The notes under the pieces were generated by a model. It did not search any database and was not told the DNA's origin. It was given only the letters and a program-made list of their open reading frames with translations. A program made the translations under genes and the position numbers. Positions 1 through 64,000 of a stretch of DNA of 64,000 nucleotides are shown here, piece after piece. This DNA comes from Candidatus Sericytochromatia bacterium (lineage in GTDB: Bacteria > Cyanobacteriota > Sericytochromatia > S15B-MN24 > UBA4093), in assembly GCA_036676495.1 (NCBI GenBank), contig JAKFCT010000069.1:13486-77485 (forward strand), written 5' to 3'. The number at the start of each line of letters is the position of its first letter. Within the stretch, counting starts at the first letter, position 1.

Positions 1-895
1 CTTGCTGGTTGACCTCGCCGAGGGCAAAGCCGTCGTTCCGGTCATCGATCAAGGCCAGTTCGGCCCAGCCGCGGGAAACGAGCACGCGGTGGCCCTGCGA
101 GCGGATCGCCTCGATGGCGACCCGTGCGAAGTCCTTGGGGGCGCGCATGCTGCCGAAGCCCACGTACACCGGTGGCGCGCCGGCCTGCAGAAACGCTTCC
201 AGCTCGGCTGGAAGAGGGCGTTCATCCGGTAGGATCCAGGCGCCCGTCTGCACGACGTCGATGTCCGCCGACTCCTGCCACGGGGCCAGCGTCGGGTCCG
301 CCGCCAGCAAGGGGCGCTCGGTGAAGGCGTAGGCGTAGACGTTGTCTACCGGTGGAAGGCCTATCGACGTCCGGCGGGTATTGAGCGCCGCCCCGAAAAG
401 CTCGTTCGCCCGCTGGGCATTCAGATCCCAGAGCACCCGGTTGTCGGTCACGTCCGGGGGGAACGATCCACCCGGAAGCGGCGTCGGTGGGAAGTGCGGC
501 GAGGGAAGGAAGATGGGACAGTAGGCCGCCACCATGAAGCGGATGCCGAGCTTTTCGGCCACCGACCGCGCGCTGGCCAGGACCGGCAGCAGGCCGGATG
601 CCACCAGCACATCGCAGCCCTCGGCTGCCCTGGCGACCGTGTCGAAGTACGCGGCCATCAACTCGCTCGCGATCCGAGGCACGTCTGCCGCCGTGGGCGG
701 AGTCGCCCCGTGCACCAGTTTGCGCACCGGCAGGCCTATCGGCACGAGGGGCACTCCGACCTCGGCCACCCGCGCTTCGCAGTCCGGCGGCGCGCATAGC
801 CGCACCTCCGCGCCGAGTTCCCGCAACCGCACCGCGAGCCCCAAAAGCGGTTCGACTCCGCCCCGCGAGTCATACGTCAACAACAAGACACGCAT
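1..895 (-). CDS. rgt: Rifamycin-inactivating-type glycosyltransferase (GT1, Rgt/GtfB-like); runs off the window's left end
   Basis: Not in the ORF track. Manual translation from ATG 895 gives MRVLLLTYDSRGGVEPLLGLAVRLRELGAEVRLCAPPD...PPVYVGFGSM...GEVNQQ, typical of Rgt/Gtf enzymes. An RAE palindrome lies upstream. Confidence 0.85.
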   Translation of the reverse strand, partial: MRVLLLTYDSRGGVEPLLGLAVRLRELGAEVRLCAPPDCEARVAEVGVPLVPIGLPVRKLVHGATPPTAADVPRIASELMAAYFDTVARAAEGCDVLVASGLLPVLASARSVAEKLGIRFMVAAYCPIFLPSPHFPPTPLPGGSFPPDVTDNRVLWDLNAQRANELFGAALNTRRTSIGLPPVDNVYAYAFTERPLLAADPTLAPWQESADIDVVQTGAWILPDERPLPAELEAFLQAGAPPVYVGFGSMRAPKDFARVAIEAIRSQGHRVLVSRGWAELALIDDRNDGFALGEVNQQ

Positions 896-950
896 TTCGC
901 AACTCCCCCTTCGTAGGCTCTGGCAGGCCTGCGATTATGCGGCATGACCC

Positions 951-969
951 GGGGCTTGCCGCAAGCCCC
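951..969. promoter_or_regulatory. RAE (rifamycin-associated element)-like 19-bp palindrome
   Basis: GGGGCTTGCCGCAAGCCCC (minus strand GGGGCTTGCGGCAAGCCCC), about 55 bp upstream of the rgt-like gene. Confidence 0.85.
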
Positions 970-1055
970 CGGGTGGGGTGTAACATGGATACTGGAAGGG
1001 ACGACATCCCCCTCGCCACGACGGCCGGGGACCTTGTCCACCGGATGCCTCTGGC

Positions 1056-1478
1056 CTAGGGAGCCTCCAGCTCGCGGATGACGCGGCACGGGTTCCCGGC
1101 AGCAAGGACATTCGCAGGGATGTCCCGCGTCACGACACAGCCGGCCCCAATGGTCGAGTTGTCGCCAATCGTGACCCCTGGGCTGATGATGGCCCCGCCT
1201 CCGATCCAGACGTTGTTGCCGATGGTGACGGGCTTTGCCCGCTCGGGTCCCTTGATGCGTTCCTCGGCGTCGAGGGGGTGGGTCGCGGCGTAGATAGGCA
1301 CTCCCGGACCGAAAAGCACGTTATCGCCAATCCGGACCGGAGCGCAGTCGAGGATGACGCAATCGAAGTTCATGTAGAGCCCGTCTCCGGCGGAGATGTT
1401 GCGGCCGTACTCGCAACGGAACGGGGGCTCGATCTCGAGTCGGCTCCCGACGCTACCGATGAGCGATCGCCGAGGAAC
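1056..1478 (-). pseudogene. 5'-truncated sugar (maltose-type) O-acetyltransferase
   Basis: [13 protein letters not shown]...[15 protein letters not shown]...GNPCRVIR hexapeptide repeats. An in-frame TAG near 1480 removes the N-terminal ~50 aa. Confidence 0.75.
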
Positions 1479-1629
1479 CTAACATAATTCAAAAATGCTT
1501 GACACGCAGTCAAGCAATCGTACAATTTGGCATGGAGTCGTTCTCCTGTCTAGAGAGCCTTTTGCAGCACTCCAACCTACTAGATGATTGACCTTCATTG
1601 ATTCCTGGCTCGATCGAAAGGAGAGATCC

Positions 1630-2829
1630 TTGCCAACTGCCTTGCGCAGGCCCTTCCTGCTCGCCTGTCTCATCATCTCCGCCTTCCTTCCCCTCCTGGG
1701 CACCCTATTCCGTGGGCACGGCCTGCCGGAGGGGTACGGCCTCTTTCCGCCTCAGCAGGTACCGGGAACTCCGGGTTTCAACGAGTGGTATTTTGCGGCG
1801 GGCTGCGGGCTGGTCGTCGGCATCAGCCTCTTCCTGGTCATTCCGAGGCTCTTCGGCTTCAAGCCGGTCGAACCCGCCCCGCAGCCGAAGCCGGGCCCCT
1901 TCCCGTACTGGTTCGCCCCCGGAGTGGTCGTCATGTTGGTGAGCTGGGGGCTGATGTGGTTCGGCTCTCCCATGGCGGCGCGCTTCACCTTCGTTCCCCT
2001 CTGGTGGGGATTCATCTTCGCCCTCGACGGCTGGGTCTATTCCCGCACCAACGGCGCGTCCATCGTCGCGGGCAGAAAGCATGAGATGCTGATCCTGGCG
2101 GTCGTCTCGGCGGTCGGTTGGCATCTCTTCGAGTATTTGAACTACTTCGTGCTGTCGAACTGGTACTACCCGTACTCCGACCTGCTCACCCCCTTCGGTA
2201 ACCTCGTCTGGTACACCCTCTCCTACACGACGGTCTGGCCGGTTTGCTTCGTGTGGTACTTGCTGCTGGCGAGCTTCCCGGCGCTCAGGCAGCGCTGGAC
2301 CAACGGTCCCAGGTTCGCCCCCTCGAAGTCCTTGCTGGTTGCCACCCTGCTGGGCGGCTTCGTCCTCTTGTTCCTGCTGGGGGTCTTCCCTTCCCCCTTG
2401 TTCTGGGCCCTCTGGGTCGGTCCGCTCGCGATTCTGGGGGCCGCCCTCCACTTGGCGGGCTACTGGACTCCGTTCGCTCCTGCCGCCGAGGGGGACTGGT
2501 CCCGCTTCCTGCTCATGGCGCTGGCGACCTTCTGCAACGGCTTCGTCTGGGAACTCTGGAACTTCGGTAGCCAGGCGTTCCGCAACGTTCCTGCGAACCC
2601 CAACTACTGGATGTACGACGTCCCCTACATGAACGTCATCCACGTCTTCTCGGAGATGCCGCTGCTCGGTTACTTCGGCTACCTGTTCTTCGGCGTCCTG
2701 GTCTGGTTGTTCTGGCTCGCGGTGGCTCACGTCATCGACATCGATCCCGACTTCGCTCACCAGGACGTGGTGGTCGCTTGCAGTTCCCCCGCGGAATCCG
2801 AACGGAATGCGGTCGCGTCGGCTCAGTGA
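1630..2829 (+). CDS. Polytopic membrane protein of unknown function
   Basis: About 10 hydrophobic segments with repeated FEYLN/WELWN..Y motifs; AAGGAG RBS before TTG 1630. Confidence 0.75.
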   Translation: MPTALRRPFLLACLIISAFLPLLGTLFRGHGLPEGYGLFPPQQVPGTPGFNEWYFAAGCGLVVGISLFLVIPRLFGFKPVEPAPQPKPGPFPYWFAPGVVVMLVSWGLMWFGSPMAARFTFVPLWWGFIFALDGWVYSRTNGASIVAGRKHEMLILAVVSAVGWHLFEYLNYFVLSNWYYPYSDLLTPFGNLVWYTLSYTTVWPVCFVWYLLLASFPALRQRWTNGPRFAPSKSLLVATLLGGFVLLFLLGVFPSPLFWALWVGPLAILGAALHLAGYWTPFAPAAEGDWSRFLLMALATFCNGFVWELWNFGSQAFRNVPANPNYWMYDVPYMNVIHVFSEMPLLGYFGYLFFGVLVWLFWLAVAHVIDIDPDFAHQDVVVACSSPAESERNAVASAQ

Positions 2830-2973
2830 CCTGATCGCCTGATTGCCCAAAACCAGCCCTCCCCGTTCTCGAGGACGGGGAGGGCTTGGCTTGGGATTCT
2901 CAACGAGGGCCGGGTGAGGATGCGAGTGCTCATCCCCATCGGGTCGGCCCGACGGTCGACGCGTGATGACGGA

Positions 2974-3840
2974 TCACGCCCGCTGCTGCATGCGCTCAAC
3001 GAGCTGGCGCAATGCGGCCCGCATCTGCTCTGGCGGAAGGTGCAACCAGTTGCCATGGCCGGGCAGGACCCACTCGAAGGTGTAGCCCAAGAGGCTTTCC
3101 ATCGACCGGGTTTGCTCGGCCCACGAATACCAGCAGACCCCGCGGGAGGCTCCGAGCGCCCCGGTGTGCGTGCCCCAAAGGTGGTCTCCGGCAAATAGGA
3201 AGCGATCGCGCACCAGCAAGACCATGCTGCCCCGGGTATGGCCGGGGGTCGGGATCGCGACGTAGCCCGGGGTGATCGCGGTCGCTTCCTGCCCCGAGAG
3301 GACCCGTTCGGCGTCGGGCTGGGCGGCCTGGTCGGCCTGGTGGATGATCCGCTCGCTCCCGAAGCGCTCGGCATAGCGGGCGGCTTCGGCCACGTCGTCC
3401 TGGTGGGTGAGGAAGATCTTGCGGATTCCCCCCATGGCCTCGAAGCGCTGGACGAGGTGGGGAAGGAACTTGGGCGAATCGATGAGCCAGTTGCCGTGCG
3501 GATCGTGGATGAAGTAGCTGTGGCCTCCGTAGGATTTGGGGGAGTTGAAGCCGTTGTAGTAGATCCCTTCGTCCAGGGGCATGGGAAAGTCCCCCATGAC
3601 CTCGCGGGCGGGATGGGGGTGGAGCGTGCCGATGGACCCTGTCGGGCAAGCGAGGAGGGCTTGCATGGCGCTTCGCGCGTCCTCCGGGGGTCCCGGCTGG
3701 GCATAGACGTATGACGCGGTGCTGCCCTCGGCGAACGACTTCGGAGCCAGCAGGCGGCACGTCCCGCAATCGATGCAGGTGGCGTCCACGTAGAATTCCC
3801 CGGTGACATTCTCGGGAAGGCGTTGCTTGAGGGTCGCCAT
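2974..3840 (-). CDS. Ferredoxin-fused MBL-fold metallo-hydrolase
   Basis: CIDCGTC...CPTGSI, then THQDD, PGHT, GDHL, PGHG. Confidence 0.9.
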   Translation of the reverse strand: MATLKQRLPENVTGEFYVDATCIDCGTCRLLAPKSFAEGSTASYVYAQPGPPEDARSAMQALLACPTGSIGTLHPHPAREVMGDFPMPLDEGIYYNGFNSPKSYGGHSYFIHDPHGNWLIDSPKFLPHLVQRFEAMGGIRKIFLTHQDDVAEAARYAERFGSERIIHQADQAAQPDAERVLSGQEATAITPGYVAIPTPGHTRGSMVLLVRDRFLFAGDHLWGTHTGALGASRGVCWYSWAEQTRSMESLLGYTFEWVLPGHGNWLHLPPEQMRAALRQLVERMQQRA

Positions 3841-4027
3841 GGGTCACCCCTTTCATGCGCTGGCAACCCCGAGTCTACCAGCGTGGGTGCCGACATGCAT
3901 GGAGGCGGCCGCGAGGGCTTCCCGCTTGCGCGGAGCCGCAGCCGGCATGGGCCTTGTCCGGGACATGGCGCGCACGTTACAATCGAGGGTTCCCCGACTG
4001 TTGGGAGGCTCACGGGCTCGGCGTAGG

Positions 4028-4657
4028 ATGGAAAAAATCGATTTCAAGAAGACGCTCAAGGCGCTCTATGATGCCCCGACCGATCGGTTCGTGCTCATCG
4101 ACGTTCCGAGGATGCGATTCGTCAAGGTGGACGGCCACGGGGATCCCAATGCCGCTCCTGCCTACCATCAGGCGGTCGAGTGGTTGTATTCCGTCAGCTA
4201 CGCCATGAAGTTCGCGGCCAAGGCGTCGACGAATCGGGACTATGTGGTGCCTCCACTCGAGGGGCTATGGTGGGCGGAAGATCCGTCCGACTTCGTCGCG
4301 CGCCGCAAGGAGCGCTGGAACTGGACCATGATGATCATGGCGCCGGATTTCGTCGCCCATGACCTGTTCGAGGCGGCCGTCGCCAAGACCACGAAGAAAC
4401 GCGGATTGCCGCCCGAAAGCCTACGCCTGGAAGCCTACGACGAAGGGCCGTCGCTCCAGATCTTGCACATCGGCAGCTACGATGACGAGGGGCCGATCCT
4501 CGCAAGGCTTCACGACGACGAGATGCCCTCGCGGGGTCTGACTTTCGGAGGTCCGCATCATGAGATCTACCTGAGTGATCCACGCAAAGTGGCTCCAAAC
4601 AAGCTCAAGACCCTCTTGCGCCAGCCGGTGGCTCACGTCGACCGTGCTGAATCGTGA
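4028..4657 (+). CDS. GyrI-like small-molecule-binding domain protein
   Basis: MEKIDFKK...DYVVPPLEGLWW...HIGSYDDE...HHEIYLSDPR. Confidence 0.85.
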   Translation: MEKIDFKKTLKALYDAPTDRFVLIDVPRMRFVKVDGHGDPNAAPAYHQAVEWLYSVSYAMKFAAKASTNRDYVVPPLEGLWWAEDPSDFVARRKERWNWTMMIMAPDFVAHDLFEAAVAKTTKKRGLPPESLRLEAYDEGPSLQILHIGSYDDEGPILARLHDDEMPSRGLTFGGPHHEIYLSDPRKVAPNKLKTLLRQPVAHVDRAES

Positions 4658-4882
4658 CGCGCGAAGCCGCAGGCGCTAGGGAGCCTTTCGCATACGATGC
4701 GGCGCCTCGCCCCTTTGTCCGCTTGGGGCATCCCGCGTATTCTTGGGCTATTTCATGCGCTCGTTATGGAGCGGCCACTGCCTCCCGCTATCCGAAGGGC
4801 GGCTAATGCGAGTCAAGCGGCATCAGCGGGGACCGAGCAAGTCCGTTGTACGTCGAGCAAACGCTCACACCAGGCGAGTAAG

Positions 4883-5536
4883 CTAGTCGTAACATGACCA
4901 GAGGTCTTTTATTCGCCCGTCATCCTTGACCTCGATCCAGCCCTCGGAGTCCTTCGCGCCTCGTACATAGACCCACCACTGGTAGACAGGTTGCTTGGGT
5001 GACCCGGGCGCGATCTTGCCGAGCGGTCTTGGTATCTGATTCAGCATCGGATCGGGATCCCACTCGGCATAGGACGCCTGACCATCGTCTGCAACTTCGA
5101 GGCAGACCGACCGCAAGATTTTGCCCTTGTGCCAGATAAGGGGACTTTCTTGGCCTTGATCGTGTAGGACGTAGACGTGATCTCCGGGCTTTACGCGAAG
5201 CGACGGACCCGCTTTCTCGCCCCAGTTATACAAATCCATTGGGCGGCTGACAACGACGTCAACCGGCTTCAGAACGAGAATTCGACCCTTGAGGGTCCGG
5301 AACGTCGCGCCTTTCGGAAGGGTTGTGAGAACCTTTGCACTCCGATTGGGCTGGCTGAAAAGCGGTATGGGCGCGCCAGCCTCCCATGTCTCGTTGTAAC
5401 CCATGCACCCGAAGGGTTGGAAAGTACCATCCGTTGCGAAGGGGACCCGGAGCACATCCGGACCGGCAATGGCCGGCGGACACGCAGTTACTGCTGCCAA
5501 GCCCCATACCGAGAGTCCAATGAGCACGTTCTTCAT
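4883..5536 (-). CDS. Secreted hypothetical protein (SH3-like segments)
   Basis: Signal peptide and WWVYVR..GWI motif; TATAAT 6 nt before the ATG suggests a leaderless mRNA. Confidence 0.65.
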   Translation of the reverse strand: MKNVLIGLSVWGLAAVTACPPAIAGPDVLRVPFATDGTFQPFGCMGYNETWEAGAPIPLFSQPNRSAKVLTTLPKGATFRTLKGRILVLKPVDVVVSRPMDLYNWGEKAGPSLRVKPGDHVYVLHDQGQESPLIWHKGKILRSVCLEVADDGQASYAEWDPDPMLNQIPRPLGKIAPGSPKQPVYQWWVYVRGAKDSEGWIEVKDDGRIKDLWSCYD

Positions 5537-5678
5537 GTGGACATTATACCCAACAGACCTTTGTCGGCCTTTCCATTCCCCGAGCAGCCTCTTCTCCAGC
5601 TCGGTGACTCTTGCGCGGGAGTGCCCTCCGGAAATGCGGTGAGCCGTTCGCGGTAAGTACGGGCCTCAGAGAACGGAG

Positions 5679-5835
5679 AAAAAGAAAGCGCGCCAGCCGT
5701 TAGGAGCCCTGCTGGCGCTCGACTCGATACCCTCCTTGCGGAGGTTCAGGTCGGAGTGGCGGGAGGGGTACTCGGATAGAGGCACCCCAGCCCGCAAAGG
5801 TCCAAGATCGGGTCTGCGAACGGCTCCTGAACTAG
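5679..5835. repeat. Junction 1: terminator-like hairpin + tRNA-Pro 3'-end copy (att-like) + cryptic 28-codon tail
   Basis: gcgccagccgttaggagccctgctggcgc hairpin; ccttgcggagg hairpin; GGTCGGAGTGGCGGGA at 5749 matches the tRNA end at 22762. Confidence 0.8.
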
Positions 5836-5838
5836 CAG

Positions 5839-7323
5839 TCAGGGGCTAGTGACTTCGATATGGAAGCCGTCCCCCTCCCGTCGCAGAACTGCTTGTTGCG
5901 CGCGCAGCTTGAAGCCGGGCTGTTCGACCTCGAGGCTTCCTGAGGCGACCGAGGAGCCTGCGAGAAGCGGTTTTCCATTAACCCGGATCGCGCTCGGCTC
6001 CAGATTTCGGTATAGCTCGACCGTCAGTACCTTGGGCATGGTGTGTCGGATTGCGATGACGTTCTCCATCGTCAGCACCGGTTGTTTTGTCTTGGCGTGG
6101 GTGAACGCGAGAAGTTTACCTCGGGTGAGCCGGCGACCATCCGCGATGTCCCACGACTCGACCCATGAGCCGCCCATCGAGACGAGGTGCGAGGGCAGCT
6201 TCAGCGACAGCCGCGTTGCTCCCTGGCTGCGGAACTCCGTCATGACGTGCTCAATCTCACGGGACTCGGCTGCGGCCTGGGCTTGAAACTGAGCCTTGTG
6301 GCGCGACAGCTCTGCGTCGATGTTGTAGCGCTTCCCGAGTTGCTGGATGATTTCTTCGGGGCGCTGTTGCGGGCTCACGGCCTCCGCGAGAAGCCCATCC
6401 AGGGAGTCGACGTAATCCGAGAAGCGGCCTTTCCATTCTGGCATCAAGCGGTCCAAGAGATGGCAGATGGCCGCGCCCATGACGTAATACCGCGAGCGAT
6501 CCGGATCCTGCTGCTTCTCTAGCGCCGCTTTCAGCCTGGACGTCGTATAGGCGATGTGATTGGAGGCCCCCTTGGGATGGCTGCGCTCGAAGAACTTGTC
6601 CGTCAGGTACTGGGCCGTGCCTTCCGTTACCATCATGCCTTGCCGGTAATCCGCGTAATTCTTCGGGATCATGCTGTCGTGCTTCTGGCGTACCGCCAAG
6701 TAGAGCATGGCCCCGGTCTTGAGCGAGTTCGGGGTGCTTTCCCCGATGAGGCGTGCGAGAAGTGAGGCTTCGAGTTGCGTATAGGCGAAGTCTTCGGCGT
6801 CGAGAAGGCGCTCGTCGCCCTTTGCCATGCGGTGCATGAAATTTTCTTGGGCGGTGAAGTGAAAGGTTTCGTGGAACAGCGTCAGAAACTCGTGGATCGG
6901 ATCCAGGGTCTCAGCCGTCTTCGCTTGCGCCAATTGCTTGACGATGAAGACGCGTTCGCCGTCGACATGCTTTTCATCCCAGGCGTTATCCGTTGCGAGC
7001 CCGAGTCGTCTCACGGTTTCGCCTTCAAGGCGCTTGACGCTAGGCAACGATGGAAGCGGCCGCCCGTCTAGCCTTTTGGACGTGCTCGTCGGGGGAGCGT
7101 TCAACAAGTAGTAGGTGTCACCAGTCCCGTAAACCAGCGGGTAGCTGGTGAGATCGTAGCCAGGCCAGACGGGGCCTTCTTTCGCGCTGTTTAGGTAGCC
7201 GACGAGACGCGTCAGGACCACCTCATCGTGACTTGGCGCCGGTTTCGCCGCCGCCTGGATCGGTTGGGGCAGCATCGCAAGTAAGAGAAAGAGAGAGATG
7301 GCGAGTCGCTTCTTGATGCGCAT
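5839..7323 (-). CDS. Secreted putative zinc metalloprotease (gluzincin-like)
   Basis: Signal peptide; HETFH followed by EGTAQY. Confidence 0.65.
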   Translation of the reverse strand: MRIKKRLAISLFLLLAMLPQPIQAAAKPAPSHDEVVLTRLVGYLNSAKEGPVWPGYDLTSYPLVYGTGDTYYLLNAPPTSTSKRLDGRPLPSLPSVKRLEGETVRRLGLATDNAWDEKHVDGERVFIVKQLAQAKTAETLDPIHEFLTLFHETFHFTAQENFMHRMAKGDERLLDAEDFAYTQLEASLLARLIGESTPNSLKTGAMLYLAVRQKHDSMIPKNYADYRQGMMVTEGTAQYLTDKFFERSHPKGASNHIAYTTSRLKAALEKQQDPDRSRYYVMGAAICHLLDRLMPEWKGRFSDYVDSLDGLLAEAVSPQQRPEEIIQQLGKRYNIDAELSRHKAQFQAQAAAESREIEHVMTEFRSQGATRLSLKLPSHLVSMGGSWVESWDIADGRRLTRGKLLAFTHAKTKQPVLTMENVIAIRHTMPKVLTVELYRNLEPSAIRVNGKPLLAGSSVASGSLEVEQPGFKLRAQQAVLRREGDGFHIEVTSP

Positions 7324-7410
7324 CGTGGCCTCCGTGCTCGGTAGGTGGCTCTAGCAACATACCCGATCGCGACAAAAGAAAGGGTGCCAGCAAGCGATCG
7401 ACAGGGTTCC

Positions 7411-7565
7411 TTGACAGCGAAACGGGACATGTGGCAGGATGCGTACGGTCCATCCCGAGGAGGTCCCGACCGCGATGTAATTCCTGACATACGGCCATAT
7501 CCCCAGAATGCAGGCGCGCCGCAAGACGGTCGCAGCCGACGTGCAATGCGAGGACCCGTATGTCA
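7411..7565 (+). promoter_or_regulatory. Promoter and attenuator-like leader of the ABC-F gene, with a start-stop uORF
   Basis: TTGACA-18-CAGGAT; GAGGAGGT (7457-7464) then ATGTAA (7475-7480); 7485-7494 is complementary to 7556-7565. Confidence 0.65.
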
Positions 7566-9059
7566 CTTCTTTCCGCGAGCCGGGCGACGTTCCGGCATCC
7601 GGCCATGCCGGACGATCTCTTCTCGGACGTCACCTTCCACATTTCGCCTGGCGATCGGATCGCCCTCGTCGGCCCCAACGGGGCCGGCAAAACGACGCTT
7701 CTCAAGCTCATGACCGGTGCGCTCATGCTCACCGAGGGGGCCATCGTACGGCGGCGCGGCCTGCTCGTCGCGACGATGGACCAGGTTTCCGAAGCGCCTT
7801 CCGATCGATCTCTCTTGGCCCATGTCGCGGCAGCCGAGCCTGATGGCGCCGAATGGCGCGCCGTGATGGTGCTCGAGGGCCTGGGGCTGCCGGCCTCAAT
7901 CCACGACGCGCCATGGGGCACGCTCTCCGCGGGACAGCGCTCGCGCGCCATGCTCGCGGCGCTGCTCGTCGCCCCGGCGGATCTGCTCTTGCTCGACGAG
8001 CCGACCAACCATCTCGACGCGGAGGGGCGCGACTGGCTCGAAGCATGGCTGCCCCAGCAGGACGCCGCCATCGTGCTCATCTCCCATGACCGGGCGTTCA
8101 TCGAAGCCTCCGCCTCACGGATCTTCGAGCTGCGTCGCGGCAAGCTCACCGTTCACGAGGGTGATTACGCCTATTTCCGTGAAGCCAAGGCCCTAGCCGA
8201 TCGCCAGGCATGGGCTGCCTTCGAGGGGCAGCAGCGCCGCCAATCGGCGGCCACCCGGGCCGCGGCGAAACGCACGGCTCTTGCTCAGGATGTCGCGAAG
8301 GCCCCGAAAGGCCCAGGCCTTGGCGATAAGTCCTTTTACAAGGCCAAGGCTGCGAAGGTGGAAAAGACGGCAAAGATCATCCAGGCACGGGCCGAACGAG
8401 TCCCCGAGGCTCCGAAGCCGATCCTCGACGACGACATTCCCGTCCTGGATTGGGGGTTCGTGCGTCGATCGGGCGAACTGCCACTTGCGGTCAGGGGGCT
8501 CGCAAAAGCCTACGGCGATCACGGCCTCTTCGAGGGGCTCAGCTTCGACCTCGGGCGCGGCGAGCGGCTGGCCGTCCTCGGACAGAACGGAGCAGGCAAG
8601 ACTACCCTGATCCGAATTCTGCTCGGCCTCGAGACCCCGGACGCCGGGGAGATCGTCTGGGGGCATGGCGCTCAGCCCGGCTGGTTCGGGCAAGAGGCAG
8701 AGCAGCTCGACCCGGAGCTTTCGGCGCTCTCTAACCTGCTCACGGTGCGCCCAGACCAGGCCCGGGCCAGACTTCTGCTCGCTTGTCTAAGATTACGCGG
8801 GGACCGGGCATTTCAGCCGGTAGGTACCATGAGCGCGGGGGAACGCGCCAAGGTCGCACTCGCCAGGCTCTTGCTCAGCGGCGCCAACGTGCTCCTGCTC
8901 GACGAGCCCACCAACCATCTCGATCTCGATACCCGTGAGGCCATTGAAGCGACCCTCGCGACGTATCCCGGTGCGATCGTGCTCGTGAGCCATGACCGAC
9001 GCTTCATCGAGGCGATCGCCACGAGGACCCTCACACTGGGGTCTCCTGAGAGGGGGTAA
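7560..9059 (+). CDS. ABC-F ATPase, probably ribosome-protection (ARE) type
   Basis: Two ABC domains (GPNGAGKT and GQNGAGKT; LLDEPTNHLD twice), no TM segments, extended basic interdomain linker. Confidence 0.9.
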   Translation: MSLLSASRATFRHPAMPDDLFSDVTFHISPGDRIALVGPNGAGKTTLLKLMTGALMLTEGAIVRRRGLLVATMDQVSEAPSDRSLLAHVAAAEPDGAEWRAVMVLEGLGLPASIHDAPWGTLSAGQRSRAMLAALLVAPADLLLLDEPTNHLDAEGRDWLEAWLPQQDAAIVLISHDRAFIEASASRIFELRRGKLTVHEGDYAYFREAKALADRQAWAAFEGQQRRQSAATRAAAKRTALAQDVAKAPKGPGLGDKSFYKAKAAKVEKTAKIIQARAERVPEAPKPILDDDIPVLDWGFVRRSGELPLAVRGLAKAYGDHGLFEGLSFDLGRGERLAVLGQNGAGKTTLIRILLGLETPDAGEIVWGHGAQPGWFGQEAEQLDPELSALSNLLTVRPDQARARLLLACLRLRGDRAFQPVGTMSAGERAKVALARLLLSGANVLLLDEPTNHLDLDTREAIEATLATYPGAIVLVSHDRRFIEAIATRTLTLGSPERG

Positions 9060-9145
9060 CAGGGTCTGCCTGCTTCAGCGAATGAGCTCAGCCTACGCCC
9101 GGAACCGCTCATCGCGCGGGCAGCCAACGCTTGAGCTTCGTCCGC

Positions 9146-10591
9146 TCATTCGCGATCGATCGTGAGCAACTGCGGGGGTGTTGCGTCTGCCGGATAGATC
9201 AGCTGCAAGAGCACCTCGCGTCGTGCTTGAGGCGGAACCTCAATCACCTCGAACGGCGGTAGGCGCTGCCCCTGTCGCAGGGTGACGTGCGTCAGCCGGG
9301 TCACGTCCATGCCTCGCTCGTTCTTCCAATCCAGGCGAACGGTGCCACGGAACGTGACGGGAAGATTCGGAGGCTCGAGGTAGGTAACCGTTCGTCCTGT
9401 CGCACTCACGGGGTGCGAAAGCGACAGGGCGTAACGGCGCGGAGTCAGGTCAGGGTTCGATAGGGGAAGTCGCAGCCGGTAGGCCACCCCGTAGTTGCCG
9501 TGGGCCTGGTAAGCGGTCTCTGGGTAGCGCCGCAGCATGGGGGCACTTTGGACCTGGTCGGTTCCCAGGCGTTTCAGGTAGGTGGTCGCGAGCGGGTACG
9601 CCACGCCAGAGCCAGGCTGGGAGATCAAGGCCGACTCCCCCTCCGTGCTAAACGCCTCTCCTCGCCACTGGCTCCCGAGGCTCACTCCGGCCACACGACC
9701 AAACGTGAACCCACCCATCGGGGGAGGTTTTCCGGGGTCGAAGGGCGTCGCAGCCGCTTCACGATCCCCCGCCAGCTGGCCTAGTCGGATCAACGCCTCG
9801 TAGTCGTCCAGTTGAGGGACCAGGAACTCTCCGGTTTCGCTGCGCCTGGCGAAGATCGCAACCTCCGAGAGGTAGACCGGCCCATCGCTCTCGAAGTCGG
9901 CGAGAACGCTCCGGCCGTTGACCGCCGGGAGGCTCGGGACGTCGGTGGGAATGGGCCACTGGTAGAGGAGTTTGGATTCGCGGGGCTCCAAGCGGAACGT
10001 CTCGAGCGGCAAGTTAGACGTGCCGAGCAGCAACTCGGTGGCGACGCGATCGCCGGGCCCCGCGTAGACCTCACCCAGCGGGTTGGGCACGATCGGGTCT
10101 AGGGGTCTGAACTTGGCATCCGGCTGACTGAGGTAAGACGAACCCCTGAAGGGGACGATCGTGTGCGCCTGGTCGCTCAGGTTGGTCGCGACCAGCCCGA
10201 CGTAGAGAAGCCGCTCTCCGGGCGTCTCGTCCTTGGCAATGTGGTGGGAGAAGTACGAGAACTTCCCCTTGAAGGCATAGTCGAGGAAGGCCGGCCCATC
10301 GACCTCAGCGCTGGGAGGCAGGGTCGAAACCAGAATCCCTTCCCGCTGGACGATCTCAGGGCTGTTGCTGTTGAGCACCGGAGTCCCGTCGAGGCCGCCG
10401 GGAAGGGGAAAGACCGGCCGTTCAGTCGTCACGGGAACCTGCGGGCTCGGACTCACCTGCGGGTAGGGGGGCATTCCGCCTTCCCCTGGGGCTTGCGGGT
10501 GGCGAATCGTGCCGCATCCCACCAGGAACGAGAAGACCAACAGGAGCGGCATCCGAGATGACCTGGGTGGCACGAAAGTACGCATTCGCAT
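9146..10591 (-). CDS. DUF3370 family lipoprotein
   Basis: PLPGGLD..PVLNSNSPE..GILVST, YLSQPDA, AHGNYGV, YPADATPPQ; lipobox LVGC; start uncertain. Confidence 0.8.
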   Translation of the reverse strand: MRMRTFVPPRSSRMPLLLVFSFLVGCGTIRHPQAPGEGGMPPYPQVSPSPQVPVTTERPVFPLPGGLDGTPVLNSNSPEIVQREGILVSTLPPSAEVDGPAFLDYAFKGKFSYFSHHIAKDETPGERLLYVGLVATNLSDQAHTIVPFRGSSYLSQPDAKFRPLDPIVPNPLGEVYAGPGDRVATELLLGTSNLPLETFRLEPRESKLLYQWPIPTDVPSLPAVNGRSVLADFESDGPVYLSEVAIFARRSETGEFLVPQLDDYEALIRLGQLAGDREAAATPFDPGKPPPMGGFTFGRVAGVSLGSQWRGEAFSTEGESALISQPGSGVAYPLATTYLKRLGTDQVQSAPMLRRYPETAYQAHGNYGVAYRLRLPLSNPDLTPRRYALSLSHPVSATGRTVTYLEPPNLPVTFRGTVRLDWKNERGMDVTRLTHVTLRQGQRLPPFEVIEVPPQARREVLLQLIYPADATPPQLLTIDRE

Positions 10592-10829
10592 CGAGGGCCC
10601 CTTGCCACGATGGGCGGAAAACAGGGGTGGCATGCGACGCCATGGGCCGCTTCGTAGGTTCGGTTCATGAAAGCGCCGCGCGTTGGATCGTATGCTCCGC
10701 CTTCCGGTTCGGCCAGTTGCACTTTGCACCAGCCGGCACCGAGGGCCCGGACGTTTCTTCGATTGGCCTCATCGACTTGACGCCGCCAGGGCCCACGCGG
10801 AGCGTCCCTTACCGTCCTGCACCACCTCA

Positions 10830-10938
10830 GGCCGCTTGCGGAGTTTCAGGTCGGAGGAGCGGGATCGTCAATCCACGTGCCACCTTTCAGGCCACAAGGG
10901 TTAAAGACCTAGTCCACGAGCTGCTTTTGACGATCTAG
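10830..10938. repeat. Junction 2: tRNA-Pro 3'-end copy + cryptic 29-codon tail
   Basis: cttgcggagtttcaGGTCGGAGGAGCGGGATC; tail ends RVKDLVHELLLTI*. Confidence 0.75.
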
Positions 10939-10975
10939 GCGTTGGGGAAAGCTGTAATCGTACTCGAACCTAAGG

Positions 10976-12091
10976 TTAGTCGATTTGAGGACTTGCTGTG
11001 CAGTTGGGAACCGACACGGAGTCCATCTCACCGGGGAAGAACCGTTGCTTGAGCCAGAGCGAGACGTAGACCAAGGCCACCAGAGCGGGCACTTCGACAA
11101 GGGGACCTACGACCGCAGCTAAGGCTTCCGAGGATGCGATGCCGAACATCCCGACAGCCACCGCGATCGCCAGTTCGAAGTTGTTTCCCGCTGCGGTGAA
11201 GGATAGAGCTGCCGTCTCCTGGTAATTGAAGCCCAAGGCCTTGCTCACGGCGAAGGCGAGGAAGAACATCACCAGGAAGTAGAGCACGAGCGGAATCGAG
11301 ATGCGAACGACATCCACGGGGAGGCTGACTATCTTGCTGCCCTGCATGCTGAACATCAAGACGATGGTGTATAGCAGGCCGATGAGGGCCGTTGGCCCCA
11401 GCTTGGGCATCAGGACGTTGTCGTACCAGTCGCGTCCCTTCAAGCGAACGCCCACGATACGGGTGATGGCACCCAGGGCCAGAGGGATGCCGAGGAAGAT
11501 GAGGACGCTCTTGGCGATGGCCCACATGGAGACGTCGAGTGCAGTGGCCGTGCCGCCCAGCCAGACCGGTAGGACCGTCAGGAAGAAGTAGCCCAACACC
11601 GAGTACATCGCGATCTGGAAAAGGGAGTTGAGCGCCACCATGATGGCAGCGGCTTCGCTGTCGCCTTTCGCGAGCATGTTCCAGAGCAGGACCATGGCGA
11701 TGCAGCGGGCGAGCCCAATCATGATGAGGCCGGTTCGGTACTCCGGCAGGTCGGGTAGCATCACCCAGGCCAGGCTGAACATCACCACCGGTCCGAGAAT
11801 CCAGTTGAAGAACAGCGAGGCCCCTAAGAGCTTCCCCTTCGCCTTGAATGTTCCGAGGGTTTCGTAGCGGACCTTGGCGAGGACCGGATACATCATCCAG
11901 AGCAAACCGATAGCGATGGGCAGCGATACATCCGCCACCTGGACGGCATCAAGGGCCGGGCCGATACCCGGAAAGACCTTCCCGAGCAGAACGCCCAGCG
12001 CCATGGCGGCGAAGATCCAGAGGGGTAGGAAACGGTCGATGAGAGACAGCTTCCCGACGATGTTCGATACCTGAACGGCTTCTGTGGCCAT
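10976..12091 (-). CDS. acr3: Arsenite efflux transporter Acr3
   Basis: LSLIDRFLPLWI, GLARCIAMV, AAGNNFELAIAVA, GPLVEVP. Confidence 0.95.
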   Translation of the reverse strand: MATEAVQVSNIVGKLSLIDRFLPLWIFAAMALGVLLGKVFPGIGPALDAVQVADVSLPIAIGLLWMMYPVLAKVRYETLGTFKAKGKLLGASLFFNWILGPVVMFSLAWVMLPDLPEYRTGLIMIGLARCIAMVLLWNMLAKGDSEAAAIMVALNSLFQIAMYSVLGYFFLTVLPVWLGGTATALDVSMWAIAKSVLIFLGIPLALGAITRIVGVRLKGRDWYDNVLMPKLGPTALIGLLYTIVLMFSMQGSKIVSLPVDVVRISIPLVLYFLVMFFLAFAVSKALGFNYQETAALSFTAAGNNFELAIAVAVGMFGIASSEALAAVVGPLVEVPALVALVYVSLWLKQRFFPGEMDSVSVPNCTASPQID

Positions 12092-12092
12092 G

Positions 12093-12416
12093 CTACAGCT
12101 CCTCGAAGATGGCCAAAGGCTCCTTGGCGGTGTCAGTGGCCTTGTAGTAGTTCCAGCGGCCCTGTTTCCGAGCCGTGACCAGGCCTGCTTGGCTCAGAAC
12201 CGACAGGTGATGCGAGAGACTGCCTTGGGGCATCCCGAGCACTTCCATGAGGTCGCAGACGCAGACCTCGTGGTCCTTCACGAGGTGCAGCAACTTGAGG
12301 CGAACCTCGTCGCCCAGCGCCTTGAAGAGCCGGGCCTTGTCGGCCAGCCCGGCGGGCAACACGGTTGGGTTTGGACTCTCACAGCAGGCGGTGAGCTGCT
12401 TCAACTTCTTGAGCAT
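12093..12416 (-). CDS. arsR: ArsR family repressor
   Basis: FKALGDEVRL..EVCVCDL..SHHL..RKQGRWNYY. Confidence 0.9.
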   Translation of the reverse strand: MLKKLKQLTACCESPNPTVLPAGLADKARLFKALGDEVRLKLLHLVKDHEVCVCDLMEVLGMPQGSLSHHLSVLSQAGLVTARKQGRWNYYKATDTAKEPLAIFEEL

Positions 12417-12441
12417 GGGATCCCCTTGACAAGCTACGAAC

Positions 12442-12479
12442 CCATCGATTAATTTCGATTCATCGAGAAACGTCGATGG
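12442..12479. promoter_or_regulatory. Probable ArsR operator (two ATCGA-N6-TCGAT inverted repeats)
   Basis: ccATCGAttaattTCGATtcATCGAgaaacgTCGATgg between the divergent ars genes. Confidence 0.65.
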
Positions 12480-12526
12480 TTCTATTCTACACCCAGTTCG
12501 CTCAGATTCAAGCGAGGAGGTCCACC

Positions 12527-13309
12527 GTGCCCTTGCCCACTTCCCAAGATGAAATTCGCCAGGTCGTTCAGGAGCACTACGCCGAGGTCGCAAAAAGCGC
12601 GCAGAGCTGTTGCGCTCCATCCTGCTGCTCGCCCAGTTCGACAAGCTTGGGCTACACTGCAGAAGACCTGACCTCAGTTCCCAAGGGGGCCGACCTCGGC
12701 CTCGGGTGCGGCAACCCCCAGCTCATCTCTGAGCTGAAGCCGGGCGAGGTGGTGTTAGACCTTGGCAGCGGTGCGGGTTTTGACTGTTTCCTGGCCGCCA
12801 ACAAGGTCGGGCCGACCGGAATGGTCATCGGCGTGGACATGACCCCCGAGATGCTTGACCGTGCCCGTCAAAACGCCCACAAGGGGGGCTACTCCAACGT
12901 CGAGTTCCGTCAGGGGCTGATCGAGGACCTACCGGTCGAGGCTGGGACCGTCGACGTCATCATGTCGAACTGCGTCGTCAACCTCTCGCCTGCTAAGGCC
13001 CAGGTCTACCAAGAGGCGTTCCGGGTCCTGAAGCCGGGCGGGCGCATCGCCATCTCTGACGTGGTCGCATTCCAGCCGCTTCCCATCGAGATCCGGGAAC
13101 AGCTCTCACTTTACTCGGCGTGCATCGCAGGAGCCGCGACCATCGCCGACATCGAGGGCATGCTCCGTGATGCCGGTTTCGATAACATAAACATCCAGGC
13201 GAAGCTGGAGGAGAGCCGGATGATGGTCCAGGAGTGGGCGCCCGGCAGTGGATTGGAGGAGTACGTGGCCTCGGCGATGATCACCGCAAGCAAGGCGGTT
13301 GGCCAATGA
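12527..13309 (+). CDS. arsM: Arsenite methyltransferase
   Basis: LGLGCGNP, VLDLGSGAGFDC, SNCVVNL, CIAGA; GAGGAGG RBS. Confidence 0.93.
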   Translation: MPLPTSQDEIRQVVQEHYAEVAKSAQSCCAPSCCSPSSTSLGYTAEDLTSVPKGADLGLGCGNPQLISELKPGEVVLDLGSGAGFDCFLAANKVGPTGMVIGVDMTPEMLDRARQNAHKGGYSNVEFRQGLIEDLPVEAGTVDVIMSNCVVNLSPAKAQVYQEAFRVLKPGGRIAISDVVAFQPLPIEIREQLSLYSACIAGAATIADIEGMLRDAGFDNINIQAKLEESRMMVQEWAPGSGLEEYVASAMITASKAVGQ

Positions 13310-13713
13310 AACAGGTCCTGTTTGCCTGCATCCACAACACGGGGCGCAGCCAGATGGCTGAGGCATTCTTCAACCAGATCGCTGACCCCACCAAGGCACG
13401 CGCCATCTCCGGGGGAACTGAGCCGACATCGGGGATGAATCCCACCGTTCTCGCCGTCATGAAAGAGGTTGGCCTCGACTTGGTGGCCCAAGGGCATCAC
13501 CCGAAGCTCGCAGACCTGGACGCTCTCTCGGTCGGGGATCGGGCAATCTCCATGGGGTGTGGCGTGAGCCTGGCATGCCCTGCGCACTTGGGCCGGATGG
13601 AAGACTGGGGGCTGGATGACCCTAAGGGGCAGCCCATCGAGCGCGTCCGCGAGATTCGCGACGACATCAAGAAGCGAGTCGAGGGCCTGGTACGCGAACT
13701 TGGGGTTTTGTAA
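13306..13713 (+). CDS. arsC: Arsenate reductase (LMW-PTP type)
   Basis: CIHNTGRSQMAEA...DWGLDDPKG. Confidence 0.9.
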   Translation: MKQVLFACIHNTGRSQMAEAFFNQIADPTKARAISGGTEPTSGMNPTVLAVMKEVGLDLVAQGHHPKLADLDALSVGDRAISMGCGVSLACPAHLGRMEDWGLDDPKGQPIERVREIRDDIKKRVEGLVRELGVL

Positions 13714-13725
13714 GTTTTGAAATCG

Positions 13726-13759
13726 ATTAGGGGATGGGACGGTGATCCCATCCCCTAAT
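13726..13759. terminator. Hairpin after arsC
   Basis: attaggggatggga...tcccatcccctaat inverted repeat. Confidence 0.7.
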
Positions 13760-13770
13760 CCTTCGACATG

Positions 13771-13925
13771 AAAGAATGACCGCCAGCAGTGAGACGCATG
13801 CTGACGGGGAGCCTACAGTAAACCTCAGATCAGAAGCTCCCCGTCCCGTTATGCGATGAGGCAAGACGCCGAATTCCCAGGCAAATTGGGCGCAGGATCG
13901 AGTCCACAAGCGCCTCCTCTCCTAG
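13771..13925. repeat. Junction 3 (degenerate): hairpin + eroded att + tail remnant
   Basis: gaccgccagcagtgagacgcatgctgacgg; tcagatcagaagc; tail ...SQANWAQDRVHKRLLS* ends 13925. Confidence 0.6.
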
Positions 13926-14078
13926 GTTTGAGAACGGTTTGTTTTCGTGTGATATTGTTTATTCGAGTTTACGCTTGAATGCCTCGATACTCGATATCCA
14001 ACTCCCGCCATTTACTGGAACAGTAACGTTAGCGCGGGCTCGCTGGCACCATCCTTGCGGCTGGGCAAAGGGGGGAAA

Positions 14079-14507
14079 ATGGCAGTCAAGACCTATGGGA
14101 TCAATCACGTCGCCATCGAGGTGACGGACATCGAGAAGGCCGTGGACTTCTACACGGATGTCTTCAACCTGGAAAAACTGAACGAGGGGGAGGGCGACGC
14201 GTTCTTCAAAGTCGGCGAACACCAGTTTCTGGCGATCTTCGAGGTTGACGAGGTCAAGCCGGATCGCGCCCGTCACTTTGGTCTGATGGTTCGTGACGAG
14301 GCACAGCTTGCGGAGGTCCGCGCGAAGGTCTCGAAGAAATGGGGGCTGGTCTTGCATCCAGGGTTCAGGTGCGACTTCCACGATCCGTGGGGCAACCATA
14401 TCCAAGTTGTCGACCTGCATAATGAGTCGTTGGTCTGGTTGCTCCCCTACCAAGAGATACAGAAAGTCGGCATCACGTTTGAACGCGTCTCGGAATCGGC
14501 GCTGTAG
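14079..14507 (+). CDS. VOC/glyoxalase family protein
   Basis: GINHVAIEVTDIEKAVDFY..HFGL..DPWGNHIQVV. Confidence 0.9.
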   Translation: MAVKTYGINHVAIEVTDIEKAVDFYTDVFNLEKLNEGEGDAFFKVGEHQFLAIFEVDEVKPDRARHFGLMVRDEAQLAEVRAKVSKKWGLVLHPGFRCDFHDPWGNHIQVVDLHNESLVWLLPYQEIQKVGITFERVSESAL

Positions 14508-14612
14508 CTAATATCGGTGGCGTTGCCGCCAAGCAGCGGCTCGTCTCGGACGCAGCGAACAAACACCTGGACGTAGGCAAGGTTTCGCTTCCGACGCCGC
14601 TGAAATTCCCGC

Positions 14613-14766
14613 AAGAGAAAGACCGCCAGCAGTTAGAAGCCCTGCTGGCGGTCTATTCTTGATTCCCTTGCGGGATTCAGGTCGGAGCGGCGGGATGGTT
14701 ACTTTGAACCAGCCACCCCATGGAAAAAAGCTCCAGGAGCTGATCCACGAGCTGCTTATGGCCTGA
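14613..14766. repeat. Junction 4: terminator hairpin + tRNA-Pro 3'-end copy + 28-codon tail
   Basis: GGTCGGAGCGGCGGGAT (14680-14696) is identical to the tRNA end; 14613-14688 matches 18741-18816 at 75/76 nt. Confidence 0.9.
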
Positions 14767-15019
14767 TTTGCGGGCACTGAGCTTACTAATCTGAGTACTT
14801 GACGACGAAAGATCCCGGCGCTATGAAGTGCCTTGACTCATTCAGACCCTGGCAGGCCCCAAAGGGGGGGCCTACGCTTGCCGTGCTGTCACGTGTTTCC
14901 ACGAACGTCGTCCTGTGGAAGGAAGTCTTGTTTGAGCTGACACTGACGCTCGTGAGAAGTTCTCAGAGAAAGGTGTCCGGAGTCTTGACCCTGGACACCT
15001 TCAATGTACGCCGTAAAGA

Positions 15020-16582
15020 CTAGTAAATTAATCCCCAGTAGACGTCGAGGATCGCACGGTTATCGTAGTACCACGCGTTGTTCCGAAGTTTCGTGATGGC
15101 CGAATCGTTGTTCGTGAGTTTGCCCTGCTGGACGTAGAGCGCCAGCGCACCGGTCACGATGGGGGCCGCGAAGCTGGTTCCCCAGCCACCATGCATCCCT
15201 ACGTCGTAACCCGTGGTCTGGTTCGCAACTGCAACGTTGCTACCACCCGCGTAGATGTCAGCGAAGGTCATGTTCGCGGTACCGCTGCTGTACGAGGACA
15301 CGCTCCGGTCCGTATCATGCGAGCTTACGCCCAAGACCTCGCCATATCCTGCCGGATAGTTGTTCTGGTTCCCTTTGTTACCCGTAGAGGAAACCTGGAT
15401 CATCCCGGCGTCGTAGTTGGCCTTAATGGCACCGTACCAGCCCCACATCCAGGCCGGATACAGCCAGCTGGTTTCCGTGGTCGAGAAGCTCATGTTCACG
15501 ATCTTCACGCCGTCGTACCGCGCCTGATCCAGCGCTCGGGCGATCTGATTCATGTCCATGTTCTTCCCATCCTGGTCGGCGTACACGTGGTACGCGTAGG
15601 GAATGGCATGAGGAGCAACGCCCGCCGCTCCTGCAGAGTCGTTGAGCGCCGAGAAGATTAGCGAGGCGACGGGACGACCGTGACCCATTCCGACTCGAAT
15701 GTCCTGATTGTTGTTTTCAAAGTTGTAGCTCCAGACGCTTCCGGAGTTCCCCCAGAGCTGAGTCGCATAGGGCTCACCAGGAGCCATGAAGCGGTTGTCG
15801 ATGACCGCGACCTTGACGCCCGCTCCGTTAGCAAAGCTCCATGCTGCAGTGCTGGACTGGGGATTGATGCGGTTGCCGTAAATACCACCGGTGCCGTAGT
15901 CCCGCATGTACCAGAATTGGCTCGTCGAAGGCGTCACGCTGCCGTTACCCTCGTTGTAGAGGACCCCTGTGGCGTCGGTTCCAGCCTGATTGATGCCGAT
16001 GTGGAAGACCTTGTTCGCCTTCTTGTTCTTGTGGACTTTCAAGACTTGCTGCAAGGCCTTGGCCGCCCGCTTGTCGGAGAAGACCATCTCGCCACGGACG
16101 CCGACCTCTTCGGAGAGCTGAGGAAGCTGGTCCAGGGCGACTTTGCTGTCTTCAAAGGCGACGAGGTAGGTGTCGGTATAGCCGTCCTCGATGTAAGAAC
16201 TGTCGGGCATTGCCTTGAGCTTTTTCTCCTGCTTGACGATCCGCGCGCCGTACGTCTGCAGAAAGTTCGAGACCTCACCGTCGGTGGCGCCCTCCTCGAA
16301 CGTGACTCGCGTCTCGTCGGGGTAGAACGTGACCACTGTTTCAGGCTTATTCTTCAAGTAGTACTTGGACTCGCGGCCAAGAGACTGGGTTGAGACGTCG
16401 GACTCGAACGAGTAGGTGAACGGCTTGTCAGCCAACTCGGGAAGAACCGTACGAGGATTCGTGTGCTCCACCAGGGGAGCCCCTTTGACCATGTCCTTGT
16501 CTTGACCGTCTTGAATGCTTGAGGGCGGCACGCAGCCGACCAAGGCCAGGCTCAGGATTAGCGCGAGCTTCGTGAGTTTCAC
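15020..16582 (-). CDS. S8 subtilase lipoprotein
   Basis: Lipobox LVGC; catalytic triad VAVID / HGRPVA / GTSFAAP; lower GC than the flanks. Confidence 0.9.
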   Translation of the reverse strand: MKLTKLALILSLALVGCVPPSSIQDGQDKDMVKGAPLVEHTNPRTVLPELADKPFTYSFESDVSTQSLGRESKYYLKNKPETVVTFYPDETRVTFEEGATDGEVSNFLQTYGARIVKQEKKLKAMPDSSYIEDGYTDTYLVAFEDSKVALDQLPQLSEEVGVRGEMVFSDKRAAKALQQVLKVHKNKKANKVFHIGINQAGTDATGVLYNEGNGSVTPSTSQFWYMRDYGTGGIYGNRINPQSSTAAWSFANGAGVKVAVIDNRFMAPGEPYATQLWGNSGSVWSYNFENNNQDIRVGMGHGRPVASLIFSALNDSAGAAGVAPHAIPYAYHVYADQDGKNMDMNQIARALDQARYDGVKIVNMSFSTTETSWLYPAWMWGWYGAIKANYDAGMIQVSSTGNKGNQNNYPAGYGEVLGVSSHDTDRSVSSYSSGTANMTFADIYAGGSNVAVANQTTGYDVGMHGGWGTSFAAPIVTGALALYVQQGKLTNNDSAITKLRNNAWYYDNRAILDVYWGLIY

Positions 16583-16739
16583 ATGCGCTCCTTTACTTTT
16601 GCTATGGTGCTGTAATAGTGGTTGTTACGTCATATGCGTTATCATAGCAGTTGGATGGCCGCTTCTACAACTATCCTTGCGCTTCCCGTGGATGGTTTTG
16701 CCGAGCGTAACTTGGTCACGGACTTTGCTTAGAGTCGTG

Positions 16740-17224
16740 TGTGTTGATAACGACGCCGCGCAATTTTCTCCTTCCGCGATCCGGTCAGGCGTCCCAAGCG
16801 GCCCAGGCCGTGTAGAGCACCGACGTGATGTAGTACCCGGTGACGGTGTTGCTCGCCGCCCCTGCTTGCCACGGCGGTATCTCGCTATAGCTGAAACTTG
16901 GGCCTCCGTACCGTTTGACGTAGGATGCTGCCATCGCCAGGAAAATGCCAACGCTACCGGCCGAGAAGGCAAGCCCTCGCATAGGATCGCCTGCATACAT
17001 GTGTCCAACAGAAGGCAATGTCGTGACCAGAACGGTTGGTCCGACGTTCAGGTCTCCCTGGCCGACCGAGGTCCCTTTCACTTTCCCGGTAGGGCGAGTT
17101 GATAGGGTGAGACCTGCGGCAACCCAAGGATTGTGAGACAAGGAGGCTGCTGAAGTGACAGGCTCCGAGGCTACGGAACGGGTGGCAAGGAAGGACTCGA
17201 CAGGGCCCTGAGGATGCAGCGCAT
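16740..17224 (-). pseudogene. Frameshifted membrane/secreted hypothetical protein
   Basis: RBS and ATG at 17224, frameshift before SHNPWVAAGL..GHMYAGDP..WAAWDA; the frame resumes (YRIAEGEN) after a 1-nt insertion. Confidence 0.5.
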
Positions 17225-17617
17225 AGGGCCTCCGATCGAGACCATCGCTGGCTCATCAGGTCTTCGAGCTGGACGGCCCAAGACTTGCCCATGGCCCCTT
17301 ATGTATACGAGTTATCCATGTGGCTTCGCGGATCGGAGCTTCGGTCCGCTGCTGAGCGATCCACGGAAGTGCAGGGCGATCGAGACCGCTTTCATTGGTT
17401 CTGCCGGGACTTCTTGCCGTAGCGCAGCACGCCCACCTTCGTGAGCTGCATGCCCTGGGCGACGTGAAGGTGGGCGTTGCCGGCTTGCGGGCGCTAGAGC
17501 CTCTGCCTCCGGTTGAAGCGGCGCTTGCCGGCACACTATACTACCTGCGGATCGGGTTGGGTGGACGAAGATGCCGGCGCGACGCGCCCGAGATTGAGAC
17601 GTAGGAGAATAGCCACT

Positions 17618-18106
17618 ATGAAGAAAGCCATCATCTACCTGTGGTATGAGCACGACGCGGAGGAGGCAGCACACTTCTATGCCCGGACCTTTCCCGACAG
17701 CAAGGTCGGCGCGGTGCAACGGGCGCCGTCCGACTTCCCGAGCGGCAAGGCGGGTGACGTGCTGACGGTCGAGTTCACGGTGTGCGGCCTGCCATGCGTG
17801 GGCCTCAACGGCGGGGACGCGTTCAAGCAAAGCGAAGCGTTCTCCTTCCAGATCGCCACCGAGGACCAGGCGGAGACCGACCGCTACTGGAACGCGATCG
17901 TCGGCAACGGCGGTGAGGAGAGCGCGTGCGGCTGGTGCAAGGACAAGTGGGGCGTGTCATGGCAGATTACGCCGCGCGTCCTGACCGAGGCGATGGCCCA
18001 GGGTGGCGAAGTCGCGAAGCGCGCGTTCGAGGCGATGATGGAGATGCAGAAGATCGACGTCGCAAAGATCGAGGCGGCGGTGCGCGGCGAGACTAACCCG
18101 GGATAG
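17618..18106 (+). CDS. VOC family protein (PhnB/3-demethylubiquinone-9 methyltransferase-like)
   Basis: LNGG..FKQSEAFSFQI..CGWCKDKWGVSWQI. Confidence 0.9.
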   Translation: MKKAIIYLWYEHDAEEAAHFYARTFPDSKVGAVQRAPSDFPSGKAGDVLTVEFTVCGLPCVGLNGGDAFKQSEAFSFQIATEDQAETDRYWNAIVGNGGEESACGWCKDKWGVSWQITPRVLTEAMAQGGEVAKRAFEAMMEMQKIDVAKIEAAVRGETNPG

Positions 18107-18189
18107 GATCTCCAGCGCCTAGGAAACTAACGAGGGCCTGACCGTTTTCGGTCAGGCCCAGCGTGCGTGCCACTCCCGCCGAGAGGATC

Positions 18190-18735
18190 CCCCAGTTCTT
18201 GGTCCGGGCAAAAGTGCGAAATTGGACCTCACTGTCACGATGTAAACGCTGAAACGCCCACTTGGCGGGCAAGTTCAGCGGGGGCCGAAAGTCCAACGCT
18301 TTGTGAGGGCGCCTGAAGTTATATGGGGCTCTCTGGGCAGCGATCTTACGCCTGGCGTCGTCCAGAGACAAGAACCAGTTGGGGGCCAAGCACTCGTCCT
18401 GAACGCTGCCGTTGGAGGATTCGATGAACGCATGGTCCTTGGGGTTACCGGGCCGAGAGAAGTCCAACGTGACGCCGTTCTCATAAGCCCAACGGTCCAA
18501 GCCTTTCGAGATGAACTCGGGGCCGTTGTCGACACGATTGTTCTTGGGGACGCCACGCTGATGGCGAAGCCGCTCGAGGACGGCCACGACCTGCTCGCCC
18601 TTGAGCCCCTGGTCCACCTCGATGGCTAAATTCTCCCGGGTAATCGTATCCAGTACGGTGAGGGACCGAAATCGCTTGTCATTGAAGAGCGCGTCTGAGA
18701 CGAATCCCATGTACCAGCGCTCGTTCTCTGCATTG
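18190..18735 (-). mobile_element. IS3-family (IS407-like) transposase OrfB remnant
   Basis: W.MGFVSDAL (first catalytic D mutated), VDNGPEF, RPGNP..AFIES.NG, YN..RPH.AL; N-terminus missing. Confidence 0.85.
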
Positions 18736-18740
18736 AGGAG

Positions 18741-18816
18741 AAGAGAAAGACCGCCAGCAGTTAGAAGCCCTGCTGGCGGTCTATTCTTGATTCCCTTGCG
18801 GGAATCAGGTCGGAGC
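18741..18816. repeat. Junction 5: hairpin + att core, cut by an IS3-like terminus at 18817
   Basis: Near-identical to 14613-14688; followed by TGACCTGACCCCAATTACTTGGCC. Confidence 0.85.
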
Positions 18817-19072
18817 TGACCTGACCCCAATTACTTGGCCGAAGTGAATTGAACTCGGAATGTAAAGGGATCCTTCCAAACGGAAGGGCCTACGCGGGGG
18901 AGAGCGCTTGACGACCCCAAGCCCTGGCGCGGCCGGGGCGTTCATACGGAGGGTGTCGGGGGAAGCTCTTCGCGTAGACCCTACCATAAACAAGAAATGT
19001 CACGGCGTGAGGCCGCATGATCTTATAGGATAGCAGTCCGCGCGGCCGGACTAAAGCACGCATCGGCGCGAT

Positions 19073-21868
19073 CTACCCGGTGGTGCGTAGCCCCGAGGCG
19101 ATCGCGTTGACCGTCATGAGCACCCGCAAGAGGGCGGCCTCGGAGGCCTCCCCCTCGGCCCGGAGCCGGCGCCAGCGGCCAAGCTCGGCGATTTGCTGGC
19201 GGTGCAGGGCCCGCAAGGGCTCCTCGCGCAGGCGCAGCGTCTTGTGCAGCCGGGGCCGGCGCTCGGCAAAGGGCGCCGGGAAGACGGCGTGCAGCATGCG
19301 CCGGGTCAGCTCGTACTCGCCCATGATCTGGGTCATGGCCTGCTCGCGCAGCTCCGTGTCCTCCACCAGGCCGGCGTAGTCGCGCATGACGCGGGCGTCG
19401 GCGGTCATGAGGCTGGACTCGACGTTGCTGAGCACGTAGGTGAGGAACGGCCACCGGCTGGCTTCCTCGAGCACCTGCGCGAAGCCCTCGGCATCGCTTT
19501 CCTGCAAGCGGGCGAGGGCCGAGCCCACGCCAAACCAGCCCGGCAGGTAGAAGCGCGACTGGTTCCAGCTGAAGACCCAGGGAATGGCCCGCAGGTCGGC
19601 GAGCGTTCGCTTCCCGGTTCGGCGCGCGGGCCTGGAGCCGATGCGCCCCAGCTCCAGGGCATCGATCGGGGTCGCCTGGCCGTAGAAGGTCATGAAGCCC
19701 TCGGACTGGACCAGGGCCTCGTAGGCTTCCCGGCTCCAATCGGCGAGCTGGCGCATGCGCGGCGACAGCCCGCGCGGCACCGCCGCCCGGCGCCCGCGCA
19801 GGAGCGTGACCTCGGTGGTGGCCGCTGCGAGCAATTCGAGGTTGTAGGCGGCTTGATCCACGTGGGAGTACTTCTGGGCGATGGTCTCGCCTTGCTCGGT
19901 CATGCGGAGCTTGCCGGAAACCGTTCCCGGAGGCAGGGCCTCGAGGAAGCGGTAGGTGGGCCCCGCGCCGCGCCCGATGGTGCCGCCGCGCCCGTGGAAG
20001 TACTGGAGCGCGACGCCCAGTTCGCGCCCCACTTGCAGCATGGCGATCTGGGCCTCGTAGAGCCCCCACTGGCTCGCCAGGATGCCGCCGTCCTTGCTGG
20101 AGTCCGAGTACCCGATCATCACCTGCTGCAAGGGTCGATCGCCATGCAGGCGCGCGAGGCTGCGCCGCGTCATGGGATGCGCCAGGAAGGTGCTCAGGAT
20201 GCCCGGGCTGCGCTGAAGATCCTCGATGGTCTCGAACAAGGGCACGATCGGCAGGAGCGCGACGGGGCCGTCGGGACTCGCCACGACCAGGTCGGTTTCG
20301 CGGGCCAAGAGGTAAACCACCAGCAGATCCGAGAGCGAGCGGGTCATGCTCACGATCAGCGAGCCGATCCCGGGGCCATGGTGCGCCAGGTGCTCGGCCA
20401 GCACCCGGTACGTATCGAGGACCGCGTCGGCCTCCGGCCCGATGCCCCGGGTCGGGCGCGAAAACGGCCGCATGCGCTGAAGCTCGGCGTTGAGGAAGTC
20501 GAGCCGCTTACTTTCGGGCCAATCGGCAAAGTCCTCGCCGTCCAGGCCCCCGGCCTTCAGGAGCTGCGAGACGGCCTTGTCGTGGAAGACCGAGTTCTGG
20601 CGGATGTCCAGCTTGGCCAGGTGAAACCCGAAGGTCCTGAGACTGTCGAGGGCTTCCTGGACCTCGGTCTGCGCGAGCCGCCGGGCGCCCACCGCCTGAA
20701 GGGCGTCGCGCAGCACGATCAGGTCCGCTTCGAGCTCGGAGGCGAAGCGGTAGGCCCCCGGATGATCGAGAAGCTTCACCGCGTGGCTGCGCATCACGTC
20801 CACCGGCAGCCTCAGGATCATGAGGTTGAGGAGTTGCCGCCAGGGCTCCTCGGGGTTGCGGTCCAGGGCTTCCTGGCCCCGCGCTCCCAGCTGGCCCGCC
20901 ACCGTCCAGATCCGCTCCAAGAGCTCGGGAGGCGGGGCCTGGTAGCGATCTGACAAGCTGAGCTGCGCGGCCAGCTCCAGCAGCTGCCGCCGCAGCACCC
21001 GCATGGCCTGGAGCCTGAGGTCCGCGAGCGTCTCGCGGGTGACCTCGGCCGTCACCAGGGGGTGTCCGTCCCGGTCGCCGCCGACCCAGGTGCCGAAGCT
21101 CAGCAAGGGGCCCGTCGTCAGCTCGTCGGCCGCAAAGCCCGCTTCCTCCCAGGCCAGCCGCAGCCGCCGCTTCATCCCCGGCAGCGCCCGCGGGAAGATC
21201 TCGCGCAGGTAATGCTCGACGTTTCGCAGCTCGGAGGCCACGTCCGGCTTCTCGAGGAAGATCTCGCCCGTCCGCCAAAGCCTCTCCAGGACGCGCTTGA
21301 CCGCGTCGCGGTTCTCGCGCTCCTCGATCGGCGTCAGGACGTGCTGGCGCTCCTGGAGGTAGCGAAACAATTCCCGGTGATGCTCCAGCACCGTCGCGCG
21401 CTTGGCCTCGGTGGGATGCGCCGTCAGGACCGGCTCGATCGCGATCTCGGGAAGCGCCCGGGCGATCTCGTCGGACGCCAATCCCGCCTCCTTCAGCCGC
21501 GCGAGCGCATGCCCCCAAAGCCCCGGCTCCATGCCCAGGCCCGCCTCGGCCTCGTGACGCCGCCGGTGGTGCGCGAGCGTATTCTCCTCGGCCAGGTTCA
21601 AGAGCAGGAAGGCCATCGAGTAGCCCTGGTAAAGCCGCTCGGAGTCGCCCTCCGCGACGACGGGCGCCTCGTCGCTCAGCCACGGCACCGCCCGCGCGCC
21701 CTCCGGACCGAGGTCTTCGAGCACCTCGCGAAAGCACTCCAGCAGGAAGCGGAAATCCCGCTCGAACGGATCCGCGCCCGCGCTCGGGGCCCATACCGTC
21801 GTCAAGATCGGCGACCCTGCGGCGCGGGGCCGGCGGCTCTCGGGATTTGCTCGCTCGCTCATCGTCAC
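19073..21868 (-). CDS. ppc: Phosphoenolpyruvate carboxylase
   Basis: VLTAHPTE, WVGGDRDGHP, VMIGYSDSSKDGG, FHGRGGTIGRG, LRAIPWVFSW, GLRTTG. Confidence 0.97.
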   Translation of the reverse strand: MTMSERANPESRRPRAAGSPILTTVWAPSAGADPFERDFRFLLECFREVLEDLGPEGARAVPWLSDEAPVVAEGDSERLYQGYSMAFLLLNLAEENTLAHHRRRHEAEAGLGMEPGLWGHALARLKEAGLASDEIARALPEIAIEPVLTAHPTEAKRATVLEHHRELFRYLQERQHVLTPIEERENRDAVKRVLERLWRTGEIFLEKPDVASELRNVEHYLREIFPRALPGMKRRLRLAWEEAGFAADELTTGPLLSFGTWVGGDRDGHPLVTAEVTRETLADLRLQAMRVLRRQLLELAAQLSLSDRYQAPPPELLERIWTVAGQLGARGQEALDRNPEEPWRQLLNLMILRLPVDVMRSHAVKLLDHPGAYRFASELEADLIVLRDALQAVGARRLAQTEVQEALDSLRTFGFHLAKLDIRQNSVFHDKAVSQLLKAGGLDGEDFADWPESKRLDFLNAELQRMRPFSRPTRGIGPEADAVLDTYRVLAEHLAHHGPGIGSLIVSMTRSLSDLLVVYLLARETDLVVASPDGPVALLPIVPLFETIEDLQRSPGILSTFLAHPMTRRSLARLHGDRPLQQVMIGYSDSSKDGGILASQWGLYEAQIAMLQVGRELGVALQYFHGRGGTIGRGAGPTYRFLEALPPGTVSGKLRMTEQGETIAQKYSHVDQAAYNLELLAAATTEVTLLRGRRAAVPRGLSPRMRQLADWSREAYEALVQSEGFMTFYGQATPIDALELGRIGSRPARRTGKRTLADLRAIPWVFSWNQSRFYLPGWFGVGSALARLQESDAEGFAQVLEEASRWPFLTYVLSNVESSLMTADARVMRDYAGLVEDTELREQAMTQIMGEYELTRRMLHAVFPAPFAERRPRLHKTLRLREEPLRALHRQQIAELGRWRRLRAEGEASEAALLRVLMTVNAIASGLRTTG

Positions 21869-21964
21869 CCCCTGGCAAGGCCGTCCCCCCCACCTTAGGG
21901 GAGGACGCCCGGGTTGACGATGGTGCCTGTGTCGGATCTGGGGGGGAGTTTGGGGTGATTGCGC

Positions 21965-22135
21965 CTAAACGGGTGCCGCGACCCGCGCGTCGTCCGGCCG
22001 AGGCAGCGTGAACCAGAAGCGCGAGCCCTGGCCGAGCGCACTTTCTACTCCGATCGCCCCGCCATGCGCCTCCACCAGCGCCTTGGCAATCGACAGCCCC
22101 AGCCCGGTCCCCCCGTACGAGCGCGTCGTCGACGG
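21965..22135 (-). pseudogene. Orphan C-terminal fragment of a histidine kinase HATPase domain
   Basis: [40 protein letters not shown] with no upstream HisKA domain. Confidence 0.8.
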
Positions 22136-22140
22136 ACGCG

Positions 22141-22888
22141 GGGAACGGCTTGTGATTCCCCGCTGCTCAACGCCAGGGTGGTAGAGAAGCTGGTCTTCGA
22201 CCTGCTTCTGCGTGGCCTCAAGGTCCGTCTCAACGAGCTTCGAGGTGCTACGACGCTGGTCACCGAATCTCCCAATGTCGGCGAGGTGGAGCGTGAACTG
22301 GCCGACTTGCAGACCAAGCGGGAGCTGATCCTCGACAACTACACGGATGGTTGTTATGGCCACGGACCCGAGGCTAAGGCCAAACGGGATGCCAAGCTTG
22401 CTCCGGTTCTTAAGCGGATCGAGGAGATCGAGAAGGAGCTAACGCCCGCGGAGCATTCCAAGCCAAACGAGCTGGAGGAAGCCCTGACCAACATCCGGGA
22501 TCTCTGGGAGGCTTGGCCTACTTCGGTTCGGCGCGACATCCTGCGGACCTATGTCCCTGAGAGGTTCCAACTGCGGAAGGATCGTACCCTGCGAGCCGAG
22601 GTCTGCGGCGTTCTCCTTGAGGTAGACATTCCCGTCAAGCCTCAGCCGACCAAGGGGATGCGGTACGCCGGGCGCCAGAAGGCGGAGAAAAACCAAGACG
22701 GCCTGCAGTTAGAAGCCCTGCAGACCGTCTTAGATTCTACCCCCCTGTTAGGGGGGGTAAAGGTCGGAGCGGCGGGATTCGAACCCACGACCCCCACTAC
22801 CCCAAAGTGGTGCGCTACCAAGCTGCGCTACGCCCCGACTGTTTTTTACGTTTTTCCTTTTGGGGAAGGAAACGTTAACTTGGGGTGA
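22141..22888 (+). pseudogene. C-terminal remnant of a large serine recombinase, reading through the tRNA-Pro att site
   Basis: End of zinc ribbon (C.SP..NA..VE..V), coiled coil with L.D.Y.DG, ..LW......RR.IL; catalytic domain absent. Confidence 0.7.
22764..22837 (-). tRNA. tRNA-Pro(GGG)
   Basis: CGGGGCGTAGCGCAGCTTGGTAGCGCACCACTTTGGGGTAGTGG...GTTCGAATCCCGCCGCTCCGA cloverleaf. Confidence 0.95.
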
Positions 22889-22964
22889 ACCCAAGCCAGA
22901 ATTGAAGTATATCAAAGGCCTATTTCAAATGCAAGGGGTTCAAGCGAGACTTCCGGCAATCTCT

Positions 22965-24530
22965 TTAGGCCTCGGCGGCGCCAGAAGGCAGGGGCAGCGT
23001 GAACCAGAAGGTACTCCCCTCGCCAAGCTCGCTCTCGACGCCGATCTTGCCACCATGGGCCTCGACCAGCGCCTTGGAAATGCTGAGGCCCAGCCCGGTC
23101 CCCCCGGCCGCGCGCGTGGAGCTCATGTCGAGTTGCGTGAACGGCCGAAACAGCCGAGGAAGGTCCTGGGCGGAAATGCCGATGCCCGTATCGACGACCT
23201 CCACGCGGATCGAGTTGCCGGTGACGCTGGCGCGCACCCGGATCGTGCCGCCCGGGGGAGTGAACTTGATGGCGTTGTTGATGAGATTGAGCAAGACCTG
23301 ACCGATTCGCTGCGCGTCCGCCACGACTTCCGGAAGGTCGCCCGGAACCTCGCTGCGAAGCTCGAGGTTCTTTTGGTCGGCCAGCGGCGACAATCGCTCG
23401 CAGACTTCGGAGGTCAGCGTCGCCAACTGCATGGGATAGCGCTCGAGTGAGAACTTGCCTGCCTGGATGCGGCTCATGTCCAGCAGATCGTTGACCAGGT
23501 AGAGCAAGGACTCGGCCCCAAGGAGAATCTTGCGAAGGTACTGGTGCTGCTGCTCGGTCAATGCCCCGGCGACTTCGTCGTCGAGGATGCTTCCAAAGCC
23601 CATGATGGCGTTGATGGGAGTGCGCAGCTCGTGCGAGAGGATGCTGATGAATTGATCCTTCAGGACCTCGGCTTGCCGCAGGGCCTCGAGCTCCAGGCGC
23701 TGATCTTCGGCCTTCTTGCGGGCGCCCACGTCCTGAATCGCGATCTGGACCGCGCCCTGCCCTTGGTACGTCAGCGGGATCGCCGTGACCTCCACGTCGA
23801 TGACGCTGCCGTCCAGGCGAATGAACTTCTCGGCGATCGCCTGGCTCGGTTTGCCCGTCTCCAGGACCCGGCGCATGTTCGCCATGGCCACGGGCAAGGA
23901 GTCCGGATGAACGAACTCGAGCACCTGCCGCCCGATGAGCTGCTCGGGACTCTCGGCGGCCATCAGCCGCGCCCCCTCGCGGTTGACGTAGACGAGCTTG
24001 CCGGCCACATGCACCGCCATGGCGCTCGGAGCCAGGTCCATGAGCGTCCGGAAGCGATCCTCGCTCTCGCGCAGGGCCGCCTCGGACTCGACCTGGGCCG
24101 TCACGTCCGTGTGAATCGACACTCCCGCCACGATCCGCCCCTGGGCATCGCGGATGGGGGCGGCGTTGATGCTCAGGATGGCGACGCGGCCATCCGGCCG
24201 CACGTACTCGATGTGCTCGCGGGTGGTCACAGTGCCGTCCCGGACGGCGCGAACGAGCGGCCAATCCTCGGGGCACAAGGGCCGCCCGTCCCGATGCCGG
24301 CCTCGCTCGCGATAAGCCTCTGCTGGTGCGGCATTGTCGAGGGCATAGCCCAGGATCTCTTCCATGCGCTTGTTTCCCATCAGGATGCGCGCGGACGGAG
24401 CCGCCGCGATGAGCACGCCTGCGGGCATCTGCTCGAGAATGGCCACCGTCCAGGGGGAAAGGCCCTCCAACGCATCCGATGCGGGAAGGCTCCCGGGATC
24501 ATGCTTGGACCACCCATCCGAATCGGCCAT
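22965..24530 (-). CDS. PAS-PAS sensor histidine kinase
   Basis: Two PAS domains, [24 protein letters not shown]. Confidence 0.93.
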
Positions 24531-24587
24531 GGCACCTCCCCGAGGGAAACTATCGCTATTCTCGCACCCCGGGAGACCATGTCAATC

Positions 24588-24621
24588 AAAAAATCCCCGC
24601 TCCATCATGGAGCGGGGATTT
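24588..24621 (-). terminator. Intrinsic terminator after tRNA-Phe
   Basis: aaatccccgctcca..tggagcggggattt hairpin with a U-tract on the minus strand. Confidence 0.75.
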
Positions 24622-24626
24622 CGGTG

Positions 24627-24699
24627 TGGCCAGGGGCAGAATCGAACTGCCGACACCGGCATTTTCAGTGCCGTGCTCTACCAACTGAGCTACCTGGCC
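24627..24699 (-). tRNA. tRNA-Phe(GAA)
   Basis: GGCCAGGTAGCTCAGTTGGTAGAGCACGGCACTGAAAATGCCG...CCTGGCCA. Confidence 0.95.
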
Positions 24700-24916
24700 G
24701 AACAAGAATCCAGTATATCAGCCCCTTAAGGCTTGTCAAGCGTTTGTTTAATCGGGTTTGGGCGTTTTTTTTCCGCCCGCGCCCCCAGGGACGCGAGAAA
24801 GCCCTTCCCGTCGCGGATTCCCCGGAGAGTTCGGTTGCCTTGGAGGCCCGGATTTGGTACCTTGGAACATCCCCCGGCGTAGTTTCTGCCAGCCCGAGAG
24901 GGCGCCCATGGAGACG

Positions 24917-26464
24917 ATGATGGCCAACCCGACCTACTACCTCACCACCGCGATCGACTACGTCAACGGACCTCCTCACATGGGCCATGCCTACGAGAAG
25001 ATTGCCGCTGACGCGATCGCCCGCTATCATCGCCTGCGCGGAGCGGACGTCTTCTTCCTGACCGGCTCCGACGAGCACGGTGTCAAGATCGAGCGCTCGG
25101 CCGAAGCCCAGGGGCTCGACCCTCAGACGTTCACCGACCAGATCGTCGACCAGTTCAAGGCCACCTGGGCCAAGCTCGGCATCTCCTACGACCGCTTCAT
25201 CCGCACCACGGATGCCGATCACCGCGGGGTCGTCCAGGGCATCTTCTCGAAGCTGCTGGAGAAGGGCGATATCTACAAGGCCAAGTACGAGGGCTTCTAC
25301 TGCAAGGGCTGCGAGGAGTTCAAGAACGAGCGCGACCTCGTGGAGAAGTGCTGCTCCGTTCACCAGACTCCCGCCGAGTGGATGAGCGAAGAGAACTACG
25401 TCTTCAAGCTCTCCGAGTACCGCGATCGCCTGCGCGCCCACATCGAGGCCCATCCCGGCTTCATCCAGCCCGAGTTCCGCGCCAAGGAAGTCCTCAACCT
25501 CCTCGAGACCTTCCCCGACGTCTCCGTCTCCCGGCAGTCGGTCAAATGGGGCATCCCGGTCCCCGGTGACGAATCGCAGGTCATCTACGTCTGGATCGAC
25601 GCCCTCTCCAACTACCTCACCGGCATCGGCTATCCGGACGCCGACACCTTCAAGAAGTACTGGCCCGCCAGCGTCCACCTGATCGGCAAGGACATCGTCA
25701 AGTTCCATGCCATCATCTGGCCGGCCATGCTCATGGCGCTCGACCTCCCGCTTCCTGCGCAGGTCTTCGGCCATGGCTGGGTGCTCATGGGCGGTCAGAA
25801 GATGGGCAAGTCCACCGGCAACGTCACCAGCCCCAACGCCCTCGCCGACGAGTACGGAGCGGACGCCATCCGCTACTACCTGCTGCGCGAGATCGCCTTC
25901 GGGCGCGACGGCGAAATGAACCAGGAAGCCTTCGAGAACCGCGTCAACGCCGACCTCGCCAACAACCTCGGCAACGCGCTCAACCGGACCCTGACGATCC
26001 TCGAAAAAAACTTCGAAGGCCGCGTCAGCCCCCGGCATGCCGCCATCGAAGGAGACCTGCCCCAGAAGGTCGCCGACGTCCTCGCTCGGGTCGAGGATCG
26101 TATGGCCGAGCTCGCCCTGGACGAGGCCCTCATGGCCATCTGGGAGCTGCTCGACGCCACCAACAAGTACATCGACTCGACGGCTCCGTGGGCACTCGCC
26201 AAGGCCGGCGACCGGGAGAACCTCGGGGGCGTCCTTTACGCCGTCCTCGAGGCCCTGCGGATCGCCAGCATCCTCGCCAGCCCCTTCATCCCCACGCTCG
26301 CCGGAAAGATCTGGGAGCAGCTGGGCATCCAGGCCCCTCTCTCCGAGCAGCGCTGGAGCGATCTGGTCTGGGGACGCCTCGAGGAAGGCACGCAGACCCA
26401 GAAGCTGGGTCCCATCTATCCCCGGATCGGCGCCGAGCTCGCCGGCGCCAAGAAGAAGGCATGA
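24917..26464 (+). CDS. metG: Methionine--tRNA ligase (short form)
   Basis: YVNGPPHMGH, TGSDEHG, YVWIDAL, GKDI, KMGKS. Confidence 0.97.
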   Translation: MMANPTYYLTTAIDYVNGPPHMGHAYEKIAADAIARYHRLRGADVFFLTGSDEHGVKIERSAEAQGLDPQTFTDQIVDQFKATWAKLGISYDRFIRTTDADHRGVVQGIFSKLLEKGDIYKAKYEGFYCKGCEEFKNERDLVEKCCSVHQTPAEWMSEENYVFKLSEYRDRLRAHIEAHPGFIQPEFRAKEVLNLLETFPDVSVSRQSVKWGIPVPGDESQVIYVWIDALSNYLTGIGYPDADTFKKYWPASVHLIGKDIVKFHAIIWPAMLMALDLPLPAQVFGHGWVLMGGQKMGKSTGNVTSPNALADEYGADAIRYYLLREIAFGRDGEMNQEAFENRVNADLANNLGNALNRTLTILEKNFEGRVSPRHAAIEGDLPQKVADVLARVEDRMAELALDEALMAIWELLDATNKYIDSTAPWALAKAGDRENLGGVLYAVLEALRIASILASPFIPTLAGKIWEQLGIQAPLSEQRWSDLVWGRLEEGTQTQKLGPIYPRIGAELAGAKKKA

Positions 26465-27267
26465 CGACCTTCATCGACTCGCATTGCCACCTGGACATGC
26501 TCCCCGGCTGGGTCGAAGGACTTCCGGCCGAGGAGCATGACCGCAACATCGACGAGGCGGTGGCGCGGGCGCGCGAGGCCGGAGTCCGCTGGATCCTCAA
26601 CCCCGGCGTGACCTGGGACGACTTTCCCCGCGTCCAGGCTCTGACCGAGCGCTACTCCAACGTCTTCGTTGCGGCCGGCATCCATCCGCACGATGCGGAG
26701 ACCTGGACCGAGGGCTCTTACGAGCGGCTCAAGGAGATGGCCCGCCACCCGCGGGTGGTCGCCATCGGGGAGTGCGGGCTCGATTACTACTACGACAACG
26801 CCCCGCGCGAAAAGCAGCAGGAAGCCTTCCGGGAGCAGATCCGGCTCGCCAAGGAGCTCGACCTCCCGCTCATCATCCACACCCGGGATGCCGAGGAGGA
26901 CACCATGCGCCTGCTCGAGGAAGAAGGAGCGACGCGCGGCGTCTTCCATTGCTTCACGGGCTCGAAGGAGCTGGCGCTGGCCGGCATCCGCCTGGGCTTC
27001 GCCATCTCCTTCAGCGGGGTGGTCACCTTCAAGAAGTCCGAGGCCCTGCGCGAGGTCGCCCGCGAGGTGCCGGAGGATCGCTTCCTCATCGAGACCGACG
27101 CTCCCTACCTCGCCCCTCCGCCCTACCGGGGGAAGCGCAACGAGCCGGCTTACGTGGTGAAGGTTGCCGAGACCCTCGCCGAGGTGAGGGGGCTGAGCGT
27201 CGAGGCCGTCGCGGAGCGCGCGACCCGGAACACGATTCAGTTGTTCAAGCTGCCGGTCGAGGTCTAG
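26461..27267 (+). CDS. tatD: TatD family DNase
   Basis: DSHCHLD, GIHPH, GECGLDY, IETDAPYL, RNEPA. Confidence 0.93.
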   Translation: MTTFIDSHCHLDMLPGWVEGLPAEEHDRNIDEAVARAREAGVRWILNPGVTWDDFPRVQALTERYSNVFVAAGIHPHDAETWTEGSYERLKEMARHPRVVAIGECGLDYYYDNAPREKQQEAFREQIRLAKELDLPLIIHTRDAEEDTMRLLEEEGATRGVFHCFTGSKELALAGIRLGFAISFSGVVTFKKSEALREVAREVPEDRFLIETDAPYLAPPPYRGKRNEPAYVVKVAETLAEVRGLSVEAVAERATRNTIQLFKLPVEV

Positions 27268-27620
27268 AGGGCCCCTCGGAGCCCTTCGAGCTGGCCGGCG
27301 TCGTGGAGCGCCTTGAGCTTGGACAGCTCGTGGGCGTCCAGCCAGAGGCCCTGGCAGGCGCTGCATCGGTTGATCTGAGCGGCCGGAGTGGCCACCAGCA
27401 CGGCGACGGCTCCGCAACGGGGACAGCGCATGGGGGCCTCGTCGTCGGCGCACGTCGGCGCGGTACGGTCGAGCGCGGGGGGCGGCGTCATCGCGTTCAA
27501 GAGGGGCTCGAGCTCGCCGGCGTCCAGCCAAATCCCGGTGCAACGCGGGCATTGGTCGACCTCGACTCCCAGGAGCATCTTGGGTTCGAGCCGGGCGGCA
27601 TAGTGTCTCGGGCACTTCAT
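27264..27620 (-). CDS. Double zf-TFIIB-like zinc-ribbon protein
   Basis: Two CP.. / C..C.G.WLD..EL repeats. Confidence 0.8.
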   Translation of the reverse strand: MKCPRHYAARLEPKMLLGVEVDQCPRCTGIWLDAGELEPLLNAMTPPPALDRTAPTCADDEAPMRCPRCGAVAVLVATPAAQINRCSACQGLWLDAHELSKLKALHDAGQLEGLRGAL

Positions 27621-27721
27621 GGCGATCGCTCTCCTTTGCCCATGTATACCCCGAATCGGAGGCTCCGCGCGGAGGAGGTAACGGGTAAGATGAGAGCATG
27701 ACCAATGGAAGGACGATCGCC

Positions 27722-28441
27722 ATGACCCGCACGACGCGCTTATCTTCTCAGGAAAAAGCCCGGATCCAGCGCTTGCTGGCCACGCTCGAGGCCCATCACC
27801 CCAACGCCACCACCGAGCTCAACTTCGACACGCCGTTTCAGCTGCTGATCGCCGTCATCCTCTCGGCCCAGTGCACCGACAAGCGCGTGAACATGGTCAC
27901 GGAAGGCCTGTTCGCCCGCTACCCGGACGCGGCGGCCATGGCCCGCCTCAGCGAGGCGGAGCTGCTCGAGGAGATCAAGTCGATCAACTTCGCTCCCACC
28001 AAGGCCAAGAACGTGGCGAAGACCTGCCGCATGCTGCTGGAGCTGCATGGCGGGGAAGTGCCGGGAAAGCGCGAGGAGCTCGAAGCCCTGGCGGGAGTGG
28101 GGCGTAAGACGGCGAACGTCGTGCTGGCAACGGCCTTCGACGTGCCGGCCCTCGCCGTCGACACCCATGTCTTCCGGGTATCGAAACGCCTGGGCCTTGC
28201 CAAGGCGGAGACTCCCGAGGAGACCGAGCGGCAACTGGAGCGCCTGATCCCCCGCGAGAAGTGGTCACTCGCCCATCACTGGCTGATCCTGCACGGCCGC
28301 TACACCTGCACGGCGCGCAAGCCGAACTGCGAGCGCTGTCCCTTGACCGCGGATTGTCCGGAGTATGCCAAGCTGATACGGCCTGCGGCGGGCACGACGG
28401 CCCGCGCCGGGAAAAAGGCGGGCAAGACGCGTCCCGTGTAG
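27722..28441 (+). CDS. nth: Endonuclease III
   Basis: LSAQCTD, GVGRKTANV, VDTHV, C..RKP.C..C.....C; alternative start at 27698. Confidence 0.95.
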   Translation: MTRTTRLSSQEKARIQRLLATLEAHHPNATTELNFDTPFQLLIAVILSAQCTDKRVNMVTEGLFARYPDAAAMARLSEAELLEEIKSINFAPTKAKNVAKTCRMLLELHGGEVPGKREELEALAGVGRKTANVVLATAFDVPALAVDTHVFRVSKRLGLAKAETPEETERQLERLIPREKWSLAHHWLILHGRYTCTARKPNCERCPLTADCPEYAKLIRPAAGTTARAGKKAGKTRPV

Positions 28442-28488
28442 CGCTGGCGCCGTCGCGTCGGCGCCTGCGAGAGTCAGGTGCCGCGCGT

Positions 28489-29376
28489 TCAGCGAAGCTT
28501 GAAGCCGACCTTGTCGAAGGCCTCGCGGACCGGGGCGTAGTCGGCGGGCTTGCCTTCCACGAAGCCGTCCACCTGGTAGATCTCGCGGATCTTCTTGCGC
28601 CCCTCCGGCGTGTCGGAGAGCTTCAGGAAGGTCTGCTTGATCTGCTTGACGATCGCGGGGTCGAGGTCCTTGCGGACCGCGATGTTGTCGCTGGGGATGG
28701 GCTTGGTGACGGCGAGCAGGGCGATCTTCGCGTGGTCCTTCGGATTCTTCAGGGAGTTGGTCCAGGCCGAGTCCTTGCCCTGGGGGTCGTTGGTGTAGGT
28801 GGCCGCGGCGTCCACCTTGCCATGAAGGACGGCGAGCACCGCCGCGTCATGCCCTCCCGCGTAGATGAGGCGCTTGAAGTCCTTTTCCGGCACGATGCCG
28901 GCGTTCATCAGCATCACCCGGGGGTAGATGGCTCCCGAGGTCGAGACGGGATCCACGAAGGCCACGGTCTTGTCCTTGAGGTCCTTGAGGGTCTTGATTT
29001 TGGAGCCCTTGCGGGTGATCAGGGCCCCGTGGTACTCCGCGTGGCCGTTGAAGAACGACTTGAGGATCACCTCGGCGTTCGCCTTGCGCTCGGCGAGCAC
29101 GTAGGCAGCAGGCGGGAAGAAGGCCACGTCGATCTTGCCGGCGCGCATCGCCTCGATCACGCCCGTGTAATCGGTGGCGACGAAGGGGTCGACCCGCATC
29201 GGGAGCTCCTGGCTCAAGAGCTCGACCACGTCGCGGGAGGTCTTGGTCAGATCCTGGAGGCTCTCCCAGGGAGCGAAGCCCACCCGCAGGGTCTTGGGCG
29301 TGTAGGCCTGCACGGGGGCCGCCAAGAGGCCGACTGCAAGTCCCAGGATGAGCCAGGTTCGTTTCTGCGTTGCCAA
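28489..29376 (-). CDS. phnD: Phosphate/phosphonate ABC substrate-binding protein (orphan)
   Basis: ATDYTGVIEAMR, FVDPVSTSG.IYP, GGHDA. Confidence 0.85.
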   Translation of the reverse strand: MATQKRTWLILGLAVGLLAAPVQAYTPKTLRVGFAPWESLQDLTKTSRDVVELLSQELPMRVDPFVATDYTGVIEAMRAGKIDVAFFPPAAYVLAERKANAEVILKSFFNGHAEYHGALITRKGSKIKTLKDLKDKTVAFVDPVSTSGAIYPRVMLMNAGIVPEKDFKRLIYAGGHDAAVLAVLHGKVDAAATYTNDPQGKDSAWTNSLKNPKDHAKIALLAVTKPIPSDNIAVRKDLDPAIVKQIKQTFLKLSDTPEGRKKIREIYQVDGFVEGKPADYAPVREAFDKVGFKLR

Positions 29377-29568
29377 CGTTTCCCCCTCGAAAAAAGCAAT
29401 CGGCTGTTTCCCGCATTAACTTACCCGGAATCCCACGCTTATACTCTAGAGCGATCTTCGTTGCTGCAGGACAGCGAGCTTTGACTTTCAGCCTCTATCC
29501 ATGCAGTTCTCGGTTAACGCTCGCTTTCCTGGTCTCCAGCCACGGGCGCCTCGCAACAGCCGCGGGCG

Positions 29569-29931
29569 CTAAGGGCTGCCGAAGGCCCCCCGGATATGCC
29601 GGATCTCGGGGGCTTTCCCGGCTGGCAGGCGCACGTCGATCACGTCGAATCGGCACGGCTGGCCCCCGAGACCGTGCTGGCTCATGTAGAGCTGGCCCAG
29701 ACGGATGAGGCGGGCTTGCTTTTGCCAGGTGACCGCCTCGGCGCCGATGCCGCAGCGCAGGCTGCGGCGCGTCTTGACTTCCACGAAGACCCAGCACGCC
29801 CCGTCGCGGCCGATCAGGTCCAGCTCGCCGTGAGCACAGCGGTGGTTGCGTGCTATAATCGCGTATCCGAGCCCTTCAAGGTGCTTCTCGGCGAGCGCTT
29901 CGCCGAGCCGGCCCAGTTCGATGCGGCTCAT
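29569..29931 (-). CDS. yraN: YraN family endonuclease
   Basis: G..GE..A, GELDLI, FVEVKTR, CRFDVI. Confidence 0.9.
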   Translation of the reverse strand: MSRIELGRLGEALAEKHLEGLGYAIIARNHRCAHGELDLIGRDGACWVFVEVKTRRSLRCGIGAEAVTWQKQARLIRLGQLYMSQHGLGGQPCRFDVIDVRLPAGKAPEIRHIRGAFGSP

Positions 29932-29964
29932 GCCTTCTCCCCTTCCTGCAACCTTCGGTGACCC

Positions 29965-30993
29965 GTGGCTCAAGCTAACCGTTACTCGGATTCGAGGCGC
30001 TCAGCCTCTTGGTGGCTTCAGATGGGGGCCCTCGCTTTGCTGCTCCTCGCCGTCGCCGTCATGGCGGTGCGCTGGGGGGCGGTTGATTTATCGACGAAGC
30101 AGTTTATCGATCTTATCATGGGGCGCGCGGCGGATTCAACCGAGGCGGCGATCCTCTGGGAAATCCGCTTTCCCCGCGTCCTGCTCGCCCTCGTGGCGGG
30201 CATCGGCCTCTCGGCGGCCGGCGTCACCTGGCAGGGGGTGCTGCGCAACCCGCTGGCGGATCCGTACCTGATCGGCGTCTCCGCCGGCGGAGCCCTCGGA
30301 GCGGGCCTGGCCCTCTTCTGGAAGGGAGACTTGCCGCTGGGAATCCAGACCGTGCCGATCGCGGCTTTCTGCGGCTCGCTGCTGGCGCTGGGCGTGGTCT
30401 GGGGCATCTCCGGGCGCGGGGCCACCTTCTCCGTGGAGCGGATGCTCCTGGCAGGCGTCGCCGTCGGCTCCTTCCTCTCCGCCATCCTGTCCATGCTGCT
30501 CTTCTGGAACCAGGAATCCCTGACCACCCTGTACTTCTGGATGCTGGGAAGCTTCTCGGGCCGGACCTGGGAGGATCTCGGGCTCGCCTTGCCCTACCTG
30601 GGCGTCGGGATGGGCCTGTTGTTCTGGCAGCTTCGCCACCTGAACGTCCTGCAACTGGGAGCCGAGCGCGCGCGGGGCCTCGGGGTGGAGACGGTCAGCG
30701 TGCAGCGCTGGCTGATCGTCGGGGCCTCGCTCGTGACGGCCTCGGTGGTGGCGGTGTGCGGCATGATCGGGTTCGTGGGGCTGGTGGTCCCGCATCTGAC
30801 CCGCCTCCTGGTGGGGCCGGATCTTCGCCGGGTGCTGCCCGCCGCCTGCCTGCTCGGTGCCATCCTGCTGGTCGTGGCGGATCTGGCGGCGCGAACCCTC
30901 TGGGCTCCCGCCGAGATGCCCGTCGGGGTGCTCACGGCCCTCTTGGGGGCGCCGTTCTTCCTGTACCTGATCGCGCGGGAGCGGCGGTCATGA
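29965..30993 (+). CDS. FecCD/BtuC family ABC permease
   Basis: IRFPRVLLA, RNPLADPY, IGFVGLVVPH, GAPFF. Confidence 0.92.
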   Translation: MAQANRYSDSRRSASWWLQMGALALLLLAVAVMAVRWGAVDLSTKQFIDLIMGRAADSTEAAILWEIRFPRVLLALVAGIGLSAAGVTWQGVLRNPLADPYLIGVSAGGALGAGLALFWKGDLPLGIQTVPIAAFCGSLLALGVVWGISGRGATFSVERMLLAGVAVGSFLSAILSMLLFWNQESLTTLYFWMLGSFSGRTWEDLGLALPYLGVGMGLLFWQLRHLNVLQLGAERARGLGVETVSVQRWLIVGASLVTASVVAVCGMIGFVGLVVPHLTRLLVGPDLRRVLPAACLLGAILLVVADLAARTLWAPAEMPVGVLTALLGAPFFLYLIARERRS

Positions 30994-31790
30994 GCGCGCT
31001 CGTCCAGGCCATCGGCCTCACGGTGGGCCATCAGCAACCCGCTTTGCGAGGCATCGACCTCTCGGTGGGGCCAAGGGAGTTCGTGGGCCTTCTCGGGGCC
31101 AACGGGGCCGGCAAGTCCACCCTTCTGATGACGCTGGCCGGCCATTTGAACCCCCTGGAAGGTGACGCGCGCCTCGAAGGACAGGCCGTTTCGAAGCTGC
31201 CTCCCCGCAAGGTCGCACGTCTGCTGGCCTACTTGCCGCAGCACCCCGCGGCCGACGGGGATTTCGCCGTGCGCGACGTGGTCGAGCTCGGTCGCCATCC
31301 TTATCAGCGGGGTTTCGGCTTCCATCGGAACCCCGAGGACCTGGAGGCGGTCTCTTATGCCATGCGGGTCACCGCCGTCGAGCATCTGGCGGGGCATCGC
31401 ATGGACCGCCTATCCGGCGGACAGAGGCAGCGGGTGAGGTTGGCCCAGGCGATTGCCCAAAGGCCGAGGGTTTTGTTGCTGGACGAACCCACCTCATGGC
31501 TGGATCTGAGGTATCAGTTGGAGTTGATGGGCTTGCTCCGGCGTTTGGCGCTCGATGAGGGAGTCGCCGTCGTGGCGGTCCTGCATGATCTCAATCAGGC
31601 GGCGCAGTTCTGCACGCGGGTGGTCCTGCTGGCGGAGGGCGGAGTGCTGGGGGACGGGGATCCGCGCGACGTGCTGACGGCGGAAGCGCTGGAGAAGGCC
31701 TACGGAGTCCGGGCTCTGGTGCAGCCGCATCCGCGCCTCGGGGTTCCCGTGGTCATGCCCCTGGACAGTCTGGGCAAGGATGAGGCATAG
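30990..31790 (+). CDS. Iron/cobalamin ABC ATPase
   Basis: GANGAGKST, LSGGQRQR, LDEPT, LHDLN. Confidence 0.92.
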   Translation: MSALVQAIGLTVGHQQPALRGIDLSVGPREFVGLLGANGAGKSTLLMTLAGHLNPLEGDARLEGQAVSKLPPRKVARLLAYLPQHPAADGDFAVRDVVELGRHPYQRGFGFHRNPEDLEAVSYAMRVTAVEHLAGHRMDRLSGGQRQRVRLAQAIAQRPRVLLLDEPTSWLDLRYQLELMGLLRRLALDEGVAVVAVLHDLNQAAQFCTRVVLLAEGGVLGDGDPRDVLTAEALEKAYGVRALVQPHPRLGVPVVMPLDSLGKDEA

Positions 31791-32420
31791 GTGAAAGGCG
31801 TGTTGCGGAAGACACTCTCGGCATTGACGGCGCTGCTCGTCCTGAGCGCGTGCCAGGGGACTCCCAAGGACGACCCCCTGGTCATCCGGGATGACGACGC
31901 CCTGGCGGAGTTCATGCTGCCGGAGTCCCGGGACATGGTCTGGACGTACCGCCGCGAGACGGTCGGCTTGATCGAGGACGTGGCGACGGTTTCGATCGCG
32001 GTGGAGACCTTGAAGAAGGACTCTGCCAAGCTGACCTATTCCCAGGAGGGAGGGGATGCGCCGGAGATCGTCCAGGGCATCGGCATCCGGGGGAACGCCG
32101 AGATCGCGGTGAGCCCCGAGGGGGCCGTGACCTGGAAGGACGCGCGGGACGAGCGGACCTACATGCCGGACGGCCGCGTGACGAGCAAGGACGGGACGGA
32201 GTTCGAGTTGCTCGGGACGGAGACGATCCGGACCCCGGCGGGCACCTTCGCCTGCGTCAAGTACCGCGTGCGCCGCGACCCGAGCATCGCCGATCCGATG
32301 ACCCTGGAAGGGACCCAGTGGTGGGGCAAGGGGGTGGGGCTGGTCAAGGCCGTCTCCACCGTCGAGGGGTTCAATGCGGGGACCCGCACCACGATCGAGC
32401 TGATCACCTTGGAGCGCTAG
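31791..32420 (+). CDS. Hypothetical lipoprotein
   Basis: Lipobox LSAC; E.I.TPAGTF.C and WW.KGVGLVK motifs. Confidence 0.7.
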   Translation: MKGVLRKTLSALTALLVLSACQGTPKDDPLVIRDDDALAEFMLPESRDMVWTYRRETVGLIEDVATVSIAVETLKKDSAKLTYSQEGGDAPEIVQGIGIRGNAEIAVSPEGAVTWKDARDERTYMPDGRVTSKDGTEFELLGTETIRTPAGTFACVKYRVRRDPSIADPMTLEGTQWWGKGVGLVKAVSTVEGFNAGTRTTIELITLER

Positions 32421-32577
32421 GGGATTGCCTCGCCTGTCCCGTTAACCGGATTCATGGGCCGGGTACGTGTAAAGCAACGTCCCTCCCATGTCGTTCGATG
32501 GAACCGGTTGCTTCTGGTTCTCGTCCGAGACCTTGGAAAGCAAAGTTCGGGTGGGAACGGTCAGAAAGGATTGCCGT

Positions 32578-33216
32578 ATGCGTCGAGCGACTTCACTCTT
32601 CTTGGCATTGGGGATTGCGCTGATGGCCGCTCCGGCCATGGCCGCGGATACGTCCAAGGCGGAGCTGGAGGTCTTGCGCCAGCGGGTGGAGGCGACTCCG
32701 GCCGATGCGGGCGTGCACTTCGACATGGCCATGGGCCTGGCGCGCACGTCGCGGCTCGAGGAGGGCTGGACCTCCCTCAAGAAGGTCAACGACCTGGATC
32801 CGGCGTACGCCGACAAGGTGATCGCGACCTACGAGCCGCTGGTCACGGAGAATCCCCAGAACATCGAGGCGCAGTTCCGCCTGGCGTTTGGCCACTACTT
32901 CAAGGGGTTGAATTTCCAGGAACAGGGTCAGCCCGAGGCCGCCAAGGAGGCGAAGCTGCGGGCGAAGAAGGCCTTCGGGCACATCATCGAGACGGATCCG
33001 AAGTACGTCTGGGGCTACAACTACATGGCCTACCTGATGGCGGAGGAAGGGGATCTTCCGGGGGCGGTGGAGACGTTGAAGAAGGCGATCGCCGTCGAGC
33101 CCAACAACGCGGTCTCGCATTTCCTCATCGGCCAGGCCTACTTCCGGCAGGGGAACCACAAGGATGCGGTGCTCGAAATTGGTACGGCCATGCGGCTGCG
33201 GGGGATGACTCCGTAA
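32578..33216 (+). CDS. Secreted TPR protein
   Basis: Signal peptide plus TPR-like repeats. Confidence 0.8.
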   Translation: MRRATSLFLALGIALMAAPAMAADTSKAELEVLRQRVEATPADAGVHFDMAMGLARTSRLEEGWTSLKKVNDLDPAYADKVIATYEPLVTENPQNIEAQFRLAFGHYFKGLNFQEQGQPEAAKEAKLRAKKAFGHIIETDPKYVWGYNYMAYLMAEEGDLPGAVETLKKAIAVEPNNAVSHFLIGQAYFRQGNHKDAVLEIGTAMRLRGMTP

Positions 33217-33325
33217 CCTCGTCGTGCTCCCCGGAGGCGCCGCTGACGGGGGGAAGCCGGCCGCCAGGCTCGCTCGCTTCCGTGGTTGCGCGGTGGGAGA
33301 CCCTGTGTTATGATGAGGTTCACCT

Positions 33326-33399
33326 CGGGATGTAGCGCAGCTTGGTAGCGCACCTCGTTCGGGACGAGGGGGTCGCAGGTTCGAATCCTGTCATCCCGA
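33326..33399 (+). tRNA. tRNA-Pro(CGG)
   Basis: CGGGATGTAGCGCAGCTTGGTAGCGCACCTCGTTCGGGACGAGG...TCATCCCGA. Confidence 0.95.
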
Positions 33400-33699
33400 C
33401 TTGATACTCTGGGAGCGTCCTTGCCGTGAAGCTGGCCCTCGCCTTTGTTTGCTTAGGCCTCATCGCGCTCGGCGTCATCGATTTAGAGCCCTTTCGCCCC
33501 TCGCGGGGTGGAAGGGCTCGTGCCATGCGGGGACGCGCCGTGGCGCGCGAGCGGGTCGTCCGCCGCGGGCGCCGGCTCCCGCGATCCTGAAGCAAACGGT
33601 TGCCGTAGGCGTCCCTGCCTGCGCGGGCCCAGAGGCCCGCGCCACCCTTTCCAAGGAAAAACGCCGGGGCGCGTGCCCCGGCGTTTTTGGGTTTTTGGG

Positions 33700-33990
33700 T
33701 TAGTAGCGAGCCGGAGCGGCCTTGCGGAAGCAATCCGAGCAGTAAACCGGCTTGCCCTGAGTGGGACGGAAGGGGACCTTGGTCTCCACTCCGCACTCGC
33801 CGCAGGTGGCCTCGAAAAGCTCGCGCTGGGGCCGCGCCGGAGCGCCGGTCGCCGCCTTGCGGGCCGCGCGGCAGTTCGGGCAGCGCCGCGGCTCGTTGGT
33901 GTACCCCTTCTGGGCATAAAACTCCTGCTCGCCAACCGTGAACAGGAAGTCGGCGCCGCATTCGCGGCAAACCATGGGCTTGTCTTGCAT
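33700..33990 (-). CDS. Zinc-ribbon / CxxC-x17-CxxC protein
   Basis: C.EC..F.FT..EQEFY..KG..P.RC..C, then C.EC...VPF.P....VYC..C; terminator hairpin at ~33657-33688. Confidence 0.9.
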   Translation of the reverse strand: MQDKPMVCRECGADFLFTVGEQEFYAQKGYTNEPRRCPNCRAARKAATGAPARPQRELFEATCGECGVETKVPFRPTQGKPVYCSDCFRKAAPARY

Positions 33991-34318
33991 CGTCAGCAGT
34001 CCTCCAAAAGACCAATCCGTTTCCCCGTTCTTGTTACGTCCCTCGCTGCTTGAGCGTTCGCTGACCGAGTACAGGACAAGACCTGTTGAGCCCGCCAGAA
34101 CCACCGGAAAAACCGTGTCAACAAGAACTTGGGTGCCATCTTACTGTAGCCCCCGATTCCTCGTCAACTCCTTGACAACTCGAAACAATCGCCAAAAACC
34201 TGGTGTTGACCGGGTTTCGGGCTGATGTAAAATGTAAAGGAGGCTTCATAATCCCCGGCCTCGCGCCCGCCTCCGCCGGCTCGCGGACGGCGCCGGGCGA
34301 CGACGGATGAGGTGCGCC

Positions 34319-35224
34319 ATGCACGTCCTACTCCTGACCAATCCCCAGGCGGGCCTCGCCGGATCCGCCTGCCCCGCCGAGCGGTTCCTCCCCGTCATGG
34401 CGGCATGGGGCTGGCAAGTCGTCACCCGGCCCACCTCCTCCGGCCCCCGGCTCACCGCCATGGCGTACCAGGCCGCTCAAGACGGCTTCGAGGCCGTGAT
34501 CGCCGCCGGCGGTGACGGGACCCTCCACCACATCGCCAACGGCCTCGCCGGCACCCGCACCGCCCTCGGCATCCTCCCCTGCGGCACCGCCAACGATCTC
34601 GCCCGCACTCTCGGCATCCCCCTGGACCCCGACGCGGCCCTCCTCGCCCTGCGCGACGCGCAACGCCACACCATCGACCTCGGCTCCCTCAACGGCCACT
34701 ACTTCCTCAACGTCGCCGCCCTCGGAGTGAGCGCCGAGGCGAGCACCATGATCACCCCCGCCCAGAAGCGCCGCCTGGGACAAGGCGCCTACTACTGGAA
34801 TGCCATCAAGCGCCTCTTCCGGCAGCAGCGCCTCCGGATCCGGCTCATCACCCCGCAAGCGACCGAGCGCCTCGACGTCTACCAGATCTCGGTCGCGAAC
34901 GGCCGCCTCTTCGGGGGCGGCTGGCGCATCTCCGCGGAAGCCGCCGTCGATGATCGCTTGCTGGACGTCGTCGCCGTCGAGCCCACGGGCCCGCTCGCTC
35001 TCGTGTGCCGCATGCTCCGCCAGCGCGGCGGCATGGCCGAACGGCTCGGCTCACGGGCCTACCGCCTCCCCTCCTGCCGCATCGAGGTCGACGGCCCGGT
35101 CCTGGTCAACGTCGACGGCGAGACCTTCACCCTCTTGCCCCCGCTGGAGTTCCAGGTCGTCCCGGACGCCCTGAGCGTGCTCTTGCCCAGCAAAAAGCCC
35201 GCCCCGGAAGCCGGGGCGGGCTAA
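34319..35224 (+). CDS. Diacylglycerol/lipid kinase (YegS/DAGK family)
   Basis: NPQAG, GGDGT, PCGTANDLA, NGRLFGGG, VDGE. Confidence 0.9.
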   Translation: MHVLLLTNPQAGLAGSACPAERFLPVMAAWGWQVVTRPTSSGPRLTAMAYQAAQDGFEAVIAAGGDGTLHHIANGLAGTRTALGILPCGTANDLARTLGIPLDPDAALLALRDAQRHTIDLGSLNGHYFLNVAALGVSAEASTMITPAQKRRLGQGAYYWNAIKRLFRQQRLRIRLITPQATERLDVYQISVANGRLFGGGWRISAEAAVDDRLLDVVAVEPTGPLALVCRMLRQRGGMAERLGSRAYRLPSCRIEVDGPVLVNVDGETFTLLPPLEFQVVPDALSVLLPSKKPAPEAGAG

Positions 35225-35235
35225 GCATGAAACGG

Positions 35236-35685
35236 TCAGACGGACTGCAGCGTGAGCCGCTCGTCGGCGCTCAAGATTCGATCCAGGTCGAGCAGCAGCA
35301 CCAGCGGCGCCCCGTCCCGGATCCGCGCTACCCCCGAGAGGAACGCGGAATGGGCCGTCTTCGCCGCGGTGGGCACCGGGTCCATCGCCTGCATGAAGGC
35401 GACTTCCTTGACCGCGTCCACCATGAGCCCCAGGACCTGGCCCGAGACCTGGGCCACGATGACGCAGCGCGTGGGTGACGGCACGGACGGAGGCAGCGCG
35501 AAGCGCTTGCGCAGGTCGATCACCGGGACGAGCGTGCCCCGGAGATCGATCAGGCCCTCGATCCAGTTGGGAGCATGGGGAATCCGAATCGGGGGCGCCC
35601 ACGCCACGATCTCCTGGACATGGGCGATGTTCGCCCCGTAGGTCTCGTCGGCCAGCGTGAACGTGACGGCCTGCGTCGCTTCCAT
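35236..35685 (-). CDS. cheW: Chemotaxis coupling protein CheW
   Basis: YGANI..VQEI, IP.AP..IEGLIDLRG..VPVIDLR, GLMVDAV. Confidence 0.9.
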   Translation of the reverse strand: MEATQAVTFTLADETYGANIAHVQEIVAWAPPIRIPHAPNWIEGLIDLRGTLVPVIDLRKRFALPPSVPSPTRCVIVAQVSGQVLGLMVDAVKEVAFMQAMDPVPTAAKTAHSAFLSGVARIRDGAPLVLLLDLDRILSADERLTLQSV

Positions 35686-35688
35686 GGG

Positions 35689-36744
35689 CTAGCGCTTGAC
35701 GGCGATCGCCGGAACGCCTTCGCTCCGCAGCTGCGTCGCGAGCTGGGTGGCGCCCGCCAGCGAGTCGAAGTTGCCGACGCGCACCCGGGTCGCTCCGACG
35801 CGCTTGGTCGCCCCCGAGGCCACCGAGACGAACAGCCCCTGGTCATTCAGCTCCGAAGCCAGGTTCTGCGCCGAGCCCCGCGAGGAGTAGATCCCGAGCT
35901 GGATCGCGTACTTGCCCTTGCCCACGCTCACCACCGAGCCGGGGTGCCCGGCCGCGGCGAACTGGCTCTTGAGCTCGTTGGCCTTGGCGGACGAATCCAC
36001 CACCGTGGAGCGCACGGCGTAGGCGCCGGTGATGGCGCCGCCGTTATCCAGGTAAGCCTCGGAGTAGCCCTTGGCCTTCAGAGCGGCAAGCAGGTTGTTG
36101 GCGTTGCTGGCATCGGCGAACGAACCCACCTGGACCGCGTAGCGCCGGCCCTGCAGGGCGGCCGCCTTGGCGGGCCGGGATTCGGCAGGCTTGGCCGCGG
36201 GCTTGGCGGCAGGCACCTTGGCGGGCGCGGTCTTCGCCACGGGCTTGGCCACAGGCTTGGGGGTGGCAGCAGGCTTCGCGACGACCGGCACGGCAGGCGC
36301 GACCGGCTGGGGAGCCTCGGCCTCGACGGGCTTGGGGGCTTCGTTCTCGGGCGCCACGGCCACCGGGGTGGGAGGGACCTGCGCCGGCTGAGCGGGATCC
36401 GCCTCGGGAGCCTTGGCGACCTTGCCGAAGCCGCCCGGATTGGCGAAGGGGCTCGCCCCGGGAACCGGATCCTTCTTGGCGAGGAAGGGAAGGTTGCCGT
36501 CGCTCATGAAGTAGTAGGCGCCGGCACCGGCGACCATCAGGCCGACGATCGCGAAGATGGCGGTTTTCTTCCAGCCGCCCCCTTGAGGAGCCTCTTCGTC
36601 GTCGTACTCGTCGTACTCTTCGTCGCCGTCCTCGTCGTCCTCGTACTCCTCGTCGTCGTCGTAGCCTTCGGCCTCTTCGTCGTCGAGATCGTACTCGGTC
36701 TCCTCGTCCTCAAATTGATAATCCAGGTCGTTGCGCTCGGGCAC
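35689..36744 (-). CDS. Bitopic SPOR-domain protein
   Basis: Acidic N-terminus, one TM, Pro/Ala/Lys linker, YAVQVGSF / YAIQLGIY / VRVGNF SPOR motifs. Confidence 0.8.
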   Translation of the reverse strand: MPERNDLDYQFEDEETEYDLDDEEAEGYDDDEEYEDDEDGDEEYDEYDDEEAPQGGGWKKTAIFAIVGLMVAGAGAYYFMSDGNLPFLAKKDPVPGASPFANPGGFGKVAKAPEADPAQPAQVPPTPVAVAPENEAPKPVEAEAPQPVAPAVPVVAKPAATPKPVAKPVAKTAPAKVPAAKPAAKPAESRPAKAAALQGRRYAVQVGSFADASNANNLLAALKAKGYSEAYLDNGGAITGAYAVRSTVVDSSAKANELKSQFAAAGHPGSVVSVGKGKYAIQLGIYSSRGSAQNLASELNDQGLFVSVASGATKRVGATRVRVGNFDSLAGATQLATQLRSEGVPAIAVKR

Positions 36745-37031
36745 GGCTCCTCCTCACGGTTTTTCCCGCACCTAACAAAACCAGGCATGTGGCCGCTCGA
36801 GGCCGCCGGGGGCGGCTCGACGGAAACGGTTCGTTAGGCGCTCTTGGTCGCTTGGCCCCGGGGCGCCCGGGTCGGTTCTTCGGAACGCTCAAAGCCTCGG
36901 CTCGCTTCCGACCTCGGGCGCCGTCGGCGCCTGCGCGAAAGGTCGGGTTCGGCTCAGAGGCTCTTATACCCGCGGGACCCTCGAAGTAAAAGCGGCGGCG
37001 TCACGGCCCAAGCGTGTCGCCGCCCCTTTTC

Positions 37032-37295
37032 TTACTCTTCCTGCTCGCCCAGCTCTTCGAGGTACTGGACGACCTTGTTGAACTCGGCCTCGTCCTCGAT
37101 CATCACCAGGGAGTCTTCCTCGAAGCGAAGCACGAGGACTTCCTCGTCGTCCGCCCCTTCCTCACCCTCGGTGGGCATCAGCAGGGCATATTCCTTGTTG
37201 TCGACCTCGATGATGTCGACCACGGCGAACTCATGCTCTTTGCCGTCCTCGTCCACCAGCGTGACGATGTCTTCGCGGGCTTCTTCCATTTCCAT
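37032..37295 (-). CDS. DUF1292 protein
   Basis: IVTLVDEDGKEHEF..Y.LL..IEDEAEF..V; adjacent to ruvX. Confidence 0.85.
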   Translation of the reverse strand: MEMEEAREDIVTLVDEDGKEHEFAVVDIIEVDNKEYALLMPTEGEEGADDEEVLVLRFEEDSLVMIEDEAEFNKVVQYLEELGEQEE

Positions 37296-37352
37296 CGGGT
37301 GTGGTTCCTTTCAACTGAGTGGATGTTGCAACGATCCGGGGGTCAGGGAGAG

Positions 37353-37802
37353 CTAAGAGTCGCGTTCGGTCGCGCGACGCCGGGCCTCGCGGTCCATGAA
37401 GCTTTGAAGGATCAAGACCGCCGCCTGCTGGTCGATGACCTCGCGCCGCTTCTCGCGCCGGACTCCCCCCAAGATCAGCACCTGTTGCGCTTGCTTGGTG
37501 GTGAGCCGCTCATCGACCAACTCGATGGGGAGTCCCAGGGCCTTCAAGTCTTCGGTAAACGCACTCACGTACGCCGCTTGAGGGCCTGCTACCCCGCTCA
37601 TACTCAATGGGTAGCCTACCACAAACCTTTTGGCGTTGTACACCTCAACGAGGTTGCGCAACTCCGCCAGGTCAAGCTCCTTATTGCGGCGTCGAATCAC
37701 GGTCAACGGCTGGGCCGTGTACCCCAAGGGATCGCTGACGGCCACGCCAATGGTCTTCGTGCCGACGTCCAGGCCGAGCATCCGCTCCATCTCTTCGTCC
37801 AT
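37353..37802 (-). CDS. ruvX: Holliday junction resolvase-like RuvX/YqgF
   Basis: LGLDVGTKTIGVAVSD, VVGYP, DERLTT, ID..AA..ILQ. Confidence 0.93.
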   Translation of the reverse strand: MDEEMERMLGLDVGTKTIGVAVSDPLGYTAQPLTVIRRRNKELDLAELRNLVEVYNAKRFVVGYPLSMSGVAGPQAAYVSAFTEDLKALGLPIELVDERLTTKQAQQVLILGGVRREKRREVIDQQAAVLILQSFMDREARRRATERDS

Positions 37803-40177
37803 TACGGGTTTGCCTCACTCTCAGGAGCCATCTGGGACGGCAGCAGCCATACCCCGGTCCGTGTCCACGGCGTCAGCCGCTGCATGCTCGCTCTCAGCTC
37901 GCCGTCCAGCCCGGTGAACAGGCCGGCCAGCGGGTCGCGCTCGGGCAAGAAGACCATCCGGACCTCGCGATCGCCCAGGCCCGCCTTCTCGCGCGCTTCC
38001 TTCAGGGCCTCCGAAAGGCCCCCAATCTTGTCGACAAGCCCCAGGCGCTGGGCTTCCGCCCCGGTGTACACCCGGCCGCTGGCCATCTCGCGCACCTGGC
38101 CCTCCGAGAGGCCCCGCTGACGCGATACCAGCCCCACGAACCGGCCGTAGAAGAACTCCCCGGAGTTGCGAAGCTGCTCTTCCTCCTTGGGGGTGTAGCC
38201 CTGCCATGGAGACATGTAGGTCGCCATGTCCCCGCGCTTCAAGGTCTCGCGGGTGATGCCCCAGCGGCTCAGCAAGGGCTCGATGCTGAACTTGCCCATG
38301 ACCACCCCGATGGAGCCGGTGATGGTCCCGGGATCCGCGTAAAGGGTGACTCCGGGCAGCATCGAGATCCAGTAGCCCCCCGACGCCGCCACGTCGCCCA
38401 TGGAGACGACGACGGGCTTCTTGGCGGCCAGCAGCTCGGCTTCACGGCGGATCACCTCGGAGGCGATCGCCGATCCTCCCGGCGAGTCCACCCTCAGGAC
38501 CACGGCTTTGATCCCGGAGTCCTCTCGCGCCTGGCGCAGGGCACGGACCATGGTCTCGGCTCCCATCGACGCCCCGGAAAGCAGGTCGTTGCCCGACTCC
38601 CCTTCGTTGATGCCGCCCGCCGCATGGATGATGGCCACCGACGGGGGAGCCCAGGCGCCGGACTGGTAGCGAAGGGCATCGGCCCGAACCCCGCTCATCG
38701 AGCGATCCAGCCCCTTCTCCAGCTCCTTGGAGACCTCATCGCGGCTCATCAAGGCGTCCACCAGCTTCAGTTGCTGGGCCTCCGGCGCATCGAGAAGGCC
38801 TTCCTCGTTGATGATCCGCGTGACCTCGGCGACGGGCAGGTTCCGGCCCTCGGCGATGCCCGCGACCATGCGATTGTACTGGTCGTCCAGGAGCGCGGTC
38901 TGCTGCTCGCGGTTGGCTTCCGAGAGGTTCTTGCGGGTGAAGGGCTCGGGCATGGACTTGTAGCGGCCGATGGCGATGAAGTGGGGCCGCACGCCGAGCT
39001 GATCGAAGAGCCCCTTGAAGAAGGTGAACTCGCGGGAGAGGCCGACCAGTTCCAGGCTACCGACCGGGTTGAGGGCGATCTTGTCGGCGACGGAGGCCAG
39101 GTAGTATTCCTTGGCTCCGGCGGATTCGGTGTAGGCCCAGAGGGTCTTGCCCTTGGCCTTGAAGCGCGCGAGGGCGGCGCGGACTTCCTCCACCGAGGCC
39201 CAGCCGGCTTGAATGCCGTCGATCTTGAGGATCAGCGCGCCGATTCGCGGATCGGTCTCGGCGGCCTCGATGGCCCGCAGGGTGCCGTAGATTGGCGGCA
39301 CGTCGGCCCTGGGGCCGATGAGGCCCAGGCGACCCTGCACGTCGGAGAGGTTGCCCTTCAGATCCAGGGTGGCCCACTGGGCGCCTTGCCGCGCGAAGCG
39401 GGTGCTCTGGCGCAGCGAGCTGAAGCGCAGGTGGGCGGCGTTGGCGGTGCCGTTGCTCATGCCGCCGAGGCCCCAGTGAGTGAAGTTCAGGCCGAGCCCC
39501 GCGCGGAACTCACCGGCGGGGGTGTAGGTCGCGCGCAGGTTGAGGCCGGGAACCACCTGGACGTCGGCGCCGAAGAGGGTCTGCACCGCGCTGAGGGGGG
39601 CGCCTTCGGGGAAGACGCCGTCGATGCTGAGGGTGCCGACGGGGCCGAACGGGCGGAAAGCGGCTCCGAGCTGGTATTCGCGGGGCGTGAGGGCTCCGGT
39701 GGCGGCGAAGGCGTTGCGCGCCACGGCTCCCATGGCCAGGTAGTTCTGGGGGCGGTAGAGCAAGCCGACGTCAGTTTGCCAGGGCCGGCTTTCGGAGGGC
39801 AGGTGATAGGTCATCCCGAAATGGAAGCCGCCTCCCAGGGGGGCTCCCAAGCCGGTGAGCAGGTCGTTGTAGTCATTTCCAGCCTGCACTCCCCCGTGAT
39901 AACCGAAGGCCAGGCCCCCTGAAGCGATCATGGCCCAGGTATTGCCCGTGGCCCAACCTTCTCGAGCGGCGAGCAAGGAGACGCCCTGGTGGGCTCCGAG
40001 GCCTGCGGGGTTCAAGGCGAGGGCGCTGGTGTCGTCATGGAGTGCGACGGAAGGGATGAGTCCCAGGTCTTGGGGGGGAAGGGCCCAAGCGGGGTTGGCG
40101 ACGGTCGCGCCGAGCAGCGAGGCGGTGAGAAGCGCGAGGGGGCGGCGAGGGTCGGCAGCGAGGTTGAAGCGAGTCAT
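37802..40177 (-). CDS. sppA: Signal peptide peptidase SppA with a long N-terminal beta-rich extension
   Basis: GRYKSMPE, LRVDSPGGS, SMGDVAASGGY, TITGSIGV, GLVDKIGGL. Confidence 0.88.
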   Translation of the reverse strand: MTRFNLAADPRRPLALLTASLLGATVANPAWALPPQDLGLIPSVALHDDTSALALNPAGLGAHQGVSLLAAREGWATGNTWAMIASGGLAFGYHGGVQAGNDYNDLLTGLGAPLGGGFHFGMTYHLPSESRPWQTDVGLLYRPQNYLAMGAVARNAFAATGALTPREYQLGAAFRPFGPVGTLSIDGVFPEGAPLSAVQTLFGADVQVVPGLNLRATYTPAGEFRAGLGLNFTHWGLGGMSNGTANAAHLRFSSLRQSTRFARQGAQWATLDLKGNLSDVQGRLGLIGPRADVPPIYGTLRAIEAAETDPRIGALILKIDGIQAGWASVEEVRAALARFKAKGKTLWAYTESAGAKEYYLASVADKIALNPVGSLELVGLSREFTFFKGLFDQLGVRPHFIAIGRYKSMPEPFTRKNLSEANREQQTALLDDQYNRMVAGIAEGRNLPVAEVTRIINEEGLLDAPEAQQLKLVDALMSRDEVSKELEKGLDRSMSGVRADALRYQSGAWAPPSVAIIHAAGGINEGESGNDLLSGASMGAETMVRALRQAREDSGIKAVVLRVDSPGGSAIASEVIRREAELLAAKKPVVVSMGDVAASGGYWISMLPGVTLYADPGTITGSIGVVMGKFSIEPLLSRWGITRETLKRGDMATYMSPWQGYTPKEEEQLRNSGEFFYGRFVGLVSRQRGLSEGQVREMASGRVYTGAEAQRLGLVDKIGGLSEALKEAREKAGLGDREVRMVFLPERDPLAGLFTGLDGELRASMQRLTPWTRTGVWLLPSQMAPESEANP

Positions 40178-40257
40178 GGGGGCCCTCCTTGTCGTGAAGG
40201 CCCCATGATACCCCCCGCTCGATTGGTTGGCAAAAGGGGGCGCCGGGGGCTTTCCCG

Positions 40258-40461
40258 TCAGGCGACCGGAAAGCCCGCTTCGGCCAAACGCTGGCGCACG
40301 GCGGTTTCCGAGGCCCGGCTGGGGTCGAGATCGAGCGCCACGCGTTTCTGGTCGATGTCGACCCGCACGTCCGAGATGCCATCCATGCTGCCCAGGGACT
40401 CCTGGATGGTCTCGGCGCAGCCGCCGCACTTGATCTTGGGGACGTCGAGGGTCAGATGCAT
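40258..40461 (-). CDS. Heavy-metal chaperone (HMA, CopZ-like)
   Basis: IKCGGC...AGF. Confidence 0.85.
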   Translation of the reverse strand: MHLTLDVPKIKCGGCAETIQESLGSMDGISDVRVDIDQKRVALDLDPSRASETAVRQRLAEAGFPVA

Positions 40462-40549
40462 CGAACTCTCCTTTTTGAGCCGCAGGCGCTCTTGAGCCGC
40501 AGGCGCGGTCCGGGCCGGACGCGCGCGACGGAGCGCGTCCGAAACGGGG

Positions 40550-41785
40550 TTAGCGGGTGGCGGGGAGCGCCTGGGGGGACGTGACCATCAAGGTATGGGT
40601 CTGGGGATTCCAGGCGACCACGGAGCGGCCTTCCAGGACGGCCAGGAGGTCGTTGCCGACCAGCGACCCGCGCCAGCCGCTCAGGACGGGCAGGTCCTGG
40701 CAGGGCTCGCCGCGCCGGAAGGCATCGGCCAGGCGCTGCAGCTCGCCGTTGGTCGCGAGCATGGAGGCGGCGACCGCTTCGCGGGCGGCCACCGAGTGGA
40801 CGACGGCCTGGAGCAAGTCGGTCAGGGCCAGGGTTTGCTCGTCGGGAGCGGGCATCGACGGCTCGGGCGTCGGGTAATCGGCGCGCGGCAGGGCGAGCGC
40901 CTTGGCGACGGCGCTGACGAGGTCGTTGCCGCAGCGATCCAGGTCGCGGGGCTGGATGCCGCGGAGGTTCTTGAGCTGGCCGGGGTTGCGGGGGCGGCGG
41001 CGCGCGATCTCGACGAGCAGCTCGTCCTTGAGGACCGAGCCTCGGGGCCGGTCGCGCCGCTGGGCCTCAAATTCACGCCATTCGGCCAGCTCCCGCAGGA
41101 TGGCGAGCTGCTGGGCATCGAGGCTGCCGCGCCCCTTCACGCGCAGGAAGCAGGTCCGGGGGTCGGTGCGCAGCCCCAGCGTGGACGCGATGTTGTCCTG
41201 AAGCGCCTCCGCTTCCTGGAAGGCCCATTCGAGCCGCCCGCGCTGCGAGAGTTCATGGCGGAGGCGATCGTAGACGGCGAGCAGGTAGCGCACGTCGTCC
41301 ATGGCATAGTCGAGCTGGGCGGGCGTCAGGGGGCGAATCGACCAGTCGGTCATGGATTCGCCCTTGGCCAGGCGGAAGCCCTGGGTGGCCTCGACCAGGG
41401 CGCCATAGCTTTGCTTGGCGCCGAAGCCGACGAGGCCCGCGGCGATCTGGGTGTCGAAGACGGGCTCGATGCGCTCGCCGGTCAAGCCGAGCAGGATCTC
41501 GAGGTCCTGATCCGCCGCGTGGAAGACCTTGAGGATCTTCGGGTTGGTGAGGATCGCCCGGAACGGATCGTCCGAGCGGCCGGCGAGCTTGGCGGTGTCG
41601 ATGACGGCGACCAGTCCCTCGGGCGTGGCGACCTGGATTAGCTCCAGCTTCGGGGCGTACGAGCGCTCGCGAATGAACTCGGTGTCGATGGCCAGGCGAT
41701 CGCAAGTCATCAGGATCGCGCAGAGCGCGTCAAGCTCCTCGGGGGTATCGACGTAGCGGGTGGGGGCGGCGGGGGATTGCGTCAT
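40550..41785 (-). CDS. rnd: Ribonuclease D
   Basis: IDTEF, HAADQD, DTQIAA, TDWS.RPL, YA.DDV, HRDC domain. Confidence 0.93.
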   Translation of the reverse strand: MTQSPAAPTRYVDTPEELDALCAILMTCDRLAIDTEFIRERSYAPKLELIQVATPEGLVAVIDTAKLAGRSDDPFRAILTNPKILKVFHAADQDLEILLGLTGERIEPVFDTQIAAGLVGFGAKQSYGALVEATQGFRLAKGESMTDWSIRPLTPAQLDYAMDDVRYLLAVYDRLRHELSQRGRLEWAFQEAEALQDNIASTLGLRTDPRTCFLRVKGRGSLDAQQLAILRELAEWREFEAQRRDRPRGSVLKDELLVEIARRRPRNPGQLKNLRGIQPRDLDRCGNDLVSAVAKALALPRADYPTPEPSMPAPDEQTLALTDLLQAVVHSVAAREAVAASMLATNGELQRLADAFRRGEPCQDLPVLSGWRGSLVGNDLLAVLEGRSVVAWNPQTHTLMVTSPQALPATR

Positions 41786-42173
41786 GACCTCTCCTTTGAT
41801 GGTGTGTCTCCAGCTTACCACGACCGGTTCGGGGTCACGACGGCGATGCCTGCCGGCGAGGGGACGTTCGAGCGGCAAAGGATCCGTAGTAACTACTCAG
41901 GTGGGCGGCAAAAGTTTGTTCTACGATAGGCCATGGAAATCCAGCATCGTTATTGTGTTAGGATTTCGTGAGGAACGTGAGGCTGTCGTCACGGTTTGCG
42001 TATGCGCCAGGACAGGCCGCTCGCCTTCGCCGTCAGGACCGGGCTCGGGTCATGCGAGCCCTTGGCGCCTGCGGGGTTTCCATCAAGCAACGCGTGATCG
42101 CGACGCGCCCGAAGTGGCAGCGTTGATTGGGCATGCTGGAAATCCGCATGCGATAAAGGCACGGTAGGAAACG

Positions 42174-42872
42174 ATGAAGCAGAAGCCCCCCGCGCGGACC
42201 CTTCAGGGAGCCGAGACGTTCGTGGAGATGCTGGAGGTCTACAGCGTCTGCGTCAAGATCGGCCGTTGCTCCGAGGAGTTGCTCAATTACCTGATCGATA
42301 TGGAACTGGTGGCCTTGAACGCCGAGATCGCCTCGGCCCATGCGCGTCAGAACCAGGAGGCCTTCAGCGTCTTGTCGAGCGAGGCCGGGTTGGTCGCGAA
42401 GCGCATGAGCGCGGCGATCGCCCAGATCACGGCCCGGGCCGACGAGCTCTCCAAGAACTCGCTCAACGGCATCATCCAGGCACGCCTCAGCCATAAGCTG
42501 CTCGAGGTCCCGAGCCGCGGCAAGTCGGAGTTCCTGCCCGGCAGCCGCAAGGTCCTCGAATCGGGCATCCTCCGCTCCGAGGATCTGGTCAAACGGACGG
42601 CCATCTTCATCGACGAGGTCTTCTCCGACATCAACAGCGTGTTGACCCAGATCCTCCGCGAGAACAAGCGCTTCGAGACCATCGCCACCTACTTCAGCAT
42701 CGAAGCCAGCCGCGATCCCGAAAGCCAAGCCTACTTCTCCAACATCGCCCAGATGCTGAGAGGCATTTGCACCCAGACCCGGACCTGCATCCAGAACATG
42801 GGCGCCCAGGCCGACGAGTCCAGCCTCACGGCGCTCATCCACCGGGAGCCCTTCTCCTGGGACGCGGCCTGA
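42174..42872 (+). CDS. Soluble chemoreceptor-like protein with two degenerate MCP hairpin tips
   Basis: LVALNAEIASAHA....AFSVLS and IATYFSIEASR....YFSNIA. Confidence 0.65.
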   Translation: MKQKPPARTLQGAETFVEMLEVYSVCVKIGRCSEELLNYLIDMELVALNAEIASAHARQNQEAFSVLSSEAGLVAKRMSAAIAQITARADELSKNSLNGIIQARLSHKLLEVPSRGKSEFLPGSRKVLESGILRSEDLVKRTAIFIDEVFSDINSVLTQILRENKRFETIATYFSIEASRDPESQAYFSNIAQMLRGICTQTRTCIQNMGAQADESSLTALIHREPFSWDAA

Positions 42873-42919
42873 GCCGCGACCCCCCGCTCGCCTTCACGAC
42901 CGCACCGAAAGGGAAACGC

Positions 42920-43687
42920 ATGATCTCCAGGACGCTCTTCGACGACGGAACCCATCGCTGGATCGTCTTGGCACGCGATCCCGAGCGGCAGGACTCCGTC
43001 ATCGACACCAACGAATACTTGATCGTGAGCAACGGGGATGCCATCCTGCTCGATCCGGGAGGCACGGAGATCTTTCCCGCGGTCCTGCGCACGGTGGCCA
43101 AGCTGATCGAGCTCGATCAGCTCCGGGGCTTCTTCGCGAGCCACCAGGATCCCGACATCATGTCGTCATTGCCCCTGTGGATGGGGCTTTGCGCCGATGC
43201 GAAGACCTACATGCCCTGGATCTGGGAAGGGTTCATCGCGCATTTCGGGGTCGAGTACGTCGAGCGCTTCGTCACGCTCCCCGATGAGGGAGGGGCGGTC
43301 CCGATCGGCACCCGGGGACGGGCCCTGACGGCCGTGCCGGCCCATTACTGCCATGCGTCCGGGAACTTCTCGGTCTACGACCCGCATGCCAAGATTCTCT
43401 TCAGCGGAGACATCGGCGCGGCCTTGTTGCCCCCCGACCAGAACACGCTCTTCGTGGAGGACTTCGACCGGCACATCGCCTTCATGCGCGGGTTCCACCA
43501 GCGCTGGATGCCTTCCAACGAGGCCAAGAACCGCTGGGTCCGCCGCGTCCGCAAGCTGGACGTCCAGATGCTCTGCCCGCAGCATGGCGCGATCTTCCAG
43601 GGCGAGCAGGTCGGCCAGTTCCTGGATTGGTTCGAGGCGCTAGAAGTCGGACTCGACGGCGTTCAGGCCGGGGCTGCTTCGGCCTAA
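42920..43687 (+). CDS. Oxygen-binding di-iron protein (ODP, MBL fold)
   Basis: IDTNEYLI, DPGG, SHQDPD, PAHYCH, FSGDIG, FH.RWMPSN, PQHG. Confidence 0.85.
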   Translation: MISRTLFDDGTHRWIVLARDPERQDSVIDTNEYLIVSNGDAILLDPGGTEIFPAVLRTVAKLIELDQLRGFFASHQDPDIMSSLPLWMGLCADAKTYMPWIWEGFIAHFGVEYVERFVTLPDEGGAVPIGTRGRALTAVPAHYCHASGNFSVYDPHAKILFSGDIGAALLPPDQNTLFVEDFDRHIAFMRGFHQRWMPSNEAKNRWVRRVRKLDVQMLCPQHGAIFQGEQVGQFLDWFEALEVGLDGVQAGAASA

Positions 43688-43709
43688 ACGTCTGCGGCGT
43701 GACCTCCCG

Positions 43710-44486
43710 TTACCGGGAGGTTTCCGCCGGCTGCTTGGGGACCAGCCGCTTCGATTCGGGCGGGATGACGTCGCCCAGGAGGTGGCGGATGGCCTCGGAG
43801 GCGGCGAAGAACCCGAACGTGCCCGGCATGTAGCTGATGGTCCCGTTGATGGTCTTCTGGACGCCGGCTCCGGGGACGAATTCCCGCGGGATATGGGGCA
43901 TGGGCCGTTCCTCGGAGAAGACGGCCCGGACGCCCTTCTGGATGCCGTTCTTGCGGGCGAGCTTGCGCATGGCCAGCGCCATCGGACAAGAATGGGTCTC
44001 GTAAAGATCCGCGACCTTCACCTTGCCCGGATCGAGCCGCCCGCCGGCTCCCATGCTCGACACCACGAAGATCCCCCGCTCCTGGGCGGCCTTGATCAGG
44101 CCGACCTTGGAGGTCAGGGCGTCGATGCAGTCGATCACCACGTCGATCCCGTCTTCCAGCACGTCGGCGGCATCGGAGGGCGAGAGGCGCTGCCGAAGCA
44201 GGCGTAGCGCGACGTTCGGGTTGATGTCCCGCAGGCGCTCGGCCATGACGTCGACCTTGGGCTGGCCGATCGTGGAGGTCAGGGCGACCACCTGCCGGTT
44301 GGTGTTGGACGGGTCGACGACGTCGAAGTCGATCACGGTGATCCGGCCGATGCCGGCGCGCCCCAGGGCCTCGAGGCAGGACCCGCCCACCCCTCCGGCG
44401 CCCGCGACGAGCACGTGGGCGCCGCCGAGGCGCGTGAGGCCTTCATCTCCGGTGAGCAGACGGGTGCGAACCTTGTAACCTTCCAT
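43710..44486 (-). CDS. tcdA: tRNA threonylcarbamoyladenosine dehydratase (ThiF family)
   Basis: GAGGVG, DFD...SN.NRQ, SSMGAGG..DP, VFSEE, GTISYMP. Confidence 0.88.
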   Translation of the reverse strand: MEGYKVRTRLLTGDEGLTRLGGAHVLVAGAGGVGGSCLEALGRAGIGRITVIDFDVVDPSNTNRQVVALTSTIGQPKVDVMAERLRDINPNVALRLLRQRLSPSDAADVLEDGIDVVIDCIDALTSKVGLIKAAQERGIFVVSSMGAGGRLDPGKVKVADLYETHSCPMALAMRKLARKNGIQKGVRAVFSEERPMPHIPREFVPGAGVQKTINGTISYMPGTFGFFAASEAIRHLLGDVIPPESKRLVPKQPAETSR

Positions 44487-44516
44487 GGGATCCTTTTCTC
44501 TTGACTCAGGGCGGGG

Positions 44517-45269
44517 CTAATGAAGGGGGATGCGGAAGAGCGCGGCTCCGGCGGCATTCGAGGCGGCCAGCACCTCCTCGGTGGGATTGCCGCGCAGCGC
44601 CGCCACGGCGCCGGCGATCCCGACGAGCTCGGCGGGCTCGTTGCGCTGCCCCTGCAGCCAGCTCGGAGAGAGGTCGGGGGCGTCGGTCTCCAGGATCATG
44701 CCCTCCGCGGGGCACGCCCTAATTGTCTCATGAAGGCGCTTTGCCGTGGGCCACGTCCCGATTCCTCCGATGCCCAGGGCGATCCCGCGATCGAGGTAGC
44801 GCTTGGCGAGGGGCCATGGGCCGGCGAAGGCGTGGACGACGCCACGCAGGGAGGGGCGGGACTTGAGGGCCGCGAGGACCTCCTCGTGGGCATGGACGAC
44901 GTGCAGGATGACCGGGAGGTCATGCGCGACGGCGAGGTCCAGCTGGGCGTCCAGGAGGTCGAGGTCGCCGGGGGTTCGGTGGCGCTTGTCGAGGCCGCAT
45001 TCCCCGAGGGCCACGAGCGCGCCGTTCGAGAGGGCCTCTTCGAGCAGGGAAAGGGCCTCGGGAGGGTGGGCCATGGCGGGGTGCAAGCCGCCCGCCCGGT
45101 ACAGGGTCATGCCGGGCAGGGCAGGCAGGGGACGGGCGAGCTCGCGGGGCGAGACCCCGGGGACGATGGCCGCCGTGACTCCGGCGGCCGCCGCGCGCTG
45201 GGCGATCGCCGGAAGATCCCCGGCGAAGCGGGGATCGTCGAGGTGGCAGTGGGAGTCGAGGTGCCCCAC
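44517..45269 (-). CDS. tatD: Second TatD family DNase
   Basis: DSHCHLD, GLHP, GECGLD, LETDAPD, RNEP. Confidence 0.88.
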   Translation of the reverse strand: MGHLDSHCHLDDPRFAGDLPAIAQRAAAAGVTAAIVPGVSPRELARPLPALPGMTLYRAGGLHPAMAHPPEALSLLEEALSNGALVALGECGLDKRHRTPGDLDLLDAQLDLAVAHDLPVILHVVHAHEEVLAALKSRPSLRGVVHAFAGPWPLAKRYLDRGIALGIGGIGTWPTAKRLHETIRACPAEGMILETDAPDLSPSWLQGQRNEPAELVGIAGAVAALRGNPTEEVLAASNAAGAALFRIPLH

Positions 45270-45289
45270 GGGAGCGCGCCGCCGGGGGG

Positions 45290-45868
45290 CTAGCGGATCA
45301 GGCTGAGGAACTCGCTGCGGGCGTGGGGATCGCGCATGGCGCCTTCGTAGGCGGAGGTCACCATGGAGGCCCCTTCCTTCTTGACCCCGCGGCAGACCAT
45401 GCAGCCGTGGGCGGCCTCGATGACGACGGCGGCGCCGCGAGGCTGGAGGTGGTCCATCAGGGCCTGGACGACCTGGCGGGTGAGGCGCTCCTGGATCTGG
45501 AGGCGGCGCGCGAAGCAATCCACCAGCCGGGCAAGCTTGCTGAGGCCCACGACCTTCCGGCTGGGCAGGTAAGCGACGTGCGCTTTGCCGTCGAAGGGCA
45601 GCATGTGGTGCTCACAGGTGGAGTGGAAGGGGATGTCCTTGAGGAGGACCATCTCCTCGTAGCCTTCGACCTCCTCGAAGGTGGTGGCAAGAATGGCTTC
45701 GGGGTTCTGCTGGTAGCCCGCGAAGATCTCGGCCCAGGCGCGGATCACCCGGTCCGGGGTCTCGAGCAGCCCTTCTCGGTCGGGGTCTTCGCCGATGGTC
45801 TTGAGGATGGTCCGCAGAGCCAGCTTGACCTCTTCGAGCTGGGGAGGGATCGGGGTGGAAGTCGCCAT
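45290..45868 (-). CDS. folE: GTP cyclohydrolase I
   Basis: [41 protein letters not shown]. Confidence 0.95.
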
Positions 45869-46147
45869 CGTTATCATTCTCCTGGGCGGGGGCCGGAGCC
45901 GCCGTGATCGAGGCCCCGGAGGGACTCGGGTCGAACGCTGCGGCGGCATGCTTGCTCGTCGATGCCGCTCGATCCCAAACAGGATACCGCATGCGGCCGC
46001 CTCTGTCAGCGTCGTGGCGCATGGTTTCCCGCTAGACAGGCGGAAAGACGGGCCCGGATCGGGGCGTGCGGCCTGAGCTTGCCGGAGAAAGGGCGAGTTG
46101 CCTTGCGCTCGACGGCAGGCGAGCCCAAGGCAACCGGTCGGTGGAAA

Positions 46148-46600
46148 TCAGGCGCTGACGCGCTTGGTCATGCGGAGCTGGTTCTGCTCTCCGGGGCGGA
46201 TATCCCAGCTGACCTCGTCCATGAGGGACTGCATGAAGAAGATCCCCATGCCTCCGCGCTGCCCCTCGATGACCATGCGTTCGATGTCCGGCCGGGGGAC
46301 GCGCCCCTTGGGAGGCTCGAACGGTTCGCCCCAGTCGGTGAGGCAGACCTCGAAGCGGTCCGCCTGGGCATTGACCGCGATGTCGATGCGGCCCTGGTCG
46401 GGCGGGGTGTTGCGGTAGGCATGTTTGACGACGTTGGCGCAGGCCTCGACGATGGCCAGCTCGATGTCCCCGAGGGGGACGTTGGAGAAGCCGGCGTCGA
46501 TCGCGGCGCGGCGCACGAACTGGTGCATGTGGAACAGGTTCGCGAGATTGTTGGTGAAGGTCGCCTGGGCACTGAGTTGCTTGGACGTGAGCGAGGCCAT
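46148..46600 (-). CDS. Anti-sigma factor Ser/Thr kinase (RsbW-like)
   Basis: ELAIVEACANVVKHAY, D.G.PF, GGMGIF.MQSLMDEV. Confidence 0.9.
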   Translation of the reverse strand: MASLTSKQLSAQATFTNNLANLFHMHQFVRRAAIDAGFSNVPLGDIELAIVEACANVVKHAYRNTPPDQGRIDIAVNAQADRFEVCLTDWGEPFEPPKGRVPRPDIERMVIEGQRGGMGIFFMQSLMDEVSWDIRPGEQNQLRMTKRVSA

Positions 46601-46616
46601 CGATCCTCCTTGTTTG

Positions 46617-46976
46617 CTAGTTGGCCGGCACGGCGCGATAGGAGGCGATGGCGTCGCGGGTGCTGGGGAACGTCTGGAAGAAGCCCGCGAAGGCCAGCGT
46701 CAGGACGCGTTGTAGGGACGGATTGAGGTTGGCGATGCGCAGGTCGCCGTTCCGCTCGCGGAGATCGGCGGTCAGCGAGAGGATGGCGCCGAAGCCGATG
46801 CTGGAGATATGGATGGCCTCCGCGGCGTCGAGCACGACCTGGGGCGACTCCCCGGGCAGCGCGTCGACGATCTCCTCGAACCCGCGAACGGTTTGATCGT
46901 TGAGGAAGCCGGAGAGATGGAGGATGGTGACCTGATCCTCGTGCAGGGGGGTGCAGATGAGGGTGTAACTGTCCAT
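46617..46976 (-). CDS. STAS anti-sigma antagonist (RsbV-like)
   Basis: L.G.L, VVLD, ISSIGFG.IL. Confidence 0.85.
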   Translation of the reverse strand: MDSYTLICTPLHEDQVTILHLSGFLNDQTVRGFEEIVDALPGESPQVVLDAAEAIHISSIGFGAILSLTADLRERNGDLRIANLNPSLQRVLTLAFAGFFQTFPSTRDAIASYRAVPAN

Positions 46977-47159
46977 AGGGGTCCTTTCCCGGATGAAGGG
47001 GGGAGCCGTTTCTCCATGTAAGCGAAGGGATGTTGCCGGGAGATTGAGCGGGGGTAAGGAGAGCATCAAGCCTGCGAGAAGGGGGTGATTCTGCTTTACA
47101 AGCCTTTGTAAAGTGATACAATCCTTGCGGATGGCTCGATCGTTCTTAAGGAGAAGACC

Positions 47160-47453
47160 ATGGCCCAGGACCAAAGGACCCAAGCGGGAATCGCGACGTG
47201 GCAGGCCTATTACTCCACGCTGATGGAGCAGGAGGGCGTTGAACGGCTTCGCCGGGTCAAGAGCCGGCTCTACGAAAAACTGGAGTCCATCAACGAGGAG
47301 ATCGAGTCCTTGGAGGAGGATCGCGAGCGGATCTTTGGCCGTCACCCCGAGATCTCGCCCTTCATCGAGCAAGAGGTGGACGGGCTGATCACGACGGGGC
47401 GCGAGGTGAGCATCCGTCTGGAAACGGTGATCGGGCTCCTCGGCGAGGAGTAG
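47160..47453 (+). CDS. Small coiled-coil hypothetical protein
   Basis: AAGGAG RBS; followed by a bidirectional hairpin at ~47480-47529. Confidence 0.65.
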   Translation: MAQDQRTQAGIATWQAYYSTLMEQEGVERLRRVKSRLYEKLESINEEIESLEEDRERIFGRHPEISPFIEQEVDGLITTGREVSIRLETVIGLLGEE

Positions 47454-47533
47454 CGAGACGCTGGTTCGGCAGCCCCCATAAAAACCCGAGAGCCGGTGGC
47501 GCCAACGCGCCACCGGCTCTCGGGGTTTGGGAT

Positions 47534-49396
47534 CTAGAGGCTCGGCAGGTAGTGCCGGCGGAAGTCGTCACGGGGCGGGCGCTTGTCGCGCTTGCGCTCG
47601 TCGTGGCCCGTATGCTCGTTCGGGGTGCCGGCGTCGACCAGTTCGGAGCCCGTGAGCGGGTAGCCGACCTGGAAGGTCATCGCGGGGCTGAGCCGGCCGT
47701 TCTGGATGGCCGCGCGCATGCCGGCGAGCGCCGGGTCGTTGTCCGGGTTGGAGATGAGGATCTTGGCGATCGCTTCCCGGGCGAGGTCGATGGGGCCGGT
47801 CTTGATGATGCTCGAGGCGCCCAGCGCGCGGGCCGCGTAGGTGAGGCCGAAGCCCACCTTTCCGACCGTGCGGAAGACCTGGTGCTCGTCGAGGCCGCAG
47901 TCCAGGTTGGCCAAGAGGACGGCGTTCTGGGGATGGGTGTTCTGGAACTTCAGGAAGAAGTTGCCGAAGGTCGAGGCGAGCGTCTTGCCCATGCGGACCA
48001 GGACCGGCAGCGACAGCGGCTTGCCCGAGGTGTCCTGGATGCGGCCGTTCTCGGAGACGTACTTGCCGTCCCGGAGGATCCGATCCAGCAGGAAGCGGCC
48101 CACGTCCTGGGTGCGCACCGCCACCTGGCGGGTGGCCTTCTGGAGGTCGGCGTCGGACATGTCCTTCCAGTCATCCGGCAGGATGGTCTGGATGTAGGCG
48201 GGGTCGCGCTTGGCAATCTCTTGAAGGTAGTTGCGCAGGGTAGCCGAGGTGATCATGCCGCCCTCGCCGCCGGCCTTGGTCTCGGCGTCCGCGCCCTCGC
48301 CGTAGAGGGCCGCGAACATGGCGGCACCGATCTCGTAAGGGGTCTTCTGATCCCGGTGGAAGAAGGTCCAGGTCACGCAGTGGCGCTCATGGGGCTGCAG
48401 GCTGGCAACGGTCTGTTCCCAGATCAGCTCGGTTTCGGCCTTGCCGAAGTCGCGGGCCAGGGAGGCGACGCGCTGGGTCGAGTGCTGATCGATGATGGCG
48501 CCGAACGGCTCGAAGGTCACGCCGGTCGGCTGCTCCGGATGCCCGATGGCCAGGAGGCTGTCGGGGACGTACTTGCCGGCGTCCAGCATGGCGGCAAGCG
48601 TCTTGAGCTTGGAGACTTCCATGCCGGCCGGGGTGTCTTCCGCGGGTTGGCCGAGCTTGGCGAGCCGGCGGTCGAATTCGGCGCGCAGCAGGCGGGTGGC
48701 TTCGGCGAGCTGGTTGCTCGGGAAGACGTGCTCGGTGCTGGTGAGGCCCTCGCTCATGGCGGTCACGGCCGCGGCCTGGGCGAAGATGCCGACGTCGAGG
48801 GATTCCTCGCGGGCGGTGACGGCGAGGCCGAAGGGCTCCATGACGTCGCCGAGGAGGGATTCGTAGTGGTCGCGGCGCAGCAGGACCCAGAGGGGGATGG
48901 CGATCGCCTCGGGATTCCAGCCGGCGAGCTCCATGAAGGCCCGGCGGACCTCACCGTCGAGTTCGACCACCCGCACCGGCTGCCAGTTGGTCGCGGAGGG
49001 CGACCAGAAGCCGTTGTACGCCGCCCGGAAGCGCACGTCCTGCGCGACGGGGCGCGAGAAGTCGACGGCGGGACGGTTGCCCAGGGTGGCCAGGAAGTCG
49101 CCGAAACCGGGGAATGCGTCGTACTCGCGGGTCAGCGTGCCGTCAGGATGCACCCACCAGGTATCCCCGCCATCGGTGAGGGAAATCTGGGATCCGTCCA
49201 CGGAGACCGGCTTCCCGGTCCGGGCGGCTTCCGCGCGCGCGGCCTCGATAGCCGCATCGAAGCGCTCGAAGATCCCGCTGAGGAGCGCGTCGCGCTCGGG
49301 AAGCCCGAGGCCCAGCAGACGCCCGGTGAGGCTGTTGCGGCGCTTGGCCTCGGTGAACTGGAAAAGCGCGTCGAGCGCATCAGTGGCAGTGATCAT
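47534..49396 (-). CDS. Large protein with nitroreductase-like motifs (possibly tandem, Acg-like)
   Basis: SPSATNWQP, HSTQR, GLTYAARALG; GAGGAG RBS. Confidence 0.55.
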   Translation of the reverse strand: MITATDALDALFQFTEAKRRNSLTGRLLGLGLPERDALLSGIFERFDAAIEAARAEAARTGKPVSVDGSQISLTDGGDTWWVHPDGTLTREYDAFPGFGDFLATLGNRPAVDFSRPVAQDVRFRAAYNGFWSPSATNWQPVRVVELDGEVRRAFMELAGWNPEAIAIPLWVLLRRDHYESLLGDVMEPFGLAVTAREESLDVGIFAQAAAVTAMSEGLTSTEHVFPSNQLAEATRLLRAEFDRRLAKLGQPAEDTPAGMEVSKLKTLAAMLDAGKYVPDSLLAIGHPEQPTGVTFEPFGAIIDQHSTQRVASLARDFGKAETELIWEQTVASLQPHERHCVTWTFFHRDQKTPYEIGAAMFAALYGEGADAETKAGGEGGMITSATLRNYLQEIAKRDPAYIQTILPDDWKDMSDADLQKATRQVAVRTQDVGRFLLDRILRDGKYVSENGRIQDTSGKPLSLPVLVRMGKTLASTFGNFFLKFQNTHPQNAVLLANLDCGLDEHQVFRTVGKVGFGLTYAARALGASSIIKTGPIDLAREAIAKILISNPDNDPALAGMRAAIQNGRLSPAMTFQVGYPLTGSELVDAGTPNEHTGHDERKRDKRPPRDDFRRHYLPSL

Positions 49397-49587
49397 CGTG
49401 ATGAAAAACTCCTCGGCGTATTGAATCGGATTTGCCGTGACCCACCATGCTACCATGCGCGACCTCCCATCGACAGGCTAATGGCGACTCACCATGCCGG
49501 AGCGGGCCGCGGGAGAAGGTTCAAAGGATTTCCCTGCCTTAAAGTATTGACAACCTGCGCCGGAGAACGTAGAGTAGATACCTGTTC

Positions 49588-49661
49588 GGGCGCATAGCTC
49601 AGTTGGTTAGAGCGCGTCGTTGACATCGACGAGGTCACTGGTTCGAATCCAGTTGTGCCCA
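49588..49661 (+). tRNA. tRNA-Val(GAC)
   Basis: GGGCGCATAGCTCAGTTGGTTAGAGCGCGTCGTTGACATCGACG...TTCGAATCCAGTTGTGCCCA; terminator at 49667-49705. Confidence 0.95.
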
Positions 49662-50041
49662 CTGACAAGCCAGCTTGTTGCAGTTAGCAACAAGCTGGCT
49701 TTTTATTTGTCGAGCTTGCTTGGTCGCCGGGGGCGGCCTCGAGCGGGTCATGACGCGGGTTAGGTTCGGGGAAACGGGAGGCGTGTCGACGCACCAGCAT
49801 CTGCGGGAGGGATTGCTCATCGCAATGGAGCAGCCACGCCCCAACGAGGTTAGGCAGAGGCTGCACTAGTATTGCCCCATGTCCTCCAGCCCCACCTGAA
49901 CGTCCCCGGAAGCGGTAACGAGAATAACGCCTCAAGCACGTGCTGTGCCCCCTCTCCCAGCCTACCCCTCGATCACCGAAGTTGTGGGTATCCTAGCTAC
50001 TTGTGGAGAATCAACGGTTATGGGGTTGCTGGATAACCCAC

Positions 50042-50632
50042 TTAGGGCCCCTGGGCGATTGCCCGCCCCTTCACTTCTATGCCAAGCTCATCTTCCATCG
50101 GGATCATCATGAACGCGGGCCGCTGGATGCCATAATCACTTAACCGAATGGTGAACCGTCCCTCGAACTGAACGTCCGGTCCGTTTGGCGTGAATTCGAG
50201 GACAGTCTCGACAGGACGCTCGAGGCCCCGAATGGCCAACTGCCCGCGCAGACGTGCATGCCCCATGAATAGATCCGCTTCTTTTCGATCCGCAAACGTG
50301 ATCTCTTGGGCTCTGAGGATGAGCCGTGGATGCCGGAATGCCTCAAGCACCTCAAGGGCATGCTTGTCTCGGTTACGATTTCCGCTGCTGAAGCTGCGGA
50401 CGGGCACGGATAGCTCGATGGGCAGGGCAATCCTCCCGGCCTCGATGCCGAACTCACCCCGCAGCGATCGGGAAATCCCCTCCCAGCGGTGCATGGGATG
50501 CGCCCCAGAATAGCGAATCTCGGAATCCGAACTCAGCACGTAGCGTGTGGCCTCTGCCGGCAAGGGAACCAATAGGATCAGCCCTGCGAACAGCGCGCTT
50601 TTCGGCCAGGTCTTCCTAAAACTCAAAGACAA
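50042..50632 (-). CDS. YceI family protein
   Basis: H..H.WEG, SFSSGNRNRDKH, LSDYGIQRP. Confidence 0.85.
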   Translation of the reverse strand: MSLSFRKTWPKSALFAGLILLVPLPAEATRYVLSSDSEIRYSGAHPMHRWEGISRSLRGEFGIEAGRIALPIELSVPVRSFSSGNRNRDKHALEVLEAFRHPRLILRAQEITFADRKEADLFMGHARLRGQLAIRGLERPVETVLEFTPNGPDVQFEGRFTIRLSDYGIQRPAFMMIPMEDELGIEVKGRAIAQGP

Positions 50633-51188
50633 GCAAACCTCCCGACAGGGTCATCAACAGGGTGGTGGTGATGGCGGCGGCCCGGTGAGCCCCCGAAAGG
50701 CTTGGCTGGTTGGCGAGCGTCAACGCGCCCAGGGTCAACGTGCTTCCGAGGCCGGCCGCATGCACCCAGCTCAAGCTCTTATGCCAGTAGCTCGAGTCAT
50801 AGCCCGGTTCCTGAGCAGAGGGTTCGGCGACTTGAGGAGCCGTCAAGGCGAGGGTCGCGGCACTACCATACAGGATCGCGGTGCTGAGGGCGCTCGCGAC
50901 GTGAACGCCTGTGAGCCCTCCCGAGTATCCTCCCCGGGCGTCCGGCGTAAGCATCGCTCCCGTGATTCCGGTGAGAGCCATTCCTCCCAGGGCGCCGATC
51001 GCGAGTGTCTGGTGCAGGTTGAGCCGATCGCGCCGCAGCGTCCAGAGCCGCTCTTCCGAAGTCTCTTCTGCCAGTGCCAGAGTCGGCGTGGCAATGATCA
51101 ACGCGAGCACTAATGAGAGTAGCCAAGCTATCTTGCTCGCACGAGGGGAAGTAATACCCGCGAGCTCCGGACAAGGTCGACGTTTCAT
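50616..51188 (-). CDS. Membrane protein with His-containing TM helices
   Basis: LNLHQTLA, GVHVA, WHKSLSWVH, GAHRA (possible haem ligands). Confidence 0.6.
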   Translation of the reverse strand: MKRRPCPELAGITSPRASKIAWLLSLVLALIIATPTLALAEETSEERLWTLRRDRLNLHQTLAIGALGGMALTGITGAMLTPDARGGYSGGLTGVHVASALSTAILYGSAATLALTAPQVAEPSAQEPGYDSSYWHKSLSWVHAAGLGSTLTLGALTLANQPSLSGAHRAAAITTTLLMTLSGGLLVFEF

Positions 51189-51294
51189 GCGTATTTCTTT
51201 CTGCTAGGGGCTAGCAAGTAGAAGAGCCAGGCGTTTCTTATTGCGTTGGGTTTGAATTTCAGGTGCGCTAATTCAGGGCCGTTGACCCTGCCGC

Positions 51295-51969
51295 TTACTT
51301 CTGTCGCCCGAGCCTGCCGTTGAGCGTCTCCGTCTCAGACCGGGCGTCGGGAGGGGGGCTGGTCCTGGCAATCCCGTCCAAGTACATATCCAAATGCCGA
51401 TCTATCAGCTGTTCAAGCGTGACATCGGGGTACTGCCCCGCGAGCCACGGTCCAACGGTGGCGGCAAAGAGGCCGATCATGAGGTGGTCGGTGATCTCTT
51501 GCGGGTTGAAGTCGGTTCGGATCTCCCCCCTGCCTTGGGCCGCCTCCACGAGCAGGCGGGTGAAGTTGCGCTCCTCTTGGACGGGAACGGGAGTCGCTTC
51601 ACCCCAGCCTTGCATCTTGTACTGGTGAAAGAGCCGAGCGGTGCGAGGATACTCGGAAAAGGCCCCCGCCATGGTGACTAGGATGTTCCGCAGGGCGGCC
51701 AAGGGATTGGCAAGGGTGCCGTCGCGGTGAAGCTGCTGGATTCGAGAACCGACGCGATCCCTGAGGAGGTCGCCCACGACCTCGAGGATGTCTTCCTTGC
51801 GAGCGAAATGATTGAAGACCGTGGGGCGACTGATGCCGGCAACCGCGGCGATGTTGTCCATGGTCGTCCCTTCGAACCCCTTTGACTCGAAGAGTGACAG
51901 GGCCGCAGCGGCAATGGCCCGGCGAGTCTGCTCCTTCTTGAGGTGCCGTGCCTGGGGGAGCTGAGACAA
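51295..51969 (-). CDS. TetR/AcrR family regulator
   Basis: AALSLF..KGFEGTTMDNIA..AGISRPTVFNHF..KE. Confidence 0.92.
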   Translation of the reverse strand: MSQLPQARHLKKEQTRRAIAAAALSLFESKGFEGTTMDNIAAVAGISRPTVFNHFARKEDILEVVGDLLRDRVGSRIQQLHRDGTLANPLAALRNILVTMAGAFSEYPRTARLFHQYKMQGWGEATPVPVQEERNFTRLLVEAAQGRGEIRTDFNPQEITDHLMIGLFAATVGPWLAGQYPDVTLEQLIDRHLDMYLDGIARTSPPPDARSETETLNGRLGRQK

Positions 51970-52065
51970 ACATCCTTCCTTTCTCGATGAATTGGCTATA
52001 CTGCAGGCTATCTATTATCTACGACTAGCCCAGTGATAACGTCCAAGCCAACGGATTGTTGTGCG

Positions 52066-52086
52066 ATAGTATTATACTATAGTATA
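52066..52086. promoter_or_regulatory. Overlapping palindromes, candidate TetR operator
   Basis: ATAGTATtATACTAT (52066-52080) and TATACTATAGTATA (52073-52086) between divergent genes. Confidence 0.6.
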
Positions 52087-52123
52087 TTTAATGGCGATTA
52101 GCAGCTAGAAGGAGGACCCTCTC

Positions 52124-52582
52124 GTGGCATTGGATCTGAGCAAGCAACCACCTCGCAGCCCTTTCGATGAGATTGCGGGTTTTCCATGGCTCGCCCGTAT
52201 GGTTGATAAGGCCAGGGCCACCTACGCTGGCACGCATGGCGACTACACGCCCTTTCCCTGCCCAGGCGACAAGCGTTTCCTCACCTACTTCGGCATCGAT
52301 GCAGAGGCTATCAAGGACTTGATCCGGCGCGATGCCTCCGATGAGGCCATCGGCGAGTACGTGCGTCGCACGACCCGCCGCACGGAAGCCGACATCGCTG
52401 CCTACCGCCGTGAGATGCGTGTGCCGCCAGCCGGGCATTTCAAGCGTTTGCTGACCAAGCTCATGGTCAAGATTGTCTCAAAGGATCTGCCTACTCAGTT
52501 CCCGGGGGTGGACTTCAAGAGCATCGATACGCTTCCCAAGGTCCTTGCTCTCCAGGAGGGACATCCCGTCCCCAAGTCCTAA
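52124..52582 (+). CDS. DUF5069 domain protein
   Basis: DLSKQPPRSP....G..WLARMVDKARA...G..GDY..CPGD. Confidence 0.8.
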   Translation: MALDLSKQPPRSPFDEIAGFPWLARMVDKARATYAGTHGDYTPFPCPGDKRFLTYFGIDAEAIKDLIRRDASDEAIGEYVRRTTRRTEADIAAYRREMRVPPAGHFKRLLTKLMVKIVSKDLPTQFPGVDFKSIDTLPKVLALQEGHPVPKS

Positions 52583-52615
52583 ACACCGAAAAAGGCGAGA
52601 GGAGTTTATTGAGAC

Positions 52616-53083
52616 ATGCCCAACACGATGATCCCATCCCGGTCCGAGGTTGCTCAGGCGACCTGGTTCCAAGCCAGACTCCCACAGAGCGTGCTCCTGA
52701 TGACGGCGGGTGGCTTCGGATTGACCCTTATCGAGCTCATGCTGATCGGCCATCATGAGAAGACCCAGGTCATGGGCTTGGTGGTTTGCGGTATCGGCTT
52801 GCTGATGTCCGTGCTCGGACTGGTGGCCCAGGGGATCTGGCGCAAGGTCGTGGTTGGCGTCCTGGTTCTCGTTGCTCTGGAGGGCTTCGCCGGTACGCTG
52901 ATCCATCGCATCGGCGACCCTGCCAAACCTAGGGAAGAGCAGGCCGCGGTCGCCGTCCAGCCTGAGAAGGGCGATGAGCACGGCGGTGAGCATCACGCCC
53001 CACCACTGGCCCCGCTGAGCATCATGGGCCTTGCCGTCCTTGCCTCCATGGCCATCGCTGCCCGATCGAGGGTTTCACGATGA
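52616..53083 (+). CDS. Four-TM membrane protein
   Basis: Hydrophobic helices, EL.L.GH, PPLAPL. Confidence 0.7.
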   Translation: MPNTMIPSRSEVAQATWFQARLPQSVLLMTAGGFGLTLIELMLIGHHEKTQVMGLVVCGIGLLMSVLGLVAQGIWRKVVVGVLVLVALEGFAGTLIHRIGDPAKPREEQAAVAVQPEKGDEHGGEHHAPPLAPLSIMGLAVLASMAIAARSRVSR

Positions 53084-53919
53084 GCCGCATTCTGGTGACC
53101 GGGGCAACGGGTAACGTTGGTTCGGTCGTTATCGAGGCGCTTTCCCGGCGTGGAATCAGCGCTTGCGCGGCGGTCCGGGATCCTCGTCCCGGAGCGATTG
53201 CCGATCAGGTGCTCTTCGATTTCGAGCGCCCGGAAACCTATGCTCCTGCCCTCAAAGGAGTTGATAAGCTCTTCTTGATGCGACCGCCCGCTCTAACGGA
53301 CGTTGCGCGTTACGTCTTTCCCCTCATCGACGAGGCCAAGCGGTCTGGCGTCTCTCAAATCGTATTCTTGTCATTGCTGGGAGCACAGCACTTGCCGTTC
53401 GTCCCGCATCGCAAGGTCGAACTTTACCTTGAGCGTAGCGGAATCTCGTATACGTTCCTCCGTGCGAGCTTCTTCATGCAAAACCTCTCCACTACCCACG
53501 CCCGCGAGATCCGCGAGAAGAACCTCATCGACGTTCCAGCGGGAATGGGCAAGACGAGCTTCGTGGACGTTGCGGATCTCGCCGAGGTGGCGGCCATAGC
53601 CCTGACCGAGACTGGCCACGAGAACAAGGCATATGATCTGACGGGCTGCGAGGCACTCGACTACCACGAGGTGGCCGCCATTCTGACCGGTGAACTCGGT
53701 CGTCCGATCAGATATCGCGCTCCTGGGCTGCTTGGCTTCCTCTTGTGGCGCATCCGGGAGGGGGTACCTTTTGGCTTTGCCTTGGTCATGGGAGCCATCT
53801 ATACGACCGCTCGTATGGGCAAGGCCGCTCTGGTCACCCCTGAACTCGAAAGGCTGCTCGGACGTCCTCCGCAGACGCTGAAGCACTTCATTTCGAAGGA
53901 GCGGGCCATCTGGGGGTGA
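53080..53919 (+). CDS. NmrA-like SDR oxidoreductase
   Basis: ILVTGATGNVG, PH.KVE, LRASFFMQN. Confidence 0.9.
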   Translation: MSRILVTGATGNVGSVVIEALSRRGISACAAVRDPRPGAIADQVLFDFERPETYAPALKGVDKLFLMRPPALTDVARYVFPLIDEAKRSGVSQIVFLSLLGAQHLPFVPHRKVELYLERSGISYTFLRASFFMQNLSTTHAREIREKNLIDVPAGMGKTSFVDVADLAEVAAIALTETGHENKAYDLTGCEALDYHEVAAILTGELGRPIRYRAPGLLGFLLWRIREGVPFGFALVMGAIYTTARMGKAALVTPELERLLGRPPQTLKHFISKERAIWG

Positions 53920-54246
53920 GCACCTCCCTTGATTGTGCATGCCCGAGCAAACCTGCCTGCGCGGTTCTAAACTCGTCCAGCCAAGCCCACGCAAACCCCG
54001 GAACACGAGGAAACGCGAGTTCCGGGGCTTTACCCATGCCGCCTGTCACCGGTTCACCCTCACGGAGGGGCCTCGGCGTCTCCCCTCTCCTCTTGGGCCG
54101 TGCCCAAACGAACCTCGAAGCGCGGCGCGAGGATCTGCTTTAGATGCTTTTGGCATATCTATGTTGCAAAACTTGCTCGCCTGCTTTATGATGGCCCCGA
54201 CTCTCACAAGGTCGTTACGCAGCCCCCATCATGAAGGAGGACCTCG

Positions 54247-54729
54247 ATGAATCATGGAGCTCATTCCCGAACGTTCAGAGCCTTTGCGTTCGGTGCGCTG
54301 ATCGCCCTCGGAGCCTCGGTTTTCCCCCTGAATTCGGCCGATGCCGCCCCGGTGAACCTGAAAGGCAAGCCGCCGGCCGGGTTCGTGAAGGTCAGCGACG
54401 CCCTCAAGAATCCCGGCATGGCTTTCGTGCCCGGCCTCGGAACCCTCTACGTCGATCCGAAGACGCTGCCTGCGGGGCCGTTCCTCGGTTACGACAAGAG
54501 CGGCGAATTGGTCAACATCACGTACATGCTGCCCGACGCGGAACTCCAGAAAAACACCGCTTGGGCTGCGCTCGGCACCTCGGTAAGCGGCCTGAAGGTG
54601 GACCATACGGAGGTTCATGTCTCAGCCGCCCACCCTGGGGTCATGGAGCGCCATCTCCACGTGATCAACTGGTTGATCAGCGACAGCGAAAAGAAGAAGC
54701 GGGTCGGAGATTACCCCCACTTGCACTAG
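54247..54729 (+). CDS. Secreted His-rich protein (TTHB210/DUF5602-like)
   Basis: Signal peptide; FVPGLGTLY..P, DH.....HPG...H.H. Confidence 0.6.
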   Translation: MNHGAHSRTFRAFAFGALIALGASVFPLNSADAAPVNLKGKPPAGFVKVSDALKNPGMAFVPGLGTLYVDPKTLPAGPFLGYDKSGELVNITYMLPDAELQKNTAWAALGTSVSGLKVDHTEVHVSAAHPGVMERHLHVINWLISDSEKKKRVGDYPHLH

Positions 54730-54799
54730 TCACGTAGGGAGCCGGGGGACTCGTCCCCCGGCTTTCGCTGCCGTCGTCCGGCAAGGAGTGGAGCGATAG

Positions 54800-55384
54800 A
54801 TGGCACTCGAGTTGAAACTGGCAAAAGCCTCCGAGGTCGCTGCGTTGGAGGCCCTTCGAACCCTCCTGACGGCCATCGGGGAGGATCCGGATCGGGAGGG
54901 ACTTCGCGAAACGCCTGCCCGCATCCTGAAGAGCTGGTCGGAGCTGTTCGCCGGCTATCGGCAAGCGCCCGAAAGCATCCTTTCCACCACCTTCGCCGAC
55001 GTGGACGGCTACCAGGAGATGGTCCTGCTTCGCGATATCCCGTTTCATTCCACCTGTGAACATCACTGGCTGCCCTTCGAAGGCAAGGCGCATGTCGCCT
55101 ACCTCCCGGGGCAACGCGTCGTGGGCCTCTCGAAGCTCGCAAGGTTGGTGGATTGCTTTGCGCGCCGCCTCCAGATTCAAGAGCGGCTGACCCAGCAGGT
55201 CCTCCAAGCGCTGATGACGCATCTCTCGGCGCGGGGGGCCGCCGTGCTGATCGAGGCGCGCCATGCCTGCATGAGTTGCCGCGGAATCCGCAAAGACGGG
55301 GCCTCGATGCTGACCTCGGCGTTCGCCGGGGAACTCCTGCAATCCGAGCGGCGGGCGGAATTCCTGGCACTCGTCAAAGCCTGA
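54800..55384 (+). CDS. folE: GTP cyclohydrolase I, second copy
   Basis: [35 protein letters not shown]. Confidence 0.93.
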
Positions 55385-55503
55385 TGCTGACTCGCCGAAC
55401 CCGTCGGAGCGCGCTCATGGTGAGGGCGACGCCCCGAAAGGAGCCGCTATCGACCCCCCAACCCTTGATATAATCCATCTCATCGGTACGAAGAGGGGTT
55501 TGT

Positions 55504-56133
55504 ATGTTGGAACGGTTCGGCAAGCGGCAGCAGGAATTGCTGAAACTCATGTTGAAGAACAAGGCCGGAGTCTCGATTGATGAGCTCGCCGCGGAGGCCC
55601 AGATCACCCGCACGGCCATTCGGCAGCACCTCACGGCCCTCGAGGTCGAGGGCTATGTTTGCAAGGGCGACGTCCGAAAGACCGCGGGGCGTCCGGGACA
55701 AACCTACGTGCTCACGACGCGCGGAACGGATCTCTTTCCCAAGCAGTACAGCTGGTTCTCGGGCCTGCTGCTACAAGCGGTGAAAGCGGAGCGCGGGAGC
55801 GAAGGTCTTGCTCTTTGGCTCCGAGGGCTAGCCGACACGATTGCCTCGAGCCTGGATGCGCGCCTGGAGGGCAAGGACCGCGAACAGCGGCAGGAAGCGG
55901 TCGTGGCCATCCTTAACGACCTGGCCTTCGAGGCTGCGGCGGTCCTACCCGCGGATCATCCTGGAGAGCCGGTCATCGAGGCCTCCAACTGTGTCTACCA
56001 TGAACTCGCCACGCAGTTCCCCGAGGTCTGCGAATTCGACCTGGAGTTGCTGTCCAAGCTCACCGGCTCCTCCGTGGATCATCAGGAGTGCATGATCCGG
56101 GGGGGAAACGTCTGTCGTTTTCGTTTCTCCTGA
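55504..56133 (+). CDS. HTH transcriptional regulator (SufR-like, Cys-rich output domain)
   Basis: AIRQHL..LE..G, GRP, FPKQY, NC.Y..LA...VC, C...G..CRF. Confidence 0.85.
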   Translation: MLERFGKRQQELLKLMLKNKAGVSIDELAAEAQITRTAIRQHLTALEVEGYVCKGDVRKTAGRPGQTYVLTTRGTDLFPKQYSWFSGLLLQAVKAERGSEGLALWLRGLADTIASSLDARLEGKDREQRQEAVVAILNDLAFEAAAVLPADHPGEPVIEASNCVYHELATQFPEVCEFDLELLSKLTGSSVDHQECMIRGGNVCRFRFS

Positions 56134-56156
56134 CCCGGGGCGGAGCATCCTCCCCG

Positions 56157-56972
56157 TCAGGCACCGAAGTGGCGCTCGAGGTAGGCAACTCCGTAACGGG
56201 AAAGATCCTTCGCGTCGAAGAGGAAGCTATGCGCCTGCCCGACGCTCCCCTCGGCGTGGCGATCGCCCATGACGTAGGCGCGCGCGATGCTCTCGACCGC
56301 ATCCATGCCGCCGCATTCCATGGCGGCGGCAAACCGCTCCGTGATGCCGTTGGAGTCCCAGTCCTCGATGGCCACCCATTCCTTCTCCCCGCGCGGGTTC
56401 AGGATGGGCATCTCATAGCTCACCCGGCGCTTGTTCGGAATATCGGCGATCGCCTCGCTGTAATGGAGGACCGTGAGCGCATCCAAGGGGGCTCCCAGGA
56501 GCAAGACCTTGCCTCCATGACGAATGAAACGCTCAAGGGGAGACCCGGGACCGTAGGCGCTTTGCAGCGGATGCTCGGAGGTCAGATTGCTGGCCAGGGG
56601 GCCAATCGCGGCCATCGAGGCATCGGGATGCCCGGAGCGCTTCACCTCGGGATGGCGGCAAATGACCGTGTTCAGGTAGCCCCACTCCGGATACGCGGCG
56701 GCCCTGGCCGGATCGAAGGCGGGCCATGCCGATTTTTCGGCGGCGGCTAGCTGATTGCCGTTCAAGGTCTCCGCGTAGGGCGAGCGATCCCAGGACACGT
56801 AGGCCATCAGCGTGCCTTCGGGCCCGAGGGAGTCCAGCAGCGCCTTCAAGACGCCCTCGGCCCCGCCTTCGACGGGGCCGAGACGACGCAGCGCGGCATG
56901 GACCATCACCCGATCCCCCGGCATGACGCCGAGCTTGCGCAAGTCTCTCACCAGGGATGACGGAGTGATCAC
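56157..56972 (-). CDS. aac(3): Aminoglycoside 3-N-acetyltransferase, AAC(3)-II-like
   Basis: VHA.L..LGPVEGGAE, SWDRSPY.ETLNG, RS.HPDASM, T.LHY.EA.ADIPNKR, D.NGI, YLE.HFG. Confidence 0.9.
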   Translation of the reverse strand: MITPSSLVRDLRKLGVMPGDRVMVHAALRRLGPVEGGAEGVLKALLDSLGPEGTLMAYVSWDRSPYAETLNGNQLAAAEKSAWPAFDPARAAAYPEWGYLNTVICRHPEVKRSGHPDASMAAIGPLASNLTSEHPLQSAYGPGSPLERFIRHGGKVLLLGAPLDALTVLHYSEAIADIPNKRRVSYEMPILNPRGEKEWVAIEDWDSNGITERFAAAMECGGMDAVESIARAYVMGDRHAEGSVGQAHSFLFDAKDLSRYGVAYLERHFGA

Positions 56973-56991
56973 CGGGCCTCCTTCGGGCGGG

Positions 56992-58554
56992 TCAAACGGG
57001 CAACGGGGCCGACGTGCGGATCAGGTGGTCGAAGGCCGAGAGGCTGGCCTTCGAGCCTTCGCCCATGGCGATGACGATCTGCTTGTAGGGAACCGTGGTG
57101 CAGTCCCCGGCCGCGAAGACGCCGGGCACCGACGTCTGGCCGCGGGCATCCACCTCGACCTCGCCGCGGTTCGAGAGGTTCAGCGTGCCCTTGAGCCAGT
57201 GGGTGTTCGGCAAGAGCCCGATCTGGACGAAGATGCCTTCCAGCTCGAGGTGCATGGCCTCGCCGCTGATCCGATCCGTGTAGGCCAGGCCGTTCACCTT
57301 GCTGCCGTCCCCGAGGACTTCGGTGGTCTGGGCGTTCACGATGATGGTGGCGTTCGGAAGGCTTTCCAGCTTCCGCTGCAGGACCGCGTCGGCCCGCAGC
57401 TGGCTGTCGAACTCCAGCAGGGTGACGTGCGAGACGATGCCGGCCAGGTCGATGGCAGCCTCGACGCCCGAATTGCCTCCGCCGATCACGGCCACGCGCT
57501 TGCCCGCAAACAGCGGACCGTCGCAGTGGGGACAGAAGGTGACGCCCTTCGTCTTGTACTGGGTCTCGCCGGGCACGTTCATCTCGCGCCAGCGGGCACC
57601 GGTGGCGATGATGACCGAGCGCGCCTTCAGGACGGCGCCGTTGGCGAGCCTGACCTGGTGCAGCACGTCGCCGGGAATGAGCTCCTCGGCGCGCTGCATG
57701 CGCATGATGTCGACGTTGTACTCCAGGACGTGCTGCTCCAGCGCGACCGCGAACTGCGGCCCCTCGGTGTGCTTGACCGAGACGAAGTTCTCGATGGCCA
57801 GGGTATCGAGGACCTGGCCTCCGAAGCGTTCGGCCAGGACGCCGGTGCGGATCCCCTTGCGGGCGGCATAGATGGCCGCCGCGGCGCCGGCGGGGCCACC
57901 GCCCACCACCAGCACGTCGTAGGGCTCCTTGGCGCTGAGCTTCTCGGCGTCGCGCTCCGCCGAGGCCGTATCGACCTTGGCGAGGACCTCCTCGAGGCTC
58001 ATGCGCCCCTGGCCGAACGGCTCGCCGTTGAGGAAGACCGAGGGGACGGCCATGATCTCGCGCGCCGTCACTTCGGCCTGGTTGGCTCCGCCCTCGATCA
58101 TCACGCTGGAGACGTTGGGGTTGAGGACGGCCATCAGGTTGAGGGCCTGGACCACGTCCGGGCAGTTCTGGCAGGTCAGCGAGACGAAGGTCTCGAAGCG
58201 GAACGTCCCCGTGAGGCCCTTGATCTGATCGAGGGTCTCGGCGTCCACCTTGGGAGGATGCCCGCCGGTTTGGAGGAGGGCCAGGACGAGCGAGGTGAAT
58301 TCGTGGCCCATGGGAAGGCCGGCGAACTCGATGCGTCCCGGCTCGCCGGGACGACCCACCGAGAAGGTGGGGCGACGGGAGGCGGTCCCGTCCTCGCGGA
58401 TGCTCACCTTGGGGGACAGGGAGGCGATGTCGGCCAGCAGCTCGCTCATCTGAGTCGAGGTCTCGCTGTCGTCGAGCGAGGCGACAAGCTCAATCGGCTG
58501 CTGAAGTTTTTCGAGGTATGCGGCCAGTTGGGCCTTGATGGATGCGTCGAGCAT
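56992..58554 (-). CDS. ahpF: Alkyl hydroperoxide reductase subunit F
   Basis: [34 protein letters not shown]. Confidence 0.97.
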
Positions 58555-58647
58555 AAGGTTTTCCTCCCTGTGGGGTCATGGGGTGCCGTTCCCGCGAGGG
58601 GAACTCCTCTCCCGGAGCGGCTCCGGGAGAGGAAGGGTGACGGGGGC

Positions 58648-59217
58648 TTAGATCTTGCCGACCAGCTCGAGGGACGGGGCCAGCGTCGCCTGACCCTGCT
58701 CCCACTTGGCGGGGCAGACCTCGCCGGGATGGGCGGCGACGTACTGAGCGGCCTTGATCTTGCGGATCAGTTCCTGGGCGTTGCGGCCGATGCCGCCGGC
58801 GTTGACCTCGATGAGCTGGATCTTGCCCGAGGGGTCCATGACGAAGGTGCCGCGCTCGGCGATGCCTTCGTCCTCGATCATCACGCCGAAGTTGCGGGAG
58901 AGGATGCCGGTCGGATCGCCGATCATCGGGAACTGGAGCTTTCCGATGGTCTCCGAAGTGTCATGCCAGGCCTTGTGGGTGAAGTGGGTATCGGTGGAGA
59001 CGGAGTAAATCTCGACTCCCAGCTTCTTGAACTCGTCGTAGTTGTCGGCCAGGTCGCCCAGCTCGGTCGGGCAGACGAAGGTAAAGTCGGCCGGGTAGAA
59101 GAAGACCACCGACCACTTGCCCTTCAGGGTCTCGTTGCTGACGTCGATGAACTTGCCGTTGTGGTAGGCCTTGGCCTTGAAGGGAAGGATCTCGGTGTTG
59201 ATGAGGCTGGTGTTCAT
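58648..59217 (-). CDS. ahpC: Peroxiredoxin AhpC
   Basis: [20 protein letters not shown]. Confidence 0.97.
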
Positions 59218-59283
59218 TCGGTTCTCTCCTATCGGTGGGGGTGGGGGGAAGCCTTCTGAAGTAATCCTAAAACTAGAACTCTT

Positions 59284-59721
59284 CTAAAGCGTGGGTAAAT
59301 AAGCGTGGCGTTTGCCGCGAATCAGCAGCTCCAGCCCCTGGACCTGAAACTCGGGGCCGAGCTTCGGGTCGATCGTGACGCTCTCCGGGGGAAGGTCGAC
59401 GATTTCGCCGGTCTCGACGTCCAGGAAATGGAAATGCTCCCCGACCAGGGGGTCGTAGTGAAGTTTTTCGGAATGCGGGAATTTCAGCTCCTTGAGCAAG
59501 CCTCCCTCCACGAGGATGCGCAGCGTGTTGTAGACCGTCGCCAAGCTCAGCTTGGCAAAGTTGCGATCCGCCCAGTGCTTGATGTCCTCGGCCGTCGGGT
59601 GATCCGCTTCGCAGAGCACATGGCGGCAGATCGCGAGCCGCTGCGCCGTCGGGTTGATACCGGCATGGCGCAGCCGGGCTTCGAGTTCTTCGTAGGTTAA
59701 GCAGTCGCGTCGGTCTTGCAT
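59284..59721 (-). CDS. perR: Fur-family peroxide regulator (PerR-like)
   Basis: T.QR, HPTAE, SLATVYNTL, H.H; directly upstream of ahpC. Confidence 0.85.
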   Translation of the reverse strand: MQDRRDCLTYEELEARLRHAGINPTAQRLAICRHVLCEADHPTAEDIKHWADRNFAKLSLATVYNTLRILVEGGLLKELKFPHSEKLHYDPLVGEHFHFLDVETGEIVDLPPESVTIDPKLGPEFQVQGLELLIRGKRHAYLPTL

Positions 59722-59725
59722 GGTT

Positions 59726-59757
59726 TTAGAATAACTCTAAATTTAATCCTTGTCAAC
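59726..59757 (-). promoter_or_regulatory. Sigma70 promoter with an overlapping Per-box-like 7-1-7 site
   Basis: TTGACA-17-TATTCT-6-ATG; TTAGAATAACTCTAA at 59726-59740; similar site at 59273-59287 before ahpC. Confidence 0.7.
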
Positions 59758-60026
59758 ATCTTGAATCGCGTCAAAATCTCGCGGGGGAGTGCGGCCGCTC
59801 GGGCGCCGCTCCGCGCGGTGTCTGCCGGGAGGCGGCCGGCGGGAAGGCATTGGTGCGAAGTTAGTTGTCTATTAATATATCGTTACCTGGTGGGCGCGTC
59901 CAGTCTTCTCGCGGATCGCGTCCGCGGGGCGTCACGGCCTCGGGCAGGCCGATGCGTTAGGGCGCGATCACGGCACAGGGTGCATGGCGTCGGGTTGAGG
60001 CCACCGAGGGCCCGCCCGGCTCGAGG

Positions 60027-62441
60027 TTAGGCGGGAGAGCCGCTCGCCGGGAGCGCGTGAGGATCGGGGAGGCTCGCTTCGGCGAGCGGGAGCGTGAACC
60101 AGAAGGTGCTGCCGTGGCCGGGCTCGCTCCAGACGCCGATCCGCCCTCCATGCGCCTCGACGATGGCCTTGGCGATGAAGAGCCCGAGACCGGTGCCCGC
60201 CTGGCTTCCTTCCAGGCGCGAGAAGCGCTGGAAGAGCTTGGGCAGGTCGTCCGGCGCGATGCCCGCGCCCGTGTCCTCCACCTCGCAGCGCACGTGCTCG
60301 GTAGTCGTTCGGAGGCGGATGCGGATCGTGCTGCCGGGTTCCGTGTGCTTGATGGCGTTGACCAGGAGGTTGCGGATGGCTTGTTCGAGGCGATGCGGAT
60401 CGAGCTCCAGCTGCGGCGGGGCGTCTCCCACGTCGCAGGAGAGGCTTTGCTGCTTCTGGGCGGCCATGGGAGAGAAATCGGCGACCGCCGCCTCGACCAG
60501 CGTCGCGAGCGAGGCTTCGCGGCGATGCAGCGTGAACTGGCCCGCTTGAAGTTGTCCGGCGTTCAAGAGGTCTCCGAGCAGCAAACTGAGCTGCTCGGCG
60601 TTGCGGTGGATTCGCCCCAGGAACCTTTCGAGCACGGGGTCTGCCGAGGCTCGCCCGAGCAGCCCCAGGGTGTTGATGGCCCCGAGGATCACGCTAATGG
60701 GGGTCTTCAGCTCGTGGCTGACCAGGTTCAGGAACTGCTCCTGCATGGCCTTGGCTTCCTTGAGGGCTTCGATCTGATGGGCTTGGCGCTGTTCCATCCG
60801 CATGTACTCGTAGACCCGCAAGCGCGTGGCGAGGGACTGGTCGAGGTCCTGGATGAGGCGGCGATCGCCCTTCGTGTACGGTAGCTCGGAACGCTTGCTT
60901 CCCAGCTTGATGACCCGGACGACCTCGTTCTGGACCTGGATGTCGAAGGCTTCGGCTTCCGTCAGATCCGAGGGCAGGAGCAAGCCCGATCCGTCTCCTC
61001 CCGGCAGGTCTCCGAACGATCCCAGCAGCCGCCAATAGGGAGGGTGGGCGATCTTCTCGAAGGCGGCTCCGTAGGTGGGATGGAAGGTCCGCTCCAGGAC
61101 CTGGAAGAAAGCCCGGTTCAAATCTTCGCTGCTGAGCGTCTCCTGGGCCAGCTGCGTGAACTCCCGGCGAACGGCGTCGGGATCGTAGGCCGACCGGAAG
61201 AAGGTCTGGTCGAGCCATGCCTTCATCCGGTCCCGAAGGGGAGCGAAGGCCAGCGCGACGATGGCGGTGGCGGCCAGGTTGGCGAAGGCCGAACGCTCTC
61301 CGATCAGGGCGCCCACCAGGGCCAGCACGGAGAAATAGAGCGTGACCAGGACGCCGCTGATGAGCGCGTACGTGAGCGAGGGGCGGACGAGGAGATCGAT
61401 GTCGAAAAGCCCGTGTCGCACGATCGCGATCCCGACGGCCAGGGGCAGCATGGCCGAGAAGATGGCGCCGGCGCTCAAAAGGAGGCCGTTGTGGCCTGAA
61501 ACCAGGGCGAAAAGGAGCCCCAAGGCCGGCACGAGGGCAAGCAGCGAGCCCCAGAGGATGCTCTTGGCCTGGACGCGCTCCCGGGCGGTGCTGCTGGGAC
61601 TCCATGCGCTCCAGAGGACGTTGCCCAGCACGGCGGCCCCGCCCAGTCCCGCGAAGGCGCAGGGCAAGGTGTAGCTCCACTGTGCCCATGCGGCGTGTGG
61701 GTAGGTGAGGATGCTGAAGGCGGCGATCGCGAGCCCCGAGAGGATGAGAACCGCCCGGCGCCTGGGCGCGGAGACGGCGAGCCGGCGGGGAAAGCGCATG
61801 CCCAGGTTCAGGCCGCACGCTCCGAAGAGGCTCAGCCCGAGGAGACTCGGGACATGGTGGGGCCAGAGGTAGGTGGCGGTCGAGTCGAAAAGCGTCAGGA
61901 AGTGAAAGCTGCCGCTGAGGCAAAGGGCGAGGTGCGCGCCGACCAGGCGGTCCCCCGGCCTCAGGAGGAAGACGGCGAGACCGACGACGAGGTAGGCGAT
62001 GCCGGTCAACCAGTTGCCGAGGAAGATGATTCCCCAGTTCCTCATGGGGAAGCGCTGGGTCGGAACGGTCCTTTGAAAGGTCGTTTCGCGGCCGTCCAGG
62101 GTGGTGCGGGCGATCGTGTAGGTCATCGGAGTCCCGATCGGCACGGCCGCGACCCGGGCGTAGAGTTCGGCGCTGGAGCCCAGCGGCTTTTGGTCGATCG
62201 CGAGGATCCGGTCCATGGGGCGCAGGCCCGCCCGGGCGCCCGTCCAGGATTCGGGAATCTGGAAATCGACCTTCTGCCCGCGCAGGAGGGTGAAACCCGG
62301 AAACGGGCGCTCGATCCATGGGATGGCGCGCACCAACAGGACCGTCGCGTAGACGGTGAGCAGGAGGGCGAGGACGGTGGCCAGGACGGCGGCGGGGTGA
62401 AGGGCGATCCGCTGGCGTTCGTCCGTGGATGGAGCGATCAT
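60027..62441 (-). CDS. PDZ + multi-TM sensor histidine kinase
   Basis: [13 protein letters not shown] (PDZ), about 9-10 TM, SHELKTP, NAIKHT, GTGLGL. Confidence 0.88.
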
Positions 62442-62504
62442 GAGTCTCGGGGCCTCGCGGCGGGGGGTGGTGAGGCAGGCAAGCAAGCAGGGTAAGTATA
62501 GCCC

Positions 62505-63329
62505 ATGCAAAAGCCCTTAGAAACCGTAGATATGCCCCTCCGAGCCCGAATCATGGTCGTAGAGGACGATGAAGACTTGCGTCTCACCCTGGGGGACTGG
62601 CTCACGTTGAGGGGACATGCCGTCTTGGCGGCCTCGGATGGCCTCGAGGCGCTGGAGACCGCGCGCCGGGAGCACTTCGACGTCGTGGTGACGGATCTCA
62701 AGATGCCCCGCTGCGACGGGCTGCACCTGCTCTCCGCCCTGAAGGCCCGGGATCCGCTCGTCCAGGTGATCTTCCTGACCGGTGAGGCCTCGCTGGAAGA
62801 TGCGATCGAGGCCTTGCGCGAAGGGCGCAGCTTTGATTTCCTGCAAAAGCCCTTGCATGATTTCCGGAAGCTCGACGACGTGATCGCGCGAGCGCTGGCG
62901 CATCGCGCCAAGCTGCCGGGCTCCTCTCCGGGGAGCGACGTGGAGGCGTCGTTGCGCCAGGGGTGGCCGGCGGCGCTGGCCCAGGCGATCGCCGAGGAGC
63001 CGGCCCTGCTCATGGCCTTCAACTACATGGAGTCGCACTTTCGCGAGCCCATAGGCCTTCGCGAGGTGGCCTCCGCCACGGAGTACTCGCCGTCCTACCT
63101 CACGCACCTCATGCGCATCAAGACCGGAAAAACGGTCCAGCAATGGATCCTCGACTTCAAGATGGCCGAGGCCAAGTACCTTCTTTCCAGTTCCGACTGG
63201 CCGGTCCAGCGGATCGCCACCGCGCTGGGCTACTCGGATGCCAATTACTTCCATCGCCAGTTCCGCCAGTTGTTCGGCACCTCGCCCCAGAACTGGCGCC
63301 TCGAAGCCGCTTCCGCCCCACGGCCCTGA
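62505..63329 (+). CDS. Response regulator (REC + AraC HTH)
   Basis: VVEDD, TDLKMP, KP; [17 protein letters not shown]. Confidence 0.92.
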
Positions 63330-63736
63330 CCCTCGGTCCGGCATGCGCGGGCGACCCCGTGACGGCGGTGGCGCAAGAACGATAGATTGGCCTACCCGAT
63401 CGATAAATCCTCCATAGGAAGCTCTGACGCTCTCCGACTATGCTGGCCAAGGACCCTCGAACCCGGGGGACCTCCTATTGGGGCACTCGAAGGAGAGCAC
63501 GATGAAGCTGATCCTGGTGAGTTATCTGCTCGTGAGCGTGGCGTCGCACCTTTGGATGCGCGCCTTGATCGCCGATGCCCCGGTCTTGGACGAGGAGCGT
63601 CCAAGCTATTGAGCCTCCTGCTTCCGGCCAAGAACGAAAAATAATGCAGCCCCATCGATAGTTCTTCCATTGAGGTGCGTTGCCCGTCTCTGCGAAGCTG
63701 GAGATTCGTGAATTTTCCCGCTTTTTAGGAGATGGC

Positions 63737-64000
63737 ATGTCACGCATTCTTCTCACCGCCTTGCTGGGCGTGGGGCTGCTCTCGGGCTGCCCCGCGCCAG
63801 GAGCCGACACTTCCGACAAGCCGGGCGAGACGCCGCCCTTCAAGACGCAAACGAGCCTCACGCTCAGTCTCTCGGGAGCCGTCCTCCGGGTGGCCCAGGT
63901 CGAGACGGCGCTCTTCAAGCTCGAAGGGGATACGGAAGTGGCCGTGCCCAGTACCGCCCTCACGCATGACCGGGGCGAGCTGCCTCGGGCCCTTCCCTTG
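63737..64000 (+). CDS. Lipoprotein, partial (runs off the window)
   Basis: AGGAG RBS; MSRILLTALLGVGLLSGC lipobox. Confidence 0.6.
   Translation, partial: MSRILLTALLGVGLLSGCPAPGADTSDKPGETPPFKTQTSLTLSLSGAVLRVAQVETALFKLEGDTEVAVPSTALTHDRGELPRALPL

Follow-up and report, generated by a model that had tools for sequence, protein, structure and literature searches.

The 17 kb of DNA downstream of tRNA-Pro(GGG) in this Sericytochromatia assembly are best explained as the tRNA-proximal part of an accretion island of roughly 28 kb, which was probably built by serial site-specific integration at this tRNA by a rare clade of large serine recombinases (LSRs) and then decayed. The stretch was studied within a window, the whole of the 64,000 nt of DNA analysed here. 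According to an initial annotation, DNA had integrated repeatedly at a single att site within the tRNA 3' end; the results described below support this proposal.

Junction repeats behind tRNA-Pro(GGG)

The tRNA is encoded by the single GGG-anticodon tRNA-Pro gene of the whole assembly, and the final 17 nt of the tRNA form the core that the junctions repeat. The repeat unit consists of these 17 nt followed by two trailer hairpins, and every copy lies downstream of the tRNA in the tRNA's own orientation (Table 1). Counting the one that belongs to the tRNA itself, there are four strong copies (junctions 0, 1, 2 and 6) and three eroded ones (junctions 3, 4 and 5), so that the island shows an intact tRNA at one end and co-oriented partial 3'-end copies inside. 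Exact matches to the 17-mer (GGTCGGAGCGGCGGGAT) lie at 14680 and 22762, and matches with two mismatches at 5749 and 10849; taken alone the 17-mer is a weak signal, with four matches at up to three mismatches against a shuffle mean of 1.0, and with at least four reached in 2 of 100 shuffles. Same-orientation copies had been listed initially at 5749, 10849, 14680, 18808 and about 13830, and these hold except at 18808, where a scan at up to three mismatches finds nothing: the first 9 nt (ggtcggagc) and the hairpins are kept, while the remainder of the 17-mer has diverged. Two further observations, that 14613-14688 and 18741-18816 agree at 75 of 76 positions (98.68%) and that the copy at 10849 lacks the large hairpin, were reproduced. 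The junction between the HEXXH gene and the ABC-F gene is absent from the initial annotation; G003, a relative from a different genus, has an intact junction at the same boundary.

The hairpin arm was searched for as a 13-mer with at most one mismatch, giving five matches, all within junctions, against a shuffle mean of 0.08 (none of 100 shuffles reached five); its exact occurrence at 13778 is separate support for the eroded copy near 13830. The hairpin stems covary, with compensatory changes in 6 of 17 pairs. A covariance model of the whole junction (R1; 17-mer plus two hairpins), run with filters off over the window and the 13.5 kb to its left, returned the four strong copies with E values from 1e-17 to 1e-22 and two of the eroded ones with lower scores. 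Junction 0 has a trailer of the type found beside LSR genes, with the same architecture in relatives that carry an LSR next to the tRNA, and junction 2 shares 97.6% identity with the trailer native to the tRNA in the congener G001.

Judged by their folds and position, the junction hairpins appear terminator-like; a simple terminator scan left them unflagged. Their loop measures 9 nt, and their T run is short. Since an Rfam search with an E-value threshold over 4000-25000 gave only two tRNAs and one weak chance match, the junction corresponds to no described RNA family.

Table 1. Features of the tRNA-proximal part of the island, listed outward from the tRNA (window coordinates; R1, covariance model of the junction).
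Feature	Position	Strand	Description
tRNA-Pro(GGG)	22762-22837	-	Intact, array anchor; ARAGORN; Rfam tRNA 59.7 bits
Junction 0	22692-22778	-	tRNA 3' 17-mer, C-rich small hairpin, 16-bp hairpin with loop GGGCUUCUAAC; R1 85.3 bits; fold -47 kcal/mol, z -5.46
LSR C-terminal remnant (pseudogene)	22151-22690	+	Convergent on the tRNA; catalytic, recombinase and zinc-ribbon domains absent
Histidine-kinase 3' fragment (HATPase_c)	21965-22126	-	77% DNA identity to the 3' end of the kinase gene, 22987-23117
PEP carboxylase (ppc), second, accessory; cargo	19073-21868	-	PF00311, E 1e-222; GC 0.70
Junction 1	18741-18825	-	Both hairpins and first 9 nt of the 17-mer; R1 79.7 bits (match 18744-18825); fold z -8.13
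IS3-type transposase remnant	18093-18731	-	rve core only; PF13683 and PF00665; truncated at the junction
PhnB-like protein (3-dmu-9_3-mt domain); cargo	17513-18106	+	PF06983, E 6e-48
S8 subtilase; cargo	15020-16582	-	PF00082, E 2.4e-29
Cassette end at junction 2	14697-14932	-	Degenerate tRNA-like stretch (GGTTAC + TTTGAACCAGCCACCCC) and 3' remnant of a small lipoprotein gene
Junction 2	14613-14696	-	Exact 17-mer and both hairpins; R1 101.7 bits (match 14616-14696); fold z -6.80
VOC/glyoxalase-fold protein; single-gene cassette	14055-14507	+	PF00903, E 4.4e-10
Junction 3, eroded	13778-13850	-	Exact 13-mer of the hairpin 5' arm left, remainder decayed; R1 10 bits, E 1.2 (match 13780-13807)
ars cassette	10976-13713	mixed	Four genes (Pfam)
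ArsC, LMW-phosphatase type	13234-13713	+	ars cassette
SAM methyltransferase	12476-13309	+	ars cassette
ArsR	12093-12644	-	ars cassette
ACR3	10976-12091	-	ars cassette
Junction 4, eroded	10821-10865	-	17-mer with 2 mismatches and small hairpin; large hairpin gone; R1 21.7 bits, E 0.0017
ABC-F + DUF3370 segment	7394-10729	mixed	ABC-F ATPase 7560-9059 (+); DUF3370 protein 9146-10729 (-)
Junction 5, eroded	7373-7400 (approx.)	-	First roughly 20 nt (AAAAGAAAGGGTGCCAGCA) only
Secreted HEXXH protein, 494 aa	5839-7323	-	HETFH at residue 151
Junction 6	5683-5765	-	17-mer with 2 mismatches and both hairpins, partly decayed; R1 88.2 bits; fold z only -1.44

Cargo and extent of the island

The gene content first assigned to the segments was confirmed, from the HEXXH protein to the serine-recombinase remnant. 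Most units measure 0.8-5 kb and carry one to four self-contained accessory genes without recombinase remnants, the smallest being 0.8-1.3 kb as judged from R1 spacings; the cassettes have a GC of 0.56-0.64, lower than the genome value of 0.659. The ppc of the island is a second paralogue, 39% identical to the other ppc of the assembly on contig C28, and the congeners G001 and G002 as well as G008 yield a single match each, at 38-41%. No common flanks were found between the island-type ppc of G003 and the window cassette. The small lipoprotein gene that survives as a remnant at junction 2 is intact beside a stray junction on contig C66 (14697-14932 against C66:19404-19717, 73.6% identity). An ORF running through the junction right arm was considered as a conserved small protein and rejected, conserved DNA and the 3' remnant of the lipoprotein gene being a better fit. 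A tRNA-Phe 3' repeat that would account for the kinase gene between two tRNAs was looked for, and none was found.

On the tRNA side the flank is syntenic with G001 and G002 at 75-86% identity. In the other direction the island reaches past the left limit first set for it, and the distal flank resumes near C69:6.6-8.1 kb. At the same tRNA, between syntenic flanks, the content of the array is different in every genome.

Arrays and shared cassettes in relatives

Of 10 family genomes, 7 carry arrays of this type at the equivalent tRNA, and their strong copies are all co-oriented and clustered. Over 47 genomes of the class, R1 gave matches in 17 at E <= 0.01; on the contig of tRNA-Pro(GGG) the sense-strand copies numbered four strong in G000, five in G001, two strong and two weak in G002, six in G003, eight in G008, two each in G005 and G006, and one in each of three genomes of genus g3. 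If the repeat were a dispersed REP- or MITE-like terminator element with a chance likeness to the tRNA tail, its stable hairpins would be accounted for, as would the strays, one on C66 and one or two on other contigs in each of G001 (two), G002, G003, G005 and G006. However, six junction queries searched with blastn-short against the 4.1-Mb assembly hit only contig C69 and the one copy on C66, and not sites scattered genome-wide; strong copies cluster behind one tRNA in the family, each bearing the tRNA's own 17-mer. A dispersed repeat was rejected on these grounds, and we give this explanation hardly any credence.

Three cassettes of the window, ars, ABC-F and HEXXH, are also present in G003, each between R1 junctions, and all three have the orientation of their window counterparts. 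Relatives with the same genes in the same order but no junctions would have argued against the initial proposal; the one relative with three of the cassettes has the junctions, and its order outward from the tRNA is the reverse of that in the window. As this reversed order is no cyclic permutation, single cassettes were inserted independently. DNA identity between the ars cassettes is 84% for ACR3/ArsR and 76% for ArsC; the ABC-F block is 89% identical to both G003 and G006, and the HEXXH cassette is 82% identical to G003 over 1719 nt including the junction, the G003 copy being a single-gene cassette that adjoins the tRNA. Overall, cassette DNA is 82-89% identical to G003/G006, against 67-75% for the core flank (19 kb); in the case of G003, paralogy could account for some of this excess. 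Homologues of ars and ABC-F in the congeners G001 and G002 (78-82% identity) lie at other loci without a strong junction (best model score 17.4 bits), so that the cargo is not exclusive to cassettes.

Cassette ends in different genomes start at the identical base directly after the 17-mer, and in many junctions the right arm still contains a conserved, degenerate tRNA-like arm (GGTTAC + TTCGAACC...) that looks like an attP half-site. The trailers, in turn, track the host lineage and not the cassette: all four aligned G003 junctions carry G003's own trailer type. This is not predicted by plain attP x attB capture; it is predicted by gene conversion or homologous capture. Most cassette traffic might be driven by homologous recombination, the 80-bp junction repeats serving as portable homology for RecA-dependent looping-out, Campbell-type re-insertion and double-crossover capture of transformed DNA, with an LSR having only seeded the first repeats. 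Host-specific trailers despite common cargo speak for this, as do the near-identity of junctions 1 and 2 where the others differ by about 20%, which looks like gene conversion, the persistence of arrays in four well-assembled genomes without a cognate LSR, and a deletion of about 110 bp that has joined two cassettes. Against it stand the fixed cassette end and the conserved tRNA-like arm; moreover, 80 bp at about 80% identity would be a poor RecA substrate. We consider homologous recombination an unlikely main driver, and return to site-specific integration.

A large serine recombinase linked to the tRNA

As first annotated, the tRNA-proximal unit holds an LSR remnant. It corresponds to the C-terminal 40% of the protein, aligning at 52% identity with residues 387-632 of the G018 LSR, an intact protein of 659 aa, and matching the phrog_95 integrase at E 5.9e-7; a Pfam search found no domain in the remnant, and the G002 and G018 proteins have the full set (Resolvase, Recombinase and Zn_ribbon_recom). 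Beside the tRNA-proximal att site the window has a C-terminal remnant only, where G002 and G018 have an intact LSR adjoining tRNA-Pro(GGG). A third intact LSR, in G019, adjoins a degenerate tRNA 3' half, and remnants lie beside the tRNA or on short contigs in G011, G016 and G025. In G002 the intact element extends from the tRNA to a distal junction, which shares 97.7% identity with junction 2 of the window, and the two ends of the element have exactly 20 bp in common. In G002, G018 and the window the LSR frame reads through the trailer into the antisense tRNA.

The search for an intact enzyme elsewhere, suggested at the outset, gave a divided answer: intact LSRs occur in the three relatives named above, and neither this assembly (92% complete) nor the array-bearing G001, G003, G005 and G008 (96-100% complete) yielded an intact cognate LSR, so these genomes have no resident enzyme for action in trans today. 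The clade is rare, with 10 relatives at E <= 1e-20 among 7,999 scored candidates. Metagenome contigs yielded G018's own contig only and viral contigs none, with no excised or circular form.

That the cassettes are without recombinase, as had been claimed, was confirmed by tblastn with the three intact LSRs, which matched the window only at 22151-22879 and, as antisense tRNA, at tRNA-Pro(CGG) 33280-33387. The same search, covering the window and 15 loci, detected no fragment of an LSR in the arrays of G001, G003, G008, G005 and G006, and Pfam on 121 of the 129 array ORFs of relatives gave no Resolvase or Recombinase and one tyrosine recombinase, within the G002 element. These results bear on the idea that every cassette is a stump, left by a formerly complete element with its own LSR that later disappeared without trace, with no mobilisation in trans ever. 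The tRNA-proximal unit does show such decay, and tycheposon islands are reported to contain degenerate elements and fragmented integrases (10.1101/2020.12.28.424599). However, neither the arrays of the five relatives nor the other window cassettes hold an LSR fragment, and units go down to the smallest size given above; since the same short cassette boundaries occur in two genera, identical deletions would have been needed twice. We regard such stumps as quite improbable.

A model of cassette integration

In the serial integration that we favour, mobile DNA circles would carry an attP mimicking the tRNA 3' end. Recombination with the tRNA would take place within 18-20 bp of identity (GAATCCCGCCGCTCCGACCT, tRNA sense), a block that covers the last T-loop bases and the T-stem 3' strand and reaches the acceptor end. 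With each insertion the tRNA would be restored and the earlier tail, 17-mer and trailer hairpins, displaced outward, where it would persist as a junction and later erode. The acting enzyme would be the rare LSR clade, whose gene lies immediately beyond the trailer hairpins and is convergent with the tRNA. Because the small units never show recombinase remnants, recombinase-less circles were most likely served by a transient LSR element; from sequence, cassette mobilisation in trans is plausible, and homologous exchange between the 80-bp junction repeats probably contributed to shuffling.

Several points count against this model. For a serine recombinase, an identity block of 18-20 bp is long; no excised form was seen, the terminator scan passed over the junction hairpins, and the array-bearing genomes named above yielded no intact cognate LSR. 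The host-specific trailers and the homologues of ars and ABC-F at other loci in G001 and G002 weigh in the same direction.

It is possible, though we put it forward tentatively, that tRNA-Pro(GGG) in one Sericytochromatia family acts as an LSR-driven platform for cassette capture, where recombinase-less circles of 1-5 kb with a pseudo-tRNA attP are inserted singly, exchanged between genera and re-sorted by a rare, transient LSR, a junction hairpin closing each cassette.

Island accretion at tRNA genes is textbook knowledge. Unusual here are: (i) an LSR linked to a tRNA gene with an 18-20-bp identity block, (ii) tiny, self-contained and recombinase-free units, and (iii) the same units in two genera in opposite order; the combination makes cassette-level mobility directly testable in Sericytochromatia. 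A literature search that was not aimed at Sericytochromatia found no description of mobile elements of the lineage. A tRNA-specific LSR with candidate attP and attB could also be of practical use as an integration tool.

Comparison with known systems

Tycheposons of Prochlorococcus, as reported by Hackl et al. (10.1101/2020.12.28.424599), use tRNA genes as insertion sites and have partial tRNA copies at their flanks; later integrations shift older elements deeper into the islands, which contain degenerate remnants and extra partial tRNAs, and the elements are rarer and more transient than their islands. The enzyme is a tyrosine recombinase in 910 of 937 and a large serine recombinase in 27 of 937. 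The window array is similar in being tRNA-anchored, with partial tRNA copies, stacked older units and remnants; it differs in that the linked enzyme is an LSR and not mostly a tyrosine recombinase, that units mostly have one to four genes and no recombinase trace, that the host is a soil Sericytochromatia, and that 121 array ORFs include no replication, primase, helicase or capsid genes. A tycheposon-type module (integrase with primase, helicase or polymerase, or PICI-like) was not found among the window ORFs and the 121 ORFs of relatives, in ORFs of at least 130 aa.

Serine-integrase ICEs in streptococcal rumA (PMC4701971) carry the att site inside their integrase gene, at its 3' end, and produce repeats of 2-21 bp; given this att position, integration swaps the C-terminal coding end (PMC4701971). 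This is comparable to the situation in G002, G018 and the window, where the LSR frame extends through the trailer into the antisense tRNA. The ICEs, however, are conjugative and have a protein gene as their target; no genes for conjugation were observed here.

In the staphylococcal and enterococcal cassettes SCC and ECC (PMC6222049), LSRs place variable cargo into a single conserved gene, at its 3' end, with direct-repeat att flanks, multiple attR in 16 of 32 ECCs, and many cargo genes present elsewhere in the genomes too. All of this has its counterpart here: LSR-linked cargo at a conserved gene 3' end, direct-repeat att sites, several junctions, and cargo that also occurs elsewhere. By contrast, the target is tRNA-Pro(GGG) and not rlmH, which places the array outside the SCC/ECC class as described there, one LSR gene takes the place of the ccrAB pair, and units are 0.8-5 kb against 21-78 kb for ECC. 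As general background, SCC units without ccr can move when ccr is supplied in trans.

Integrons are approached by the stack of small cargo cassettes at one site, the structured closing repeat and the order that varies between genomes. The initial description of the array as integron-like nevertheless fails: genes point in both directions, the ars cassette contains its own regulator, ArsR, and there is no fixed integrase, attI or attC. No IntI-type tyrosine recombinase lies beside the site, nor did the window ORFs between 1 and 26000 give a Phage_integrase match. Whereas attC sites have paired R''/R' boxes, the junctions are tRNA tails with a conserved GTTAGAAGCC in the hairpin loop; GTTAGAA, tried as an integron core site, was rejected because it sits in the loop and not in paired end boxes. 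The array is thus no integron by these marks, but if the capture platform put forward above is real, it would be a functional counterpart of one, with an LSR in place of IntI and a tRNA tail in place of attC.

Junction repeats at the tRNA-Pro(GGG) 3' end

Read on the plus strand, the last 17 nt of tRNA-Pro(GGG) are GGTCGGAGCGGCGGGAT. A scan of the window allowing up to three mismatches found this 17-mer exactly at 14680 and with two mismatches at 5749 and 10849; the copy at 18808 escaped the scan because only its first 9 nt are left. Thus, of the four recurrences of the tRNA 3' end proposed in the initial annotation, three stand as 17-mers and the last only in part. Its other junction observations were borne out: hairpins, two in number, precede every copy except that at 10849, in the same arrangement as at the tRNA itself, the inner junctions 14613-14688 and 18741-18816 agree at 75 of 76 positions, and the eroded copy suspected near 13830 is found as a stub at 13780 that contains an exact 13-mer from the hairpin arm, though it scores only 10 bits with R1, a covariance model of the whole junction.

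Aligned with one another, 12 junctions taken from the window and from three relatives have a common layout in tRNA sense. The 17-mer comes first, then a short hairpin whose loop is usually GCAA, and lastly a hairpin of 12-13 bp, the loop of which is invariably GGGCUUCUAAC, with UUUCU behind it. Compensatory changes occur at 6 of the 17 predicted pairs. Three of the four strong window junctions fold far better than shuffled sequences (z -5.5 to -8.1), the decayed junction at 5749 has no such advantage (z -1.4), and the four score 79.7-101.7 bits with R1 (filters off, as for all window scores). In the predicted fold of window 14605-14696 (junction 14680), the small-hairpin arm can alternatively pair beyond the large hairpin, giving a 26-bp composite stem.

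Coordinates of features in the window and in related sequences
Feature	Sequence	Position	Remark
tRNA-Pro(GGG)	window	22762-22837	minus strand
Junction stub	window	~7373-7400	first 20 nt of junction kept
Weak junction	window	10821-10865	R1 21.7 bits
LSR remnant	window	22151-22690	plus frame
PAS histidine-kinase gene	window	22965-24530	
Direct repeat, 131 bp	window	21996-22126; 22987-23117	77% identity
Stretch with GC-rich hairpin, 130 bp	window	866-996	
Junction-like hairpins	C69	5040-5107; 7093-7169; 8056-8125	decayed
Stray junction	C66	19400-19481	L041 9401-9482
ars cassette	G003 C14	9424-11814	
ABC-F + DUF3370 fragment	G003 C14	11953-14068	
HEXXH gene cassette	G003 C14	14147-15852	adjoins tRNA
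Two complete tRNA-Pro(GGG) genes	G008 L029	7697-7772; 14524-14598	6.8 kb apart
XerC/D-like gene	G002 L022	4333-5307	
Open LSR frame	G002 L019	1255-3051	
Open LSR frame	G018 L024	10109-12088	
Open LSR frame	window	21959-22888	

Distribution of the junctions and extent of the island

Only one sequencing run was found to contain the stretch; it is labelled soil metagenome and may be its source. When the whole assembly (G000, 4.1 Mb) was searched with six junction queries, matches were limited to contig C69, which carries the window, and one place on contig C66. There the 17-mer is mutated, no tRNA lies nearby and any tRNA-Pro is far away; an intact small lipoprotein gene adjoins this stray copy, and a 3' remnant of that gene is also present to the right of junction 14680 in the window. 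The stray copy may be a secondary-site insertion. R1 matches occur in 17 of 47 genomes of the class and in all ten of the window's family, and in seven of these multiple copies, all in one orientation, lie on the contig with tRNA-Pro(GGG): four strong in G000, five in G001 and two strong and two weak in G002 (both congeners), six in G003 (another genus), eight in G008, and two each in G005 and G006. The three genomes of a further genus have one copy each, the tRNA's own trailer. Junctions are spaced 0.4-6.2 kb apart, plus a 9-kb element in G002. With copies so clustered, the motif is not scattered genome-wide like a REP or MITE, nor do relatives carry the same genes in the same order without junctions, the cassettes of G003 being junction-bounded and reversed in order. 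The G008 array holds two complete tRNA-Pro(GGG) genes.

The first 5.7 kb of the window are not syntenic with the congeners; a glycosyltransferase gene there has an 85% identical counterpart in G005, just past its two tRNA-Pro junction copies. Synteny with G001 and G002 resumes near C69:6.6-8.1 kb, outside the window and ~5.4-6.9 kb from its left end, where two decayed junction-like hairpins lie, with a third slightly further left; the island therefore spans ~28 kb, and the array under study is its tRNA-proximal 17 kb. The hairpin-bearing 130-bp stretch near the window's start has a 77% identical copy inside the G008 array, and short matches to it lie near a weak G002 junction and on a G001 contig.

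Beyond the tRNA, a PAS histidine-kinase gene separates tRNA-Pro(GGG) from tRNA-Phe(GAA); the two tRNAs are ~270 bp apart in G001 and have a different 593-aa ORF between them in G002. A tRNA-Phe 3' repeat that would explain the kinase insertion was sought and not found. The direct repeat of the histidine-kinase 3' end lies on either side of a segment that contains the LSR remnant and tRNA-Pro(GGG). G002 has a similar kinase end that runs straight into sequence resembling window 18841-19060, without an intervening ppc.

Cassettes shared with relatives

Three window cassettes are present in G003, each between R1 junctions. All blastn blocks are co-linear and tRNA-Pro(GGG) has the same direction in both; towards the tRNA, however, the window reads HEXXH, ABC-F, ars and then further cassettes, and G003 reads ars, ABC-F, HEXXH. 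This is a reversal and not a cyclic permutation, so that separate insertions are needed. The HEXXH/ABC-F boundary is an intact junction in G003 but the 7373-7400 stub in the window, where a deletion of ~110 bp fused the two cassettes. DNA identity to G003/G006 is 89% for ABC-F, 82% for HEXXH and 84% for ACR3/ArsR; most blocks of the 19-kb core flank are at 67-75%. Homologues of ars and ABC-F lie at other chromosomal places in G001 and G002 (78-82% identity), with no strong junction (best R1 17.4 bits, filters off), which counts against the reading that cassettes move as units.

As for ppc, the island carries a second paralogue, 39% identical to the other G000 copy (contig C28); G001, G002 and G008 have one match each, at 38-41% identity to the island copy. 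Relatives' arrays hold NHL-repeat, nucleotidyltransferase-pair, Rrf2, methyltransferase, YhcG nuclease, DNA-alkylation-repair and cation-efflux genes, as well as VOC, AHSA1, PhnA and IS genes. Some kinds recur: LCM methyltransferase in G002, G005 and G008, and DNA-alkylation repair in G001, G005 and G008.

The large serine recombinase

The large serine recombinase (LSR) remnant terminates just short of the trailer hairpins and matches the phrog_95 integrase (E 5.9e-7); its product has no Pfam domain and shares 52% identity with part (residues 387-632) of a 659-aa protein, intact in G018, whose gene adjoins tRNA-Pro(GGG) in the equivalent position. This protein and a 598-aa protein encoded beside tRNA-Pro(GGG) in G002 have Resolvase, Recombinase and Zn_ribbon_recom domains. 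An intact LSR copy adjoins a degenerate tRNA 3' half in G019, and remnants occur in G011, G016 and G025. The clade is rare, with only 10 proteins at E <= 1e-20 among the 7,999 candidates scored.

When three intact LSRs were compared by tblastn with the window and 15 loci, true matches were restricted to window 22151-22879, the G002 gene and the remnants in G011 and in G016, the others being antisense tRNA; the initial description of recombinase-less cassettes, with a remnant only in the tRNA-proximal segment, thus holds. Pfam searches of 121 of the 129 array ORFs found no Resolvase or Recombinase domain and a single tyrosine recombinase, an XerC/D-like one encoded within the LSR-bearing element of G002.

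Within the family, the G018 query had matches in only 2 of 10 genomes, namely the gene of G002 and the remnant in the window, and the G002 query added only 25-31% matches limited to the N-terminal domain. Three further Recombinase-domain genes of G000 (C20, C22 and C104) are not close homologues: C20 has 26% identity over the N-terminal part only, and C22 and C104 have no match. No stop codon interrupts the LSR frames of G002, G018 and the window ahead of the trailer, and they continue through antisense tRNA. Excision would therefore alter the C-terminal coding end; at 66% genomic GC, such openness may also be due to chance.

The att site and a model for array growth

The intact G002 element is bounded by the tRNA on one side and, at a distance of 9 kb, by a distal junction that shares 97.7% identity with junction 14680 of the window. 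Its two ends have exactly GAATCCCGCCGCTCCGACCT in common and diverge on both sides, which would place the crossover inside those 20 bp. Beyond the 17-mer, many inner junctions continue with GGTTAC and a degenerate TTCGAACC...CACCCC, a sequence that resembles the 3' half of a tRNA with 6 nt inserted in its T loop and is read as a candidate attP arm. Junction 18808 breaks off after AGGTCGGAGC, at the very middle of the 20-bp block. A serine-recombinase cut at a pseudo-site would fit this, but chance alone gives ~3 in 20, which makes the case weak.

We propose that the array would have grown by serial LSR-mediated integration into the tRNA-Pro(GGG) 3' end, small recombinase-free units being serviced by transient LSR elements. 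This reading is tempered because no intact cognate LSR was found in five array-bearing genomes and because the junction trailers, in the 12-junction alignment, follow host lineage and not cassette, a pattern suggesting that gene conversion or homologous capture acted as a second force.

Comparison with known systems

The array had been likened to an integron; the stack-of-cassettes appearance is indeed common to both, but nothing else is. Tycheposon islands (10.1101/2020.12.28.424599), which include LSR elements as a minority, share its accretion logic, whereas they have replication modules, of which none was found in the array ORFs searched. The closest LSR-based analogue is the SCC/ECC islands (PMC6222049), which target rlmH and have larger units, whereas here the target is tRNA-Pro(GGG) and the units are smaller.

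Follow-up and report, generated by a model that had tools for sequence, protein, structure and literature searches.

Small integrative cassettes stacked at a bacterial tRNA-Pro gene, with an attachment arm that may encode an alternative end of a large serine recombinase

Introduction

The locus described here raises the question of why short repeats of a tRNA gene end should run, time and again, into a similar short peptide closed by a stop codon, and whether that peptide belongs to a protein. The window, by which we mean the whole stretch of 64,000 nucleotides that was analyzed, comes from a little-studied, non-photosynthetic sister lineage of the cyanobacteria. A preliminary description proposed that the recurring tail is a C-terminus of a large serine recombinase (LSR) that is switched by integration and excision. 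Serine integrases work one way and as a rule depend on a separate directionality factor; a natural, recombination-driven exchange of the enzyme's own C-terminus, if true, would be a new control principle and a design idea for genome engineering, while a tail that is a relic would be an ordinary att arm. We find the proposal partly supported overall, and put it somewhat short of an even chance.

Results and discussion

Cassettes stacked at a tRNA gene

Between positions 5749 and 22837, small integrative cassettes are inserted one after another at the 3′ end of a tRNA-Pro(GGG) gene and form a tandem array that is partly decayed. The tRNA gene (22762..22837, minus strand), the integration target, is intact according to ARAGORN and Rfam, and its last 16 nt are the repeated core, GGTCGGAGYGGCGGGA, which is the reverse complement of the tRNA 3′ end. 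In the whole genome, exact matches to the core occur at window sites only (5749, 14680 and 22762); a copy with two mismatches lies at 10849. Such direct repeats delimit successive segments downstream of the intact tRNA, here and likewise in five relatives. Each junction consists of a P arm, the 16-nt core and a P′ arm, so that terminator hairpins are followed by the copy of the tRNA-Pro(GGG) 3′ end and then by the tail; the P arm renews the tRNA 3′ end and its terminator hairpins. By alignment the left arms are homologous across junctions, with a hairpin followed by a minus-strand T-run, and the P arm at the tRNA itself (22697..22761, minus strand) has the terminator hairpin, the T-run and a small C6/G7 hairpin. 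The position of crossover is taken solely from where identity to the tRNA ends (after GGGA or GGGATT).

The left arm of junction 1 (5689..5748, minus strand), from direct reading and alignment with the other left arms, has a long hairpin, a minus-strand T-run (a tRNA-type terminator) and a small hairpin, and is probably the original host flank (B arm). The core (5749-5764) and a type-A tail, the P′ arm, follow and end in TAG (5749..5835, plus strand); next comes a 494-aa cargo ORF that matches no Pfam family (5839..7323, minus strand). The same tail and gene also adjoin the tRNA in a relative, G001, at 81.6% nucleotide identity. A dead junction (7360..7420, no strand assigned) has lost its core and retains a hairpin stub and the end of a P′ arm; the cassettes on either side of it are separate in G001 and in another order. 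G001 holds the same cassettes as the window in a different order, which is indirect evidence that the cassettes may move. Cargo genes for an ABC-F type ATPase (7560-9059, plus strand) and a DUF3370 protein (9146-10729, minus strand) precede junction 2 (10849..10938, plus strand), where the core with two mismatches leads into a type-A tail of 29 codons ending in TAG, and where the left arm has lost its terminator hairpin.

Further on lies an arsenic module (10976..13309) with an ACR3/SBF transporter and ArsR on the minus strand and a SAM methyltransferase on the plus strand, followed by a degenerate junction (13781..13925, plus strand) made up of a hairpin remnant and, the core being lost, a distal tail block (..AQDRVHKRLLS) ending in TAG. 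Junction 3 has a P arm (14621..14679, minus strand) with a hairpin at 14621-14653 (12-bp stem), a minus-strand T-run and a small hairpin; its exact core and type-A tail (14680..14766, plus strand) carry an ATG right after the core (GGAG, 7 nt, ATG) and a TGA stop. The mixed segment beyond it (15020..21868) is probably rearranged, and holds an S8 peptidase (minus strand), a 3-dmu-9_3-mt family protein (plus strand), an IS-type rve transposase (18093-18830, minus strand) and PEP carboxylase (19073-21868, minus strand). The last feature before the tRNA is a C-terminal LSR remnant of about 206 aa (22142..22761, plus strand), 62% identical to residues 391-596 of the intact LSR of locus L079.

Comparable tRNA-side arrays are found in G008, G009, G001, G003 and G004, with up to six junctions besides the tRNA and modules of 1.1-9 kb, some of the cassettes being decayed. 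Leaving the switch aside, the locus shows very small cassettes stacked and reshuffled beside a tRNA gene in the manner of an integron, with arsenic resistance genes, an ABC-F ATPase and a peptidase among the cargo.

The tail and its coding signal

What recurs as the tail is the P′ arm, on the element side, of small mobile gene cassettes that form one family (type A); the arm is conserved over about 87 nt. There are 17 related tails in six genomes, 14 of them beyond the window's three (on contig C66 of the same genome and in five relatives); all belong to one family of genomes, to which type-A cassettes are confined. In the tail-type arms B, C and D only ~30 nt are conserved, with no common ending. 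The three ungapped peptides reported to start from GGT at 5749, 10849 and 14680 are exact, with stops at 5835 (TAG), 10938 (TAG) and 14766 (TGA), and the degenerate copy does end at 13925. Across the family the stop falls in the identical column in 8 of the 17 copies and one codon later in 3 more, with TAG, TGA and TAA all in use; a 3-nt insertion in the tail G001_1074 keeps the frame, and the peptides end in ...LLLA, LLMA or LLLAA.

The distal 12 codons look as if they evolve like coding sequence in the frame first proposed: their pN/pS is 0.44, compared to 0.94 and 1.41 in the other plus-strand frames, and 0 of 2000 column shuffles were as low. The proximal 11 codons have a pN/pS of 1.11, and are probably an attP half-site free of protein-level constraint. 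Protein-level selection had been suggested for the tails as a whole; the codon signal that would point to it is limited to the distal block. Of two antisense frames considered as coding, the exact one stays open in 7 of 9 copies, yet its pN/pS is 0.88, and the one that shares the wobble positions has a pN/pS of 0.48 but meets stops in 6 of 9 copies; both were rejected.

The tail could also be a functionless relic, either a drifting captured copy of tRNA-Pro or the 3′ end of an ancestral gene, conserved only through the shared ancestry of young cassettes. Past the core, 4 of 11 tails indeed match the antisense tRNA more closely than shuffled sequences do (z 2.6-4.1), the recombinase is absent from most of the cassettes that carry a tail, and the tail at 5749 differs from its G001 counterpart by several amino-acid replacements (L>R at two sites, H>C at one). 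Two genomes moreover retain a frameshifted variant that has no stop (G001_8571 and G003_8839); a tail can therefore persist even when it cannot code. Yet similarity to the tRNA beyond the core is absent in the other 7 of 11 tails (z -1.2 to 1.8), and the Rfam tRNA model does not detect the tails at E<=1; being this patchy, the similarity led us to reject the tail as a diverged tRNA copy. Neutral drift would yield neither the low distal pN/pS, unmatched by any shuffle, nor a stop held at one column with all three stop codons. We consider a relic unlikely.

The conserved distal block might alternatively be a nucleic-acid element, as it forms an imperfect inverted repeat of the core and the first 5 nt after it; this would be a long-range stem of plus-strand RNA that includes G-U pairs, or a feature of the P′ arm at the DNA level. 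Such an element could be needed in recombination or for transcript ends, or could remain from the symmetry of the acceptor stem. In RNAalifold, columns 2-21 pair with 61-86; pairing holds in 86% of cells but in 32-51% after the partner is displaced by 1-3 columns, and the stem is used in 5 of 9 single-sequence folds, the copy at 14680 reaching z = -3.19. Over the 9 folds, however, the mean z-score is only about -0.7, and two are positive; covariation is weak, its RNAalifold term being unfavorable (+0.76), and the shuffle controls of the pairing are not decisive, as 10-38 of 500 shuffles reach the observed values. The structure was also derived from the same sequences that it is meant to explain, and Rfam has no match for the tail at E<=1. 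Columns 81 and 82, which are synonymous, show C/T toggles opposite G, whereas column 76 shows hardly any and columns 77, 79 and 86 show none; a stem leaves these synonymous-site toggles unexplained, as it does the same-column stop of changing identity and the frame-keeping 3-nt insertion. An explanation by such an element seems improbable to us.

The tail might also be a small gene of its own, encoding a 23-residue peptide that starts at an ATG immediately behind the core and uses the GGAG of the core as its ribosome-binding site. It had been stated that one copy only has its own ATG, which is wrong; the copy at 14680 has one at 14695-14697, as do four further intact copies elsewhere (G009, G008_8908, G001_14208 and G000:C66), besides two altered ones. 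By sequence reading GGAG lies 7 nt upstream of the ATG, and a public gene call, P0001, covers one such junction. The start of P0001, however, is upstream of the core and not at the ATG; the remaining intact copies have AGG, ATC, ACG, ACC or ATT at this codon, the codons right after it are without constraint, and no promoter-like site was found between the upstream terminator hairpin and the ATG. We thus regard an independent small gene as very unlikely.

Recombinase frames entering the core

The tail may instead end another gene. The gene next to the core is that of the LSR, which reads toward the core and into the tRNA. It adjoins tRNA-Pro in G009, G034, G046, G019 and L079. Pfam recognizes Resolvase, Recombinase and Zn_ribbon_recom domains in the L079 protein, and among five LSR homologues in the protein collection (one of them the G034 gene) Resolvase and Recombinase in all five and the Zn ribbon in four; the window remnant has no Pfam match in spite of its 62% identity to L079.

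The crossover site had been placed inside the LSR gene, and the reading frames bear this out: in 11 of 13 LSR frames examined there is no stop before the core. The window remnant behaves as described, its open frame (21959-22888) crossing the core in the VGAAG frame and continuing through the tRNA to 22888. One LSR frame meets a stop ~100 nt before the core, and the G008 remnant is in the tail frame but has a TAG in the hairpin loop. At junction 3, the LSR-type frame of the P arm (QQLEAL) meets a TGA 32 nt before the core.

Whether the LSR frame fuses to the tail is a matter on which the evidence is divided. Five LSRs enter the core in the tail frame, all of a group ending in RYGGR (L079, P0018, P0019, G107:C180 and G046), although their linkers differ in length (two of 30, two of 32 and one of 35 residues); among them is the closest intact LSR, L079, which has the same tRNA-Pro/tRNA-Phe flank as the window. 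Six enter in other frames: four, among them intact G034 and the remnant in the window, use VGAAG, and two use SERRD. No intact LSR joined to a type-A tail was found. The window remnant is in the VGAAG frame because it differs from L079 by 1 nt in length in the small C6/G7 hairpin. The ~100-nt linker (two hairpins, core and proximal tail) has no protein-level constraint and its frame shifts between copies; counted by hand, the spacing between hairpin loop and core matches the tail frame at only 2 of the roughly 10 junctions that carry a tail, which is the chance level.

Where an LSR frame leads into an arm other than the tRNA, as at three junctions (P0020 with an intact gene, G107:C180 and G133:C31 with genes truncated by a contig end), the arms are different ones without the tail; one of these frames gains a junk extension of >200 aa, and one meets a stop before the core. 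The intact element of G009 likewise has a different P′ arm without a similar ending. An L079-like LSR is absent from the assemblies of the tail-carrying genomes, and the window copies have no cognate LSR. The resemblance to an LSR C-terminus suspected upstream of junction 2 could not be recovered, as tblastn of four LSRs against the window returned nothing there at E<=1.

Fused proteins were also sought in larger collections. A word-index search with the alignment A3 returned no protein of 85-2000 aa carrying the tail at E<=10. In a HMMER search with A3 over 1.84 billion representatives, the only tail match was P0001, a 54-aa ORF over the G008 junction and alone in its cluster; no long tail-containing protein is among these representatives, which, being taken at 50% identity, could hide a fused form. 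The other 16 HMMER hits each matched in several stretches, none outside the Gly/Ser-rich part of the profile, and were set aside, as was a tail-like match in G003:C22 that lies antisense within a real gene. For the tail part of P0001, the ESM Atlas gave a best score of 0.83 and no lead. Scanning for the LSR yielded two loci in metagenome contigs (the G034 contig and L079), five in genome contigs, all known already, and in viral contigs one distant, irrelevant match; no viral contig matched a 20-nt pattern of the tail.

A possible exchange of the recombinase C-terminus

The explanation we favor, tentatively, is a cassette array inserted by an LSR, in which the tail is an attP half-site followed by an alternative 3′ end of the LSR gene. 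Judged from sequence comparison, the distal tail codons possibly supply such an end for the gene of the recombinase by which the cassettes are moved. Of the tail, the first ~30 nt would be the attP half-site, conserved as DNA and not as protein, while the last 12 codons and the stop would be the alternative end, used whenever the P′ arm follows the LSR gene, be it in the excised circle or behind another cassette; an LSR gene followed by the tRNA would lack this end. Since the end would depend on the arm that follows, recombination would exchange the last ~25 residues of the enzyme. With a P′ arm behind it, the LSR would close with a short helix that is amphipathic and Leu-rich (...KVQDLVHELLLA); with the tRNA behind it, the protein would read on into the antisense tRNA and gain a longer end. 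The copies in the window would be relics: their cassettes have no LSR and are probably mobilized in trans, and one copy at least would be decaying.

It is pure speculation that the helix acts as a degron or directionality element, affecting the stability or the directionality of the enzyme. By our own reading the tmRNA tag of this genome ends in ...AALAA, and the conserved ...LLLA helix of the P′-joined form would resemble this ssrA tag ending of the host. An LSR reaction that rewrites the enzyme's own last ~25 residues, giving this helix in one state and antisense-tRNA read-through in the other, might then amount to a built-in switch of stability or directionality that requires no separate directionality factor; we hold this to be doubtful. 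If true, such self-rewriting could also explain the handling of LSR-less mini-cassettes in trans.

Comparison with known systems

A 25-bp attP half-site has been described for LSRs, with the zinc-ribbon-domain motif shifted 5 bp toward the center in attB (PMC3783163, as far as available to us). Two tails, 14680 and G008_8908, have a TTYGAACC motif whose distance from the core exceeds that in the tRNA by 7 nt; kept in only these 2 of 17 tails, the motif is a lead and not a test.

For the inferred switch, the closest mechanistic precedent is the integration-dependent immunity of mycobacteriophage BPs, where, in the part of the account consulted, attP also lies within a gene and integration alters the C-terminus of the product (PMC4557955). 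There the gene is that of the repressor, the integrase is a tyrosine integrase and the effect was established by experiment, whereas here the serine recombinase itself would be affected and the case is built on sequence. A fusion of a serine integrase to its directionality factor suggests, in the sections at hand, that an added C-terminal segment can change the action of such an enzyme (PMC5737554); that fusion was engineered with a whole protein, while the tail considered here is natural and 12-25 residues long.

The array as such resembles the ssrA islands of Dehalococcoides (PMC3146451, from the portions available), in which an LSR, DsiB, inserts islands in the T-loop region at the 3′ end of a tRNA-like gene. 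Those islands too lie in tandem, with short direct repeats of the target 3′ end as boundaries and extra conserved sequence beside the repeat, and many are without an integration module and are thought to be mobilized in cis or trans. The target here is tRNA-Pro(GGG) instead of ssrA, the host is of a Sericytochromatia-type lineage, and the modules are much smaller, down to 1.1 kb. In ~3 kb upstream of the L079 LSR there are three ORFs without a Pfam family and one weak PD-(D/E)XK match; the DsiA/ParB/Mom module of Dehalococcoides was not seen there, the recombinase being all that was recognized. An arm of ~87 nt with a coding-like distal part sets the window apart, and the portions of that report available to us do not mention an integrase frame that crosses the site.

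The tycheposons of Prochlorococcus (bioRxiv 10.1101/2020.12.28.424599, in the excerpts available) are likewise cargo elements stacked beside tRNA genes that leave partial tRNAs and degenerate remnants, and a minority carry an LSR. They differ in that 910 of 937 have tyrosine recombinases and many have replication genes, and those excerpts describe no coding tail at the att site. The cassette stacks described here extend the picture drawn from ssrA islands and tycheposons to another lineage.

The tail is the right arm of one cassette family at tRNA-Pro

The locus is an island of the large serine recombinase (LSR) type, a cassette array at tRNA-Pro, and the tail, the peptide read on the + strand from the GGT of each core copy, is the P' arm of one of its cassette families. 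The target gene, tRNA-Pro(GGG), lies at 22762-22837 on the - strand and is called by both ARAGORN and Rfam. A 16-nt core, GGTCGGAGYGGCGGGA, opens each tail peptide; it is the reverse complement of the last tRNA bases, which make up the 3' strands of its T and acceptor stems and its end. Exact cores occur in the whole 4.1-Mb assembly at 5749, 14680 and 22762 only, while the core at 10849 has 2 mismatches; the tail stands to the right of the core at 5749, 10849 and 14680. When the sequence was re-read, the three peptides and a degenerate fourth were as the preliminary description had given them. A hairpin pair of the same kind is found to the left of every core copy, and the larger hairpin looks like the tRNA's terminator, remade at each junction, since its 12-bp stem is followed by a T-run on the minus strand. 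Identity to the tRNA stops after GGGA or GGGATT, which puts the crossover at the T-loop or to the left of it.

The cargo between the window junctions includes genes for an unknown 494-aa protein, an ABC-F ATPase and a DUF3370 protein, as well as an ACR3/ArsR/methyltransferase arsenic module, a glyoxalase, an S8 peptidase, an rve transposase and a PEP carboxylase; the C-terminal 206 residues of an LSR adjoin the tRNA-Pro. The related genome G001 has the tail with the 494-aa gene in one cassette and the ABC-F gene in another, in the opposite order. In the window a dead junction, lacking the core and most of each arm, is located at about 7360-7420 (cf. L073 11800-12000 and 15800-15910). To judge from the sequences, cassettes move independently of each other, and the window deletion at ~7360-7420 removed a core and so fused the 494-aa-gene and ABC-F cassettes.

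The arsenic module (10976-13309; ACR3/SBF transporter, ArsR and ArsM-type SAM methyltransferase) is one cassette of the array, and ~1.3 kb of this cassette is common to the window and a G001 cassette at 84% identity. An rve-family transposase (18093-18830) and a housekeeping-type PEP carboxylase (19073-21868) separate the last att junction from the LSR remnant, a placement that suggests IS-mediated rearrangement within the island.

Searching with a tail profile yielded more copies in 5 relatives of the same family and on another contig of this genome, C66, and none in the other 41 of the 47 genomes of the class; together with hand inspection, this gives 17 tails like those of the three window sites (type A). 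The relatives' copies are all in arrays downstream of the same tRNA-Pro, with modules of 1.1 to 9 kb. Besides the tRNA, G001 has 6 junctions, and the related genome G008 has 3 exact cores and one 2-mismatch copy. Right arms of types B, C and D, present at other junctions, are alike over ~30 nt only, and their comparison revealed no common ending.

All parts of a junction are present on C66 (L075 7386-7720: hairpins, degenerate core and in-frame tail with TGA), and no tRNA occurs within the 15 kb read around this copy. Downstream of the junction, ~150-250 nt share homology with the stretch that follows 14766, and L075 8078-8641 matches window 16728-17287; C66 to all appearances carries a relocated or duplicated array fragment. 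In a relative, G003 (L074), two full tRNA-Pro(GGG) genes (9697-9772 and 16524-16598) stand ~6.8 kb apart in one array, with further cores on both sides of them; one element there has apparently carried in or duplicated a whole tRNA. In three tail copies (window 14770-14835, L036 ~8756-8820 and L075 ~7553-7620) the ~70 nt past the tail stop are also conserved, and include a promoter-like TTGACG, 17 nt, TATGAA directed into the cassette.

The distal block of the tail resembles a coding 3' end

We calculated pN/pS by the Nei-Gojobori method in all six frames for 11 copies (8 full-length, 3 partial). For distal codons 17-28, the frame originally read gives 0.44, the other + frames 0.94 and 1.41, and the antisense frames 0.48 (the wobble-sharing frame), 0.88 and 1.14. 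For proximal codons 6-16 the corresponding values are 1.11, then 1.17 and 0.89, and 0.88-0.94 in antisense. Shuffled columns were as low as observed in 0/2000 cases for the distal block and in 1532/2000 for the proximal part. The wobble-sharing antisense frame was rejected as a candidate; it is interrupted by stops in 6 of 9 copies. The tail stop, variously TAG, TGA or TAA, occupies an identical alignment column in 8 of the 17 copies and lies one codon on in 3 more, and sequence conservation finishes exactly there. As for indels, one copy has a frame-keeping 3-nt insertion, one lineage (two genomes) combines a 1-nt deletion with a lost stop, and in a degenerate copy with a 1-nt insertion the distal block and stop survive.

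Given the pN/pS values, the shuffles, the recurrent stop column and the indel pattern, we conclude that the distal 12 codons and stop have probably evolved as a coding 3' end, and that the proximal part has not. The sign of protein-level selection originally noted for the tail is thus confined to the distal codons. The statement that only one copy has its own ATG was mistaken: an ATG directly follows the core at 14680 and in four other intact copies. The copy at 5749 differs from its G001 counterpart by L>R, H>C and L>R changes, and the window tail copies appear to be relics.

The distal block might instead be kept as one side of a + strand RNA stem, pairing, with G-U pairs, with the core plus the 5 nt that follow it. 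RNAalifold does predict this pairing, and 86% of cells pair in the stem against 32-51% in slid controls; however, the fold energies are unremarkable (mean z-score ~-0.7 over 9 copies), covariation is weak, and where C/T toggles face a G they do so at the synonymous columns 81 and 82 and hardly elsewhere. We rate the coding reading of the distal block higher. Beyond the core, only 4 of 11 tails resemble the tRNA significantly, and an Rfam search of the tails found no tRNA.

Most recombinase frames are open up to the core

The recombinase is the only gene entering the core from the left. We examined 13 LSR frames (the window remnant, G009, G034, which equals P0021, G107:C180, G133:C31, G046, G019, the G008 remnant, L079, P0018, P0019, P0020 and P0022), and 11 of them have no stop ahead of the core. 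The crossover thus falls inside an open LSR frame, as had been proposed.

The LSR of L079 is intact, carries the Pfam domains Resolvase, Recombinase and Zn_ribbon_recom, is 62% identical to the window remnant and occupies the same tRNA-Pro/tRNA-Phe site. Its frame at the core is the tail frame, as are those of P0018, P0019, G107:C180 and G046; in these five the linkers from the conserved RYGGR motif at the LSR end to the core are 30, 30, 32, 32 and 35 residues, so that their lengths differ by multiples of three. The other six enter elsewhere, four in the VGAAG frame (window, G034, G019 and P0020) and two in the SERRD frame (G009 and P0022). The window remnant has a one-base difference from L079, located in the small hairpin, and by hand count the loop-to-core distance fits the tail frame at about 2 of 10 tail-bearing junctions. 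No intact LSR followed by a type-A tail was found among the LSR loci examined; the three junctions with an LSR frame, core and non-tRNA arm have arms of other kinds. Likewise, the protein collections searched contained no long protein with the tail, and the assemblies of tail-bearing genomes no L079-like LSR. The suggested fusion of LSR frame and tail has partial support: the five tail-frame entries fit it, and the mixed entry frames, the loop-to-core distances and the missing combinations speak against it. The LSR-like sequence described upstream of the site at 10849 could not be confirmed, as tblastn detects no LSR remnant there.

Public gene calls for P0018-P0022 run 5-70 residues beyond the core, and in 4 of the 5 the extension is translated antisense tRNA, e.g. 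...GGIRTHDPHYPKVVRYQAALRP (cf. window 22762-22888 and L079 4795-4980).

A possible switch of the recombinase C-terminus

The first ~30 nt of the tail would, we propose, be an attP half-site (LSR attP half-sites are 25 bp; PMC3783163), and the distal block would be an alternative LSR gene end, in use when the gene joins a P' arm. Recombination would then exchange the LSR C-terminus. Half-site, alternative end and swap together make a tentative reading, to which we give somewhat less than an even chance. That the tail might act as a degron is a guess, made because of its Leu-rich ...LLLA/LLLAA endings, the tmRNA tag ending ...AALAA, and the precedent of mycobacteriophage BPs, whose integration changes the repressor C-terminus (PMC4557955). 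The tmRNA gene of this genome is cut by a contig end (L085 1595-1654, contig C47); its tag frame, read by eye, ends ...GGRQAAALAA.

Our literature search for serine integrase genes with an internal attP site found no case; one may still be in print. The array itself belongs to an already known kind of element, and the crossover likewise lies at or left of the T-loop in the ssrA islands of Dehalococcoides (PMC3146451). What is new here is a coding-like arm together with a recombinase frame systematically open across its own site, and this merits testing.

Follow-up and report, generated by a model that had tools for sequence, protein, structure and literature searches.

How a ribosome on a reading frame of a single codon could report the presence of an antibiotic is the question raised by the leader of an ABC-F ATPase gene (499 aa, 7560..9059, + strand) in the 64,000-nucleotide stretch of DNA analysed here, which will be denoted as the window. 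The gene, assigned from its ORF, domains and model, stands alone on its strand between divergent and convergent genes, and its leader harbors an upstream open reading frame (uORF) consisting of a start codon directly followed by a stop codon (ATG TAA, 7475..7480, +). Our preferred reading, to which a probability of roughly 0.58 is assigned, is that of a VmlR/CplR-like translational attenuator whose uORF comprises a single codon and which controls an ABC-F of the ribosome-protection type. The divergent gene (5839-7323, - strand) encodes 494 amino acids with a signal-peptide-like start and has no Pfam or NCBIfam match; it contains the sequence HETFH, which we take to be a possible metallopeptidase motif.

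All elements of the leader, from the promoter and the Shine-Dalgarno (SD) sequence to ATG TAA, the complementary strands and the ABC-F start, are located exactly where the original prediction had placed them. The predicted sigma-70-type promoter (7411..7440, +) is composed of a perfect -35 box (TTGACA, 7411-7416), an 18-nt spacer and a -10 box (CAGGAT, 7435-7440) that agrees with the consensus at three of six positions and is preceded by TG at 7432-7433. In a consensus promoter scan it remains below threshold. As TTGACA with -10 boxes at a distance of 16-17 nt also precedes two tRNA genes of the window, this promoter type is one used by the genome, and its assignment to the ABC-F leader is plausible from the sequence, with the transcript presumably starting near 7447. 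The strong SD of the uORF, GAGGAGGT (7457..7464, +), is positioned 10 nt before the AUG. At +10 to +20 from the A of this AUG follows the anti-start strand (7484..7494, +), perfectly paired over 10 bp from 7485 on, with TGACATACGG (7485-7494) being complementary to CCGTATGTCA (7556-7565); the latter forms part of the 3′ arm of the stem (7556..7566, +), which holds the ABC-F start codon (7560-7562). These two strands constitute the single inverted repeat of at least 9 nt between 7300 and 7700. Between them, inner helices (7500..7554, +) are predicted to pair the SD of the ABC-F gene (GAGGA, 7550-7554) in part. The start at 7560 itself is supported by the near-invariant residues M1-S2-L3 across 61 aligned homologues. 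A terminator-like site was not detected by a scan of the leader, from which it follows that control would be translational, and Rfam covariance models gave nothing at gathering score and nothing meaningful by E-value in 7300-7700 or in the leader of the homologous locus L005 described below.

A second ATG at 7439 is in frame with AUG 7475 without a stop codon in between. The true uORF might accordingly comprise 13 codons (7439-7480) and begin with Met-Arg-Thr, in which case the SD-like run would simply encode Glu-Glu-Val, AUG 7475 would be the last codon and the ribosome would stall at termination, as described for MsrDL, where UAA occupies the A site of the stalled ribosome (PMC10314930). Its Met-Arg start would resemble the uORFs of the family. 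However, position 7439 is located inside the predicted -10 box, the SD match in front of it extends over 3 nt only, and within the intergenic region no other TTGAC-type promoter is found further upstream on this strand, so that a 13-codon uORF appears highly improbable.

In the predicted fold of the leader the stem 7484-7494/7556-7566 dominates, with pair probabilities of 0.92-0.999, and the unpaired probability of the ABC-F AUG in the free leader is 0.00. The leader as a whole is of unremarkable stability (z -0.70; 43 of 200 shuffles fold as well). Opening of the ABC-F start from -13 to +9 costs 15.8 kcal/mol, a value reached by 5 of 200 shuffles; among 71 control ABC-F leaders, three attain it in absolute terms and two in terms of z. 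Strongly sequestered starts are also observed in two control ABC-F leaders, L062 (EttA-like) and L074, with z of about 4.2 (20 shuffles). At the 5′ end a weak hairpin (7447..7466, +) is predicted to pair the uORF SD, which is mostly closed (unpaired probability 0.09-0.24 at 7459-7463), and opening of 7457-7484 costs 11.1 kcal/mol; in a separate fold of the leader the minimum structure has another weak pairing at the 5′ end. Such a hairpin would limit basal ribosome loading without drug. The original prediction had also named an alternative partner, ATGCAGG (7508-7514), for the segment 7483-7490. The two can pair, but the helix has a probability below 1e-4 in the full leader and is formed only in transcripts ending at 7520-7535. 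As an element of the on state it was rejected, since ATGCAGG partners the very strand that a stalled ribosome would cover; the helix is therefore a folding intermediate at most.

Footprints of ribosomes stalled at start codons are reported to end at +16 to +18 (PMC12121999), and a +16 toeprint is described for a start-codon stall (PMC9226507). If a footprint from -15 to +16 is imposed on AUG 7475, the ensemble opening cost of the ABC-F start drops from 15.3 to 7.9 kcal/mol, in agreement with the geometry proposed originally. A footprint ending at +13 gives only partial relief (10.3 kcal/mol), and footprints placed at least 7 nt further upstream give none. Among the positions from which a footprint opens the stem, the uORF AUG lies at the upstream limit.

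When the 236-nt intergenic region was shuffled 2000 times with its dinucleotides preserved, three shuffles contained a GGAGG-led AUG-stop and one a perfect stem of at least 10 bp over the ABC-F AUG, each alone corresponding to about 0.1%, while both together are found in none. On both strands of the 64-kb window one GGAGG-led AUG-stop is observed against 0.65 expected; the start-stop is thus not over-represented window-wide, and its location is the notable fact. A harsher control than shuffling is provided by real genes, namely the 55 of 57 window genes to which a start was given by script. Three of these 55, the ABC-F included, have a stem of at least 10 bp over the start, two have a start-stop behind an SD of at least 4 nt within 250 nt, and the ABC-F gene is the only one to combine an SD-led start-stop with a stem (1/55). 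In start-opening cost it ranks seventh, with six of the 55 higher. The other two stem-bearing genes, with stems of 12 bp over their starts, share one inverted repeat between divergent genes. A 21-nt inverted repeat (81%) at 27608-27628 and 27714-27734 holds the start codons of two divergent genes, which encode a small zinc-ribbon protein and an HhH-GPD glycosylase. The ABC-F loci of other genomes, 80 among the matches listed, comprise 6 that were unparsed, one member of the clade defined below and 73 controls (two of them with less than 100 nt upstream). In these 73 listed control loci no GGAGG-led start-stop is present, a start-stop behind a 4-nt SD occurs once, and the longest perfect stem measures 8 bp.

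These counts bear on the notion that the stem only damps translation in a static manner, SD-AUG-UAA being accidental or a standby loading site without drug sensing. The 0.65 sites expected per 64 kb, the z of -0.70 for the whole leader and the 12-bp stems over two other genes would be compatible with it. On the other hand, the sole site of the window falls within the 113-nt leader (3/2000 shuffles), and precisely where a footprint begins to open the stem, in the window leader as well as in that of L005; we therefore regard mere coincidence or static control as very unlikely.

Elsewhere in the window an arsenic-resistance-like cluster (10976-13710) is composed of an ArsR regulator, an Acr3-type (SBF) exporter, a methyltransferase and an LMW phosphatase/ArsC-like protein, as assigned by Pfam with putative functional names. 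An aminoglycoside 3-N-acetyltransferase family gene is located at 56160-57020 (-); just upstream on the same strand lie genes for a pyridine nucleotide-disulphide oxidoreductase, an AhpC/TSA protein and a Fur-family regulator. The 64 kb further contain two GTP cyclohydrolase I genes, two TatD genes and an isolated integrase core fragment (Pfam; positions recorded for this group: 45293-46147 (-), 54800-55381 (+); 18096-18830 (-)).

The ABC-F protein contains two ABC cassettes with intact Walker motifs and lacks a membrane domain. Its nine closest relatives share 66-93% identity, and one of them, like a short fragment, carries the NCBI label Candidatus Sericytochromatia, which makes this the probable lineage; the wider clade, at about 40-57% identity, carries source labels that include Acidobacteriota, Poribacteria and Entotheonella. 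The clade motif is present in 112 of the 121 proteins compared. With 166 residues the interdomain linker is close to the clade median of 165 (range 161-173, n=106); EttA/Uup/YbiT-like controls have 140-143 residues, two VmlR-like proteins 167 and Msr 175-176. The names VmlR-like, Uup and YbiT were assigned here on the basis of the best NCBIfam hits, the position in the tree and the presence of MIN uORFs. An extended interdomain linker marks ARE1-5 (PMC6723617), and the linker of the window protein is of this extended type; used alone as a PDB query, it retrieved nothing relevant. Structural superposition of the predicted model (pLDDT 91) yields the highest scores with LsaA (Z 39.6, rmsd 3.3, 483 aligned residues), VgaL (Z 39.6, rmsd 3.3) and VmlR2 (Z 39.1, rmsd 3.2) and a lower one with EttA (Z 37.5, rmsd 4.0), and VmlR2 is the best Foldseek match. 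Sequence scores are nearly tied between VmlR2 (224.5 bits) and EttA (224) and hence do not separate resistance from housekeeping ABC-Fs; a profile search ranks YheS first. The protein scores 393 against NF000355 (cut-off 380), a result that was dismissed as proof of resistance because 17 of 20 non-clade controls, one of them an EttA, pass as well. None of the gene-level NCBIfam cut-offs (Vga, Msr, Lsa, Sal, CplR, OptrA) is reached. In a quick 51-row tree, which holds no named Lsa, CplR, Sal, ARE4 or ARE5 references, the 14 rows of the clade group together on a branch of their own (SH-aLRT 98), separate from the Vga/Msr/VmlR-like branch and from the one with EttA, Uup, YbiT and OptrA. The earlier designation as an ARE-type ABC-F is thus upheld by the long linker and the LsaA/VgaL/VmlR2-like fold but not by this tree, where the protein falls outside the Vga/Msr/VmlR-like branch. 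Judged by its linker and model, it is built like an ABC-F protecting against pleuromutilins, lincosamides and streptogramin A (PLSA), and in the quick tree it forms a clade of its own. An experimentally tested member of this clade was not found in the literature search.

In the window ABC-F and its closest relatives the first ATPase cassette has an Arm subdomain shorter by about 37 residues, and clade members on different branches have Arms shortened to other lengths. Within this single clade the Arm has apparently been lost more than once, a loss also known from ARE1 and ARE2. The proteins in which Arm length was noted are that of the window (7560-9059) and P0001-P0006, P0071, P0075, P0089, P0106 and P0112.

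In another interpretation a genuine switch would respond to slow termination, to recycling or to general initiation stress instead of an antibiotic class, and the ABC-F would be a translation-rescue factor, not one of resistance. With UAA in the A site the dwell time of the ribosome would be set by release factors, and Api137 arrests ribosomes at start-stops (bioRxiv 10.1101/520783). Moreover, the clade falls into no named ARE subfamily of the quick tree, the sequence scores tie with those of EttA, YbiT and YheS, and the source labels of the members point to diverse environmental lineages. Opposed to this are the long linker, the best structural matches, which are PLSA-resistance ABC-Fs, and the L005 uORF, which starts with Met-Arg like the MR[I/M] of CplR (PMC10201436) and the MRI and MRIGA uORFs of long-linker loci. 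We consider a stress sensor unlikely.

Conservation of the leader was assessed with homologous loci. A genome scan with the 61-sequence alignment settled on generic ABC-F motifs (at least 601 stretches), and only one of the 80 loci listed belongs to the clade, namely L005 from a Bryobacteraceae genome (45% identical), which indicates that the clade is badly undersampled. The L005 leader contains a TATAAT box (905-910), a 5′ hairpin predicted by folding (917-932), a three-codon uORF without SD (Met-Arg-Arg-stop, 937-948) and an anti-RBS strand (943-958) that pairs the SD and the first codons of the ABC-F gene. The stop of the uORF (codon 4) is located inside this anti-start/anti-RBS strand. Within 905-1011, the SD-less Met-Arg-Arg uORF starts 4 nt after the 5′-terminal hairpin. 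The leader folds with a z of -3.9, and opening of its start costs 17.7 kcal/mol, reached by 1 of 200 shuffles; a footprint on the uORF AUG lowers the cost from 18.3 to 10.9 kcal/mol, the AUG again being situated at the edge of the opening zone. Primary-sequence homology between the two leaders was rejected, as 1085 of 2000 shuffles score as well, and the resemblance is therefore one of common layout and not demonstrated homology. Of the conservation anticipated for homologues, the layout of a uORF over an anti-start strand is thus found in L005, but not SD-AUG-UAA itself.

Further leader sequence is exposed by mis-called N-terminal extensions in 5 of 112 clade proteins. The longest, that of P0074, fits the uORF/anti-start stretch of L005 at 19 of 24 nt (5/1000 shuffles), while the match of the whole extension is marginal (31/1000 shuffles) and the anti-start test is weak alone (at least 11 nt in 28/200 shuffles); as indirect evidence, the extension is compatible with a three-codon uORF and incompatible with a start-stop. 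The extensions of P0050 and P0057 match the 3′ part of the L005 leader at 27 of 30 and 29 of 30 nt, respectively. Neither the plasmid collection (best listed 37.6-38.7%) nor the phage collection (best listed 36.7%) contained a clade member. The P0074 extension as query matched solely P0074 itself (1/1 candidate), a query with the spurious minus-strand ORF that overlaps the leader had no matches, and among 120 short fragments listed 8 have a clade-like start and none an N-terminal extension. Ten long-linker/resistance-type loci listed contain uORFs that include MIN (twice), MRI and MRIGA, and none of the ten has a start-stop behind an SD of at least 4 nt. The MIN uORFs of two VmlR-like loci show SD spacers of 14-15 nt, long like the 10 nt of the window. 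Candidate uORFs MRI, MRIGA and MIN were noted at the long-linker ABC-F loci L089, L086, L031 and L085. Distant lineages repeatedly show uORFs starting with Met-Arg, and the spacer between SD and AUG frequently measures 14-16 nt.

From these comparisons attenuation by a short uORF over an anti-start strand looks like a trait of the family, while the start-stop form is seen in this genome only and the sole clade leader compared has three codons. The start-stop could accordingly be a private lesion of, or an assembly indel in, an ordinary three-codon uORF, and the switch would then be degenerate or mis-tuned. AUG 7475 and a TGA inside the anti-start strand (7485-7487) are 10 nt apart, one more than the 9 required for a uORF of three codons, and the uORF stop of L005 is found at codon 4 inside its anti-start strand; this offset of 1 nt together with the stop placement in L005 makes a recent insertion or assembly indel a live rival. 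Yet this TGA is dictated in any case by its pairing with codon 2 (Ser) of the ABC-F, the assembly appears clean (no N, many long intact genes), no Pfam family is split over neighbouring ORFs (57 scanned), and SD, spacing and stem are all intact. A lesion thus appears quite unlikely, and we return to the one-codon attenuator.

In the off state of this attenuator the anti-start strand is predicted by folding to bury the ABC-F start codon. The weak 5′ hairpin would keep the uORF SD mostly closed, so that ribosomes load rarely, and those that do would leave quickly upon release-factor action on AUG-UAA. In the on state a drug, most likely a pleuromutilin, a lincosamide or streptogramin A, would hold a 70S complex with the AUG in the P site. 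The held ribosome, spanning about -15 to +16, would overlie the initial 6-7 of the stem's 11 pairs and thereby open the ABC-F start. By analogy with VmlR, the ABC-F may then clear the drug from ribosomes and dampen its own induction. Macrolides and other context-dependent elongation inhibitors would not be expected to induce. For this system the transcript start, translation of the uORF, the inducer and resistance are inferred. Compared to known uORF attenuators of ARE ABC-F genes (vmlR/cplR/vgaA type), the leader contains a short SD-led uORF, with one codon instead of three or more, and a repressing structure under the start-stalled footprint in silico; it contains no intrinsic terminator/antiterminator and is hence not of the transcriptional subtype.

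Arrest without a peptide bond, as postulated originally, has a precedent in retapamulin, which arrests ribosomes on natural bacterial start-stops (bioRxiv 10.1101/520783). Given the arrest by retapamulin and Api137 at such sites, a pleuromutilin response needs no sense codon, whereas a response to lincosamides or streptogramin A would need a drug block of release on the fMet complex. Lincomycin may block release on fMet complexes, but the literature search returned no passage for a lincosamide block of release-factor action on such complexes. The uORF of vmlR induces more weakly with MRK than with MIN (PMC9226507), and as uORF identity affects induction there, sense codons may matter. The strong SD in front of AUG-UAA could also allow ribosome loading and leakage when no drug is present.

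Several described systems come close to the proposed switch. The cplR leader of Clostridioides difficile likewise carries a short uORF in a 5′ hairpin and a stem sequestering the main RBS of a PLSA-type ABC-F, but its uORF has three codons (MR[I/M]) and its stem doubles as an intrinsic terminator, whereas the window leader has one codon and no terminator; translational attenuation alone is sufficient in cplR (PMC10201436). In the vmlR leader of Bacillus subtilis an SD-led uORF, whose start codon and SD are essential, also senses initiation-stalling drugs; it differs by a MIN tripeptide whose identity matters, by transcription attenuation with NusG pausing, by a longer leader and by its ARE2 protein (PMC9226507). 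At toiL-topAI of E. coli a retapamulin or tetracycline stall on the uORF start breaks a pairing and unmasks the RBS, although this uORF has multiple codons and several stall sites and the output is a toxin-antitoxin operon (PMC12121999). The streptococcal msrDL-msrD pair resembles the window in that an ABC-F is induced by a ribosome with UAA in the A site, yet a six-residue nascent peptide plus macrolide is needed and attenuation is transcriptional (PMC10314930). The E. coli start-stops in yecJ and hslR combine an SD-like sequence with AUG-stop and show retapamulin and Api137 arrest by toeprinting, but they are intragenic and out of frame and, in the account cited, are connected to no RNA switch and no inducible output (bioRxiv 10.1101/520783). 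The Arabidopsis NIP5;1 AUG-UAA is a one-codon uORF that senses a small molecule by ribosome stalling; it is, however, eukaryotic, boron-dependent and acts by mRNA decay (repression) rather than unmasking (PMC11915504).

The uORFs described in ABC-F leaders have at least three codons, with MR[I/M] in cplR, MIN in vmlR, MK[L/Q] in vmlR2 and MAGN in lsaA (PMC10201436), and further attenuators are known from are5sc (MLV) and tiaA (PMC12421871) and from lmrC (PMC8546547). Bacterial start-stops are described inside genes (PMC11955535) and at overlapping starts (PMC9841429), upstream ribosome-binding sites occlude a nearby start in Sinorhizobium (PMC13285730), and start-stop leaders are known in eukaryotes (PMC13338717). 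Neither a bacterial start-stop uORF acting as inducible sensor nor this ABC-F clade turned up in searches of the openly licensed PubMed Central and bioRxiv literature; the supplementary tables of PMC10201436, PMC12421871, PMC11955535 and the bioRxiv start-stop study could hold leader cases. By default uORF4u requires at least nine nucleotides (PMC10219788), so that start-stop leaders are skipped. As the described switches use at least three codons, the start-stop of the window may be the smallest version: the mechanism is known, and its one-codon form may be new and the smallest of its kind.

It is a tentative proposition that the start-stop senses initiation-arresting and termination-blocking drugs, ignores context-dependent elongation inhibitors and thereby controls an undescribed ribosome-protection ABC-F clade outside Bacillota and Actinomycetota. 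Should the start-stop be private to this genome, an ordinary attenuator on a new ABC-F clade would remain. If it works, it could serve as a context-free reporter for initiation- or termination-arresting drugs. The influence of uORF identity in vmlR leaves open whether PLSA sensing needs a nascent peptide or an A-site tRNA, and a working start-stop would be a natural example settling this question. The protein itself stands for a clade of long-linker ABC-Fs, about 110 in number, from environmental phyla.
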